From positions 207,948,001-208,012,000 of the forward strand of contig NC_091288.1 in the NCBI RefSeq assembly GCF_032444005.1: a stretch of DNA of 64,000 nt, in the 5' to 3' direction. The position numbers and the translations under genes were made by a program. The notes under the pieces are model-generated. The model was not told the origin of the DNA. It worked only from the letters and a program-made list of their open reading frames with translations, and did no database searches. Within the stretch, counting starts at the first letter, position 1. Each line of letters opens with the position of its first letter. Below, piece after piece: positions 1 through 64,000 of this stretch. The stretch comes from Ranitomeya imitator. Taxonomy: Eukaryota.

Positions 1-630
1 TCTTCGAGAACCAGTGGCAAACGGATTCCTTCAGCCCAGTGAATCCAGAATGTAGATTAACAGCCAACCAGTCTTGATTTACAATCTCCTCCCGTTTTAG
101 GTCTGCAGCCCCCATGCAGACCTCTAGGTTTCCCTACTTACAGACTACAAACTGCGTCCTTGGTAATCGCGATCGGACGGCAGTAAATTAACAGGTGACT
201 ACAGGATCAGACTACGCAGGATTTGTTTGTAGTCTGTAACCATGGGGACACATTTGTCTGCACAGGCTCTGAAGGCACAAAACGGTAAGAGGTTTTTAAG
301 ACTTTTTAGCAAAGAGGCTTCTTTTTGGATAACGCCAATTGTTGCAAAAGTCTGCATACGCTTAATATTTGCTTATGTAGTGATGCGCTGCCCTCCTTGG
401 TGCAGTCCGGCACATTAATAGAGATAAATATATATATTTTCTGTCTTTATCACGTTATATACACACGAGTGATTATTGCAACAAATGGAACATATTCTGC
501 ATTTCTGAAGAGCACACGTTCCATAAAAATGGGCATTAAAAAGTGCAACGTGGGCCGGTAGTGATTTTCCAGACTTGGAGGTGGGGGGTCTGGCTTGTAG
601 CCCCCTCCTTGGGACAACTGTATATTCTAG

Positions 631-770
631 GAAAGCAAATCATACATGGAAGCCGCTGCTGGTGAGAATGAGGAGTCAAAAATCAGGAACCGCAAAGTTG
701 TCGTATCCAACTCTGCAGGAATCGCGGGCGACCACCATCATCATCAATGGCTGCGATCCTATGTTGTGTG
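631..770 (+). CDS. Candidate terminal exon of an unidentified plus-strand gene converging on HAGH
   Basis: After TTCTAG the frame reads ESKSYMEAAAGENEESKIRNRKVVVSNSAGIAGDHHHHQWLRSYVV*. AATAAA occurs near 1965. No homology was recognised. Confidence 0.2.
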
Positions 771-774
771 ACTT

Positions 775-1175
775 TAAGGGTACTTTCACACTAGCGTTTT
801 CTGCAATCCGTCACAATGCGTCGTTTTGCAGAAAAAACGCATCCTGCAAAAGTGCTTGCAGGATGCGTTTTTTCCCCATAGACTTGCATTGACGACGCAT
901 TTGCGACGGATTGCCACACGTCGCACCCGTCAAGCGACGGATGCGTCGGGCTTTTACGGACCGTCGGGAGAAAAAAACGCTACATGTACCGTTTTTTGCT
1001 CCTGACGGACCGCTTTTTCCGACCGCGCATGCGCGGCCGGAACTCCGCCCCCACCTTACAATCGGAAAAATGCATCCGCTGCACCCATTGTGCAATGCAG
1101 CAAACGCTAGCGTCGGAATCTCTCCCCGACACATTGCGACGGGGAGATTCCGACGCTAGTGTGAAAGAAGCCTAA
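775..1175. mobile_element. MITE with imperfect terminal inverted repeats (TTAA-targeting, T2/Kolobok-like)
   Basis: Left end TTAAGGGTACTTTCACACTAGCGT; right end ACGCTAGTGTGAAAGAAGCCTAA. Internal palindromes such as AAAAAACGCATCCTGCAA...TTGCAGGATGCGTTTTTT. Confidence 0.75.
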
Positions 1176-2319
1176 GACGTCTTAGAGCCCTTGCCTTGTG
1201 ACTTAGACTAGTGCTTGACGCCTGCCTCCACTGCACCATCTTTACCCTCATACGCTCCTGTAACACAATGCCACGTGGAGGAAACAGCACGCACTAAATC
1301 ACCCAATTAAAGGGGAAAATCTGTGTTAATATGGCAGAGATCCGAATGTCTGTTGATCTGGAGGACCCGACATTTCCACATATTACACGGACAGTCAACT
1401 GATTTCAATGGGAATCCTGCAATACTTTCTTTCCCCTTTAGGGGAGCTGTGGTAGAATTAAAGACTTGTTAGATTTCTGCATTACTAGTTTCCCGCGTTA
1501 CTGGTGTCTCAGTGATCATTATTATATTTATAATCCGTGGACCCTTCTAAGAAAAGGGATATCCAAAGTGGACCAAGACCTTAAAGGGGTTGTCCGGTGA
1601 AAACCAGTTATTCCCTATCCGCAGAATAGGTGATTGTTTAGAGATCAATGGGTGTCTAATTGGCAGAATGAGAAATGTTGTATCTGTGATGGGGCACTGG
1701 CGGCAGTGCGTAAGTCTGAGCGCCCCTCCAATAATTCTCTATGGGCCTGTAGGTGTTGGGTGACTCCTCTTCAGAAGGATGAGCTGAACATATAGCTTTC
1801 TCTTCCTTACAGTCCCCTATTGGAGGATTTTTTTGGGGGCCATTACACCTCCTAGCCTGGTGTTATCATGGCGTCTGACTGCGGCCATGACACCTGACTC
1901 ATTTCAGGCGATTCTACCCGGGACGTCTAAATGTCTGACACAGCAATGCCATATCATCACCTAAATAAATAAAAACACCTTGACAATTTTTTGTTTAGAC
2001 TGTTCACACGGGGGGCGGCACAAACCACTGTAGAACCCCCTGCAGATTGAATCCGGGGACTTTTGTGGTGCCAGTGTGAACAGGGTCATATTCTTCGCCG
2101 GCTTTAGATCTACACGTCAGCGGCGCTCGCTGACCGGACTCTGCACGCTCACACAACATCCTTTTCGCACATTCACTTGCACTCGGAAAGTCCATTTTTG
2201 GAGAAAGCAAAATTATGGGAGACGGTCAGACAGGACAAAGGGAAGCAATTGAGTGTCAGACCCGTGATAATCAAACGAAAAAAAAAAGTGGTCTGGAAGG
2301 TTGAGCTGCCGAGATGGAT

Positions 2320-5300
2320 TCAGTCTTTTGGCACCTTAAAATTGTCTTTCTCTTTGCGGATGGCGGCCATTGTAGAGATGGGGTTGTCTGCCCCCGCGTG
2401 CTGCTGCACTGACTTCTCCCTGTGGGGAAGAGGGGACAGAAAATACAATCAGGAGACCAGTGTATAGCAAAAAATCCTCTGCAAATAAGACAAAAACTGG
2501 AAGCGTTTAACTCATGCTTCCTGCATCCACCACTAGAGGGAGCTGATGGAGTTAGATGTCTGCAAAGTATGCAGTGAGCTCCCTCTAGTGGTGACTGCAG
2601 GTAAGCAGAATTCTACCATATTACTGTCAATACAGAGGGTTTGGAGCTCTGAAACACAGTGTTGCAGTTCTGCTGCAATATCCCTTTAAATAAGCATTTT
2701 CGCTTACCTGACCCTCATGAAAGGGTTAAATGTGAGCTCTTCAGACAGAGTGGAGGGGATGGTGGGTTCTCCATTATTGTACGTCTCCTGAAAGGTAAAA
2801 TAACCAAGAGCAGGTTCTTATAGAGAGCAGTAGACATTCTGACAACCTGATCATTTCCAGAACACAGGGAGTAACTATCACTGAGCTCATACTCTCTGTT
2901 TCTGCAGGAAGTTCAGTATCAATAAAGCTTTCAGATAAAGCCCAGTAATTTGGTTGCTAGGGACACACTGCCTAGCAACCAGTATAATATATTTTTATAC
3001 AGGGTTGTCAGGCCATGAGTCTGTAGTAACCAGTCTGTCTTAGATAACCTTTAGGCAGGGTTGGAGCAGCGATGGAGACTCGGTACTGCCCAACCCTCAC
3101 ATTACTACCTCCTACCATGTAAGTCTAGGGCGGTTTAGACATTTGAGGACTATTGTGTCAAGGTCACTATGTGACCCCATTAGGTTCTGCCTTCCTTGTA
3201 ACAGACAGCGGGGGCGGGTCTCCGTCGCTCTACGGACAGCGGGGGCGGGTCTCCGTCGCTCTACGGACAGCGGGGGCGGGTCTCCGTCGCTCTACGGACA
3301 GCGGGGGCGGGTCTCCGTCGCTCTACAGCCAACGGGGGCGGGTCTACGTCGCTCTACAGCCAGCGGGGGCGGGTCTACGTCGCTCTACAGCCAGCGGGGG
3401 CGGGTCTACGTCGCTCTACAGACAGCGGGGGCGGGTCTACGTCGCTCTACAGACAGCGGGGGCGGGTCTACGTCGCTCTACAGACAGCGGGGGCGGGTCT
3501 ACGTCGCTCTACAGACAGCGGGGGCGGGTCTACGTCGCTCTACAGACAGCGGGGGCGGGTCTACGTCGCTCTACAGACAGCGGGGGCGGGTTATGGTCGC
3601 TCTACAGACAGCGGGGGCGGGTTATGGTCGCTCTACAGACAGCGGGGGCGGGTCTACGTCGCTCTACAGACAGCGGGGGCGGGTCTACGTCGCTCTACAG
3701 ACAGCGGGGGCGGGTCTACGTCGCTCTACAGACAGCGGGGGCGGGTCTACGTCGCTCTACAGACAGCGGGGGCGGGTCTACGTCGCTCTACAGACAGCGG
3801 GGGCGGGTCTACGTCGCTCTACAGCCAGCGGGGGCGGGTCTACGTCGCTCTACAGACAGCGGGGGCGGGTTATGGTCGCTCTACAGCCAGCGGGGGCGGG
3901 TCTACGTCGCTCTACAGACAGCGGGGGCGGGTCTACGTCGCTCTACAGACAGCGGGGGCGGGTCTACGTCGCTCTACAGCCAGCGGGGGCGGGTCTACGT
4001 CGCTCTACAGCCAGCGGGGGCGGGTCTACGTCGCTCTACAGACAGCGGGGGCGGGTTATGGTCGCTCTACAGACAGCGGGGGCGGGTCATTGTCGCTCTA
4101 CAGACAGCGGGGGCGGGTCATGGTCGCTCTACAGACAGCGGGGGCGGGTCATGGTCGCTCTACAGACAGCGGGGGCGGGTCATGGTCGCTCTACAGACAG
4201 CGGGGGCGGGTCATGGTCGCTCTACAGACAGCGGGGGCGGGTCATGGTCGCTCTACAGACAGCGGGGGCGGGTCATGGTCGCTCTACAGACAGCGGGGGC
4301 GGGTCATGGTCGCTCTACAGACAGCGGGGGCGGGTCATGGTCGCTCTACAGACAGCGGGGGCGGGTCATGGTCGCTCTACAGACAGCAAGGGGGCAGGTC
4401 TTGGTCGCTCTACAGCCAGCAGGGGATAGGTCTTGGTCGCTCTACAGCCAGCAGGGGATAGTCTCGGTCGCTCTTCACCCAGCGGGGGCGGGTATTGGTT
4501 GCTCTACAGGAAGCGAGGGTGGTTTTGTCTACAAGAAAGTGGAGCTGATCTTTGTCACTCTACAAGAAGTTGGAGAGGGTCTTATCTCTCTGCTCCTACT
4601 CTCCTCTGTCAAACAGGCATAACAGGACGGTGGGCTTTCAGTTTAGGACAGGGAAGTTATTGGATAGTGACAGAAGGAAAGCATGCTGGGAAGGGAAAGG
4701 ACGTTCCAGCTCTTATAGTGCTGGCAGAATTCAGTTGAAGAGGAACCACCCACTTAAAAAGGAGCGACTGGCAAGTTACAGGGTGATAATTGGGACAGTT
4801 TCTGGATATACTGGGTGACTTGTGCACAAAAGCAGTTTTTACCTTGTTGTGGGGGAATAAGAAGATTCTATAGGTTTTATGTGAAAGAACGGACGCACTT
4901 TATGTTTACTACAGATAAGGAGGACATAACACTCCAGTGGTCGGTAAGGGCTAGAAATCTCTGTCCGCCTTACTTTGGCCCATGCGAGCTTCTGTTTGAT
5001 GGCCTCATTGTTGGGCTCCACGTGACGGGCAAACTTCAGGTTGTTGATTGTATATTCGTGTCCACAGTAGACTCTCTATAAGAGGAGGAGAGAACAGATC
5101 CATCACGGAAGAAAGTTCTAACGGGTCTAGAAAAATAACAGCCAATGAGTCATTACAGTTTCTGGAGGAAGACGCCCCAATATTTCGATCAGAGCCTGGT
5201 ACATCTCCTCCGCCGTCCCTTCAAAGAATTTCCCACAACCAGCCACAAAGAGGGTGTCCCCTAGGAGAAGAGTGAAGGAGATGTGAAAAGTAGAGAAGTC

Positions 5301-8300
5301 AGAGATGTGGTCACAGGACCCATGGACGGTATATTAAGTGCAGGCCCACCGAGCCCCTGGTCCTAAATGCCCACCTGTAAATACAGCAGGGGGCTCGGAG
5401 CTGTTAGGCTTCGTCACGTAGTAGCAGATATGCCCAGAAGTGTGACACGGGGTGTAAAGACACTTTACCTGAAGAGACCCCACCTGATGACATACGAGAA
5501 GAAATAATTACATAGAGCACAGTATACAGACAAGAGTGCACCGAGCAGAGTGCACCGAGCAGAGTGCACCGAGCAGAGTATGGAGAAGCTGCTCAAGAAG
5601 GACCTCACCTGAAACGTTGTGAGATGGGACACCGTCTGGGTTAACGCTCCAACCCTGCTGTCTCCTCCGTAGACTTTTAACCCAGAAACCATTTTGACAA
5701 GTTTCTCATTTCCTCCGGCATGGTCCCTGTAGACATACAATATATGATAAATGTGTGTTAAAACCTTCTGGGATTATTAATGTATATTAGATGAACTCTG
5801 TTCCATACAGCGAATATAAAAAGTCTACACACCCCTGTTGAAATGGCAGGTTTTCATGTTAAAAAAAAAAAAAAAAATCATACTAAGAAAATAATTTCAG
5901 AACTTTTTTCCACCTTTAAAGTTGCCAATAATCTGAACAAATCGGTTAAGAAAAGAACTGAAATCATTTTGAGTGGGAAAATAAAATGTGGCTACATAAG
6001 TGTTAGCACCCTCTTATAATTGGGAAGTGGTGGTGTTCAGAGTTGGTCGATCACATTTATCCTCATGTTACATAGTAGTCAGTGCACGGCCGCCATAATT
6101 TACAGGGATCCTGATTAAACCCATAGAAAGTTTAGCTGATCTAGGATTCAGTTGCATTTTTTCAGCAAAATCCCTGGTAAGTCAACAGCTGACAACACAG
6201 CAAAGGGGTTTTATCATTGAAAGTTATCAGCCAGGAGAAGGGCACAAAAAATGTCCAAGGCATAAATCAATGTGAAGATGTCATCAAAAAGTGGCTTAAA
6301 TTTGGCACAACAGTGACATTACCAAGAACGAGATGTCGGAAAAAACGGCTGAAAAGTCAAGAAAAAAGGAGACTGCCAAGAGCCCTCCAGCAACATTAAA
6401 GGAGCTGCAGGAATTTGTGGCAAGTACTGGTGGTGCAATGCATGACACAACGATCTCTCATATCCTTCATATGTCGGCCTGTGGTGTCTGCACCCCTTAA
6501 AGATACAACCCTGTGCTGAAGTAATCAAACCAGTACACTGAGGAACACTCTACCAGTGATGGTGCGTCGTCAGGACCGATGTGAGGTTCACGCCGTGTTT
6601 CTTCACTGCTTCAACGACCTATAAAAGGAACAAAGAAATCTTAATTAGAATTGCAGGTCACTGACTTACAAGAAAAACCGTAGCCATGGTGCCCAAGCAA
6701 AAGGGCCAAAATCGCTTTGATTTGCAGGACGGATTATAATATTTATTATAATGATTCTTTCTCCACTTATCAGCCACTTCCCCTCCTCCCATGCCTTCTA
6801 AACTCATCATTCACTTTGAAAAAAGCTCAAATCAATCTTGGTTAAGACAAGACAAGACTGCCAGCTCACTGAGGAGTCAGATTATACCTGCCTATTGGCA
6901 AATTGGTGGTGTGAGGAGAGGAACGGACAAAGGGACACACAGACCTGTGCTGCTGCTTTTTAGTAAGTGTTTTATCTCACTCACTCCAAAGCTGGATTTA
7001 CATCTGCACTGCTCAGTAGAAGGAGAAGAAGAAGAAGAAGGAGAAGTTAGCTACTTCCTTCCTTACTGATCACTGCGTTCTGAGGGTGACGGCTCTGCTC
7101 TGTCTATGGATAAACCCCACTCTTTACCTTTTGTGGCTGCACAGGGTCCACAATGGCAGCCTCCTTGGTCTCCTCGTCAATCAGGAGGTACATATAGTTG
7201 TCCGTGAGGGCTGGAAGGAGCTCAATCTTCATGATTCTCTGGTCAACCAGTTTGGTCTTTCGGAATTCAGACTCCTGTGCCTTTTGGATGTTGCTGGTCC
7301 CTAATCGAGCAAAGCCTGGATGGCGAGAAGAAGAGAAGGATCTGCGATTATAATCCTAATTCAGCAGATACAGTCAGAGATCTAATGGAATAATCCAGCG
7401 CGGCCCATGTGTGGCCCCTCCGCACAGATGGGGCAGTGACCGGTGGATTTCATCCACGCTGTCAGCACATTTTTCCTTTTCTCTGTTTTGGCTGATGGAA
7501 CGGGTTTACAGCGGGGTCAGTGATGATGCCCACCACAGACATACAGCACAGGTGTATATCCAGGTGTTCAAGGAAAGGTTGCCATTGGTCTCAGCAGAGC
7601 GAGCCTGGTTTACGCTGCGTCACTGGTACCAGTTCACGTCTGCACGAACAGTAGAGCTGAGACAGGGAGAGGAGCTTTGTGTGACCGGGTGACCTGTAAG
7701 AGCCAATAGGGCTGGCAATACCATGTGCCAGAGAGCTACTTACTGCCCCAGAAACTGAAAGAAAGAGGTAAGTAACAAACTGGAAAATGGTTCTCCAAGC
7801 TAAAGGTTACAAATGAAAAATGGGCACTTACATGGCAACATAGAAAATGGGCACCTATATAGAAAATGTGACTATTTATACACAGCATAGAAAAATGGGC
7901 ACATATATGGGAAATAGGAAAAAGGGCACACATAAGGAGGCAAAGGAAAAAGGGCACACATAAGGAGGCAAAGGAAAATGGGCACACATAAGGAGGCAAA
8001 GGAAAAAGGGCACACATAAGGAGGCAAAGGAAAATGGGCACACATAAGGAGGCAAAGGAAAAAGGGCACACATAAGGAGGCAAAGGAAAATGGGCACACA
8101 TAAGGAGGCAAAGGAAAAAGGGCACACATAAGGAGGCAAAGGAAAAAGGGCACACATAAGGAGGCAAAGGAAAAAGGGCACACATAAGGAGGCAAAGGAA
8201 AATGGGCACACATAAGGAGGCAAAGGAAAAAGAGCACACATAAGGAGGCAAAGGAAAAAGGGCACACATAAGGAGGCAAAGGAAAAAGGGCACACATAAG

Positions 8301-11300
8301 GAGGCAAAGGAAAAAGGGCACACATAAGGAGGCAAAGGAAAAAGGGCACACATAAGGAGGCAAAGGAAAAAGGGCACACATAAGGAGGCAAAGGAAAAAG
8401 GGCACACATAAGGAGGCAAAGGAAAAAGGGCACACATAAGGAGGCAAAGGAAAAAGGGCACACATAAGGAGGCAAAGGAAAAAGGGCACATAAATGGAAA
8501 ATGTGCCTATTTATGAGCAGCATAGAAGAATGAGCAAACATATGGGAAATAGAAAAATGGGCACATATGGCAACACATGAAATTGGGCACATATGGTAAC
8601 ACAAGAAATGGACACATATATGGGAAAAAAAGAAAATGGGCACATATATTTCGACAATGGGAAATGGGCACATATGTAGAAAAATAGGAAAATGATCACA
8701 TGTATGGAAAATAGCAAAATGGGCACATGCATGGAAATAAAGAAAAATGGGCCCATAAATGAGAACATAGGAAAATTGGCAATTTTCCTATCCTCATAGT
8801 AAGGGACAATGTATCAGCTGGATCCCTCACTGTTTTGGTGGCTGGATAGGATTCAACTGTAACAAAACCTCAGCTATGAGAAGTTTTAGGTTACGGCAGA
8901 TTGTTTTTAGTCTTGGAATGTAAACAATAATCTTCTTCTTTCCCGGCAGCAAGAAGATCTTGAAATTGTTGACAAACCGAAACACAGAGTTGTAGAACTG
9001 GAACGTTTGCAGGGTGACGGCGCGGGCACAAAGGTCGCTTGGCTGCTTGTAGCAGAAAACGCCCCGTCATGGTGACAGCTCGGCTCCACTGTACTCTGGG
9101 CCCAAACACAAGTTACATGCACAGATGTAGCAGAGCAGAGTTTGCTGCGACAATCCTTTAATCTGGCATTTGATACCAGTATTTGATAGTCCGGCACTTT
9201 TACCAGCACAGAAGTGTTACACAAGGAGGAAACTGACAATGTGGAAGGAACCAACAGGAGAAAAAATAAAGCGGTAAATATTTCGTAAATTTGCATTATT
9301 TCTGTTTTTCTCGAAAGTTTTCTACCATTCCTTTTTTTTTTTTTTTTACATATTTTTTCTATGGCTGTCCGATAATCCGGCACCTATCAGGTCCCACAAT
9401 ACATGAATGCTACGATATCACCACAATGCTCTTATTTTACATAGGACTGCTGGTAAAACTGTTTCATCCCCTGCACTGCTGCAGCAGCAGGACACTGACA
9501 GCGCCCACGATTTATAACGACGCATTACGTCCCCCAGAGAAGCGCCAAACTCCCCAACGGGCGAAAGTTACAGGCGCTCAGCGCGTTGTCATTTACCGAA
9601 CTTTAGTGGCAAAAACGATGAATCTGTCGCCCGCTCTCAGCGCCTCCCTCTTGGCGAAACCTCCCTCACTTTTCAAAAAGTGGGTGAATCTGGATGGGAA
9701 CTTTTAAAAACACCAAAAGGCACAAACCTTTCATGCAACTTTCCCAAAAATTCTGCAATATTTCAATTTTATGGCAGAATTCTGGCGAAATCAGTTTGAT
9801 GAATGTGCCGCACACACGGTGCTCGCGGTGATTGTCAGCAGCCACAGGACCCTCGTGTCATCTCACAGGAGTACAACCTGCAACGCTGGGAACCAAGGGA
9901 CGTGGGAAATGGGGACTTGCCAGGCAACATCGAAAAAGAGGCACAAATATGGTGACAAAAAAGGGGAAATCATGAAAAAGAGAAAATGGCCACATAAATG
10001 ATAACATGGGAAAATGGGCACATATAGGGCGACACAGGATAATGGGCACATATAGGGCGATACAGAAAAATGGGAACATATAGGGCGATACAGGAAAATG
10101 GGCACATATAGGGCGATACAGGAAAATGGGCACATATAGGGCGATACAGAAAAATGGGAACATATAGGGCGATACAGGAAAATGGGCACATATAGGGCGA
10201 TACAGGAAAATGGGCATATATATAGGGCGATACAGGAAAATGGGCACATATAGGGAGACACGGGAAAATGGGCGTATATATTTGGGGGCGATACAGGAAA
10301 ATGGGCGTATATAGGGCGATACAGGAAAATGGGCATATATAGGGAGACATGGGAAAATGGGCGTATATAGGGAGACACGGGAAAATGGGCGTATATATTT
10401 GGGGGCGATACAGGAAAATGGGCATATATAGGGAGACATGGGAAAATGGGCGTATATATTTGGGGGCGATACAGGAAAATGGGCATATATGGGACGATAC
10501 AGGAAAATGCACACATATAGGGAGACACGGGAAAATGGGCATATATAGGACGATACAGGAAAATGCGCACATATAGGGAGACACGGGAAAATGGGCATAT
10601 ATGGGACGATACAGGAAAATGGGCACATATAGGGCGATACAGGAAAATGGGCATATATAGGAAGACACAGGAAAATGGGCACATATAGGGAGACACGGGA
10701 AAATGGGCATATATAGGACGATACAGGAAAATGGGCACATATAGGGAGACATGGGAAAATGGGTGTATATAGGGCGATACAGAAAAATGGGAACATATAG
10801 GGCGATACAGGAAAATGGGCACATATAGGGCGATACAGGAAAATGGGCATATATATAGGGCGATACAGGAAAATGGGCACATATAGGGCGATACAGGAAA
10901 ATGGGCATATATATAGGGCGATACAGGAAAATGGGCACATATAGGGAGACACGGGAAAATGGGCGTATATATTTGGGGGCGATACAGGAAAATGGGCATA
11001 TATAGGGAGACATGGGAAAATGGGCGTATATAGGGAGACACGGGAAAATGGGCGTATATATTTGGGGGCGATACAGGAAAATGGGCATATATAGGGAGAC
11101 ATGGGAAAATGGGCGTATATATTTGGGGGCGATACAGGAAAATGGGCATATATGGGACGATACAGGAAAATGCACACATATAGGGAGACACGGGAAAATG
11201 GGCATATATAGGACGATACAGGAAAATGCGCACATATAGGGAGACACGGGAAAATGGGCATATATGGGACGATACAGGAAAATGGGCACATATAGGAAGA

Positions 11301-12496
11301 CACAGGAAAATGGGCACATATAGGGAGACACGGGAAAATGGGCATATATGGGACGATACAGGAAAATGGGCATATATAGGAAGACACAGGAAAATGGGCA
11401 CATATAGGGAGACACGGGAAAATGGGCATATATAGGACGATACAGGAAAATGGGCACATATAGGGAGACACGGGAAAATGGGTGTATATAGGACGATACA
11501 GGAAAATGGGCACATATAGGGCGATACAGGAAAATGGGCATATATAGGAAGACACGGGAAAATGGGCACATATAGGGAGACACGGGAAAATGGGCATATA
11601 TAGGGAGACATGGAAATATGGTCACATATAGGGAGACTTTGAACAATAAGCAAAAACGGCAAATATTTTGTAACCTGTGGACAAAACGTAAGCGGCTCTG
11701 AGTGGTGAGACAGTGCCGCGGTGCGTGCAGTGCTAGGCTCGTGATTCAATAGTTTCCATTCATTAATTGCTTGGCTCCTGGCATCTTGGTTGCTGCCTAT
11801 GCAGAGCGCTGTAGCTGATAAACTTGTCTCTGGTGCTGCACTCTGCATAGCTGTAAGAAGTGGTTCTAGCAGGCGCTCCTCATTTGACAGCGTGCAGGAT
11901 AGGTGAGAATCGGAAACAAGAGCAGGCATCACTGCCCGAGCCACACCGGATCCGCACGGGCGGCGCAGGAAGGGGAGTTTACCACTGGTTTATTTTGAGA
12001 ACATGGAGGCCTGATTTTTTTTCTGCTTTTAAAGGGGCAATTAACGTGTTAGCCATATAGGACGGAGCCTTTGGTCACGGAGACCCCCTTTGGCACCGCT
12101 TTCTGACACAGGGCCCATTATGTACCGCAGTCGTCTGCGCGCCGCAGCGCTCCAGCACAGCCTCAGTAATGTCATGGCCGCATAGCCCGACCACCTTTTA
12201 GGCCAATTTCTACCCTTTTTATTCGTTATGGTCATGTGACAACTACCTAAAGTTATCAACCTCCCACTATTTGCAATACCACTGCTTGCTGTCAGTGAGT
12301 AGACACATCCCCCAGGCCCAGCACAGGACCACAACTCCCAGCACAGTGGAGCTATTCTAATGCCCAGCTCTCCATACATTCCAAGCCCAGGCTGGACGTG
12401 CTGCCCTCTCTGTGCCCACATACCCACTCTGCAGCCAGCCGCAGCTCCCAGGAAGGACAGTGCGCACCACAGCCTCCTCCTGCACCCAAACATCAT
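2320..12496 (-). CDS. HAGH: Hydroxyacylglutathione hydrolase (glyoxalase II), mitochondrial precursor; 9 coding exons, 312 aa
   Basis: Exons on the minus strand: 12496-12424, 7315-7128, 6618-6554, 5726-5609, 5483-5375, 5260-5157, 5075-4974, 2787-2708, 2419-2320. Total 939 nt, all introns GT-AG, phases compatible. Translation: [25 protein letters not shown]...[35 protein letters not shown]...TTHHHWDHAGGN...PCHTSGH...[17 protein letters not shown]...[14 protein letters not shown]...NPFMRVREK...KDNFKVPKD*. It carries the metallo-beta-lactamase THHHWDH motif. [10 protein letters not shown] and GCGKFFEG match HAGH rather than HAGHL. Confidence 0.96.
3201..4510. repeat. 31-bp G-rich minisatellite in HAGH intron 7 (~40 copies)
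   Basis: Unit ACAGACAGCGGGGGCGGGTCTACGTCGCTCT with ordered variants. It produces the spurious ORFs 3143-4429 and 3153-4622. Confidence 0.95.
5808..6500 (+). mobile_element. Degenerate Tc1-like transposon remnant
   Basis: Tc1-type end (AAAAGTCTACACACCCCTGTT) and a frameshifted transposase N-terminus: [16 protein letters not shown]..., then [12 protein letters not shown] in another frame. Confidence 0.7.
7810..8780. repeat. 28-bp minisatellite in HAGH intron 1
   Basis: Unit GGAAAAAGGGCACACATAAGGAGGCAAA, near-perfect over 7915-8490 with degenerate flanks. Confidence 0.95.
9950..11640. repeat. ~28-bp minisatellite with a higher-order duplication in HAGH intron 1
   Basis: Unit AGGGCGATACAGGAAAATGGGCACATAT and variants. 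Identical ORF translations at 10349 and 11012 show a 663-bp internal duplication. Confidence 0.95.
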
Positions 12497-12499
12497 CCT

Positions 12500-13200
12500 G
12501 CTGAGGGGGCTGGCCGCACAGTTCACTCACTGCAGGGCAGGGCCGCGCACCACTACCTGCTGACAGGCAGCCAATCAGCGCTCAGCACGGCGCCACGCCA
12601 ACCAGCCGACGCCGCCAACCAACGTGTGACGCAAGCACGTCCAAAACAGAGCAGCCAATCGTGAACAGACACTGACAGACCAGTGACCAATTAAAAAGCA
12701 GTAGTCAGGATGAGCAGGCAGCCATTGACGTTGATGGAAAATGCCTTCGAAAGTAGTAGCGTTATTTTCTGCCCATAAGAGGCGCCATGACAACGCTGCA
12801 CTGGCACGTGACTGAGGTCCTCGTTACAACAACGAATACTTGTTATATTGGGAGAAGGGTGAACTGGAAACTGCCATTATTAAAGATGGCGGATGGTGTG
12901 TTAAGGGTTGGGCACAACGAACCAATAAAAGCGGAGGGCGTTGATACTGTGTGAACCAATCAGCTTTCTCTTTGCCTTTTCTGCTGTCAAAGTGGCAGAA
13001 TACCTGTATGTAACCCAGGATGGAGCGACCAAAGTGCGGAGGCCACGTCTGGGAAAGGCAAAGAGGGAGGAGAGACCACCGGACAGCACCATAGTTGCAC
13101 GCTGGTATTTTGGGCGTCCTATGATTGGGCAGGGGTGGGGAGGGTCGTTGGTGACGTCACATGATTGGTTGGAGACGCTGCAGAATGCCTATGGGGTATC
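12500..13200. promoter_or_regulatory. CpG-rich housekeeping promoter of HAGH, possibly bidirectional
   Basis: Lies directly upstream of the HAGH ATG (12496). CCAAT at 12571, 12655, 12687, 12922 and 12956; ATTGG at 13124 and 13164. E-box CACGTGAC at 12805, YY1-type AAGATGGCGG at 12883, CRE palindrome GTGACGTCAC at 13151. ZNF143-type AC(T/C)ACAACTCCCAGCA at 12328 and 13394. CpG content is high. Confidence 0.7.
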
Positions 13201-13794
13201 AATGAGCTCCCTCTAGTGGGCATATTAGGAATTGACACACTCTACATAGACCGGGCTCAACTGCAAAGCATTCTGGGACTTAGTCTGCAGCTGCTATTTT
13301 ATTTTTTATCACTTCCCTCAATTAAATGTGAGATACCAGACTGCTGCAGGAAGGAGTGGGCTCTAACAACCCAACTTCTGTAAGTATTGCAAAACTACAA
13401 CTCCCAGCATTCTCTGGTACAGGCCCTTTTAGAATGTGAAAACTGTTTATTAATATTTTGCTTCTAGGCTGAGATATAAGCCATTGAAGTTACAGGCCCA
13501 GAGCCTGAGGCTGCACTACTGAGAGGCATGCTATCTGAATATCTCAGTAGTGCTGCTGGCAGGGAGCAGGGATAAGCAGCGCCCTCTGCTGACACCTGAT
13601 CCACAACCACCCTCCCTCCTTTATGGCTGGACACACAGACGGGTCTGCGCTCTGTCTGGATGTAGGGGGCTTGGTCTGGGGTCTGTCTGCATACAGGGGT
13701 TCTAGTCTGGTTTTGGGTTCTGTCTGTATGAAGGGGTCTTGTCTGGCCTCTGTCTGTGTACGGGTGAGTTTTCCTCTGGGATCTGCAGGTACAC

Positions 13795-14452
13795 AGGCGG
13801 GTTTTGGCCTGGCCTCTGCCGGCGTGCGCAGGTGGGTTTTGGCCTGGCCTCTGCCGGCGTACGCAGGCGGGTTTTGGCCTGGCCTCTGCCAGCATGCGCA
13901 GGTGGGTTTTGGCCTGGCCTCTGCCGGCGTACGCAGGCGGGTTTTGGCCTGGCCTCTGCCAGCATGCGCAGGTGGGTTTTGGCCTGGCCTCTGCCAGCAT
14001 GCGCAGGTGGGTTTTGGCCTGGCCTCTGTACGCAGGCGGGTTTTGGCCTGGCCTCTGCCGGCGTACGCAGGCGGGTTTTGGCCTGGCCTCTGTACGCAGG
14101 CGGGTTTTGGCCTGGCCTCTGTACGCAGGCGGGCTTTGGCCTGGCCTCTGCCGGCGTGCGCAGGTGGGTTTTGGCCTGGCCTCTGCCGGCGTACGCAGGC
14201 GGGTTTTGGCCTGGCCTCTGCCGGCGTACGCAGGCGGGTTTTGGCCTGGCCTCTGTACGCAGGCTGGTTTTGGCCTGGCCTCTGCCGGCGTACGCAGGCG
14301 GGTTTTGGCCTGGCCTCTGTACGCAGGCTGGTTTTGGCCTGGCCTCTGCCGGCGTACGCAGGCGGGTTTTGGCCTGGCCTCTGTACGCAGGCTGGTTTTG
14401 GCCTGGCCTCTGCCAGCGTACGCAGGCGGGTTTTGGCCTGGCCTCTGCCAGT
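13795..14452. repeat. GC-rich minisatellite with 35-bp and 29-bp unit variants
   Basis: GGCGGGTTTTGGCCTGGCCTCTG(CCGGCG)TACGCA, repeated with or without the 6-bp insert. Confidence 0.95.
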
Positions 14453-14899
14453 GTCAGGTCTGTGTAATTTCTGTCATGGAGGTCTATATATGAGGGGAAG
14501 GGGTTCGGGTCAAGAGTTCTGTATACAGGGGGTACTGGTCTTGGATTTGTATACTGTTGAGTGTTTCCTGGCTTCTGTGTTTTTAGTTAGAGGGTCTGGT
14601 GTTCGGTCTGTCTTTATTTCGGGTGGTCCTATGTATTATATGTGACCCAATACTACAGACTGGGGTATGCCTTGTATAAATGGACGGACCATAGGAACAC
14701 TTCTGTGTAATGCTGCGCAATGTCCATTTTGGCCCCATTTTTCAGATCCAAGTGATGCCCGTCTTCAAAAGTTTTGTCTTCATGACGGTACGAAGAGATT
14801 ATTGTGCTGTGACAGGCGAGTAGAGTACATGGTGATATGTGTTTTATTCCTCCGCCCATACAGCTGGATGGACCATGAGGGTGAAGGTCATGCTACTAC

Positions 14900-15480
14900 T
14901 AGAGCTGGCCCTGCCCATGCGGGCTTACAGTCCGCAGAATAGTGGGGGAGGAGACAATAGGTTGGGGTGTTGCAGCTTCGGTAGTGACCCCAGGGCCATT
15001 GCAGGATGTAATGTTTCTTGAAGAGAAGGGTTTAAGTTCCATCTGTAAGTTCTGAGTCTGGCGGATAGTTGGACATCTTGAGGCACAGATTTCCTGAGGT
15101 TGGAGGCTACTCCAGAAGAAATGGAGATCACGTGTCAAGATAGCGGGAGATGTTGTAGACGGCGAGAGTTCGAAGTGTTGAACCACTGTTTAGGGTTGTG
15201 GGATAAAGAAGATACTCGGGTTGTGAAGTACAGGTGAGGGCTGACGTCAATGTGAAAGTTGCCGTTTTAAGTGCGTTGTCATCTTGCGAGTGCATTCCTT
15301 CCAGCGCCAGGGTTGTCTATTGATTCCTCACTGTCTATCATGTACCGGAGGGGCGACCGTGTCCATAGCTGATGCCAGGGTGACGCTGTCTGTGTCGTGA
15401 AGACATGGAGGACAGCAGTAGAATAGTCGGTGTGAGGTTTCATCGGTTGCAGATCATCCTTCTACCAGCCGACCCAACCT
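14900..15480 (-). mobile_element. Degenerate L2/CR1-clade LINE ORF2 fragment
   Basis: A minus frame reads LYFTTRVSSLSHNPKQWFNTSNS, resembling the L2 ORF2 segment YFT.LISS.SHNPKQLFNTFNS. Stops and frameshifts are present. Confidence 0.55.
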
Positions 15481-17817
15481 CTATAATACGATTTTTATGG
15501 AGGGAACGACTCCAGAAATAAAGAAATGCAAACGTTATGTACAAACTCAGGTGCGAATGGAAACAATTCACTATAGAATCAGAGGCAGAGATCCAACCAG
15601 CACTATCATCTATACACTACCACTACCGTGGGGGCGATTGCTGGGACAGTCTGGGTTTGAGGTTCTACTGAACTACATTGTAAATCAGTCTTCTGTGAAC
15701 TCCTCCTAGAGGTGGCTTGTAAGTCCCTGCCAAAAAGTGAGCTTGAAGTCTACCTTTCTAATGTGTATACCTGATTTTCCACAATTAAAGCCTCTACTTG
15801 TCACCGCTTTGTGTATTGATTATTGATTATTTTTTTCCATTAATTATGCCCAAATCCTCAAACTAATGTGGAGTGAAAAACCCGTAGCCACCACTAGAGG
15901 GAGCTGACTGTATAAGATCAGTTCTATGTATTAACAATGTTCAGTGAGCTCCCTCTATTGGTGGCTACAGGTATGACAGAATGAGACTTTAAAGGGAATC
16001 TGTTAGCCCCTGAACGATTTTGTTTTATTACTATGGGCATACAGGTAAGAGAATGGTTAAACCAGTCTTGCCTGTATGCCTCATAGCTGCGGTGTAGATC
16101 TTGAGAAACTCTTTTCTAAATTCTACGTTAATAATTTCTTCCAGGCTCTTGTGCGTGCGGTGCTGGAAGAAATCGCTGCCTCCTGACTTCATTATAATGG
16201 TATCCCCCTCCCATCAGCGTCACACTGATAAGCGCGGGATTGCAGCACCGAACATGTGCGTGCGGTTATGTGAACCCTGTCCGCCCTCCTATGGGCAGTG
16301 TCTGCATTGATCTTCTGTGCAGGCGCCGGTGAATCTCGGCTACTGCACAGTGACGCACCGAAGAGTTAAAAAAATTATGGATAAAGGAAAATGGTGACAC
16401 TAACTAACAAATTTGTTTTAAACCACTAAAATAACATTTTTAATTATTGCTGTAATCAGATTAACCCGTAGACTCCAATACCAGGTCATATTTACTGCAG
16501 TCAGTCAGACGGACGTACTACTCACGCGAGGATCGTATCGCAATGCTTGGACTGACCGTCGACAATCCTGACTTGAGGGTGACGGCTACATAGAAATACA
16601 TGCTGTCAAGCCCGAGTCAGGAGAGCCAACAGCCAGTCCCAGCAATGTGATCGTCGTCTGTGTTATACGGCCGTCTGACTACGCTCTAAAACTAGAACAT
16701 GGTTAATAAGGATAAATACCAATGCAAAACAACAAACAAATGGAGCAACAAAGGAAAAAACATTCAAGAGACACTGTGGAACTAATCTACAAACCAACAT
16801 CTGAAAACGAGTGCACACAAAGGTCTCCTAAAATAACATTTTATTAAATATACTTAACATTTTAAATCCAAGAAACATGAATATAACAAAACAGAATGTT
16901 CCTAAAAGTGGTTCCAGATCAAAGTATGAAATGCAGCTGCTAGATACCCTGAATACATGTGGGGATTCCCCAACAAACAGGCAACCCCCACATGTAGGGG
17001 TAGATCATGCAGCTGTGGGGACTCAACATAATCTCTGAGTACGCCCAAATTACTTGGAGACCACCCGAGCGTGCTCGGAAAACCCAAGTAACGAGCACAC
17101 TCGCTCATCACTAGCTATAATGTCTCCCATACACAACACATGCAGACATGAGGGATTCCTGTCTTTATGGATGTAGCACATGAACTGAAGTATGACGGAC
17201 ATTATTTATTGGTACTGAGCAGCGTAGCTGTGAATCCAGCACTGGACATGACATAAAACACTTATTAAAAAGAAGTAGCAGAGATTTGTATATATTCACT
17301 TTTTTCTCAATACTTATCCCTAAAGCTCTCAAGTACATCTTTGACCAGGACTAAATTGGATGAGTGACTGATCAGCTCCGAAGGCAGAAAAGAAATGGCT
17401 CATAAGTGGGGAAAAAAGCTGATTTGTCTAAGATGTATTACAAAAGTATCCTATAGTCGCTTATGCAAACTTTGCCGAGATGACAGTGACTATTTAAGAG
17501 GAGCATAAAATCGGACATTCAGCATGATGGGGAATCAGAGTCTTCTGGACTTGGGCTATTTGTATATCCCCATTCCTGAAATGGCTGATAACAGGGAATA
17601 ACAGATCAAATATAGGATTTAGAGTAAAGACGTAAAAAGATACAAAGTAAGGCTGTGGTTCAGACAGTGCACAAGTTGCTACACAAGCTGCGGCAAGACA
17701 AGCCATGTATTTACCCCCCAGTCTACTTGGACAGTCCCGCCTCGAGGGCGTTAGGACTACACCGAGGCCGATATTGTCCTGTTTTGTAATGCACAACTGT
17801 GGGTTTGGGTCTTGGAG

Positions 17818-20800
17818 TCACCACTTAATGGTCAGTCCAGATGTAATTTTCTCCACGGCGTGGTACTGTGTGTGCAGCGCCTCCTTCACCCCGGCGCCGT
17901 CCTGCCCTCCCAGCCACTGCTCGTAAAGCTCCTTCACGCTATCATTCTGCTCCGGCGCCTCCGTCCTCACGGACGTGTACAGCTGCTCCACCCTCTGCAG
18001 TAAGTCCTTACCGGCCTCTCCTTCTGCCCGGATCTGACCACCGCCATTCAAACAGCCTGAAATAGAGGAGACGGGGACAAGATGTCAGTACAGGTGTATA
18101 CCCAACGTTCAACGTGGGTCCCAGCCACGGCGTCAAGACGGCCTGGTGGAAAAACTAGCCGGAGGAATTCCACGCAAACATGGGGAGAACGTACAAACTC
18201 CTTGAAGATGTCGTCCTTGGAGGGGTTTGAACCCTGGACCCCAGCGCTGCAGTGCTAACCACTGAGCCACCGTGCTGCCCTATAGATTAACCCTATATAT
18301 TCAGCATCATCCCTTTATTATACAACTAGATGGTGGCCCGATTCTAACGCATCGGGTATTCTAGAATATGCATGTCCTTGTAATATATAGCACAGTCCAC
18401 GTAGTATAGAGCACAGTCCACGTAGTATATTGCCCAGCCACGTATGTCACAGGTTAAAAAATAAACATATACTCACCTTCCGAGGGCTCCTTATAGTTCG
18501 GTCACATGACCGTGACGTCATGGCAGGTCCTTCTCCCACACCATCCTTGCCACTGGAACTTGCCCCTTGCATGGAGCGGTTACCGGAGCGTAGCGAGGAG
18601 AGGGAAAGGCGGCGGAAGGTGAGTATATAATTTTTTTTTATTATTATTATTTTTAACATTAGATGTTTTTACTATTCACACTGCATAGGCAGCATCAATA
18701 GTAAAAACTTGGTCACACAGGGTTAATAGCGGCGGTAACTGCGGGGAGTGTGAGCGGTGACTGCAGGGGAGTAGGGAGGGACTAATCGGACTGTGGCCGT
18801 CTCTGATTGGTCGCGGCAGCCATGACAGGCAGCTGGCGAGACCAATCGGTGACTTGGATTCCATGACCGAGGCCGTGATCAATGAACATCCCTGACAGAC
18901 AGAAGGACGGAAGTGACCCTTAGACAATTATATAGTAGATGACAAGTTTTCTCTATGAGTTTATTACTGGGATAGAATTCAGAGAACATTTAGCGTCCTC
19001 TGACAGTGCGATATCGTAGGGCTCTTGCTCTGGACTCTTCTTTGAGCAGCGTTACCTGCAGGACAGGCCATCACCTCCACGTAGTGATAGGCGCAGCGGC
19101 CTCTTTTTAGCTTCTGCACCAGATTCTGAATGTTCCGGAAGCCGTACGCCAGTGCGAACTGCAGCAGCACCTCCCCGTCCTTCTCCAGCGTCACTTCCTG
19201 GAAGTCTTTGTTCCTGTACAGGGTGAACAGATGATATGTGTATTCATCATCCACAGGAGGGGTCACCGCTAATAACATGGAGACGTCAGACAGCGACACA
19301 ATGACAGACGCGACCGTACTTCAGAGGTTTGTATGTAATCTCATCTACACGGAGGCCGAAGAGCTCCTGTGCTGCGGATTTAAAGACATGTTCCAGGTAT
19401 CCGCCTGATCCTCCGCCATCATGTCCTAAGGGTTCATTATCCACCGCACTGCTGAACCTGCAGAGACAGAAAACCCACAATGCTTCACTTCTGTATACAA
19501 CTATGGTGACATATAGTGTTACTGTATACATACGGTACATTGTCCTGCACTCATCCGAATTCATATCCTGCATTAAACCCCAGAGCTGCACTCACTATTC
19601 TGCTGGTGCAGTCACTGTGTACATACATCACATTACTGATCCTGAGTTACCTCCTGTATTATACTCCAGAGCTGCACTCACTATTCTGCTGGTGCAGTCA
19701 CTGTGTACATACATTACATTACTGATCCTGAGTTACATCCTGTATCATTCTCCAGAGCTGCACTCACTATTCTGCTGGTGCAGTCACTGTGTACATACAT
19801 TACATTACTGATCCTGAGTTACATCCTGTATTATACTCCAGAGCTGCACTCACTATTCTGCTGGTGCAGTCACTGTGTACATACATTACATTACTGATCC
19901 TGAGGTACCTCCTGTATTATACTCCAGAGCTGCACTCACTATTCTGCTGGTGCAGTCACTGTGTACATACATCACATTACTGATCCTGAGTTACATCCTG
20001 TATTATACTCCAGAGCTGAACTCACTATTCTGCTGGTGCAGTCACTGTGTACATACATTACTGATCCTGAGTTACATCCTGTATTATACCCCAGAGCTGC
20101 ACTCACTATTCTGCTGGTGCAGTCACTGTGTACATACATTACATTACTGATCCTGAGTTACATCCTGTATTATACTCCAGAGCTGCACTCACTATTCTGC
20201 TGGTGCAGTCACTGTGTACATACATCCTGTATCCTGACGTTTTCCAACAACCACCAGCAGAATAGTGAATGCCTCTGTGGTCAGATATCACTCCGGACCC
20301 CGGGGCTGTTGGATCATGCAGCCGACCAGAGGGCGCTCACAGGTGAGGTTTTCTATGATGACTTCTCAGTAATAATTATATAGATACTGAACACTCACTG
20401 TGCATCAAGGGGACAGAGATTCACCTCTGGCAGAGCGATCCCCTCCTGTTCCAGCATCCGCAGCACTTCCCCTATAATAGACATCCTGTAATCAGCAGCG
20501 TCCTTTATACACAGCACAGTAGTGACCCCCGCGATCAGCGCCTGCAGCCCTCACCAGTAGTGATGACACAGTCTACATCTCGGGTCTCGTACTCCTGATT
20601 GAAGAAGTCCGGCCTGGAGGCCTCCAGCTTCTTGTCGTAGCACGGCATCACTGTGACATGGTAGATGCGGTGAGGCAGCAGCTTCTGGGACGAGAGACAG
20701 ATGTCAGATACATCGATATCAGATACATTAATAAATACCAGATAAAGATTTCAGTTTTTCACCTTTTCCTTTGCAAAGTAGTTCTTCACCAGGGATCCCA

Positions 20801-23800
20801 TCACTTGCTGTGGAGATTTGGTGACGCTGATGTGCGGGATAATAAAGGAGCCGTGAGTTTTCTCAGCATAACAAATCCACCCTAAAAACGAAGAAAGGTC
20901 AGCAATGGTGGTTTCTATTCTAGACAGGTTTCATATTGTCTGACTAACACGCCATCGGCAGCAATAACATGCACCAGCCGGTAACATGTAAGTCCTGAGA
21001 GCACAGCAGTATGCACAGAGCGTCCCCCCAGAGCCAGAATGAGTAAAAAACAGGGAGCTCCCTCCCCAAAAAGGAGTAAAAAACAGGGAGCTCCCTCCCC
21101 CAGAACCAGAAGGAGGAAAACACAGGGAGACCTTCCCCCCCCAAACCAGAAGGGGTAAAAACAGGGAGACCTTCCCCCCCCAAACCAGAAGGGGTAAAAA
21201 CAGGGAGCTCCCCCCCCCCCTCCAGAACCAGAAGGAGTAAAAACAGGTCGCTCCCCCCCAGAGGAGTAATAACAGGTCGCTCCCCCCCCAGAGGAGTAAT
21301 AACAGGTCGCTCCCCCCCCAGAGGAGTAATAACAGGTCGCTCCCCCCCCAGAGGAGTAATAACAGGTCGCTCCCCCCCCAGAGGAGTAATAACAGGTCGC
21401 TCCCCCCCAGAGGAGTAATAACAGGTCGCTCCCCCCCAGAGGAGTAATAACAGGTCGCTCCCCCCCAGAGGAGTAATAACAGGTCGCTCCCCCCCAGAGG
21501 AGTAATAACAGGTCGCTCCCCCCCAGAGGAGTAATAACAGGTCGCTCCCCCCAGAGCCAAGCACTACATAGCATACACATGTACCTGGGCAGGCGGAGGA
21601 TAACATGGGCAGGGCCGTCGTCTCCTCCTGCCGTCTCTTGTAGCGTTGTATAAACTCTCGCTGACTCTCCAATAGGCTGAAGTTTCTGGAAAAACTGGTG
21701 TCAAACACATAGTGGACCCCTACAGAGCATTAAAAAAAATCCACCTAGTAAAGCAGGGAGCAGGAAACCCTCGTCAGGAAGACAAAACCGTTCAGGAGTC
21801 TGGGAAAGCTGAATGACCACCTCTGCTGTGATGGTAGGCTCAGTGGTTGCCACTCCGCTTTCCCAGATCATGTTCACATTAACAATTCCCTTGAGGACAT
21901 TTGTTTTTGCTTCTTACCCAACTGTTTAAAGAAGGCAGTCAGTTTCTGAGCAGTTTCCTGGATATTGAGGTTAAACTTTGTGGCCAGAGAAGCTCGAGAC
22001 TGTGGAGAGATGGAAACCACGACCAGCCTGTGCTGCGAGGCGTCCTCCACCTGGGGAAGAGGTAACACGTTGGGATGCTTCTCTACAGCCCTCCTGGGGC
22101 CTATCGCTCAGTAATGTCGCAAGTTAGGAGTTCACCGGCTCTGGGGTGTTAATCCTATTACTCCTCAGGGGTCCATGGAGCTGAGATATAGGGTGCTGTA
22201 TGGTGGAATCCTCACACCGCATAGCCGCGTGTGTCGCAGACCCCGTATCTCAGCTTCCGGGACCCCAGGGACGGACATTACCTTGTTCAGCTCCAGGACC
22301 TTGTACAGCTCCTCGTGACTCTGCTGTGTGATCAGCACGGTCTCTGCGGACGTCACGCATCCACTGCAGGCCAGACAGTCGTTCAGGGTGATCTTGGCCT
22401 TCTCCAGTTTTTGGGAAGCTCCATCCTGCAGGTCAGACAGGCGTCAGTATATAAAGTTCTGCTCCATTAAATGCCCCGTTCCTTTATATTTTTGGGCCAG
22501 TTTTCTATATATTGGCTTTAAAGGGGATTTTCCAGTTTCAGAAGATATCTGAAGTCTATATATATAAAAAAAAAAAAAGCCTTACTCACCCTCCCTGGGT
22601 CCAATTCAGAGTTTCTATTGTCTTATTGTCTAGCGTGCTGACGTCACATCGACAGCGCTGCAGCCAATCCATGAGGTCTGCGACTATTTGAGTTTATGGC
22701 ATGAGCTGCTGAGTTCAGTGATTGGCTGCAGCCATGAGGGTTACCGCTGCTGACAATAACAAATACTGGAAACAGCTGGAAAGACTCAGCGCTGGACCTG
22801 GGGAGGGTGAGTAAAAAGGACTGCAGCCGGGGGACAGGGGTTTTCTGAAATCAGAAAGCCTCCTTAAAAATTAGCATTCAGAAAGTCCGATAATCCGGCA
22901 CTGGTTCCCAGCACAAAACTGTGCAGATGTTTAACGGTGGGACTTTCACTAGTCACTAAAATTATGGTGATTAAGTCTCGCTCCAGATTAATGATCCAAG
23001 TCTAAAGGGGCTTCACTTTTAGAGCACCAGCTGCCGGGGACAAAGGATGGAGTATAGGGGGGTCTTGTGCTCAAATCTTCCCCCTCCGGTTCATCCATAC
23101 GTTACACAATCTGCCCATTAACTGTATAGACTGCTGAGCAGGAAGCCTGGGGAGACCCCTTTAATGCAGAGCGACTGCACAGACATCGTGGGGGACTCAG
23201 TCGTCGTACCCCATTAGTGTGATGTATTTTTAGCATAATTTTCTGAAATTCTGGTAAAACCCAAAGCGATTTTGGCAAAATTTTGGAAAACTACAGCAAA
23301 AAACAAAAAACAAACCTGCAGCGTGTGAATTCAGCTTAAATAATCACGACGGTGAAAACAACGTTACTCATCATCACCTGATTGATTTGGAAATAACTCC
23401 CATCATCCTCAATACGGATCTTGGCCGCCCCTTTTCCAGGTTTCTTCTCTACTTTGATTGGTTTTATACAATCCTAGAGAAAAAAAAAAATGAATATTCA
23501 GAACAAATCCTAATTATATTCCACTGTTAGACATGAGAAGGCTGCGGTTTTAATTAAGGTTTTAAATAAAAAAAATTAAGAGGTTAAAAAGGTTTTAAAA
23601 ATCTAAAGGGAGAAAAAAAATTCCTGATACAAAAATAAGCCAGGGTTTTAAAAAAAAAATAAATAAATAAATAAATAAATTGTAGTCGCAAAATTTCAAT
23701 CAAAATATAAAAATTAACCCATAAGGGTAAACAGTGTAAAAACAAATTACAATTAAAACCCGCCAGAATTGGTTTTTTGTTTTTTTTCTCCCTCCTATAA

Positions 23801-24192
23801 AAAATAATAAAAACATTGTTTGTGTCCCAAATATTAAGAAAAACTTTCATTTACATTGATGGAAAAATACAATTTAATATAATCAGTGATAAAACTACAA
23901 TTCCCAGCATGCCTTGCTATTCTGCAACAGCCAAGGCATGCTGGGAGTTGTAGTTTCACCCACAAAGACCCTGCAGTATGGAAGAAAGATGTTCCTCCCT
24001 GGATATGATATGACCCCTGTCTGTCACCACATGGATTTGTCACACGTCCCTCCGGTTATCACGGTGTAACATCCATCTTTACACGCTCACACCGCCTGAT
24101 AATCAGTTCTAATAGCGTCACCATACCTGCGAGGGGCCGATATAATCATCCAAGTCGGTCAGCTGCAGCACTCCGCTGAAGTGAGACGCCAT
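17818..24192 (-). CDS. CIAO3: Cytosolic iron-sulfur assembly component 3 (NARFL/IOP1, Fe-only hydrogenase-like); 11 coding exons, 476 aa
   Basis: Exons on the minus strand: 24192-24127, 23473-23378, 22425-22282, 22050-21918, 21719-21585, 20881-20763, 20684-20555, 20471-20399, 19457-19320, 19213-19056, 18056-17818. Total 1431 nt, all GT-AG. Translation: [27 protein letters not shown]...[15 protein letters not shown]...[12 protein letters not shown]...[13 protein letters not shown]...[15 protein letters not shown]...[19 protein letters not shown]. The Fe-S cysteines and the C-terminal Trp are intact. Confidence 0.97.
18157..18281 (-). mobile_element. tRNA-derived SINE, 5' fragment
   Basis: Minus strand reads GGGCAGCACGGTGGCTCAGTGGTTAGCAC...GGTTCAAA (A/B boxes). 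Same family as 36076-36360. Confidence 0.85.
18325..18940 (+). mobile_element. Helentron-associated (HINE/DINE-1-like) non-autonomous element in CIAO3 intron 10
   Basis: 5' end ACTAGATGGTGGCCCGATTCTAACGCATCGGGTATTCTAGAATATGCATGT and 3' end GACAGACAG...CCCTTAGACAATTATATAGTAGAT are shared with 26467-26905, but the interiors differ. Confidence 0.55.
19578..20228. repeat. 86-bp tandem repeat (~8 copies) in CIAO3 intron 8
   Basis: Unit CCAGAGCTGCACTCACTATTCTGCTGGTGCAGTCACTGTGTACATACATTACATTACTGATCCTGAGTTACATCCTGTATTATACT. ORF starts recur every 86 bp (19703, 19789, 19875, 19961). Confidence 0.95.
21035..21557. repeat. ~30-bp C-run minisatellite in CIAO3 intron 5
   Basis: Unit CAGAGGAGTAATAACAGGTCGCTC(C)6-7, grading into a related degenerate array toward 21035. 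Confidence 0.93.
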
Positions 24193-24420
24193 TTCCGCCA
24201 CACCGCCGTAAAGCAACCGTCCGGACGCAGCCGCACCAGTGCAGTACTGCCGTAAAGCAGCTCAGTCCATTTGCGCGCGCACTGAGTGTTATAAGCGCAG
24301 TGTGAGTGTAGGGAGCTCCGTGTGCTGAGTGAAGAGCTCGGAGTCAGACGCGGAGCAGTGTCTCTGCCCAATTAATGAGCCAGATGTATTGTGGGAACAC
24401 TTGTGTGGCCATAAATTGTA
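24193..24420 (-). promoter_or_regulatory. CpG-rich promoter/5' UTR of CIAO3
   Basis: GC/CpG-rich stretch directly upstream of the ATG at 24192 (GCGCGCGC, CCGCCACACCGCC; ATTGG on the minus strand near 24370). A palindromic pair of ACTACA-N-TCCCAGCATGCC motifs sits in intron 1 at 23892-23956. Confidence 0.6.
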
Positions 24421-25188
24421 ATAAAATATATTCTAACATATGTGACCCCCTTTCATAGCTGTGAGCTTCTGTTTGCGCTTTTTCTGAGGTAATTTTTTCC
24501 TCAGGCAAAGACCACGATGCTTTAAAACTGTCATTTAGGGAGCACTGGAGGGAGACGCCCCAAATTTATTAGAAAAGGTCGTTCATTTTAATGAATTTGG
24601 CCATTTGTAAGTTGTCGCAATCCTGCACCAGAAATGATGCACCAGAAATGATACACCGCTCAGGCTGGCGGCCATTTTTTTCTTAATTTATTGCTACTTT
24701 TGTGGCGTAAATTCTGAATTTTCAACAGGACGGTGTTACACTAATATTGAAGTTACCGGAAAAACAGGGCATTATGGGTAACATAAAATGGTCGTCATAT
24801 GGATGTGTGAATTAACCCTTAAAAGTTATTCCCTGTGTTAGGATGTATTATCACTTTTCAATGTGTGAGTAAAGGGCACGGCCAGACTCCATTTTGAAGT
24901 ATCCATCTTGTCTCATTCTCTTGTTTCATGGTAACCAAATAGTTAACAATGGTGAGAAGAACAGTTTCACATTTCTCTTCATGCTCCTAAATTCCTATTG
25001 GCTACATCTTTCATCAAGGCTTCCTTTGTCATTGACACTAAGTTAACCTTGGGTTCTGTAGTAATAAACCGGACGTCCTGAGTACACCATACAAGGCTGT
25101 GCCGTATTGTTTTCTCGAGCGCTCGTAAAATAAATCTTATTAATTTGGAGTTCAAAAGGCATAGAAGAAAGTGGATTTCGTTCACATT

Positions 25189-25579
25189 TAGTGATGGGCA
25201 GTCTGGCTCTTTTTGGTGATCCGGCTCTACTGACTCCACTCACCAAAAAGAGACGGCTCTTTTTTTTCATCCTAAATGGATCCCTATTAAATATGTGTTC
25301 ACCATAGGTGAACACATATTTAAGGTGACGTCAATATGGCTGAAACTCCGCCCATGTTCAGCAAGCCAATTAAATTGACGAATGGCCTGGGTTTATTTCA
25401 GGTGGGCAGGTTACGTCTGCCAAACTTGGGAATTTTACGCCCTGTGAGAGTCATTAAGAGAGTTTTTTGGCTCTCACTGGCGTGCCGGCTCCCATCGTTC
25501 ACAGCAGGGAGCCGGTTCTATCGTTCACAGCCGGGAGCCGGCTCTTTGTCTCGGATCGTTCATGAACGACTCATCACTA
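25189..25579. mobile_element. Non-autonomous DNA transposon (MITE) with TAGTGATG termini
   Basis: TAGTGATGGG...CTCATCACTA inverted ends with internal GAGCCGGCTC palindromes. A related right end lies at about 16970-17113. Confidence 0.6.
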
Positions 25580-26319
25580 CTCACCCTAGTAATAGTCCAG
25601 CTGTCACAATTCCACCACTCAAGGTGTCCTAAGGACGCTGTGAGTGACAGCTCCGCCGCCCTATAGGATCAAGGGCGTGCTGGGCTGTCAGTATTGTGAA
25701 TGACAGCCCAATCGTTCAATCTGAGCCATTGACTTGCTGGACTGTCAGTGTTGTCCAATCTGGTTCGGCCTGTGGGTTTCCTCAAGGTGTCACCCATTCA
25801 GGGTGATTACCTGGCTATTTAGCTGGTTGGCAATGATCAGAACATTGTCAGTTATAGCCTTGCTCTGTTGTGTGTTTGGTCTGTTCTGATTTTCTGATCT
25901 TTGTTGCCGGACCTTGTATTACTCCTTTTGCCTTTGGAACAGTTTGACCTTAGTTACGTAACCTTGGACTTCGCCTCTATCTGTTTGTCTTTGACGTATC
26001 CTTTTCGCTTTTGTCCTCAGACTCCTTGACTGCCCAACCTCACTTTTTATCCATGAGAACTGACTTTTCTAGCTCTTTTTAGTGTTCTGGATAACTTTGC
26101 TTCGCTCACTAAAAAAGAGCCAGCTCTGTGGAATCTAAATGGATCCCTATTAAATAGGTGTTCACCCCAGGTGAACAGACATTTAATGGAGCTGAAGGAC
26201 GCTCACCCAAAGCCGAAAACCCACGTACATGTAGCCAGCTAATGAAATTGATGGATAGGCAGGGTTTGTTTCGTGTGGCCTGGGCTTTGGTGCTATTTTA
26301 CGCTCAGTAAGAACCATCA

Positions 26320-26440
26320 TCTGGAATTCCACGCGTCAACACATCCGATTATCCACCACCCTCGGATCCTTCAGACGGAACCTGAAAACCCATCTCTTCA
26401 GGAAAGCCTACAGCCTGCAATAACCATTCTGCCGCCTCAC
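26320..26440 (+). mobile_element. L2 LINE 3' fragment
   Basis: Reads WNS...HIRLSTTLGSFRRNLKTHLFRKAYSLQ*, the same L2 C-terminus as at 44625 and 51740. Confidence 0.75.
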
Positions 26441-26466
26441 CAACCAGTGTCTTCCATTATAAACAT

Positions 26467-26905
26467 ACTAGATTGTGGCCCGATTCTAACGCATCGGGTA
26501 TTCTAGAATATGCATGTCCCCGAAGTATATGGACAATGATGATTCCAGAATCCGCGGCAGACTGTGCCCGTCGCTGATTGGTCGAGGCAACCTTTATGAC
26601 ATCATCGTCGCCATGGCAACCATTATGACATCTACGTCGATACCGTGCCTGTCGCTGAATCAGAAACATGGGATTTCTACGTCCTTTATGACATCATCGT
26701 CGCTGTGCCCGTTGCTGATTGGTCGAGGCCTGGTGGCCTCGACCAGAGACGCGGGATGTCTACGTCCTTTATGACATCATCGTCGCTGTGCCCGTTGCTG
26801 ATTGGTCGAGGCCTGGCGGCCTCGACCAATCAGAGACACGGGATTTCCAGGACAGACAGACAGACAGACAGACGGAAAAACCCTTAGACAATTATATATA
26901 TAGAT
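26467..26905 (+). mobile_element. Helentron-associated (HINE-like) element with internal tandem duplication and (GACA)n
   Basis: Same termini as 18325-18940. It has internal repeated GACATCATCGTCGCTGTGCCCGTTGCTGATTGGTCGAGG units and (GACA)n before the TATATATAGAT end. Confidence 0.55.
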
Positions 26906-27169
26906 AGACCATTTCTATGTAGGCGAACCCTCCTCAGGCCTTGCTGCCAGCCAAGGCGTCCTCAATTTATCATACAGGACCATCTTCCCTCGTTTCTGAT
27001 ATACACCTTTTTCCAGGATAATGACCTGCTTCACATATTTAATATATTCTCCGCTCGAGGTAGGCTCTTCTTTAATCCAATTTCTTGCTATGACCTTCCG
27101 AGCCATGTATAGTAGTCTAGGTCACTTCTGTACTTAACATCCCCTATTCTAGTATATATAGTCCCCACA

Positions 27170-28265
27170 TCCCCATCCTGATACACATGGCCCCCTCATC
27201 CCTACTCTGGAATGCATGGCCTCCTCATCCCTATCCTGGTGTGCATGGCCCCCTCATCCCTATCCTGGTAGGAATGGTCCCTTTCATCCCTTTCCTCGCA
27301 GGAAAGATCGCCTTCATCCCTATCTTAGTATTCATGTCCCCATCCATATCCTGGTATGCAGGGCCCCCATCTCGTCCTAGTATGCATGGTCCCATCCCTA
27401 TCCTGGTATGCGTGGCACCCCCATCCCTATCCTACTATGCACGGCCCCATCTCTATCCTGGTATGCAGGGCCCCATCTCGTCCTAGTATGCATGGCTCCA
27501 TCCTTATCCTGGTATGCGTGCCCCCCTCATCCCTATGCATGGTCCCATCTCTATCCTGGTATGTAGGGCCCCCATCTCGTCCTAGTATGCATGGCCCCCA
27601 TCCATATCCTGGTATGCAGGGCCATCTTGTCCTAGAATGTATGGCCCCCATCCTTATCCTGGTATGCAGGGCCCCATCTGGTCCTAGTATGCATGGCCCC
27701 CATCCTTATCCTGGTATGCAGGGCCCCATCTGGTCCTAGTATGCATGGCCCCCATCCTTATCCTGGTATGCAGGGCCCCATCTGGTCCTAGTATGCATGG
27801 CCCCCATCCTTATCCTGGTATGCAGGGCCCCATCTGGTCCTAGTATGCATGGCCCCCATCCTTATCCTGGTATGCAGGGCCCCATCTGGTCCTAGTATGC
27901 ATGGCCCCCATCCTTATCCTGGTATGCAGGGCCCCATCTGGTCCTAGTATGCATGGCCCCCATCCTTATCCTGGTATGCAGGGCCCCATCTGGTCCTAGT
28001 ATGCATGGCCCCCATCCTTATCCTGGTATGCAGGGCCCCATCTGGTCCTAGTATGCATGGTCCCATCCTTATCCTGGTATGCAGGGCCCCATCTGGTCCT
28101 AGTATGCATGGTCCCACCCTTATCCTGGTATGCAGGGCCCCATCTGGTCCTAGTATGCACGGCCCCATTCCTATTCTGGTATGATTGGCCCCCATCCCAG
28201 TCCTGGTATGCATGGCCCCATGTTTATAATTGGCCCCCACCTCCATCCTGGTATGCATGGCCCCA
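27170..28265. repeat. 52-bp dimeric minisatellite (two ~26-bp subunits)
   Basis: GCATGGCCCCCATCCTTATCCTGGTATGCAGGGCCCCATCTGGTCCTAGTAT is near-perfect over about 27650-28150, with monomeric degenerate flanks. Confidence 0.93.
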
Positions 28266-28549
28266 TCAGAAAACAACAAAAAAAAACATTACACTTACCT
28301 TCCCGGCGCTCTCTCGCAGCACCTTGTTCAGATGCCAGCAGCTGCTTTATGCTTGTAAGCTACGCATGGCAGGGACATCATGCGTGCGCTGCTCACAAGC
28401 AGAGCACAGCTGCTAGAATACTCACTACTCTAAACGCCGGGACTGTGCGCGCAGAGAGCAGTGAGTATTCATTACTCTTCAGTAGCGCGCACAGTGTCAG
28501 CTGGAGCCTTCCTGCAGCTGGCGGCTGTCATGTGTGCCGCTACTTAAGA

Positions 28550-30360
28550 GAAAATAAAGGGAACCTGTCACATGAATTTGGCGGGACAGGTTTGCGGTCA
28601 TATGGACGGGGGTTTTCGGGTGTTTGATTCACCCTTTCCTTACCCGCTGGCTGCATGCTGGCCGCAATATTGGGTTGAAGTTCATGCTGTGTCCTCCGTA
28701 GTACACGCCTGCGCAAGGCAATCTTGTAGTTCGTAAAATGGGGTCACTTATTGGGGATTCAGCTGTTCTGGGACCTCAGGGGCTCTCCTAGTGGGTCATG
28801 GCACCTGCAAGCCATAACATTAAAATCTTTCGCTCCTTGCCTTCTGAGCTTTGCACTGTGCCTGAAAAATATTTCCCGATTACATGTAGGGTGTTGGCAC
28901 ACTAAGGAAAACATGGACCTCAGTTTGTTGTATAAAAAATTTCCTATTAGCTCTTAGAAAAGCTAAAAACTTGGGGTTAAATTAACATTTTAGTGGTAAA
29001 AATGTAATTTATTCTTTCTTCACCTCTCAGTGGTATAACATTCTGTGAGATACATTTGTTAGTATGATCACTGTATCCCTACATAAATTCATTGGGGAGT
29101 GTAGTTTGTAAAATGAGTTCACATATGGGGGGTTTCTGTTGTTCTTGCACCTCAGCCAATGTGACATGGCACCCTCAAACCATTCCAGCAAAATCTGAAG
29201 TCCAATATGGCGTCTCTTCCCTACTGAGCTTTGTACTGTGCCTCAAAAGTAGTATTCCTCCACATATAGGGTATCAGCGTACTCGAGAAATTGCACAACA
29301 ACTTTTGGGGTCCAATTTCTCCTGTTACCCTTGGTAAAAATAAAAATTGGGGGCAAAAAGATTATTTTTGTGGAAAAAATATGATTTTTTTTTTCACGGC
29401 TCTACGTTATAAACTTCTGTGAAGCACTTGGGGGTTTAAAGTGCTCACCACACATCTAGATAAGTTCCTTGGGGGGTTTAGTTTCCAAAATGGTGTCACT
29501 AGTGTTTTTTTTTCACTGTTTAGGCACATCAGGGGCTCTCCAAACGCGACATGGCGTCCGATCTCAATTCCAGCCAATACTGCATTGAAAAAGTAAAACA
29601 GTGCTCCTTCCCTTCCGCGCTCCGCCATGCGCCAAAACAGTAGTTTACCCCCACATATGGGGTATCAGCATACTCAGGACAAATTGCACATCAACTTTTA
29701 CGGTCCAATTTCTCCTGTTACCCTTTAAAATAAAAAAAATTGGATCTAAAGTAAATTTTTTTGTGGAAAAAAAGTTAAATGTTCATTTTTTTTAAACATT
29801 CCAAAAATTCATGTGAAGCACCTGAAGGGTTAATAAACCTCTTGAATTTGGTTTTGAGCACCTTGAGGGGTGTAGTTTTTAGAATGGTGTCACTTTGGGG
29901 TATTTTCTATCATATAGACCCCTCAAAGTGATTTAAAATGTGATGTCCCAAAATAAAAAAAATGGTGTTGTAAAAATGAGAAATCGCTGTTTAACTTTTA
30001 ACCCTTATAACTCCCTAACAAAAAAAAAAATTGGTTCCAAAATTGTGCTGATGTAAAGTAGACATGTGGGAAATGTTACTTATTAAGTATTTTGACATAT
30101 CTCTGTGATTTAAGAGCATGAGAAATCAAAGTTGGAAAATTGAGAAATTTTCTAAATTTTCGCCAAATTTCCGTTTTTTTCACAAATAAATGCAAGTCAT
30201 ATCAACATTTTTTTTACCACTATCATGAATTACAATATGTCACGAGAAACCAATCTCAGAATCAACGGAATATATTGAAGCGTTCCAGAGTTATTACCTC
30301 ATAAAGGGACAGTGGTCAAAATTGTAAAAATTTGCCCGGTCATTAATGTGCAAACATCCC
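28550..30360. mobile_element. Composite non-autonomous DNA-transposon-derived repeat (TTAA-type)
   Basis: Starts with AAGGGAACCTGTCA, as does the 34720 element. Segment 30241-30346 is homologous to 43611-43718, and 29790-30170 to 42700-43130. There is no coding capacity. Confidence 0.6.
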
Positions 30361-31812
30361 CCAAATGTGCAAAAAAAAAACCCACAAATGTAGTGAGCTG
30401 ACATATATGGCCAAGTAAATAAATGTTATATAAATACAACAATCACATACTTATATATGACCCCAAAATACTGCATTCAGGCTGTGTTATCTATGGCATA
30501 CTAGATTTTTTTCAAATATAGCAAATAAAGTGCCACAAATTCTACGTAGATACAGAGTTCCACACAATTAATTTGCAATGTGCAAGAGCATAAATTATAA
30601 AGTGGGGACCTGATCTACAAAGGCAGGGTCAATAGTCTAGATAAGAAAGTCTGAGTAGACCCTATAGTGGTTCATATCCAAGAATAGGGAGGACTATCCA
30701 CTAAGTGATAATAAACATACCCTACGTGACTTTCCTTGTTTTTAGCTCTTTCTACTATTAATGCTGATCGAATAAAACAGTCATCAAACAGGAGTTTAGA
30801 TTAAAATATGCTTTTTATTAATTTAAGAATATATTAGAGACATTTGTGATCCATTTTGATCTTGTATAAAAAATATCATCCAGTGATGTGTAAGGTTTTT
30901 ATTTTACAACAAATGGACAGACAACACAGGAGATATACACAGACACAATGTAGCTCAGGTTTATTCCATTGAAAAGGGGGTATAGTTTGTAAGTTTATTG
31001 GAGGCTGGAGAAGGTGAATACTTTTGAGAAGTGGCTTCATCCGGGTGGAGATACGGTGCCAGGGACTTATCTCCCTTTTCTCCTATAATATTGCATGTTG
31101 GGAGGAAAAAGCTCTTCCAGAATTTCCTGTTTTGGGACGCGGGGCCTAGTCAGACATTTTGTCTATATAGTGAGGTATAATCTCGTAAGTGCAAATTTGA
31201 CCGATATATAGGTAAGCCTTTATTGAATATTTGGTCGACATGTTGAGGTGATATGTATAATTTTGCAGAATACTGATATTTCAACTTGGTGTCTTGATTT
31301 GATTTTTAATTTTTTATCATTGTGGATTAGATAGTGGGACATGCTGACAACATGGCCTCCTAGCTCAGCAAATTGGCTTCATTTTCCAAGGTCTCCGCAC
31401 TTTACATCAATTTTGGGCCAAATTAAATGCTTCATACTTTCTATGGTCTCCTCAATCTTGAGGCTCATGATTGACTGGGACTATTTTTGGCAGTGACACT
31501 ACTAGTGAGCCGGTTTTGATCTTGATAGATTAGTTATAGACTTGTATCCTGGATATACCCCCTAATGTTGAGTGACACGAGAGTGTCATAAACAGCATTG
31601 GTTACCTCATAGACCGTCGTTGTCTCGGTCACCATGATGTGTATGACGAATTGTAAGTGTAATTTATGGACTGTGTAAACATCACTATTGAGGTATCATT
31701 AAAATATAAAAAAAGCAGCCTGTGCCCTGAGCCAGTGTGAATACTGCTTATCCACATACCTCCCACCTTAGGTTATGAAAGGCGGATGTGAAACATTGGA
31801 TATGTAGGCTGG

Positions 31813-31916
31813 TCACAGAAATAAGTTATTTATGTAAAATATGGCTACTAATGTGCAAGCATTCAAGAGGTAGATAACGCTGAATGATGATGATGATGCT
31901 CCAGAAGTGGGGGTTA
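31813..31916 (-). other. Last coding exon encoding a GPI-anchor-type signal
   Basis: Translates as (V)TPTSGASSSSFSVIYLLNACTLVAIFYINNLFL*: small residues (S-G-A), a polar spacer, then a hydrophobic tail running to the stop. A strong polypyrimidine acceptor precedes it. Confidence 0.8.
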
Positions 31917-34900
31917 CTGTAAAAGAAAAAAAAAGGAAGGTGGTTAGGTGAATGCATGATTCGGGATTCCGCTGGATTCCTGTTACTTGAAAGCAGTGCA
32001 ATCCCAAAACTAAACCCCCATTGCCTATTCACAGAATTGATCATAGGTCTTTGATTATCTGGGCTCCTGCCACTGAGACCCTCACTGATCTCGAGAACAG
32101 GGATCCTGTTTGCCAGACGGGATGAAGCCGTAGTGCGTTTCATTCAAAGTCTATGAGACTGATGAAGAAATGGTTACGCTGTTCTTGGTTGTTTCGACCT
32201 GTCCCATAGACTTTGACTGGAGCTGTGCTGTACGTGACCAGTAGCTTTTGGTAGCATAATATCAAGATTTCTCAGATTGATTGCTACAGATTCACCGGAT
32301 AACATCCATATTATTTACACATTGACGAGTAGTATATCTGAAGTGACCAGTCTGTCGGATCACCTACGTATTCAATTCATTGTTATATTGGCAATGCGGT
32401 GAAGGTAGAGAATAGGCAAGGAGACTTGGCACACTACTGCTTATCTCTTACATATAATCAAATTTGGTGAAGGTTAATCTAGGTGGAGAACCCCTCTAAA
32501 GAATGTAGTTACCATAAGACAAATTTTAAGGGAAGAGTGACATCAAACGACTTCAAAAGATGTCTCTGTTGGGTTTCAGTGACCATTTCCAACCATAGTT
32601 GAAACCCTCTGTAATCCTTCATCTTTTGACTATGAGGCCGTCAGATAATTAAAGAAGCACTCCCAGTTTTCCCCCCTTCTATAACCACACCCTCAACTGA
32701 TGGTTAATTAGATTGTACGCTTATTTTATATACAGTTTACTTATTTCCATGCAAATCAAACTTTTGTTTTTTTTTCCTTCAAAGAGGTTGTCCCACGAAC
32801 AAACTACATTTTAATGAATAGATCTTGGAATAATAAGTTACACAATTGGATATGTAAAAATGTTCCTGTTCTGAGATAATTATATAACTGTGCCCCTGCT
32901 TTGTAGTTTTTTATTTGCGGAGTCTGACCTTGTAGAGCTGCTCCAGCTCATGATTAGCACATACCACAGCTCCTGGGCCCGGGGGATGAAACATAGATCA
33001 ATTATGATAAGAGAGTATACAGATGCAACAGCAAGGAGTCGCTGCTTTCCAAGGTAACTAATTTTCCTGGCTGTTTTATCACAGGAGCGAGTGTTTGCTA
33101 CGGTGTCTACAGGTCTGTGAGTTCATCATTAATCAAGTCAGTGGTGTAGGTTCGTCCTACGACATCTGAGCGCCTATGTCATTCACTATGAGGAACTCAG
33201 AAGGCTGGAGATATGACAGAAACACTCGCTCCTGTGATAAAACAGGCAGGGAAATGTGTTATCTCAGAAAGCAGCAGCTTCAAGCCCCTGCTGTTTCATG
33301 TTACTTATCATAAATGACTAATGCTTCCTCACCTGGCCGGGAGCTGTGGCAAGTGCCAACCATAAACTGGAGCAGATTGTACAGATAAAATAAGACAGTA
33401 CATAAAAGGTGCACATTTATAAAATTATCTCAGCACAGGAACTTTTTTTTAGCTCATCCGATCGTGGAACTTATTATTATTCCAAGATCTATTAATTAAA
33501 ATGTACTTTGTAAGTGGGGCAACTTCTTTAAGCCTTGATATCTCCCATTCAAAAAAATACTAATTTTTTTTAAAGTGAAACGTCCCTTTAGGCTTGGAAA
33601 GTGGAAATTTCTGTTGTTGTCTATGCTATTTTTTGGCTCACATATTCTTAATGTTATGAGAAAAGCCAAGGATGAAAACACGTTACCTTCTTTATACCAT
33701 AGTTATGAGATGTTGAAGACAGAATGTACCCCCTAACCTGCTGTCACTCCTAAAGAGTGGTGGGCACCATTATACACTGATGAAATATCCGTGAAGGGAA
33801 ACCCACCAAGACATCCTTCCTTTCAGTATTTTTGTTAATGGATTTTCTATGCGTTAACACCAATCCCAATACTAAAGAGATGCAAAACGGTAGACTTTGC
33901 AGAAGAGCTGTTTATGTCTTCCTACAAACACGTTCTTATATTTCCATGTATACTTGTAGTGTAGATATGGAGTGTAATAAAAGAATCATCTTGTTACCTA
34001 GGCTAATGATTATGAAATCGTCAGGCATTGTCTCGTTGACTCCTCCCTTTACGCCAAGTCCCAGTTTGTTGATCTCTGTCTGTGTGTTTACCGACACCCA
34101 GGCTTGGAGTACGGAGCTGTTGGTTATCGTGTCGATGTCGGAGATGCTATTTCCAAGGAGAGCCTTAATATTTTCAGCACTCAATTTCTATTCGACAATG
34201 ATAAGTAAAACATGTATGAAAAAGTCAGATTAAACACTTATTTTTTCGTAATATATCCTGTTAATAATAAAAAAAAACATAGGTTAGTCACCACCATAAG
34301 AGTTTTTGCTTTGAACAGGCCATGGGCTGTGAGAATATGCTCGTAAGGGACTGAGATGCAATACCATGACAAAGCCAGTAGAGAACGAGACGCTGTTCCA
34401 GAAAATAAAAAAAAACATTTGTAGTGCAATGGTTATGCCTGGGATTGTGATAATTCAGCTGTAGGGGACCAGAAGGGAAATGTTTGGGGAGAAAAAATGG
34501 GAACCCTGTGTTTCAAATCTATTTAAAGTAAAAGCTCCGAATGTAATGAAGTAACATTTTGGTAAAATTAACGTCAATCTCTCAAAATGTAAATGTGAGC
34601 TATAGAAGACTGGAATAAAATGGATTAAAACTGAGTTGTCATCAGAAGGATGATGAGGAGACAGGTGTCCAAGATTGCGGTTTATCGGTCAACGTGTTTC
34701 GAAGTATCAAATTTATTAAAGGGAACCTGTCACCCCGAAAATCCGGGGTGAGGTAAGCCCACCGGCATCAGGGGCTTATCTACAGCATTCTGTAATGCTG
34801 TAGATAAGCCCCCGATGTAACCTGAAAAGGGAGAAAAAGACGTTAGATTATACTCACCCAGGGGCGGTCCTGCTGCTGGTCAGGTCGGATGGGCGTCTCC

Positions 34901-37900
34901 GGTCCGCTGCGGCACCTCCTATCTTCATTACAAGACGTCCTCTTCTGATCTTCAGCCACGGCTCCGGCGCAGGCGTACTTTGCTCTGCCCTGTTGAGGGC
35001 AGACAAAGTACTGCAGTGCGCAAGCGCCGGGCCTCTGACCTTTCCGGCGCCTGCGCACTGCAGTACTATCCTCTGCCCTCAAGAGGGCAGAGCAAAGTAC
35101 GCCTGCGCCGGAGCCGTGGCTGAAGATCAGAAGAGGACGTCATGGAAAGAAGATAGGAGGCGCCGCAGCGGACCGGAGACGCCCATCCGACCTGACCAGC
35201 AGCAGGACCGCCCCTGGGTGAGTATAATATAACGTCTTTTTCTCCCTTTTCAGGTTACATCGGGGGCTTATCTACAGCATTACAGAATGCTGTAGATAAG
35301 CCCCTGATGCCGGTGGGCTTACCTCACCCCGGATTTTCGGGGTGACAGGTTCCCTTTAATTAGGACAAACCACAGTGATTTTCCTGGGGTTTGTCCTGAT
35401 GAAGAAGTTTGATATTTCGAAATGCCTTGACTCTAAAATGAAAATGTGAATATTTCATTGTATAATGAAAGTTCTGAAATTCTGTAATATGCTCATTGCC
35501 GACATCAGAGGAGCAGCACCGGTCCTGGAATGTTATTTATTTCTTTTTTAATCTTATGTCAGGCATTTAAGAAGGGGTTGTCCAGTAGTGGGCTATCCCT
35601 TTAAAGGTTCCTATAACTTTAGTGACCTATAATGATGGACAGAGTCAATCATCAGGGGAAAAGTGACCAGGAAGTGACAGAAGGGGGACACAGGAACTCA
35701 AACAAGATTCCTCGAGGACAGACAGACATGAGCGCTGAATACTGCAATATGTAACTATTATGTATTTTTCGTGTAACTACTACAAAATGGAGACCACAAA
35801 TAATTTTAGAAGAAATCATCACGAGTCTGCCTGTTATAGCCAGAGAAAAAATTCTGGATTAATAATACAGTTTAACCCTTTCTCGACATCACCATGTATT
35901 TATTTTGCTGTTTAGAATTACTTCTCAAAATTTTCTGTACCGGTGTGGAGCTGTGAGGATGCAGGCTTAAATGGTTACACCCTGTTGTCACTTTATTAAC
36001 ACACAAATAATAGAGGAACAACACCATTCCAAGAGATAAAAAATTCTGATTTTTAAGAAAGTGGGAAATACAATTGGGCAGCACGGTGGCTCAGTGGTTA
36101 GCACAGCAGCCTTGCAGCGCTGGAGTCCTGGGTTCAAATCCCACCAAGGACAACATCTGCAAGGAGTTTGTATGTTCTCCCCATGTTTGTGTGAGTTTCC
36201 TCCAGGTTCTCTGGTTTCCTCCCACATTCCAAATACATACTGATAGGGAATTTAGATTGTGAGCCCCATCGGGGACAGCGATGATAATGTGTGCAAACTG
36301 TAAAGCGCTGCGTAATATGTTCACGCTATATAAATAAAAATATTCTTCTTATTATTATTACAATTATTATTACTAAAGCAAACATGTCAGGAGCGAGGGT
36401 CTATTTTATGGTTCATAGTTTATTTTAAGAGTCCGAAAAGGAGGAATCAGAAAGGGGAGAGAGAAGTAGGTCACAACACTAGTTTTGATAAGTCTTTTGA
36501 ATTACACCGTCCCACAATTACAGCTTTTCATCTGCTGTATCTACAGGATGGGTGATAAGTTGCTGATTGCAGGGGGTCTCATAAATTACAAGAACAGGGT
36601 CTTCCATTTAAATGATGAGACACTGCTGCTGCCCAATTCATCGTCAATGGGACTGACGATTATAGCATCTAATAAGTTAATACTTGTGATAAGAGAATAG
36701 TTGATACGTTGTCATTTTAGGTCAACCCATTAATTAATATACATTTAAATTCAACATTAATATATTTTGTTCCTAAATAATTAGGTTTTTGAGGCAAAAA
36801 ATACCTAAGTAATCTGGAGTACTGGTATCTAACTAAGAATGTTCCTATTTCCTACAACCATCAGATATCTTGAAAATGTTGAGAATTTCGGTGATGTTAC
36901 TCGTTTCTCTGGAAATTAATATACTTTTTTTATGAACATGAGTTCTTTATGTGGAATGGTTTTTCTATACTGTGTTGGGCTAGGGACAGATATTCTTAAT
37001 TTTATACATTTTTACCTTAACTTCAGACGGATTCAATGATGTAAATGTAGTAAGATCCATTTCTGGGTTACTTTTTGCAAAAAGGAGCAGATCCTCATAT
37101 TTTGAGCCTCCTGCAGGAGAAATAGTTACGTAAACATTTTAAGTATCAAGTTGGGGAAAAAATTTGAAACAAATAACAATAAGATTGTAAAGTACCCCAC
37201 TCCCAAAAGACCAGCAACCACCACAACAGCTGCCTTATGCAGTTTCTTCGACATTGACAAAACATTTGCAAAGTTCCACAACGTAATCTCTTACCTATCA
37301 CCGTCGTCATCATTTCGTAATAAGCGTTGGAAGAGTCGTCAGAGGTTGAGTAAGCTGACTTCATCTTGCTGTAGAGAAGATCCTTCTGGCCCTGAGTACA
37401 AGTTGATGTATCCAGAGGTTGGCTAGAATTTCTAAAATGAAAAGAAATAATTTTGCATGCATCAATTTCCACATTAAAGGGAACCTGACATTTGATACCT
37501 GCTGCCCAAGCCACAGGCAGCATGCATCAGGCTTTGGCTGCATGATTTCAGCCAGATATGTTCGACTCCAAAATGCAGCGACATTTCAGAAAAAAACACA
37601 CATCAAAAACCGTCTGGGACCGAGCCGCATGGCAGAGTAGTCAGACAGGCGGGTCCCTGGCGGCTTTTCGCCTCTGGCTCCTGTTGTGCGACGGGTCTCT
37701 CCCTGTGTGCATGTACAGGGAGAGACCTGTCACTCCAGAGCAGTGGGCGGGGAGAAGCCATTGGAGATCCGCCTTTTCGACTAGTCTACTGTGCAGCTCG
37801 GTCCCCGGCCAGCTATTAAAGTTCATTTTACGTATGTTTTTAAGTTTTTCCACAGTTAAACATACCTGGCTGAAATCATTAAAACCTACAAGAGAAAAAA

Positions 37901-40900
37901 AAGTAAATGAAAACCCTGATATAACTAAGTAAAAAAAGCAAAAATGCATTTAAATAACACAGAGTTTTTAGTAATACTGTTTTTTGATAAAAAAAATAGC
38001 ACAAAAGCCATCCCACCTCGTCACGGTAACTCTGATCGGGACAGTCCGATTTTTGCTTTTTTTACTTAGTTATATCAGGGTTTTCATTTACTTTTTTTTT
38101 CTCTTGTAGGTTTTAATGTTTTGTGGCCATTTTGAACATGCGTTTTACCTCTGCATGTATACCAACTTAAGTTAAGCTCAATTTTGTGTTTTTTTTTTCT
38201 GGCTGAAATCATGCAGCTACTGCCTCCTAATATTGGACTCTCTAAGAAATTATTTATCGTACATTAATTCCACTAAAAAGTTAATCACACATGATACTTA
38301 CTTAAGTTCATTATCAAGAATTTTTTGAATTGTGGTTTCGTTTAACCCGCAGATATAAGGGGCCAAGACAGTGAGTGCAGTCCCATCCAAAGTCGCAGTC
38401 GAAGAACTTAGATATTGTGTCACCAAGGCATCAATCTGTTAATAATATAGCCAAATAATTAGAAGATTGCAACAATATGCTGGTAGTCTATGGGGTGTGT
38501 ATGTGTTTATACATGTATACATATATACTGTTCTATGTACATCCAGTAGACAGAAATGTCTTTAAAAAGGTAACTAATTTTAGTCATCAGTGTCTTAAGT
38601 GGAAAGGCTCGGCAGTTTTTAGTGTGGGGGAGAGGGACACAATGGCTTTGTTATTTGGTTTAGCTGTGCCTTTCTTTATTGACCCATGAAAAACAAGCTC
38701 AAAGCAATTTCTCATCTCAAAATTTTACAGTAGGCCTAGGGCTGTCAGGGGGTAACGTTCTCCTGGTATTCATCAAACCCAGACTCCTCCATCAGACGAA
38801 GATAGAGAAGTGTGATCCGTCACTCCTCCAGAGCCCAGAGGTGGCGGCTTTACACCACTTCCTCCAACACTCGGCATTGGGAATTGTCATGTACGGCAGC
38901 ATTCAGCTGCCCAACCATGAAAAAAAATGTGTTACCAATACTAAACATCTGCACATCCTCTTAAAATTTTGACATCTTATTAGAGATTGGTGATCTTTTT
39001 AGAACGAGCTGCTCTGTCACACATGTTAATAAAGGTAGATGGCATGGAGAAGGGTTGGTGGATAAACATCAGCTACAATGGGACTAAATAAAAAAAAAAC
39101 CTGAATTAAATTATTATGAGGCACATCCCAATACTTTTCACCATATAATAAATGCTTGAAAAATGACGTTAATATGCCCCAGGAGTCTTACCTTCGAGTC
39201 ATTGGTTTGCCAAGATGCACCTTCTAGAATATCTGCTAAAGTGTCCACTGTTGTTATGTTCCACATACTTATTTCGTCTGTGCTGTACATCCTGGCAATG
39301 TTCCCTATCTGGATGAGATACTCATTTGGTATAGTAGTTGGGAAGATCTTTGAGGGGTAAAAAAAAGCATGAAATGAAATCAACTGATGTCAGTGATAAA
39401 TGTTTCATAAATGGCCACCACTCGAATGTACTAAAGACTGTATACATTTCTTTGCACACTGGGGTTTGCAGGCCACCAAAATTTTAGAAGCAGTGCGATT
39501 GGAACACTTTATCAAGCTTATTGGCTCTTGGAGGTCTATCTGTGTTAAATAATTTCTGCTAAAAAGAAAAGATATATAATGACACCTTACCGTATCCAGT
39601 TTATTTTTGAGTACTTGGAGCTGGTTATTTTCAAAGGCCAGGCTTCCAAGGATCTCCAGGTTATCTTTTAAGGTTATGTTACTGAGACAGGCATCCAGCT
39701 GTCCGGCCGTGTAGCTGATAACAATATATTCATTCTGCTTGGCAATCAAATCTGTAGTAAGCTCTTCACATTCAGCTGTGTAGAGAAACAGGGAAATATG
39801 AGAAGCGTTATACATGGACATATGTGGACCATCAAATCTGCCGCTTTGACAGGTTCTATATTAGATGACCTCTTGAACTATTTGTACACCTTAATAATGT
39901 TAGGCTGGGTTCAAAATGCGTCTGTGGCGTCCATTAGAAGGACTACGTTACACCGCGGCATAACGCGGTGTAACGCAGTCCGTTAATGCCGCCATTATGT
40001 CCTATGTCGGACGCATCGCTAGCGCATGCCCACAATGGGCATTGAGTGACGGACCCAGAACGTGGGCTGCAGCGTTTCAGGGTCCATCACTGCTAGCGCA
40101 GATAGAGCTAGCAGATGCTCTATCTGCGCTAGCGATGTGACCAGTCGGCACTTGCGTTAACAGCAGCCCTTTAACGTATGTGTTGAACGGGCTGCTGTTA
40201 ACGCAGTGTGAACCTACTGGGGCTTCACAATTGTCCCAGGAAGGTGCTGTTCAGGAGGCTAAGATTTTGCATATGCATAGTTGATCTACCAGAATCCTAT
40301 TTATTTCTTGCGCTACCAACACAGAGCAACTGGCAGCTTTTTGTATAAGTTTGTGTGCAAAAGGTCCTTTTAGTCAAATATCATATGAAATGTATTCTTT
40401 AAAACGTACGTGCTGCTCGAGTGGCGATTCTTGCTGAGACCTTCAGTTGACTTATCACAAGAAGGAAGACAGTCTTATAATAAGTTTTCATTGTTGTCAG
40501 GAATCCGGGAAAGAACTGCCGCTTTACAGCCTGCAATGTAAAAATAGTTTTCAGTGTGCTCTTTAGATTATTGTTGATATGGTGTAGTATTTGAAGTATG
40601 TATTACCGTGTTGATCAATTTAAGGGTGGTACCATCAATAGCGCTGGAGAGACGTCCAATCTGTCCCATGGTCGAGACTGTCCAGAGAGAAGGATCCCTG
40701 GAGAAAAGAAGCACACTTTGTGAGATAACAAACTAGAGCTTTCCAGTCGTCAGCTTCAATCAGTAACATAAACTGGCGGATACCTTTCCCTGTATAGGGA
40801 TTAGAGGAATGCAACATTATGGACCCCAGTCACAGATATGAGTGTATTCTGAAATTTTGGAATATAGAGTGACACAAATATCTCCAAGCAATAAATCTGA

Positions 40901-43900
40901 GGAACATGATCGTCAGAAGAACCTTCATTCCTTAAATCGATGAAAGTCCCGTCTCACAGAATCCCACCAATGAAAATTCATTGATAGGGTTTCACATACA
41001 TACCCATATGTGGCCTTCAACTTCAGTAAAATAGCTGACTTCTGGGAGTCCGTGAAAGACGTGCAGGATTTAAGAGCTTGTAATATGTAGGGATCTGAAT
41101 TTTTAATTTCATTGTCCGACAGGTCACAGGCAAGGCTTCCCAACTTCTGTAGGGTCTCCTTAGTAATAACGCTTGCACTGCTTATGTTCTGTATTAGACA
41201 GAAAAACAGACATTACACAGCATTATTCATTTATAGCATGGTTAATTGTCCCTTTGTAGAAACCACAGTCCCTCCATGCCTTACCAGACAGGTTCTTGCA
41301 CTGCTCATTAGAGATACTCTTCTTGCAGATCCCTGGGCCAGCAGATCTATATTAGCCTTTCCTACACTGGTGAAATAATTCTCACATTCTGATGGTTTGG
41401 TATAGGGTCTAAAAAAGGAAATAAACATTGGGTTAATCTTAGGTTTTTAATGTGTTCTTATACATGAAGCGTTATATTTAAGCAATTTTGAGCATGGATG
41501 CCGAATCCTGTGGGTACACAACGTTGACTTCCTAATCTTCACCCCATCCAGTGGCGAAGTCTCATTTTGTAGAACCCTGTTCCTGTCACGATCTAGAGGT
41601 TTGATAAACTTTCAAGTACTCCTCCAATACATAATGTTTGTGAACTGGCCCAGAAAAAAAATGCCCAGAAAATAAAAAAATATCCCCTTTTACGCTTTAC
41701 GCTCTATGCTGTAAATCAAAAAGTGTTTACCCCAAGAATAGAAGAACATCACTGGAATAGCTGCTGAAATCTGCCGTTGCTCCGCTCGTTGTGAGTCTAT
41801 TGGCCAAGCAGCTTAGCTGGAAGAAAAAAAAAAACATAGCAGAGAGTTTTATGAGGCCATCTTGGCTGCATTGTGTGCATACCTTTGTCTGGAATTTCTT
41901 ACCTGACTACTTTCTAAGTTCACTGATTTGCCATTCAAAGACTTAATAAGATTGACAAACTGATTATTGTTTAGTTTATTGGCAGCTCCACATGTGAAAC
42001 CTTGCAGGATATTAGAAGATAATCTAAAAGAGAAATGTAATGCAATACAATTAAAACTGTTTTTATAACCTCTCTTCTGAAGTTATCCTATCATGCTATG
42101 ATAGAAGGGCGTGATTTTGTTTTTCCGTTTTGTAATGGAGTAGAATAGTATTACCCTCCCAGCAAAGACGTACGGAATATCTGCTGACCAAAACTGATGG
42201 AATAGGGTTCAAATTGGTGCGAAGGGATCAGTACATTTTTTATAGTTTTCTAATGTATTAGAAGTGTTAAAGGGTTGTCTTACAAAATGCTTTCTTAACC
42301 CCTTAATGACCGCCAGTACGTCTTTTAACTGACCTGAGATATAAGAGACTATCATCCCCATATAGGTGGCAATCCAGCAGCTGTCGGCTGTCCACTATAG
42401 CTGACAACTTGCTGCATCAGCCACGATCAGTGTTTGCACTGTCCAACTCTGTTTAGCCCCTTAGATGCTGCTGTCAATAGTGACTACATCATATAAATGG
42501 TTAACAGCGTGTGGGGGCTTCCTCTGTATCCCAATGGGCGCCCTCAGATCATGATTGTGTGGTCCTGATGTTTGCGGTGGCAATTCATGACCAAACAGCG
42601 GCCTTAGAGTCTGACGGCTGTAGTAATCTGTTCAGAAGTCAGCGGCATTTAGGTGGTAAAAATACACATTTTCATTTCTGTCATACCACTTTGCATTAAT
42701 TCCTGTAAAGCACCTGAAGGGTTAATAAACTACCCGACAACAGTTTTCAGTATGTCAGGAGGTGCTGTTTTTAAGATGGTATAACTTTTGGGGGTTTCCC
42801 AATATATGGGACCCCTAAAGGCACTTCAAACATGGATAGGTTCCTAAAAAAAATAAATTTTGTAAATTTCCTTGAAAAAATTAAAAATTACTGCTACATT
42901 TTTAAACCTTCTAAAATGCTAACAAAATAAAAGAACATTTTACAAATGGTGCTGATGTAAAGCCGACATGTGGGAAATGTTATTTATAAATGTTTTTGTG
43001 TGTTATAACTGTCTGGATTAAAGGGATAATCATTCAAAGTTTGAAAATTGCTAATTTTTTTACATTTTTCTCAAATTTCTAATATTTTTTATAGACACAA
43101 AACATATCGACCTAAATTTACCATTAGGGAACAATTTGAAAAACATTTTCTGTTGAGTTAGGTTTTTGAGCTGATTTATACTAAAATTGGCATGCTGATT
43201 CCAAAAATGTAGTCAGTTTTTTTCTAGCACGTCAAGTTTTTCCTACACAACTTACCTGACAGAGAAGCACAATTGCACTGATATCTGTAATAAGACTTGT
43301 TATCTGATTACAATTCGACTCATATAGAGCTACGTGGCAACTTGTAAGAGTAGTCACAACTTTGTCATGCCTATTTCTTATATATTTCATTTTTTGTTCA
43401 TATTTGTACTATTTAAAAAAACAACAACACTTTTTAGGTACAGTAGTTTACATAGTTTTGAGAAGACAAAAATCCTACAGTTCAAAAACTTGACGTGATA
43501 GAGAAAAACTGAGATCATTTCTGGATTCAGCATCCAAAAATTAATTAAGAACAGTTGTCTCGCCTAACTCTTAAAAAATTGTGTTCCCCATTATCATAAA
43601 GTATAACGTGTCACGAAAAAACAATCTCAAAATCACTGGGATTTGTTGAAGCGTTGCAGAGTTATTACCACATAAAGTAACACTGGTCAGATTTAAAAAA
43701 TGTGGCTCCGTCACGTTAATGTAAGTTAGGCCTACAAATATATTGCCAAACACAGCCTATAAAATGGCAACCAGAGGATATCACCTCGGCAAGTGCTGTC
43801 TGGGCTGCGACATAGGAAATCTTATACAAATGTAATAGAGCGACCAGGACCAAGAAGCAGGAGCTTCTTATAGTTTACATATTCTCATATACCGTAGATT

Positions 43901-46900
43901 TATTTCTTTAACCCATTATCTACCATTGCCCTTTTTTTTGGGACGCCTAATCTTTAGCTTCTAGCAACTAAGATTTTATAATTTTTATAATTAGGCCCAA
44001 TTTTTTGTGTTGTGTTTGTAAAATGAATGTTTTCAAAATAGGAAATCATGTCATTGTCATTTTTAATTGAATATTGGGACGCCCTTTTCTGAAAAAATCC
44101 GTACTTGTAAAAATTTTAATTTGGCAAGTAATGGGTTAAGCACACAATAGCACAGCGTGCCACTTTTTACAGTTTGCAAACAAGTCACTTACTTGGAATA
44201 GTCCGTAACTTGGATAAGCACAGTCTGGAAAAATATTCGAGCCTGCAGAATGAAATGGATAAAAACAATAAAATAATGTATATTGTTTATGAATTTACTA
44301 GTCCGAAAAAAAAATAAAACAGCAGTTGCTGTACCTGGCTGGTTGTCCATTTCATTCCGGATATATCACTGAAATTCAGGCTGGACGATAGTAAGTTTGA
44401 GGCAGGGATCTCACTAGCTAGGTTGGGTGGTACAGACTGGAAGATATTACTTGAGCTGGCATGAATAATCTGCAGAAAACATAGTTTGTTATGTGAGAGC
44501 TGTGTCATTTTAGTAAAGAATATTAAAATATGGACCAGCATCTCTATAACAAAGGAACAAGAGTGACATAAAATATGACGATGGTCCACCCCATAATCCT
44601 ATTAACAATTATTCTGTTAACAATATACATCTGTGACCTCGTCTCCTGGTACTTACCTACACGCAACCTCCGATCCTCACAAGATCTCCTTCTCTACTCC
44701 CCTCCTATCTCCTTCCCACAATCGTATACAAGATTTCTCTTGCGTATCCCCCATACTCTGGAATCCTCTACCACAACTCATCAGACTCTCGCCTACCATC
44801 GAAACCTTCAAAAAGAACCTGAAGACCCACCTCTTCCGACAAGCCTACAACCTGCAGTAACCACCGATCAACCAAACCGCTGCATGACCAGCTCTACCCT
44901 CACCTACTGTATCCTCACCCATCCCTTGTAGATTGTGAGCCTTCGCGGGCAGGGTCCTCTCTCCTCCTGTATCCTCACCCATCCCTTGTAGATTATGAGC
45001 CCTCGCGGGCAGGGTCCTCTCTCCTCCTGTACCAGTTATGACTTGTATTGTTTAAGATTATTGAACTTGTTTTTATTAAGCGTACCCGTCCTTACATGTA
45101 AAGCGCCATGGAATAAAAGGCGCTATAACAATAAATAATAATAATAATTATTCTGTGTGCATAGAATGCTCATCGGCCTACCCGAATAGGACTGTAATTA
45201 GCTTGCATGTGGCCATTCGGAAGTCATTTAGCGGTCGCATGTTTCACCACTTCAGTACCCGTTGATTTTCTGTTTTTTTTCCTACACTTCTTCCAAGAAC
45301 CATAACTTTTTTATTTTTCTGGCCATATAGCCATATGAGCAGTTATTTTTTTGCAGGACGAGTTGTACTTTTAAACGACACCATTCATTTTACAATATAG
45401 TGTATTGGAAAACGGGAAAAAAGTTCCAAGGGCAGTGCAATTTCACAATTGTTTTTTTTTTAATTTACCATGTTCATTATATGGTAAAACTTAACAATAT
45501 AGTTCCCCAGGTCATTATGAGTTTTTTTTTTTATTTAAGGGTAAAAATACAATTCAGAAATTTTGTAAAAATAATTTTTGTTTTTTGTTGCCTTTTTACG
45601 AGACCTGTAATGTTTTAATTTTTTGGCATCTGGGGTTGAGTGAGTTCTTACTTTTTGTGCCCTGAGGTGGTTTTTATCGATACCATTTTGGGGTAGAGAC
45701 AATGTTTTGATCGCCTCATTGCATTTTAATGCAAAGTTGTAGCGTATTATAAAATGTAAGTTTGACGTTTTGATTTATTTTCTTGTTACGCTTTTTACAG
45801 ATCATATTAGTTTATTATATATTTTGATAGATCTGACATTTCTGAATGTAGAGATACCAAATATGTGCTTTTTTAAAATTATTTTATTTTTAATGGGAAT
45901 AAGGGGGGTGATTTAAACTTTTTTTTTCATTTTCTTAAGAATTGTTTTTTTGCTGCCCTCAATAGTTCCCTTGAAAGACTTGAAGCTATGATCATCTGAT
46001 CGGATATACTATACATAGCATGCTATGTATAGCAGAATTCACCATCTATGAACGACAGCCGTGGGCCAGTGTTCACAGGATACTCATAATGACAGGCATG
46101 GGGGTCATCAACAGACCCCCAGCTGTAATGATAACCCATTGGCGCCCCCGATCAGGGGGCACCGCTGTTCGGAATTAATGATAAACTTCTGGCTGGTAGG
46201 TAGTAAATCCCGCTGTCAGTGATTGACAACTGGATTTAACAAGTTAACAGCCGCAGGTGGAGCACCGCTCCTCCCGCGGCTGCAAGAGGCCCTTGCTGTG
46301 ATTAAATCAGACATCAAGTGCTGGGAGCGCGACCTTTGATGTACATGTCAAAGATCTCTTTAAAATCAGATCCTCTTTAAAGGAAGAATTAGTTTCTTGA
46401 CTGCAGCATTGCTTTTGAAGGGGAAGACATTTTGCAGGCATTGAAGCCACCCATGAAACTGAAACTTCCTAACTTGTGAAGCTGCCTCTATAAGTGCACA
46501 CTCCTGTTTACGTTCCGTTGACAGCCTCTTTCTTTTTATTTTCAATTGTTAATTGACAGCTGGAGGAGGGTGGGTGTGCATGCATGGTCGCCAATTGCTC
46601 TGCTTGTTTTACGCAACAGAGGTGTGGTGTTTTTCGATCATAGTACTTGACTATACAAGGGCTTTACTGTAAAAGGTGCAAGGTTTGCAATCGCACACGG
46701 GTCCTGGAGCCTAAGGTGCCCCAAAGGTCCTTTTGGACCATATGAAAAAACTATAAAATAAAAGATCTGTGATAGTTGGGGCCACTAGTTATGCCACCGT
46801 CAATATATACACAGACAAAAGTCCTGTCTCATGGCAATATAGTGACAATACAATTCTTTTGGATACTGTTACCACATGCCAACTTTTTATTAGCATGACG

Positions 46901-49900
46901 ATTGGACACACTTACCATTTGGACAAATTTTTGTTTGAGTGCAACCGGGGCTTGCTCCATGTGGGCGCTAAATATCGAGTTAGAAGCCAGAGCTAAGATG
47001 TTTTCAGAACTCAAGCTGTTTATTTTAGAAGATGATACTCCAATAATTAGGGTGCCAAGCTTTTGAAACATGTCCACAGTGATCTACAAGAATAAAACAC
47101 ATTTCAAGTGTTAGTTGAGGCATACGTTATGTAGCTTTCCTTCACCTAATGTCAACAAATTTAGTCTTACCGGAGAATCAGTTTGTATTATTTTACTAAC
47201 TATGGCAGACGCCTGAGTGACTGTCCAACCATCGATGTTAGACAGGGTGGATAAGCTGTCACTTAAGGTGATGCTGTCTGTGTTTTCAATTGTGGATGTG
47301 GATAGTCCAACCGCTAGAGAGCCAAGTGATTGAAGGAGAGATGATGTAATCTTAGTTGCAGAAGACAAGAGACCAGTCAATGCCTGCAAAAGCAAATATG
47401 CCCAATTAACAAATAAAGGCAGCCACAAATGAACCTGGAGATGGCCACCGACGACCCTTCAGAGCAGTATATTGATTATCAATAATATCAATGTGACTGA
47501 AAAACTTACTTCTTTATCCACAGTAGAGTTGATGCCATAGTTGCACGACTTCAGGAGATTCAGTGTAACTATAGCTTGGTCACCAGTGATAGTTCCAATG
47601 TTTAGGTTAGCAATTGCGTAGCAAAGAATATTTTGAGGAATGCTACAAATAAAAAAAGCCAAATGGTTGAGGGAGTTTGGTTGAGGAATTAGGATCATCG
47701 AAGATATAACATCTTTGCTCTGCTCTAATGCATGATGAGATAAGTAATTATATTGTTTGATAGTAGACAGCTTAACGACTGCAGTAATACTCAAAATTTC
47801 TTATTGATGGAGGGGGGGAATAATAAGGAAGAGTCTACACACACAGAGCACCCCACATTTATTCTATTCCTCTAACAGCAAACTGCAAATTGCCATGAAA
47901 CTTATTTAAAAGGAAACCAGCTTACCTATTTAATGGAAAGTTGGAATTTTCTGTGGTCAATAACTGTGCATAGTACGCTTTAAGGTCTTCATTAAGAGTT
48001 AGTCTTTGAACCAAAGCCAATGTTTTGTTGTCCACTGAAAACTGCTGTAACTGTTGAAGACAAAATAAAATGGGTGAATCAATGCACCTCCAGTAACACA
48101 TTATTTACAAAGTACCTTAGCACTGGAATATTGTATATGGCTAAAGGTTTGTCTGTCCTATCGGGAAGGGGTTGTCTGTTTAAAAAATAAAAAATAAATT
48201 AAGTCCCCAATTCATGAATGCTGATTTAATACAATGGTTTTTTTTTCATTGTGGACCCTAATTGATTATTAATAAGGCTACAACAAGCACATGTAATTCT
48301 GGAGAACTTGGCATATACATTCATTACATGGATATCTCGTTTATTTCAGTAGACACAATAAAATGCTTCATTTCTCCTATAGTCCTGCTGTAGAGGAATT
48401 GAACTTTTGCTGCCTGGTTCTCCAGCTAGTCTCTGAAGGTCCACACAGTGAAATACCCTGTTATCAGCCTACTGTTGTGGAATCCGTCTATAAAAAAAGA
48501 ATTGTCTAAAGCAGGCAACCCCTTTAAACTTTGCAGACAGGATTTTAGCTGTAGCTGCCTCTAGACAGCAGATATTTTACCCTAAAGAAGCTGCTAATAT
48601 GCAGGTAATTTAGCCCCCAATCCGACCAATATTTTAGAGATCCCTGACACCACTTATTTTGCAAAAAAACATTTGGACTGGCCAACATCATGCTTTCATT
48701 GAACTAACTGAGATGTTAGCTTGAATATGGATCCAACTGAAGTGATCTTCAGACAAAAAAAAAAAACAAATATGGATGAGACTTAATCCACAGTTACCAA
48801 TGTTTCGTTGCTGAAGGATTTGAGATCATCAACACTGCAAAAGCTCAAATAATCTTCCAAGTGGTAAACTATCCATGAGTTATTCCCCTCTGCATAGCAC
48901 CTTGGATTAGGACCTAAGAAAAAAAATTAGAAACCGGAGAAAGATTTATAAGTAAAACTTCCCATTATAATCGGTGACATGCGGTAGATATAGTATATCT
49001 GGACTTCAGCAAAGCATTTGATAAAGTATTCTATAATATCCTTATTGAAAAAATGACTAAGTATGGGATTGACAAGACTACGGTTAGGTGGATTCATAAC
49101 TGGCTCAGTGATTGTTCCCAAAGAGTGATAAGAGTGCAAACTGTAAAGCGCTGCGGAATATGTTAGCGCTATATAAAAATAAAGATTATTATTATTTATT
49201 ATTATTATAATAATAAATGGTTGCACATCCAATTGGAAGTGTTTCAAGTGGGGTACCACAAGGCTCTGTCCTGGCCCCAGTGTTGTTCAACATTTTTTAT
49301 AAATGATCCCGATAAGGGAACTGAAGGTAAACTGATCAAATTTGCAGAGGATGCAAAGCTAAGAGGGATAACTAACACTAGAGAAGACAGAAAGGATTCA
49401 GAAGGGTCTAGATAAGTTTGAACAATGGGCAGTGACTAATAGAATGGTATTTCTGGGCAAGAAAAGCAAAAATTACATCTACACATTGGGAGGAATAGAA
49501 CTAAGCAAGAGCACGTGTGATAAAGACTTGGATATACTAATAGACCACAGACTGCACATGAGTTAACACTGTGAAAAGGCAAACACAGTTCTAGGGTGTA
49601 GTAAGAAAAGCATAGAGTCTAGATCACGTGAAGTAATTATCCACCTCTACTCCTCCTTGGTCAGACCTCATCTGGAATACTGTGTTGAGTTCTGGGCACA
49701 TTTTAAAAAAGACATTGAAAAACTGGAGAAAGTTCAGAGAAGAGCTACCAGGATGGTGAGCGGACTGCAAGGTATGTCCTACGAGGAACGGTTAGAGGAT
49801 CTGAGAATGTTTAGCTTGCGAAAAAGAATTCTAAGAGGAGACTTAATGGCTGTCTACAAATATCTGAAGGGCTGTCACAGTGTGGAGGGATCATCATTCT

Positions 49901-52900
49901 CATTTTCACATGGAAACACGATAAGTAATGGAATGAAACTGAAAGGGACAAGATACAGATTAGATATTAGAAAAAACTTTTTGACAGTGAGGGTGATCAA
50001 TGAGTGGAACAGGCGGCCACGAGAGGTGGTGAGTTATCCTTCAATGGAAGTCTTCAAACAGAGGCTAGACGGACATCTGAGACGGTTTAATTAATCCTGC
50101 ATCTAACAGGGGGTTAGAGACGATGACCCTTGAGGTCCCTTCCAACTCTAACATTCTCTGATTCTATAACTAGCCATCTTCTGTGATATTGTTATTAAAG
50201 GGAGCTTATCAGCAGAAAAAGATTGTTCAAACCACGCAGGGCACATTGTAGGTTCCATAACACTAATAAAAATCATATCTCTTGTGTCTAGATCCATTGC
50301 TTTGTTTGCCACAAATCATTCTTCACTCAAATGTGTCATCAGGTTGCTTGGTAAACTCTTGATATGGCTTAGTATGTCTGTGCATCTTCACACTTCCTTG
50401 TTTTCCATTTATCTCTGGCATCTGTAAAGCCAGAGTTGTCGATCATGAAATATGAGGGAAGAGACAGATTCCAAACAAGCTGCTGAGAAGGTGCACAGAA
50501 CTGCCTAGTCACGTAAAGGTGCACCAAGCACAAATTTCTGGCAAATGCATTATTGGATTTGGACACTAAAGGTATGGTTTTTATTTGTGCTATGTCCTCT
50601 ACATGGTGCTATTGTCTTATTTTCACAGCCATTTTGTATTGACAGACATTTTTTAAAGGGATATTCCTAAAATATTAAGTTATCTTCTATACACGTTAAT
50701 TGCTGAGGGTTCAAATGCAGGGACCCCAAGCGGTAATAACCCCTCATTACAGGTCCTAAATGAATTGTGAACCAATGTTCCAAGACTCTAGAATAGTAGA
50801 ATTGCTTGTGATGGTTGGCAGATTTGAAAAATATAGAGGAAAGTAAAGGAAAGCAATAAACAAAGTCAGATAGATAAATCTGTAGATAGAGCCCTCTTTG
50901 TTTTCAATACATATACAGACCTATTTGGAGGTACTCCTTGAGGACATTGTAAATATCTTGACGTGTAGTGTCGCTGTATTCTCCATAATGTTTAGATAGA
51001 GTGTTCACTCTGATGGTAAAATAAATGAACAGTCAATTGTTACATAAATGTCTTGTTCACTGAACTTTGATTGATAGAGCATGCTTATATCTAAATGTTA
51101 AAAAAGAATATACAGTAAGTACATCAGAAAAATAAGTGGGTGAATCAAGAACAATTAAATATTATATAGAAATAGAAAGTGTAAATAAATATCCTTGAGC
51201 AAGGAAATACTATTAGGGGAAAATCATGGTTTAATGTCAGTACTGTAGGCATTATTGTCCACAATCCCTCCAATGCCAATAGGTAAAAGGAGGCACATCT
51301 CTATATAATATACATATAAGTAAAGATATATAAGTATACTAGGACTCGTATGGATCACCCACTAGATCTGACTCATGTTTCACATGTAGCTTTGTCACGG
51401 GGTGACAACTCTTGATGAAGCTACGAGTGAGTCGCTTGTCAAACCCGGTGGGCGAACCACCTCCGTGAATTAATTGGATTTCATACTGCTCCTAGTATAC
51501 TTATATATTTATATTTACTTATACGTTTACTGATGTGCTTCCTTTAACCTATTAGTATTGAAGGAATTGTCAACAATGATTCCTAAAATATTGCTCTTAA
51601 ACCGTCATTTTTACCTCATTTATAGTATTTCCTTGTTCAAAAGTATTTATTTAGACTATCTCCTTCTATACAATATTTAATAGTTTTTTGTTCACCCACT
51701 TATTTCCTGGTGTACTTTATATCTTTTTTTAATCATGTAAATATCTCCTTCAAACCACATATTCAAGCCCTTTCCACTTCCTGCCGACTTCAACTCAAAA
51801 ATATTTCACGAATCCGTTCATTCCTAAACCAAGAATCTGCCAAAACCCTAGTCCATGCCCTCATCATCTCTCACCTTCACTACTGCAACCTCCTACTCTG
51901 TGGCCTCCCCTCGAACTCTTGCACCCCTCCAATCTATTCTAAACTCTGCTGCCCGATTAATCCACCTGTCCCCCCACTATTCGCCTGCTTCTCCCCTCTG
52001 TCAATCCCTTCACTGGCTCCCCATTGCCCAGAGACTCTAGTACAAAACCCTAACCATGACGTACAAAGCCATCCACAACCTGTCTCCTCCATACATCTGT
52101 GACCTCGTACTTACCTACACGCAACCTCCGATCCTCACAAGATCTCCTTCTCTACTCCCCTCTTATCTCCTCTTCCCACAATTATCTCCTCTTCCCACAA
52201 TCGTATACAAGATTTCTCTTGTGTATCCCCCCCTACTCTGGAACCCTCTACCACAACACATCAGACTCTCACCTACCATCGAAACCTTCAAAAAGAACCT
52301 GAAGACCCACCTCTTCTGACAAACCTTCCACCATGCAGTAACCACCGATCGACCAAACTGCTGCATGACCAGCTCTACCCTCACCTACTGTATCCTCACC
52401 CATCCCTTGTAGATTGTGAGCCTTCGCGGGCAGGGTCCTCTCTCCTCCTGTACCAGTTATGACTTGTATTGTTTAACGTTGTTGTACCTGTTTTTATTAT
52501 GTATACCCCTCCTCACATGTAAAGCGCCATGGAATAAATGGCACTATAACAATAATTAATAATAAATAATAATAATAATTTTTTTTACAATAAAATGAGA
52601 CTTTTTTTTATTACTTATTGGCTTTTCCATGTTTTTGGATTAGGTATTTTGATTTTATTTTGTGCCTATAGGCAAAACAAATTATTGTGATGTACATTGT
52701 TTAGGTTTTTCCCTTATTTTTATCGTAAAATTATACAGAGATTTTTGAACATGTCATAAAATCTTAGCGCTTGATTTAGAATGCTCCCCATTGGTGGATG
52801 TGCCTGACATTTTGCCAATATATAGTATATATATTGACGATTGTTCATGAGCAGTGCTACAGTATATCTGATGCAGATGTGCAACAGTAGTCATCCTTCT

Positions 52901-55900
52901 TCGGCCTACATTCTAAGCTGTAAAGACATTACTGTACAAAAAAAAGTATATTCTTACAGCTTTTCATAAAAGTTGCAGTTGGCATTGATAACTCCGGGGA
53001 CGTTTAGCTGCTCCAATGTTATCAGTTTTATAGAGTTGTTGAATCGAACACTGAACCATATATCCGTATCAGAGTTATTGAGAAGGTTAGAATTTGACAC
53101 AAAAATTGGCCACACGGTCTCGAAGACAGCAAGATTGATATCATCCTACAAAACAAATAAAGCATAAGAAACAATTATTCTGTGGGTATTTAAAGAATTA
53201 TTAAGCAAAGTAGAAAATCCTCTTTTGGTGCAGGATTGCATAACACTCTCAGCTCCTCATGGCAAAAGATGGACAATCTATTGTTTCCATGCCTTGGTAG
53301 AATATTACAAAGGCCTGACCTTTAGTCTGCACCCTCTTATTTGCCATTATCATGAATGTTTTCAAGTGTAGAGATTCCTATGGTAGAAAAATTAGCAGAC
53401 ACTCTCTATGCTAGATGTATTGTTGGTCTATGAAACCTCCAAATCTCCCAAATCCAGCAAGGAAAAAAGTATTGAGATGTAACCTGAACATATTTAACTT
53501 CTTATCCCTTAGTTCCCGACATCTGTTTTGGTCACAAGACCTTTTACAACATCACAAAAATGTTTCTTTAAACAATATTTGTAAGTTTTCCCCAATTTGT
53601 TCCATATAAATTACATAATGCAAAGTCAGGTAGCTTGTAAGAGATGCGACTATTAATGCTAACTTTTCAGAAGTTCGGTTATAAATTGGAGTCATAAACC
53701 AAATCATGATGCTTCCTCTAATAATAGCCTTCATCAGATTTGGGTTCTTTTTGCAAATTTCTCCCGAGTTTGCATTCTTACCGTTTTAATATTGAGCCGG
53801 TCTATGACTTCTCCCAACTTGCTAATGTCTGTGTAATGCGAAAGAATTATTGACCATAGAGTACTATTTGTGTTAGTGTCAGGCTGCAGATAGAAGACCA
53901 AGTCCTGTGGCTTCAATGAGTTCAGTTTCTGGAAATAGAAATGACAGAACAGCTGTTAAACGCGAAGGTAGGGACTCTGAAATTGGTTGCCTATATCAGC
54001 AATGGTTTGTTTGGAAGTTTTTGGCTTTTAGCGTTAGTCATAGTGCGTCCACATTTAGCGAGGCAGTAGATAAGGAAATGTAGAGGACCTCATAGCATAA
54101 TAAAATGCTATGCCAACCCATGGTTACCTGTTAGGTCCATCACTCTGGCCCAGGTCATCCCTGTGCTGTATCTGTCTTCAGTTTTAGGAACAAAAATTAA
54201 TTGTCTACACCTTTTAACATACTTACTGTGAGGAGCTGCTCATTTTGAAGAAGAGACACTAAGTCCTCAGGGTTTAAGAGAGCTGAGGATGCCTCAAAAT
54301 ACTGGTCAATGAATAGCTGAAGGTCATCAAATTTGTCACATTCCAAGGCAGATCCTATTAGGGGAATGTAAACATGAAGGAGTTATTGATATTTAGGAGA
54401 CTGTTGCTCTTGTATCAATCATTCATTTTTAATACCAGGTTTATTACAGATTTTTTTTTTAGATTTTGTACATAGAGCAAAAAAAGCAACATGTCTTAAA
54501 CACTTATATTAGATATATAAAGTTAATGAACATACTTTTATGGTAATCCAACAAGTACTGATACACTGCTTTCTGTATATTCGACACCAACAGGCCAAAG
54601 GAGGAATTGATGGCTGCGATTCTGAGTGAAAGAACATAAGATGACACATTGTTGGTTTCAGAGAATTAGTTTAGTGTTTCCTGTGACTGATTTGCCCTTG
54701 TTACATTAAGCCCTGTCCTCACCAATATAGTCATATGACTTTGTAGGTCACTGCCTACTAAAAGATCAACATACTCTTCTGCTGCTGTCAACATTTAGGA
54801 AAACTCGAAGAAATCCAGCTCCAGGAAATAGAAATAGTCCTTTGTTTAAAATTGCGAAACAGCTTTATTCAAAAGTAACATGGTAAAAAATTTGAACTCA
54901 ACAAACAAGTGGCAGAGGAGAGGATCACATCTCAGCACTTCACTGTACACGTTTCGAACACTGTTGTGTCCATACTGAAGACTAAGAACACAACAGTGTT
55001 CGAAACGCGTTCAGTTTGTCGAGTTCACATTTTTTACCATGTTAATTTTTTAATAAAGCTGTTTCGAATTTTAAACAAAGGACTATTTCTATTTCCTGGA
55101 GCTGGATTTCTTCGAGTTTTCCTGTATCTACCACGTCACTGGCTGGACGTTTATCCTTGCTCGGATGTCTCCAATATACTTGGATCGTGTTGGATGAGCT
55201 GAAATATTTTTCTTTTGTACATAGTGCTGTCAACATTTACATTATTTGATCGGGACTTTCCTAACTGAACTTTATGAATGAAGACTTATGCTACTACAAC
55301 TATTTTCATTAACTCATTAGTTATTTTACAGATTTGTGCTGTATGGTCTACATTCGGATTGCAATACTGCTGGATCTCTTGACCGGAATGTAGTGCTTGA
55401 CAATTCGTACAGATTAGGAGATTCTCCTGTTGATCTAGTCATTGCAATCTGAACACGGACCGTATTTCATGGTTGTGTGATGCTGTCATTAGTCGCATAG
55501 TATATTTTCCCATCACACACATTATAAAAAAAAACCAAAGCCCAATACTTAGTAAAATAAAGCCATAAGTGCGTAAGCCACTACCTCCCAAGAGATCAAC
55601 ACATTTCTCTTCTGCTTCTATCATCGTTTCCACAACTACTAACCGGAGGCTCTACATATAGACAAATTAAGCAGGACCAATGAAAATATAATGATCAGCA
55701 TTTCATTGCTGTAAAATCATCTATTATATTTGCAACTTACATTCCCTGGGCAGTTTCACAGCTAATGTCTTTAGGGAACTGAGAGATGGTTGGCTCTGTG
55801 ATTTCCAGCGAAAACATATTGGCCATTATTTGGAAATTATCCAGCCATTGTTGTTCGATGCTGGAACTCCAGAATTTCTGAAGAACATCCCACACAGCTG

Positions 55901-58900
55901 AGAAAATGGCAGATTTTGTGCCGTTCTGAAGAACCGCTGAATTTGCACACAAAGATGTGCCAGATGATGGCGAAGAGTTCTGCTTAGGGAGTAAAAAAAA
56001 AAGTTTTGTTTTTCAATCTACCCTATAATTAGTATGTATACCCTATAGTGTAAGGTAATACTTACCGCACACACATAGCTTTGCAGTTGGGCAATGTATT
56101 CATTTAACTCTGTCAGTGACTTCAATTGCTTGATATTGGTTATTACGATTCCATTTAGAGTTATGTTTTGGATGGCGTCCGCTGTTATCGTTATATCAGC
56201 AAGGTTGGTGGGTGTGATGGTTGCACTAAATTCCAGCTGGAAGGAGGGATATCAATCAGTAAATGTGGAAAAAATTATGGTGTATAGGATGCAGCGGACC
56301 ATAATACAGTCCAAATTTCGGTTGCGTCAGCATATACAGCATGCTAAACCCAATCATTGCTATTATTGTGGCTCTGTTCCTCCTAACTCTTAGGTAGAAC
56401 AATTACATTTGCTGTTTATTTGCTCTCGGTGTGGATAGGCTTTCTATGCCTGAAGATACCCAGGACACCTTTTCTTTGCTAAAATCATTTTTTTTTCAAT
56501 AGAAAATTGTTTGTTCTGTATATTGAAAATATCATACCTGAAAAAGGAATATTTTTGACATCATAGATAAATATTCAGATCAATAGGTTACATTTCCATT
56601 GGCTGCAGTCATAGATTTTACCAGCTAGACAGACTCAGCAAAACCATTGTGAGGACCCTATCAAACAGTTTAAATGTCCAGAACATAAAAATGAATATTG
56701 AGAGTCGGGGCCCAATGTTAGACCCTGTTAAAGCTAACTTCGGTCACTTCTGAATTTATATTTTTTAGTGGAGTTTAATGGGGTTATCATCTATCCACGG
56801 GAAAGGTGAACACCTATTGATTGGCAGGGTCCGACCATGGGAACCTAAACTGATCAGCAGAACGAGGACTTTATATCCTTGTTAGGGCACTTTTTCCTCT
56901 GTTATAGCAAGGGGTGGCAGGTCGGATGCCCAATCGCTGTTTCTATATGCGCTAACAGAAAAAAAATGAGTGCAGCGATTGACTGCTCCATAGAGATTGA
57001 ATGGAACAGCGGTCAAGCATGCACACTGCTGCGCCATTCCATAACGGGGATAAAAGTACCTGTCTTGCAGATGGGTGCGGGTCCCATTGGTGAGACACCG
57101 ACCAGCCTATAATTATCACCAATCCCGTGTAACGATTACATATTTTATTATATGACCGTCCTCACCTTTGTAAGATTTGCATTGAAAATACTTAGGTCCT
57201 CATAACTTGCTTCTATAACAAACTTTCCAAAGTTGAGCGCAAGCCAAGTTCCTTGATTCACAGTATCACAAGCCACACCTGCAAAAAAAATAAGTTTTAG
57301 AAATGGTTCGAAAAAGTTAATGCTTGAAATATTCAAGCTCTAACAATGCCTCCTCGGGACACGACGTATCAGTACACAATTCTTCCTAAATGCTAAATTG
57401 TAATAACATGCAATTTTATTGAAGTACAAGATTGTCTGAGTTGTGCGGTGGTACAGATTGTACAATGTAAATAATATTTTCTAGTCTCGTAGCTGCGATT
57501 CTAAAAGTCTCATTTAAAGATCTTAATTTTTCAGGCTTTCTCATGAGTACCGTGAGTCTACCTGGCGTCCCATCCCCAACGATCTGTTATTCATGACCTA
57601 TCCTAAAGATAGGCCATCGTTATTAAAACACCTGACAACCCCTGAAAACACTTGAGCATAGAAGCAACATAGCGTGCAGTGTACATTTACCTGTAGGGAA
57701 GGACTGATGACCCATAAAGTTCTTAATAAAAGAATTATAAATGTCCATTTTAGTCTCGTTTGTCAGGGCTGTGAAAACTAAGCTGAATCCTTTAACTCTG
57801 TGTTAAAAAGAAAAAAACATAATTACAAATATGTAAATTTATGTGAAATAATATAACAAAAATAAATAATACCATAGTACAATCAGAGTATTGCTACTTT
57901 TTAGGACACTTTATTTTTAGATTTAATCTTTTCAATCAATTCTTTAACACTCCTTATCCTGCTGGTATCTTTATGGTACTCACATGGCTTGGAAGGAAGA
58001 GCAGGGAATGCTTATAGGTAGCATTTGAAGAGTTGTTTGGTTAAAATATGGAATCAAGATGGCCAATTGCACCTCAAACAAAACTGTCCATTGTTGAGGG
58101 CTGTAGGAAGAAAAGTTGGACTGAAGTTGCTGAAGCTGCGTTGTCAGAAGAGTTCTGCGTATGGTTGCCACTTGATCCATAGTTAGATTTGCCTTTTTAG
58201 GGACACAAATATTTTTTACAAAGTTTTGTTAAATGAGCCAAAATTTGGAATATGAAAACTTGGTTTCATTGCTTTAAACCAAATGCCCGTCGGCACATAC
58301 CTTTTCTGATGAAGATACCAATGCATTTACAAAAACGGTAACATTTTCCAGGTTTATCTTTCTTAGATATGAAATAAGCAGTGTTTCGTTAGCCAGAACC
58401 TCAGGGCCGGTTACTGAGATAGCCATGGAGGCCAAAAATACAGCACCCTACAATAAATACATTGTGTTCATAATCCATGACATATAGCGTATTCTCTGTC
58501 ACATAGTTATGGAATATGTCCGGAATATTGATCATTCTCTTATTAGTTGTTTTTAAACCCCTATTAAATTTAATTTATTCTTAAAAGTATCGTCCACTTT
58601 CTTTTAACAAATGTATTGGGGACAGGATCGTTTTGTGCGTACTGATGTTCTTCTGCACTTGTTGGTGTAGCCTTTATCATACTGCACAAAGCTTCTGCTT
58701 CCAAATGGCCACATATGGAGGGGCATGTGAGAAGACCTGTCCCTCCGCCACTGCCAATTAGAAAACACTACGCATACGAAAGTTATTACCCAATTGGAGG
58801 AGGCTAAAGGACTGCCCTTATCGTTTGCTTTTTCATTAACTAGAATTTAAAAAACATGAGCCCTGAACACCCTAAGAGAAAAGCTGGACTAGAAAGTGCA

Positions 58901-61900
58901 GTAGTGAAACCTATCAACTTTATACAGTTTATTAATAAGTGCCTCAAAATCATGTTGTCAACCTGTTTGTGTTGACGTTGTATGTTGAATTAGACCAGTC
59001 CGTTGCCTCTATCATTAAACAAAGCCATTGTCTGTAGCTTCAACTAACATTGCATATTATAGATGCCATACCAAAGGAAAGTCTGAGCCAAAAGGATTTA
59101 TCTGCTGATTAGCAACAAACGTTCTAAATGGTGTTTCTGTATTTTTAATAAATGCATCTCGGCACGGATATTGTGAAACAATCGCATATTAGTACAATAG
59201 CATGTAATATATGTTTAATATATGTAATATAATAATATGTTCTCAGAAATGCACAGTCTCATTGAAAGAGTTACATGGTCCATTTACAGCAAATTTTTTT
59301 CACTTTTTCTCCAAAGTCCATCTTAAATTTCCATTTTCAACTATATCTCTAAAGTGAAATGTATCTATCTTTCCATGTATATGATCTTTATATGGAGGAT
59401 TTGTCATCTGAGATCCCAGGTCTATTTTTTGACTATTACATTGAAAAGTACTAAAAAGAATAAAAAGAAACATAGATATGATATCTATCTATTCATCTAT
59501 CCATCTATCTATCTATCTATCTCTCTATCCATCTATCCATTCATCTATCCATCTATCTATCGTCATAGAAAATATTTTTTTTTAAATCTTTGAAGTCACT
59601 CATACCCACCCTCTCTCCCATTTTCTTCTCATTTGCCGTAATGAAACAAGAGCTGGCAATCTAGATGACACTCTTGGAATAGACTACTACATGTAGGAGA
59701 TTGATCCAGCCACTGTATACTTGAGAGAATTCTGTGCAGAGTTTTGAGGAATCAGACTCAGTGTTTTTAGTATTTTTTTATCTGGGATATTGCTGTATGT
59801 GTAGCAGCTACATGCCTCCCCTTCTATTGTTTTTCAGTCCTATCTTTTATTTGGAAATTTAGCCACATTTGAAGAGCCCTGGTATAACCAGTAATCCAAG
59901 GACACCCTTATTGCCCTCTGTGCGCAGAGATAGACTAACTCCATGGGCAAAGCGAGGCACCAAATGATTGCTGAACTGTTGCAAGGCGCTGCAGAACCAG
60001 GCTGTCACCAGAGCCCTGATGACGGAGAGGACTGCCCAGGTGCTTATGGTGCTGCGCAGAGGTCCAACCGGTGAATGTCAGCCATGCTCGTAACCAGAGT
60101 ATTGTGGACCCCCTACTGCCGATGGCCTTAAAGCAACTCGATGCAGACGATCGCAAGGGAAGTCTGAACATGATTCAGCAACACTGACAGGCCCCAGCTG
60201 AGTGGGAGCGGGAAGAGAGGCATTACCAGCTGGAGTTAGCCCAAATCCAGCCTCAGAGATCTTCCCCATCCGGCAGTGAGTCCAGCAATGCCAACTGCTT
60301 TAAACCCTGTCCCGAGCATGTTCCTGTGATGGACAAGGATGGGGACTTGGACATATTTGCCTGCATGCAGTACCAGCTGCCTCAAGAACAGGGTGCCCGA
60401 TATTTAACTCCGTGGCTACAAGGAAAAGCTTTGGAGGTGTTTGCTTCTCTCCCTCGAAACCAAGATAGAGACTGAGGCCATCAAGTGGTCACAATAGCCT
60501 CGTTTGTCTGGAGAGGCAAAAGATGAACCCCACACCTGAAGCCCCGGACCTAGTGCAGACATTCTTTTTGTGGGTGGGGCAGATGGGAGAGCCCGTGAGA
60601 ATTTGCAACCGCTTACTGTGGGCCACACCATTGCTGTTGGACTTAAGGACACTGGTACAGAACGTTTTCTCATCCACCCTGACTTTGTGTTACCGGAGGA
60701 ACACATTCCTGGGAAGACCCTTACTGTAACCGGTTTTGGGGGTGTTCGCCATCTGTTACCAATGGCCCTTGGAATTTCTATGCATCCGGTATTAATGAAA
60801 CATATATTTTTCGCACTGGGGCTAACAAAGGAAAAATATACATGTTTTCTCATAAATATAATCCCCGCCCAAAGGCCCCAAAGCCATAGAGGCCATATAA
60901 CTGGGAACCGCTATGCCATGTTTAGTCTCTCAGTAAACATACAATCCCAATAAAAAATGAGACGTCAGTTTCAAAGTTCTGTGGTTGTCCGGTAAGGAGT
61001 TATCGCATAAGTTGGGATTTCATAAAATCATGAAGGGATGAGACCAGCACACAAACCGGCCCATGTGAGGTCGTCATGGGGGTTGTGTGGGTGGCACTCA
61101 GGGTCTGATAAGAGATCCAGCTGAATTATGATCTGGGTTCGTGTACATATTATGTCTGCAGAGACCTCGTTTACTCAACGGTAAATCGAGGTGCTCTTCT
61201 TTGGCTAAACTGAATTGTCTCTGCGATCAGCGTAGTAAATTCTCTTTTTAATCCCTTTTATTTTCTGTAACTGTATATGCTGTGTTGTTTTGTCCCACTT
61301 GTAAAACCTTTTCTATATTTTTCAGAAACACTGCCTCCCTTTGGATTAAATATAAAATTTAATAGTTCTGTTCCTTTTGTTCTGTAAACACACCTTGAAG
61401 CCATATGCTACCTTAAATGGCGTTCAATCGGCCGAAAACGGATTGGTGGTGGCAACGAGTAGTCTGGGATTAGTGTGAAGTTAGCGGTGACAGTACTGGG
61501 GTATATACACATATTCCATATGTTGGGATCTGTAGGTGTATATGCCATACGCTCAATGTTAGTTTTACAATAACCGGCCTAGTAGTGCGAACAGCTTGTG
61601 GTCTCCTCCGTTGATCGTCGGCCAATCATGTAATTGTCTGGACGATAGGGGGTAGCAGAGAGCTGTTCACTCCAAAGATCACAGCGGGTGGTACTCGTGA
61701 CCTTCCCGACCTGTGATATTGTGAATTTGTGCGATTAAGAACTTCCTGACACACATATATACTGTATACAATATAAAGTCCAGAAACTATGGGCATTCAC
61801 TTACCTCTGTAAAAGTTTTGTTGTAAAAGATTGATTCCTCTGCTGTACAATATTTAAAAAAATAAGCAAAATTATTCTGAATCCAGATATCGTAGTCAAC

Positions 61901-63342
61901 AGCGCCACAAGCGAAATCTGTAGATGAACAAAAGGGACAATCTTGCCTCGTCAAAAGATTATAAAAATATGGCATCAAATCAGGAGAAATACTTAGTAGC
62001 GTATGTATATTTTGTAGTATGATTATCATATGTTGATCCTTACCTGCCGAAGTTGCTTGTTGAGTCATATATCTTTGAATGAAGTAATTGTAGATATCTC
62101 TACCGGTGTCATCGCTCAGCGCAGAAGAATCAAGACTAAATCCTTTTACTCTGTGTCAAGAAATAAAGATGAAAATTATGTATCAGGATTTCATCATAAT
62201 ATTGTTGTTTTGAAAGTTTTCTTTTTTTTTTGTTTTAAAAGACGATAGGTTTCTATTTCTCCATATACACTTGGTACTTACATGGCTTGATAGGAACTGC
62301 AGGAAATGTTTGTCGGCAGGAGCTCAAGTAAGGTTGCGTTGAAATATTGGATCAAAAGTGTTAAGCGGATCTGAAACAAAACCTGCCATTGCTCTGTGGT
62401 ATAACTAGAGAAGCTGGACTGAAGTTGCTGAAGCTCCACAGCCAGGAGAGTTTGTTTTACTTTGTCTACCAGCTCCAGAGACAGATTTGCCTATGAAAAT
62501 AAAAAAAGTTTTCAGTAAAACAAGTCCAACCTAACCGGCACTCTACTATTAGTCTTTGGTGTGACTGTTAAATTATTCTCAAACTGAAAATGTTGTGATC
62601 ATCTTGAATTTCATAAACCTCGGTTTAATCATCACAATCGCTTACCTTTCCTGCTGCGGTTGTCAGAGCAGTCAAGAAGACGGTGACATTGTCTAATTGC
62701 ACCTTACTTAAATATGAAATGAGCAAGGTTTCATTCTGAAGAACATCTGTCTTGGTCACAAGGTCAACCACAACATTTGGTGTGAGAGCATTCTGGAAAA
62801 AGCACAGTTTTGATTAAAAAAAATCAGCCCTGGCATTCTTAAAAACTAAGTTTCCACATAACCGATCATATACATAAAAATATCAATATATTTCTCTCTG
62901 AAGACACAGTTCAACATGGTACTTTATGACGAACTACTGAAGAGCTGAAGCATTCTTTGAGCCATTAAATTCTTTAAAAATAACTGTGCATCTTTTAACT
63001 TATGGTGTTGTATTTGTTTCCTGCATACAACAATATCGAACGTGAGGTAAATTTACCCAAATTCAGTTAAAACTTAGCAAAAATGCCAATAACCTCTAAT
63101 TCAAGATTTTCTTGCCCTTTAGATATTGGCACCTACTGCAGTAAGTGTATAAACTGGAAACGCGAAAGTAACCACTTGAATAAAGGCTATAACCTTAGTC
63201 CTTGTTAATCTATTTGGATATCCACCTACCTGGGTAAGGTTTTTATTGTAAATTATCAATTCCTCTGTGGTGGCGTACTTGAAAAAATAGTCAAAATTAA
63301 TCTGAATCCAGGTTTCGTAGTCTACAGCGCCACAAGCAATAT
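31813..63342 (-). CDS. Giant mesothelin-family (MSLNL-like) protein with a predicted GPI anchor and tandem N-terminal four-exon repeats; 5'-partial, 36 exons, ~1660 aa in window
   Basis: Exons on the minus strand: 63342-63230, 62792-62646, 62490-62282, 62150-62044, 61917-61805, 58447-58301, 58192-57984, 57797-57691, 57278-57166, 56236-56066, 55982-55741, 54621-54536, 54354-54227, 53928-53782, 53145-52958, 51009-50921, 48913-48798, 48050-47926, 47642-47510, 47383-47171, 47083-46916, 44469-44335, 44242-44193, 42023-41903, 41816-41731, 41408-41285, 41188-41004, 40697-40607, 40530-40410, 39775-39591, 39347-39192, 38435-38302, 37431-37295, 37110-37016, 34187-33998, 31916-31813. Total 4985 nt with no internal stop and compatible phases. 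Motifs LQGFTC, QLSCLANRL, DVLLFL, KANIDLL, LGSLACDL, DPSLWTVSTM, QLQVLKNKLD, WNITTVDTL, LDTSTC, MDLTTF and LGLGVKGG parallel human MSLN (LLGFPC, QLRCLAHRL, DLLLFL, KANVDLL, LGGLACDL, PSTWSVSTM, QLDVLKHKLD, WNVTSLETL, DLDTC, MDLATF, LGLGLQGG). Position and orientation relative to CIAO3 match MSLNL. The symbol is left blank because MSLN versus MSLNL orthology cannot be settled here. Confidence 0.9.
34720..35355. mobile_element. Young, nearly perfect palindromic MITE with TTAA target duplication
   Basis: TTAA|AGGGAACCTGTCACCCCGAAAATCCGGGGTGAGG ... CCTCACCCCGGATTTTCGGGGTGACAGGTTCCCT|TTAA (TTAA at 34716-34719 and 35356-35359). The two ~315-bp arms are almost exact reverse complements. Confidence 0.92.
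36076..36360 (+). mobile_element. tRNA-derived SINE with (TTA)n tail
   Basis: GGGCAGCACGGTGGCTCAGTGGTTAGCAC (A box) and GGTTCAAATCC (B box), ending TGTAAAGCGCTGCG...AATAAA...TTATTATTA. Confidence 0.88.
39900..40216. mobile_element. MITE with internal palindromes
   Basis: TAGGCTGGGTTCA...GTGTGAACCTA ends; internal hairpins GCTAGCGCAGATAGAGC..GCTCTATCTGCGCTAGC and GCGTTAACAGCAGCCC..GGGCTGCTGTTAACGC. Confidence 0.65.
42296..43720. mobile_element. piggyBac-like non-autonomous element fragments
   Basis: TTAACCCCTTAATGACC left end; internal segments homologous to 29790-30350. Confidence 0.6.
44625..45150 (+). mobile_element. L2 LINE 3' end with (AAT)n tail
   Basis: ORF 44633-44860 ends LWNPLPQLIRLSPTIETFKKNLKTHLFRQAYNLQ*. 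The 3' UTR contains a duplicated segment and an AATAATAAT tail. Confidence 0.88.
48975..50170 (+). mobile_element. CR1 LINE 3' part (RT C-terminus), interrupted by a SINE tail at ~49130-49210
   Basis: VDIVYLDFSKAFDKV near 48985; VRPHLEYCVEFWA..KKDIEKLEKVQRRATRMVSGL...YEERL (49657-50094); 3' end ATTCTCTGATTCTAT. Confidence 0.9.
51740..52575 (+). mobile_element. L2 LINE 3' end
   Basis: Reads SCRLQLKNISRIRSFL..AKTLVHALIIS.L.YCNLLLCGLP, then LHWLPI and WNPLPQHIRLSPTIETFKKNLKTHLF, with an (AAT)n tail. Highly similar to 44625-45150. Confidence 0.9.
54798..55224. mobile_element. Penelope-like inverted-repeat insertion with a 15-bp flanking direct repeat
   Basis: TGCTGTCAACATTTA at 54783-54797 and 55225-55239. 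Inverted arms at about 54800-54870 and 55051-55120. Central TTCGAAACGCGTT motif. Confidence 0.6.
59476..59562. repeat. (TATC/CATC)n microsatellite
   Basis: Seen directly: ATCTATCTATTCATCTATCCATCTATCTATCT... Confidence 0.9.
59900..61750 (+). mobile_element. Degenerate Gypsy LTR retrotransposon (Gmr1-like gag/SCAN-like/protease remnant plus probable LTR)
   Basis: QYQLPQEQGARYLTPWLQGKALEVF near 60380; TVGHTIAVGLKDTGT...PGKTLTVTGFGG..LPMA (ORF 60570-60953, DTG protease motif). Stops and frameshifts are present. An LTR-like non-coding segment lies at about 60960-61750. Confidence 0.7.
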
Positions 63343-63387
63343 CTGTGGATGAAAAATGTGAAAAATCATGATTTTTCAAAAGTTTAT

Positions 63388-64000
63388 TGTGATGCAGTGA
63401 CCCCTGTAACAGGTAGGGGGCGCTGCATGGTCTTCCCAGTATGCACACAGAGGTGTATTGAGGCCATGAGAGTGTATGGCAGTTGCATGCATGGCTGTGG
63501 TCATAAGATAAAGTCTGGCATTGTGATGAATGGACGATATGTGTGTCGCAGAGGAGAAGACTCTGCGCTGCCAGCCTGAAGTGATGTGGTGTTCTGGGAC
63601 CTATAGTCTGACAAGTATGGTGCATGTTGTATAATGGTCATGGGAGGTTTGGCAGGGCTAGTTATGTGAGATGGGCGGGACAATCTAGCCACACACCCAC
63701 ACTCCCACCCAGGGGAGTGGTTCAAGGTTTATAATGTGACCAGGGTGTGGGTCACATGGGTCCCTGTGTATGGTCGCTGTGAGTGACCTGTGTGAGCCTG
63801 TGTTGGAAGACCTGGGAGGAGGCTTCCTGAAGAGCACATGGTGGGGCTTTGCTACTGGTGGCCTGGGTATTGGACGGTCCCAGCCGGGGACGGACGTCCT
63901 GAATAGTACCCGGACAGGCCACCTGTGTGATCCTGAGTAACGTGGGTGTTGGGAGGTCCTGGGAGTAGGATCGGATCCCTGAACAGCACGAGGTGAGGAC
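63388..64000. mobile_element. Probable LTR, running off the window edge
   Basis: Abrupt switch from AT-rich intron to GC-richer non-coding sequence beginning TGTGATGCAGTGACC. There is no coding evidence. Confidence 0.4.

Follow-up and report, generated by a model that had tools for sequence, protein, structure and literature searches.

A mesothelin-like gene with an N-terminal array of four-exon modules in Ranitomeya imitator

The gene and its splice chain

The minus strand of the window, by which we mean the whole 64,000-nucleotide stretch of Ranitomeya imitator DNA that was analysed, carries the 3' part of a large gene whose product is a member of the Mesothelin superfamily. Thirty-six exons, running from 63342 to 31816, join into a stop-free frame of 4979 nt that encodes 1659 amino acids and is closed by a TGA codon at 31813–31815; all 35 introns have GT-AG borders. 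An earlier reading of this DNA, made from the sequence only, had proposed an uninterrupted 36-exon frame of about 1660 residues, and that frame is reproduced here. The 34 exons from 62490 to 31816 translate, without a single mismatch, into residues 7–1579 of XP_069591747.1, a RefSeq protein of R. imitator, and two further exons (63342–63230 and 62792–62646) extend the chain upstream to give the 36-exon frame. As the sequence-only reading had anticipated, the locus was already listed by automated annotation: the only name it carries is the automatic product name "otoancorin-like". The individual exons are given in Table 1, where the letters A to D denote the four exons of a repeated module and the numbers 0 to 4 its successive copies.

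Four probable RNA runs yield spliced contigs that contain the B1-C1, C1-D1, D1-A2 and A2-B2 junctions, exact to the base. In probable RNA runs, the word share over positions 43900–49899 is 0.17–0.18, close to the exon fraction of 0.16. The earlier proposal that a single gene of the mesothelin family encodes both the N-terminal four-exon modules and the tail is supported. The frame is still open at the 5' end of exon 1, at the window edge. Complete relatives of this protein start with a signal peptide and a head region, both of which are absent from the window: when these parts of eight complete relatives are searched against it, nothing scores better than E 0.1. The gene must therefore continue 5' of the window, which holds its 3' 31.5 kb or so.

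Table 1. Exons of the gene in the window, with their positions, strand and supporting evidence
Feature	Positions	Strand	Evidence
Exon 1: D0, D exon of module M0, 113 nt	63230..63342	-	AG/GTAGGT sites; length equal to D1 and D2
Exon 2: A1, A exon of module M1, 147 nt	62646..62792	-	Good splice sites; length equal to A2
RefSeq short first exon, 21 nt (MITTFS), in A1-B1 intron	62585..62605	-	RefSeq gene span of 30790 nt gives start 62605
Exon 3: B1, 209 nt	62282..62490	-	Exact XP_069591747.1 match; joint 62150/62282 in 4 runs
Exon 4: C1, 107 nt	62044..62150	-	Exact XP_069591747.1 match; joints on both sides
Exon 5: D1, 113 nt	61805..61917	-	Exact XP_069591747.1 match; joints 61917/62044 and 58447/61805
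Exon 6: A2, 147 nt	58301..58447	-	Exact XP_069591747.1 match; joints in RNA contigs
Exon 7: B2, 209 nt	57984..58192	-	Exact XP_069591747.1 match; joint 58192/58301 in 4 runs
Exon 8: C2, 107 nt	57691..57797	-	XP_069591747.1 match, splice sites
Exon 9: D2, 113 nt	57166..57278	-	XP_069591747.1 match, splice sites
Exon 10: A3, 171 nt	56066..56236	-	XP_069591747.1 match, splice sites
Exon 11: B3, 239 nt	55741..55979	-	XP_069591747.1 match
Exon 12: C3, 86 nt	54536..54621	-	XP_069591747.1 match
Exon 13: D3, 128 nt	54227..54354	-	XP_069591747.1 match
Exon 14: A4, 147 nt	53782..53928	-	XP_069591747.1 match
Exon 15: B4, 188 nt	52958..53145	-	XP_069591747.1 match
Exon 16: C4, 89 nt	50921..51009	-	XP_069591747.1 match
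Exon 17: D4, 116 nt, end of last module	48798..48913	-	XP_069591747.1 match
Exon 18: start of 250-aa pre-region	47926..48050	-	XP_069591747.1 match
Exon 19: pre-region	47510..47642	-	XP_069591747.1 match
Exon 20: pre-region	47171..47383	-	XP_069591747.1 match
Exon 21: pre-region	46916..47083	-	XP_069591747.1 match
Exon 22: Pfam Mesothelin match starts at its 3' end	44335..44469	-	Pfam, XP_069591747.1 match
Exon 23: Mesothelin domain	44193..44242	-	Pfam, XP_069591747.1 match
Exon 24: Mesothelin domain	41903..42023	-	XP_069591747.1 match
Exon 25: Mesothelin domain	41731..41816	-	XP_069591747.1 match
Exon 26: Mesothelin domain	41285..41408	-	XP_069591747.1 match
Exon 27: Mesothelin domain	41004..41188	-	XP_069591747.1 match
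Exon 28: Mesothelin domain	40607..40697	-	XP_069591747.1 match
Exon 29: Mesothelin domain	40410..40530	-	XP_069591747.1 match
Exon 30: Mesothelin domain; match to mature human mesothelin begins	39591..39775	-	XP_069591747.1 and structure match
Exon 31: Mesothelin domain	39192..39347	-	XP_069591747.1 and structure match
Exon 32: Mesothelin domain	38302..38435	-	XP_069591747.1 match
Exon 33: Mesothelin domain	37295..37431	-	XP_069591747.1 match
Exon 34: Mesothelin domain	37016..37110	-	XP_069591747.1 match
Exon 35: Mesothelin domain	33998..34187	-	XP_069591747.1 match
Exon 36: small-residue stretch, hydrophobic C-terminal tail, TGA 31813–31815	31813..31916	-	XP_069591747.1 match; GPI signal by eye

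The module array and the mesothelin-like tail

Upstream of the pre-region lie four full copies of the module (M1–M4), each of 180–208 residues, and a fifth, partial copy (M0) of which the window edge leaves a lone D exon; the sequence-only reading had counted four or more repeats of about 185–205 residues. In both M1 and M2 the A, B, C and D exons measure 147, 209, 107 and 113 nt and encode 192 amino acids, while M3 (208 residues) and M4 (180 residues) are diverged copies. A hidden Markov model (HMM) of the module likewise finds four copies in the protein encoded by the window. The tandem four-exon unit is therefore present as had been proposed, but not as the product of a recent amplification: M1 and M2 share 49% of their residues and their introns cannot be aligned, and the array is old and diverged. 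Pfam searches with single exons, whole modules and the pre-region returned no match except the Mesothelin domain, in keeping with the earlier remark that the repeat corresponds to no named domain.

The remainder of the protein is a tail of about 850 residues, whose length is conserved across species; in it the 250-residue pre-region leads into the Mesothelin domain, with a hydrophobic signal at the C-terminus. The Pfam Mesothelin profile (PF06060) matches residues 984–1534 of XP_069591747.1 with 271 bits (cut-off 25.8; E 2.4e-80), spans profile positions 40–586 of 624, and starts at the border of exons 22 and 23. Chain M of the human mesothelin structure 7UED matches tail residues 531–816 (E 5.4e-31). 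Exons 44242 to 31816 encode 592 residues, preceded by 1067 others, which agrees with the estimates of about 590 mesothelin-matching residues and at least about 1070 extra N-terminal ones in the sequence-only reading. Exon 20, in the pre-region, is 39% identical to exon 27, in the Mesothelin domain, over 71 amino acids. The protein closes with a stretch of small residues and then a hydrophobic end of about 23 residues, which, as judged by eye, resembles a GPI-attachment signal.

Structure prediction with AlphaFold yields an all-helical model for the module (pLDDT 90, pTM 0.81), and helices only for the last module taken together with the pre-region and the start of the domain (pLDDT 87). The module is thus predicted to fold as an all-helical solenoid. 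Fold searches with it return alpha-solenoids and generic helical repeats only, with TM scores of at most 0.36 in Foldseek against the PDB and VIA-align Z of at most 9.2, which is below the meaningful level for helical repeats. No mesothelin chain is among the fold matches listed for the module, and one look-alike entry in AFDB is named SEA-domain-containing. The two helices-only models and the solenoid fold matches agree with the superhelical (ARM/HEAT-like) fold that is characteristic of the Mesothelin superfamily. In sequence, the module shows no recognisable likeness to the mesothelin part: when a 209-copy module profile is compared by hhalign with a profile of 34 tails, the result is E 0.15 with a probability of 0.4, and an origin of the module as a recognisable copy of the mesothelin domain was rejected on this basis.

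Orthology and the 5' end of the gene

In a phylogenetic tree that does not include eutherian MSLN and MSLNL, this protein falls into a clade with 100% SH-aLRT support together with the MSLNL proteins of anurans, salamanders, caecilians, turtles and marsupials. The amphibian proteins named 'mesothelin', which bear modules too, form a separate clade; they lie outside the MSLNL clade, as do fish mslnb, the shark proteins and, on an outlying branch, OTOA. Identity over the tail is 39–42% to marsupial and turtle MSLNL, over nearly the whole length, as opposed to 34% to amphibian 'mesothelin' and 22% to Labrus otoa, and the tail HMM covers marsupial MSLNL from positions ~84–96 to 815–842, pre-region included. 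Directly downstream of the gene, on the same strand, lies an Fe-hydrogenase-like gene (CIAO3), and beyond it a glyoxalase II-like (HAGH-like) exon at 5465–5740. We take this neighbourhood, CIAO3 (NARFL) and HAGH, to be that of human MSLN and MSLNL.

We conclude, with a probability of roughly three in four, that the gene is the R. imitator orthologue of MSLNL, the mesothelin-like or MPF-like protein of mammals, with an N-terminal module array and a conserved tail, and that its product is probably a GPI-anchored, rod-like tether, although its function can only be inferred. The mesothelin-family assignment of the sequence-only reading therefore stands, refined from the family as a whole to MSLNL as opposed to MSLN or otoancorin. 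The RefSeq product name would make the gene an otoancorin, or perhaps a stereocilin, orthologue, and some relatives are indeed labelled 'Otoancorin' in UniRef; in fold, the module model also weakly resembles the N-terminal regions of both proteins (E 2e-3 to 2e-2, TM 0.2–0.35). We regard this assignment as very improbable, given the lower identity to fish otoa, the position of OTOA outside the fully supported clade, and the neighbouring CIAO3 and HAGH-like genes.

A different alternative concerns the 5' end. Exons D0 and A1 lie beyond the RefSeq model, and both look selected: D0 is 77% identical to D1 at the nucleotide level with dN/dS of 0.11, and A1 compared with A2 gives dN/dS of 0.31, values for which synonymous sites are near saturation. 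It could nonetheless be that the R. imitator gene is truncated, such that transcription starts at about 62605 in the A1-B1 intron, and D0, A1 and whatever lies further upstream are unexpressed relics; the product would then lack a signal peptide, and the locus would be decaying or put to a different, non-secreted use. The stretch from B1 to B2 is covered by contigs of the four probable RNA runs, D0 and A1 by none; one contig continues unspliced through the B1 acceptor into the upstream intron; and the word share over 58000–63999 is half of the exon fraction. RefSeq calls no gene in the 10 kb upstream of its start at 62605, and the models from hyloid frogs are all short and have no signal peptide. 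Yet these RNA contigs are few and shallow, and can show presence but not absence. The first exon of the RefSeq model contributes only six residues, encodes no signal peptide and has a weak donor, whereas D0 and A1 have intact frames, canonical splice sites and exact module lengths. A1, moreover, shares 64% identity with the N-terminal end of the orthologue from Engystomops, whose model opens with an A1-like exon spliced to a B exon. It would also be biologically implausible for a protein that has a Mesothelin domain and a GPI-type signal at its C-terminus to lack a signal peptide. On balance, we consider truncation unlikely.

The module family and its possible function

The R. imitator gene is not unusual. 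A profile of exon B finds the module in at least 113 protein cluster representatives, from sharks, ray-finned fishes, lungfish, amphibians and turtles, with a maximum of 31 copies in one protein (7139 aa); with an HMM of the whole module, 897 copies are detected, spread over 133 proteins. The module is defined by its four exons and tandem arrangement, a conserved tryptophan, an N-F-G-x-F motif and two conserved cysteines, of which one occurs in 94% and the other in 93% of 209 copies. Tails of 800–900 residues occur in 34 proteins. Giant models of up to 7881 residues are already present in public protein sets from sharks, fishes, amphibians and turtles, and they share with the frog gene both the module and a tail that measures about 845 residues in those checked; examples are Pelobates CAH2307403.1 (5238 aa), Bombina XP_053550177.1 (4419 aa), Eretmochelys CAM5142697.1 (4061 aa), Stegostoma XP_059510198.1 (7881 aa) and Misgurnus mslnb (4254 aa). 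Unlike the old, diverged copies of the frog, however, their 11–31 modules often form near-identical two-module super-repeats of 195+213 residues. The complete models start with an N-terminal signal peptide and a Cys-containing head of about 70–100 residues. Public models of these genes are mostly truncated at the 5' end, within the repeat array.

The two modules adjoining the tail are positionally orthologous across tetrapods, while the more distal ones have been amplified separately in each lineage, with arrays of between 4 and at least 31 copies. This wide variation between species agrees with the earlier suggestion that length is set by the copy number of an exon cassette. A suggested shortening in mammals is likewise borne out for marsupials, the mammals whose MSLNL was compared: marsupial MSLNL models are of about 820 residues and retain an N-terminal remnant of the last module only (module HMM iE 0.0015–0.008), as compared with at least 4.3 modules within the window for the frog gene. 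Human MSLN, at 620–630 residues, shares with the frog protein the Mesothelin domain and the helical, superhelical fold, and its GPI-type C-terminus has a putative counterpart there, but it has neither pre-region nor modules; its dibasic furin site is not evident, by eye, at the aligned frog position. A further class of proteins, with 12 modules and about 2400–2480 residues (in Ascaphus, Ambystoma, Protopterus, Thunnus and others), has the same module and the same type of signal peptide and head, but no pre-region, Mesothelin domain or hydrophobic C-terminus; these proteins are therefore presumably secreted. By accession order, these tail-less genes adjoin the giant genes.

Stereocilin and otoancorin, long proteins of the same superfamily, each have a helical N-terminal extension that precedes a mesothelin-like C-terminal part. 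Both reportedly serve as GPI-linked tethers by which acellular gels are held to sensory epithelia (PMC2628672). Their sequences are distant from that of the frog protein, and their folds match at the level of a generic solenoid; the module was not found to build their N-terminal regions. Literature searches on mesothelin and mesothelin-like genes, including those of fish and Xenopus and the stereocilin/otoancorin context, turned up neither the giant forms nor the module.

How might such a protein work? We suppose that it is secreted, N-glycosylated and GPI-anchored, that its modules stack into a stiff alpha-solenoid rod, and that this rod would hold the distal end of the protein off the apical membrane, with a reach set by the number of modules. 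The sequence-only reading had instead envisaged a heavily glycosylated scaffold of the skin or mucosal glycocalyx. N-glycosylation sequons do number 34 against 24.3 +/- 4.3 in shuffled sequence, but this is a modest enrichment on which to base the heavy glycosylation that had been inferred. The protein is acidic (pI 4.66 for the 1659-residue frame), with a GPI-type tail; copy number changes greatly between lineages, as in mucins; and the SEA-domain-containing look-alike would also suit such a role. On the other hand, there is no Ser/Thr/Pro-rich mucin stretch (S+T+P exceeds 40% in only one 50-residue window), and the modules are modelled as folded helical domains. The sole expression report for the orthologous gene is from mouse, where Mslnl is expressed in olfactory receptor neurons (PMC4295871). 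Nothing in our analysis supports a skin or mucosal role, and we find it doubtful in comparison with a tether of sensory epithelia. The same report states that MSLNL has had no functional study in any tissue (PMC4295871), and the mesothelin family has elsewhere been put forward as superhelical lectins (PMC2628672).

Taken together, the gene was already annotated, and what is now defined is a module family that Pfam does not list. Tentatively, and at rather less than even odds, we propose that the module represents an extracellular alpha-solenoid domain not described before, which goes back to the jawed-vertebrate ancestor; that its arrays form the length-setting shaft of GPI-anchored tethers of the MSLNL/MSLN type, as well as that of a secreted 12-module paralogue; and that loss of the array reduced mammalian MSLNL, and possibly also MSLN, to a stump. 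Mesothelin is a major target of cancer therapy, and its normal function is still unclear. Outside the mammals, the orthologues are giant proteins built of modules, presumably rod-like, with up to about 7900 residues in models, whereas MSLNL models from marsupials match the membrane-proximal tail with a remnant of one module. In this frame a long tether like stereocilin and otoancorin would be ancestral, and the short form of mammals derived. If the proposal is true, the strong olfactory expression of Mslnl would point to a tether of cilia or mucus; in fishes, amphibians and turtles, the number of modules would then tune its reach.

Gene model and module anatomy

The window is vertebrate DNA, free of N runs, and internal repeats are clear among the stop-free segments of its minus strand. 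We searched 1.84 billion protein representatives with a profile built from one of the repeated exons; the matches included a cluster holding XP_069591747.1 (P0114, 1579 aa, Ranitomeya imitator), the RefSeq model of the focal gene, named 'otoancorin-like'. We mapped this protein to 34 window exons via peptide anchors, and recovered its residues 7-1579 with 0 mismatches, limiting the exon-boundary search to AG/GT sites. Together with two upstream exons proposed by the sequence-only reading (D0 and A1, from modules M0 and M1), these form a stop-free chain of 36 exons (4979 nt, 1659 residues) with GT-AG at 35/35 introns and a TGA directly after it. That reading had described a frame of ~1660 aa, ~590 aa homologous to mesothelin (from 44242 downwards), ~1070 extra residues in front, and repeats of 185-205 aa. 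We reproduce each figure; the observation is real, and the sequence was read well. The gene, already annotated, belongs as an ordinary member to a group that is widespread yet uncharacterized.

A module comprises exons A, B, C and D of 147, 209, 107 and 113 nt (576 nt, or 192 aa), beginning and finishing in phase 0. Residue identity between M1 and M2 is 49%, nucleotide identity between D0 and D1 is 77%, and the introns of module copies do not align with each other. From this we infer that the window's copies are old, the youngest pair lying 5'-most. Two cysteines per module are kept in 94% and 93% of 209 copies. M4 is followed by ~250 residues of pre-region (exons 18-21), in which one exon resembles a Mesothelin-domain exon (39% over 71 aa). 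The Pfam Mesothelin domain follows (E 2.4e-80), aligning with the solved human mesothelin structure (E 5e-31), and the C-terminus consists of small residues and then a hydrophobic stretch. The protein has a pI of 4.66 and 34 N-x-S/T sequons, versus 24.3 +/- 4.3 in shuffles. Two of its introns hold copies of one interspersed element, with translated identity of 66-95% over short stretches.

The module matched no family in a Pfam profile search, and showed no profile-profile likeness to the tail, i.e. pre-region, Mesothelin domain and C-terminus (E 0.15). An AlphaFold model of two modules, from a 55-sequence alignment, is all-helical (pLDDT 90, pTM 0.81), and a model running from the last module across the pre-region into the first part of the Mesothelin domain is likewise continuously helical (pLDDT 87). 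The structural neighbours of the module model are generic alpha-solenoids (designed armadillo proteins, PP2A-A, CAND1). Among reviewed proteins, stereocilin and otoancorin give weak fold matches in their N-terminal or middle parts, and among AlphaFold DB clusters only uncharacterized entries match, apparently fish and frog proteins by accession. Literature searches found neither the module nor the giant forms described.

Coordinates of features in the window
Feature	Position	Strand	Remark
D0	63342-63230	-	
A1	62792-62646	-	
RefSeq first exon	62605-62585	-	21 nt, MITTFS, not a signal peptide; inside A1-B1 intron
M1	62792-61805	-	standard exon lengths
M2	58447-57166	-	standard exon lengths
M3	56236-54227	-	208 aa, diverged
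M4	53928-48798	-	180 aa, diverged
RNA-confirmed introns	62151-62281, 61918-62043, 58448-61804, 58193-58300	-	spliced contigs, four probable RNA runs
Stop codon TGA	31813-31815	-	
Interspersed element	52138-52472, 44680-45051		two copies
Mismatched RNA-like contigs	63388-63999		intron or upstream sequence
10-nt insertion	62491-62540		intron just upstream of B1
Fe-only-hydrogenase-like gene	17000-25000, exon 18979-19299	-	Pfam Fe_hyd_lg_C, E 1.9e-10
Glyoxalase II (hydroxyacylglutathione hydrolase) exon	5465-5740	-	PDB 1QH3, E 4e-15; beyond Fe-hydrogenase-like gene
Minisatellite arrays	3201-4509, 7890-8490, 10009-11633, 13782-14451, 19565-20225, 21228-21556, 27315-28221		

Transcripts and the two 5'-most exons

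In four probable RNA runs (RNA-assembly-like), spliced contigs have joints that coincide to the base with four predicted introns. Across the module/mesothelin border (43900-49899, exon fraction 0.16), 0.17-0.18 of sampled words occur in four probable RNA runs, all from one study and one of them common to the spliced-contig set.

One might suppose that D0 and A1 are relics, given that no contig from the four probable RNA runs covers either and that the RefSeq model begins inside the A1-B1 intron; one contig also continues unspliced from B1 into the adjoining intron. We find the relic reading unlikely, however: the splice sites of both exons are canonical, their lengths are exactly those of module exons, dN/dS is 0.11 for D0 versus D1 (pS 0.64, pN 0.14) and 0.31 for A1 versus A2, and in annotated proteins of other frogs the pair aligns across the D-to-A junction. 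On these grounds, rather than on RNA, we regard D0 and A1 as coding exons of the same gene.

Upstream of D0, RNA-like contigs are deeper but 4-5% mismatched, and probably come from other repeat copies, not the focal locus. The 10-nt insertion relative to the window, in one run's contig, is an allelic indel, carried by unspliced RNA or by DNA.

Family membership and distribution of the module

In a tree of tails, with a fish otoa protein as distant branch, the focal gene groups with other anuran, salamander, caecilian, turtle 'mesothelin-like' and marsupial 'mesothelin-like protein' sequences in a tetrapod clade with 100% SH-aLRT. Amphibian genes named 'mesothelin', fish mslnb and shark giants, all module-bearing, fall outside this MSLNL clade. 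The window's tail shares 39-42% identity with MSLNL, against 34% with one amphibian 'mesothelin' and 22% with otoa. A Fe-hydrogenase-like gene (CIAO3/NARFL type) comes next downstream, in the same orientation; with the glyoxalase II-type segment it makes up what we take to be the neighbourhood of human MSLN and MSLNL. Tree, identities and neighbours argue that the focal gene is an MSLNL orthologue; the otoancorin name in RefSeq is therefore misleading. Seven minisatellite arrays (periods 26-86 nt, 8-57 copies) give long spurious ORFs on both strands; they lie in the window's first half, which is poor in genes.

Marsupial MSLNL models (~820 aa) cover the tail and start, without a signal peptide, in a module end (module HMM iE 0.0015-0.008): their annotated N-termini (MRKYLL...; P0157, P0159-P0162) align with the C/D-exon end, and Petaurus has an additional stretch matching the A/B part. 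At least one module remnant thus seems to persist in marsupials, and these models, possibly incomplete, support the earlier suggestion of a shortened mammalian form.

With E up to 0.001, the exon-B profile matched 113 cluster representatives; the largest number of matched stretches in a single protein was 31 (7139 aa), and the full-module HMM found 897 copies among 133 fetched proteins. Carriers include frogs, a salamander, a caecilian, turtles, a lungfish, Polypterus, teleosts (including a loach gene named mslnb) and sharks (up to 7881 aa). Two architectures occur. One, as in the focal gene, has modules and then the tail, which measures 800-900 residues in 34 proteins and ~845 in the giants checked. 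The other, a second conserved user of the module found in lungfish, tuna, axolotl and frogs, has ~2400-2480 aa with a signal peptide, a head and exactly 12 modules, and lacks the Mesothelin tail and hydrophobic C-terminus (P0010, P0024, P0025, P0027, P0029-P0031, P0037, P0039; all annotated uncharacterized); its genes adjoin giant genes, judged by accession order. Complete models of both architectures carry a signal peptide at the N-terminus and a Cys-containing head that is related between the two. The remaining models mostly start mid-module, as do both from Ranitomeya, and are evidently truncated at the 5' end.

For the frog protein's last module the best match is again the last module in proteins of nine other species, and for the penultimate one it is the penultimate in four; in some species distal modules form near-identical super-repeats. 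The array thus combines a membrane-proximal part that is conserved with a distal one amplified per lineage. In P0006, a complete Discoglossus giant, head residues 83-153 weakly resemble the first Mesothelin-domain exons (window 44475-44205, tblastn E 0.11), which may hint at an array inserted into, or grown within, an ancestral mesothelin-like protein.

Proposed function

We propose that the modules would form an extracellular alpha-solenoid shaft, disulfide-stabilised and N-glycosylated, held on the outer membrane leaflet through a GPI anchor, with a reach set by module number. Mesothelin-family proteins have been proposed as superhelical lectins joining cell surfaces to extracellular glycoproteins, a linking role that stereocilin and otoancorin have in the ear (PMC2628672). 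For MSLNL, with no functional study available (PMC4295871), the sole functional hint comes from mouse, where Mslnl ranks with the membrane-protein genes that olfactory receptor neurons express most highly and specifically (PMC4295871). A skin or mucosal glycocalyx role strikes us as unlikely. By analogy with the linking role and the olfactory expression, we prefer to read the focal protein as a tether that would join an apical, possibly ciliated sensory, surface to a mucus or gel layer. New in this analysis are a definition of the module and of where it occurs, the conserved tail and the MSLNL assignment.
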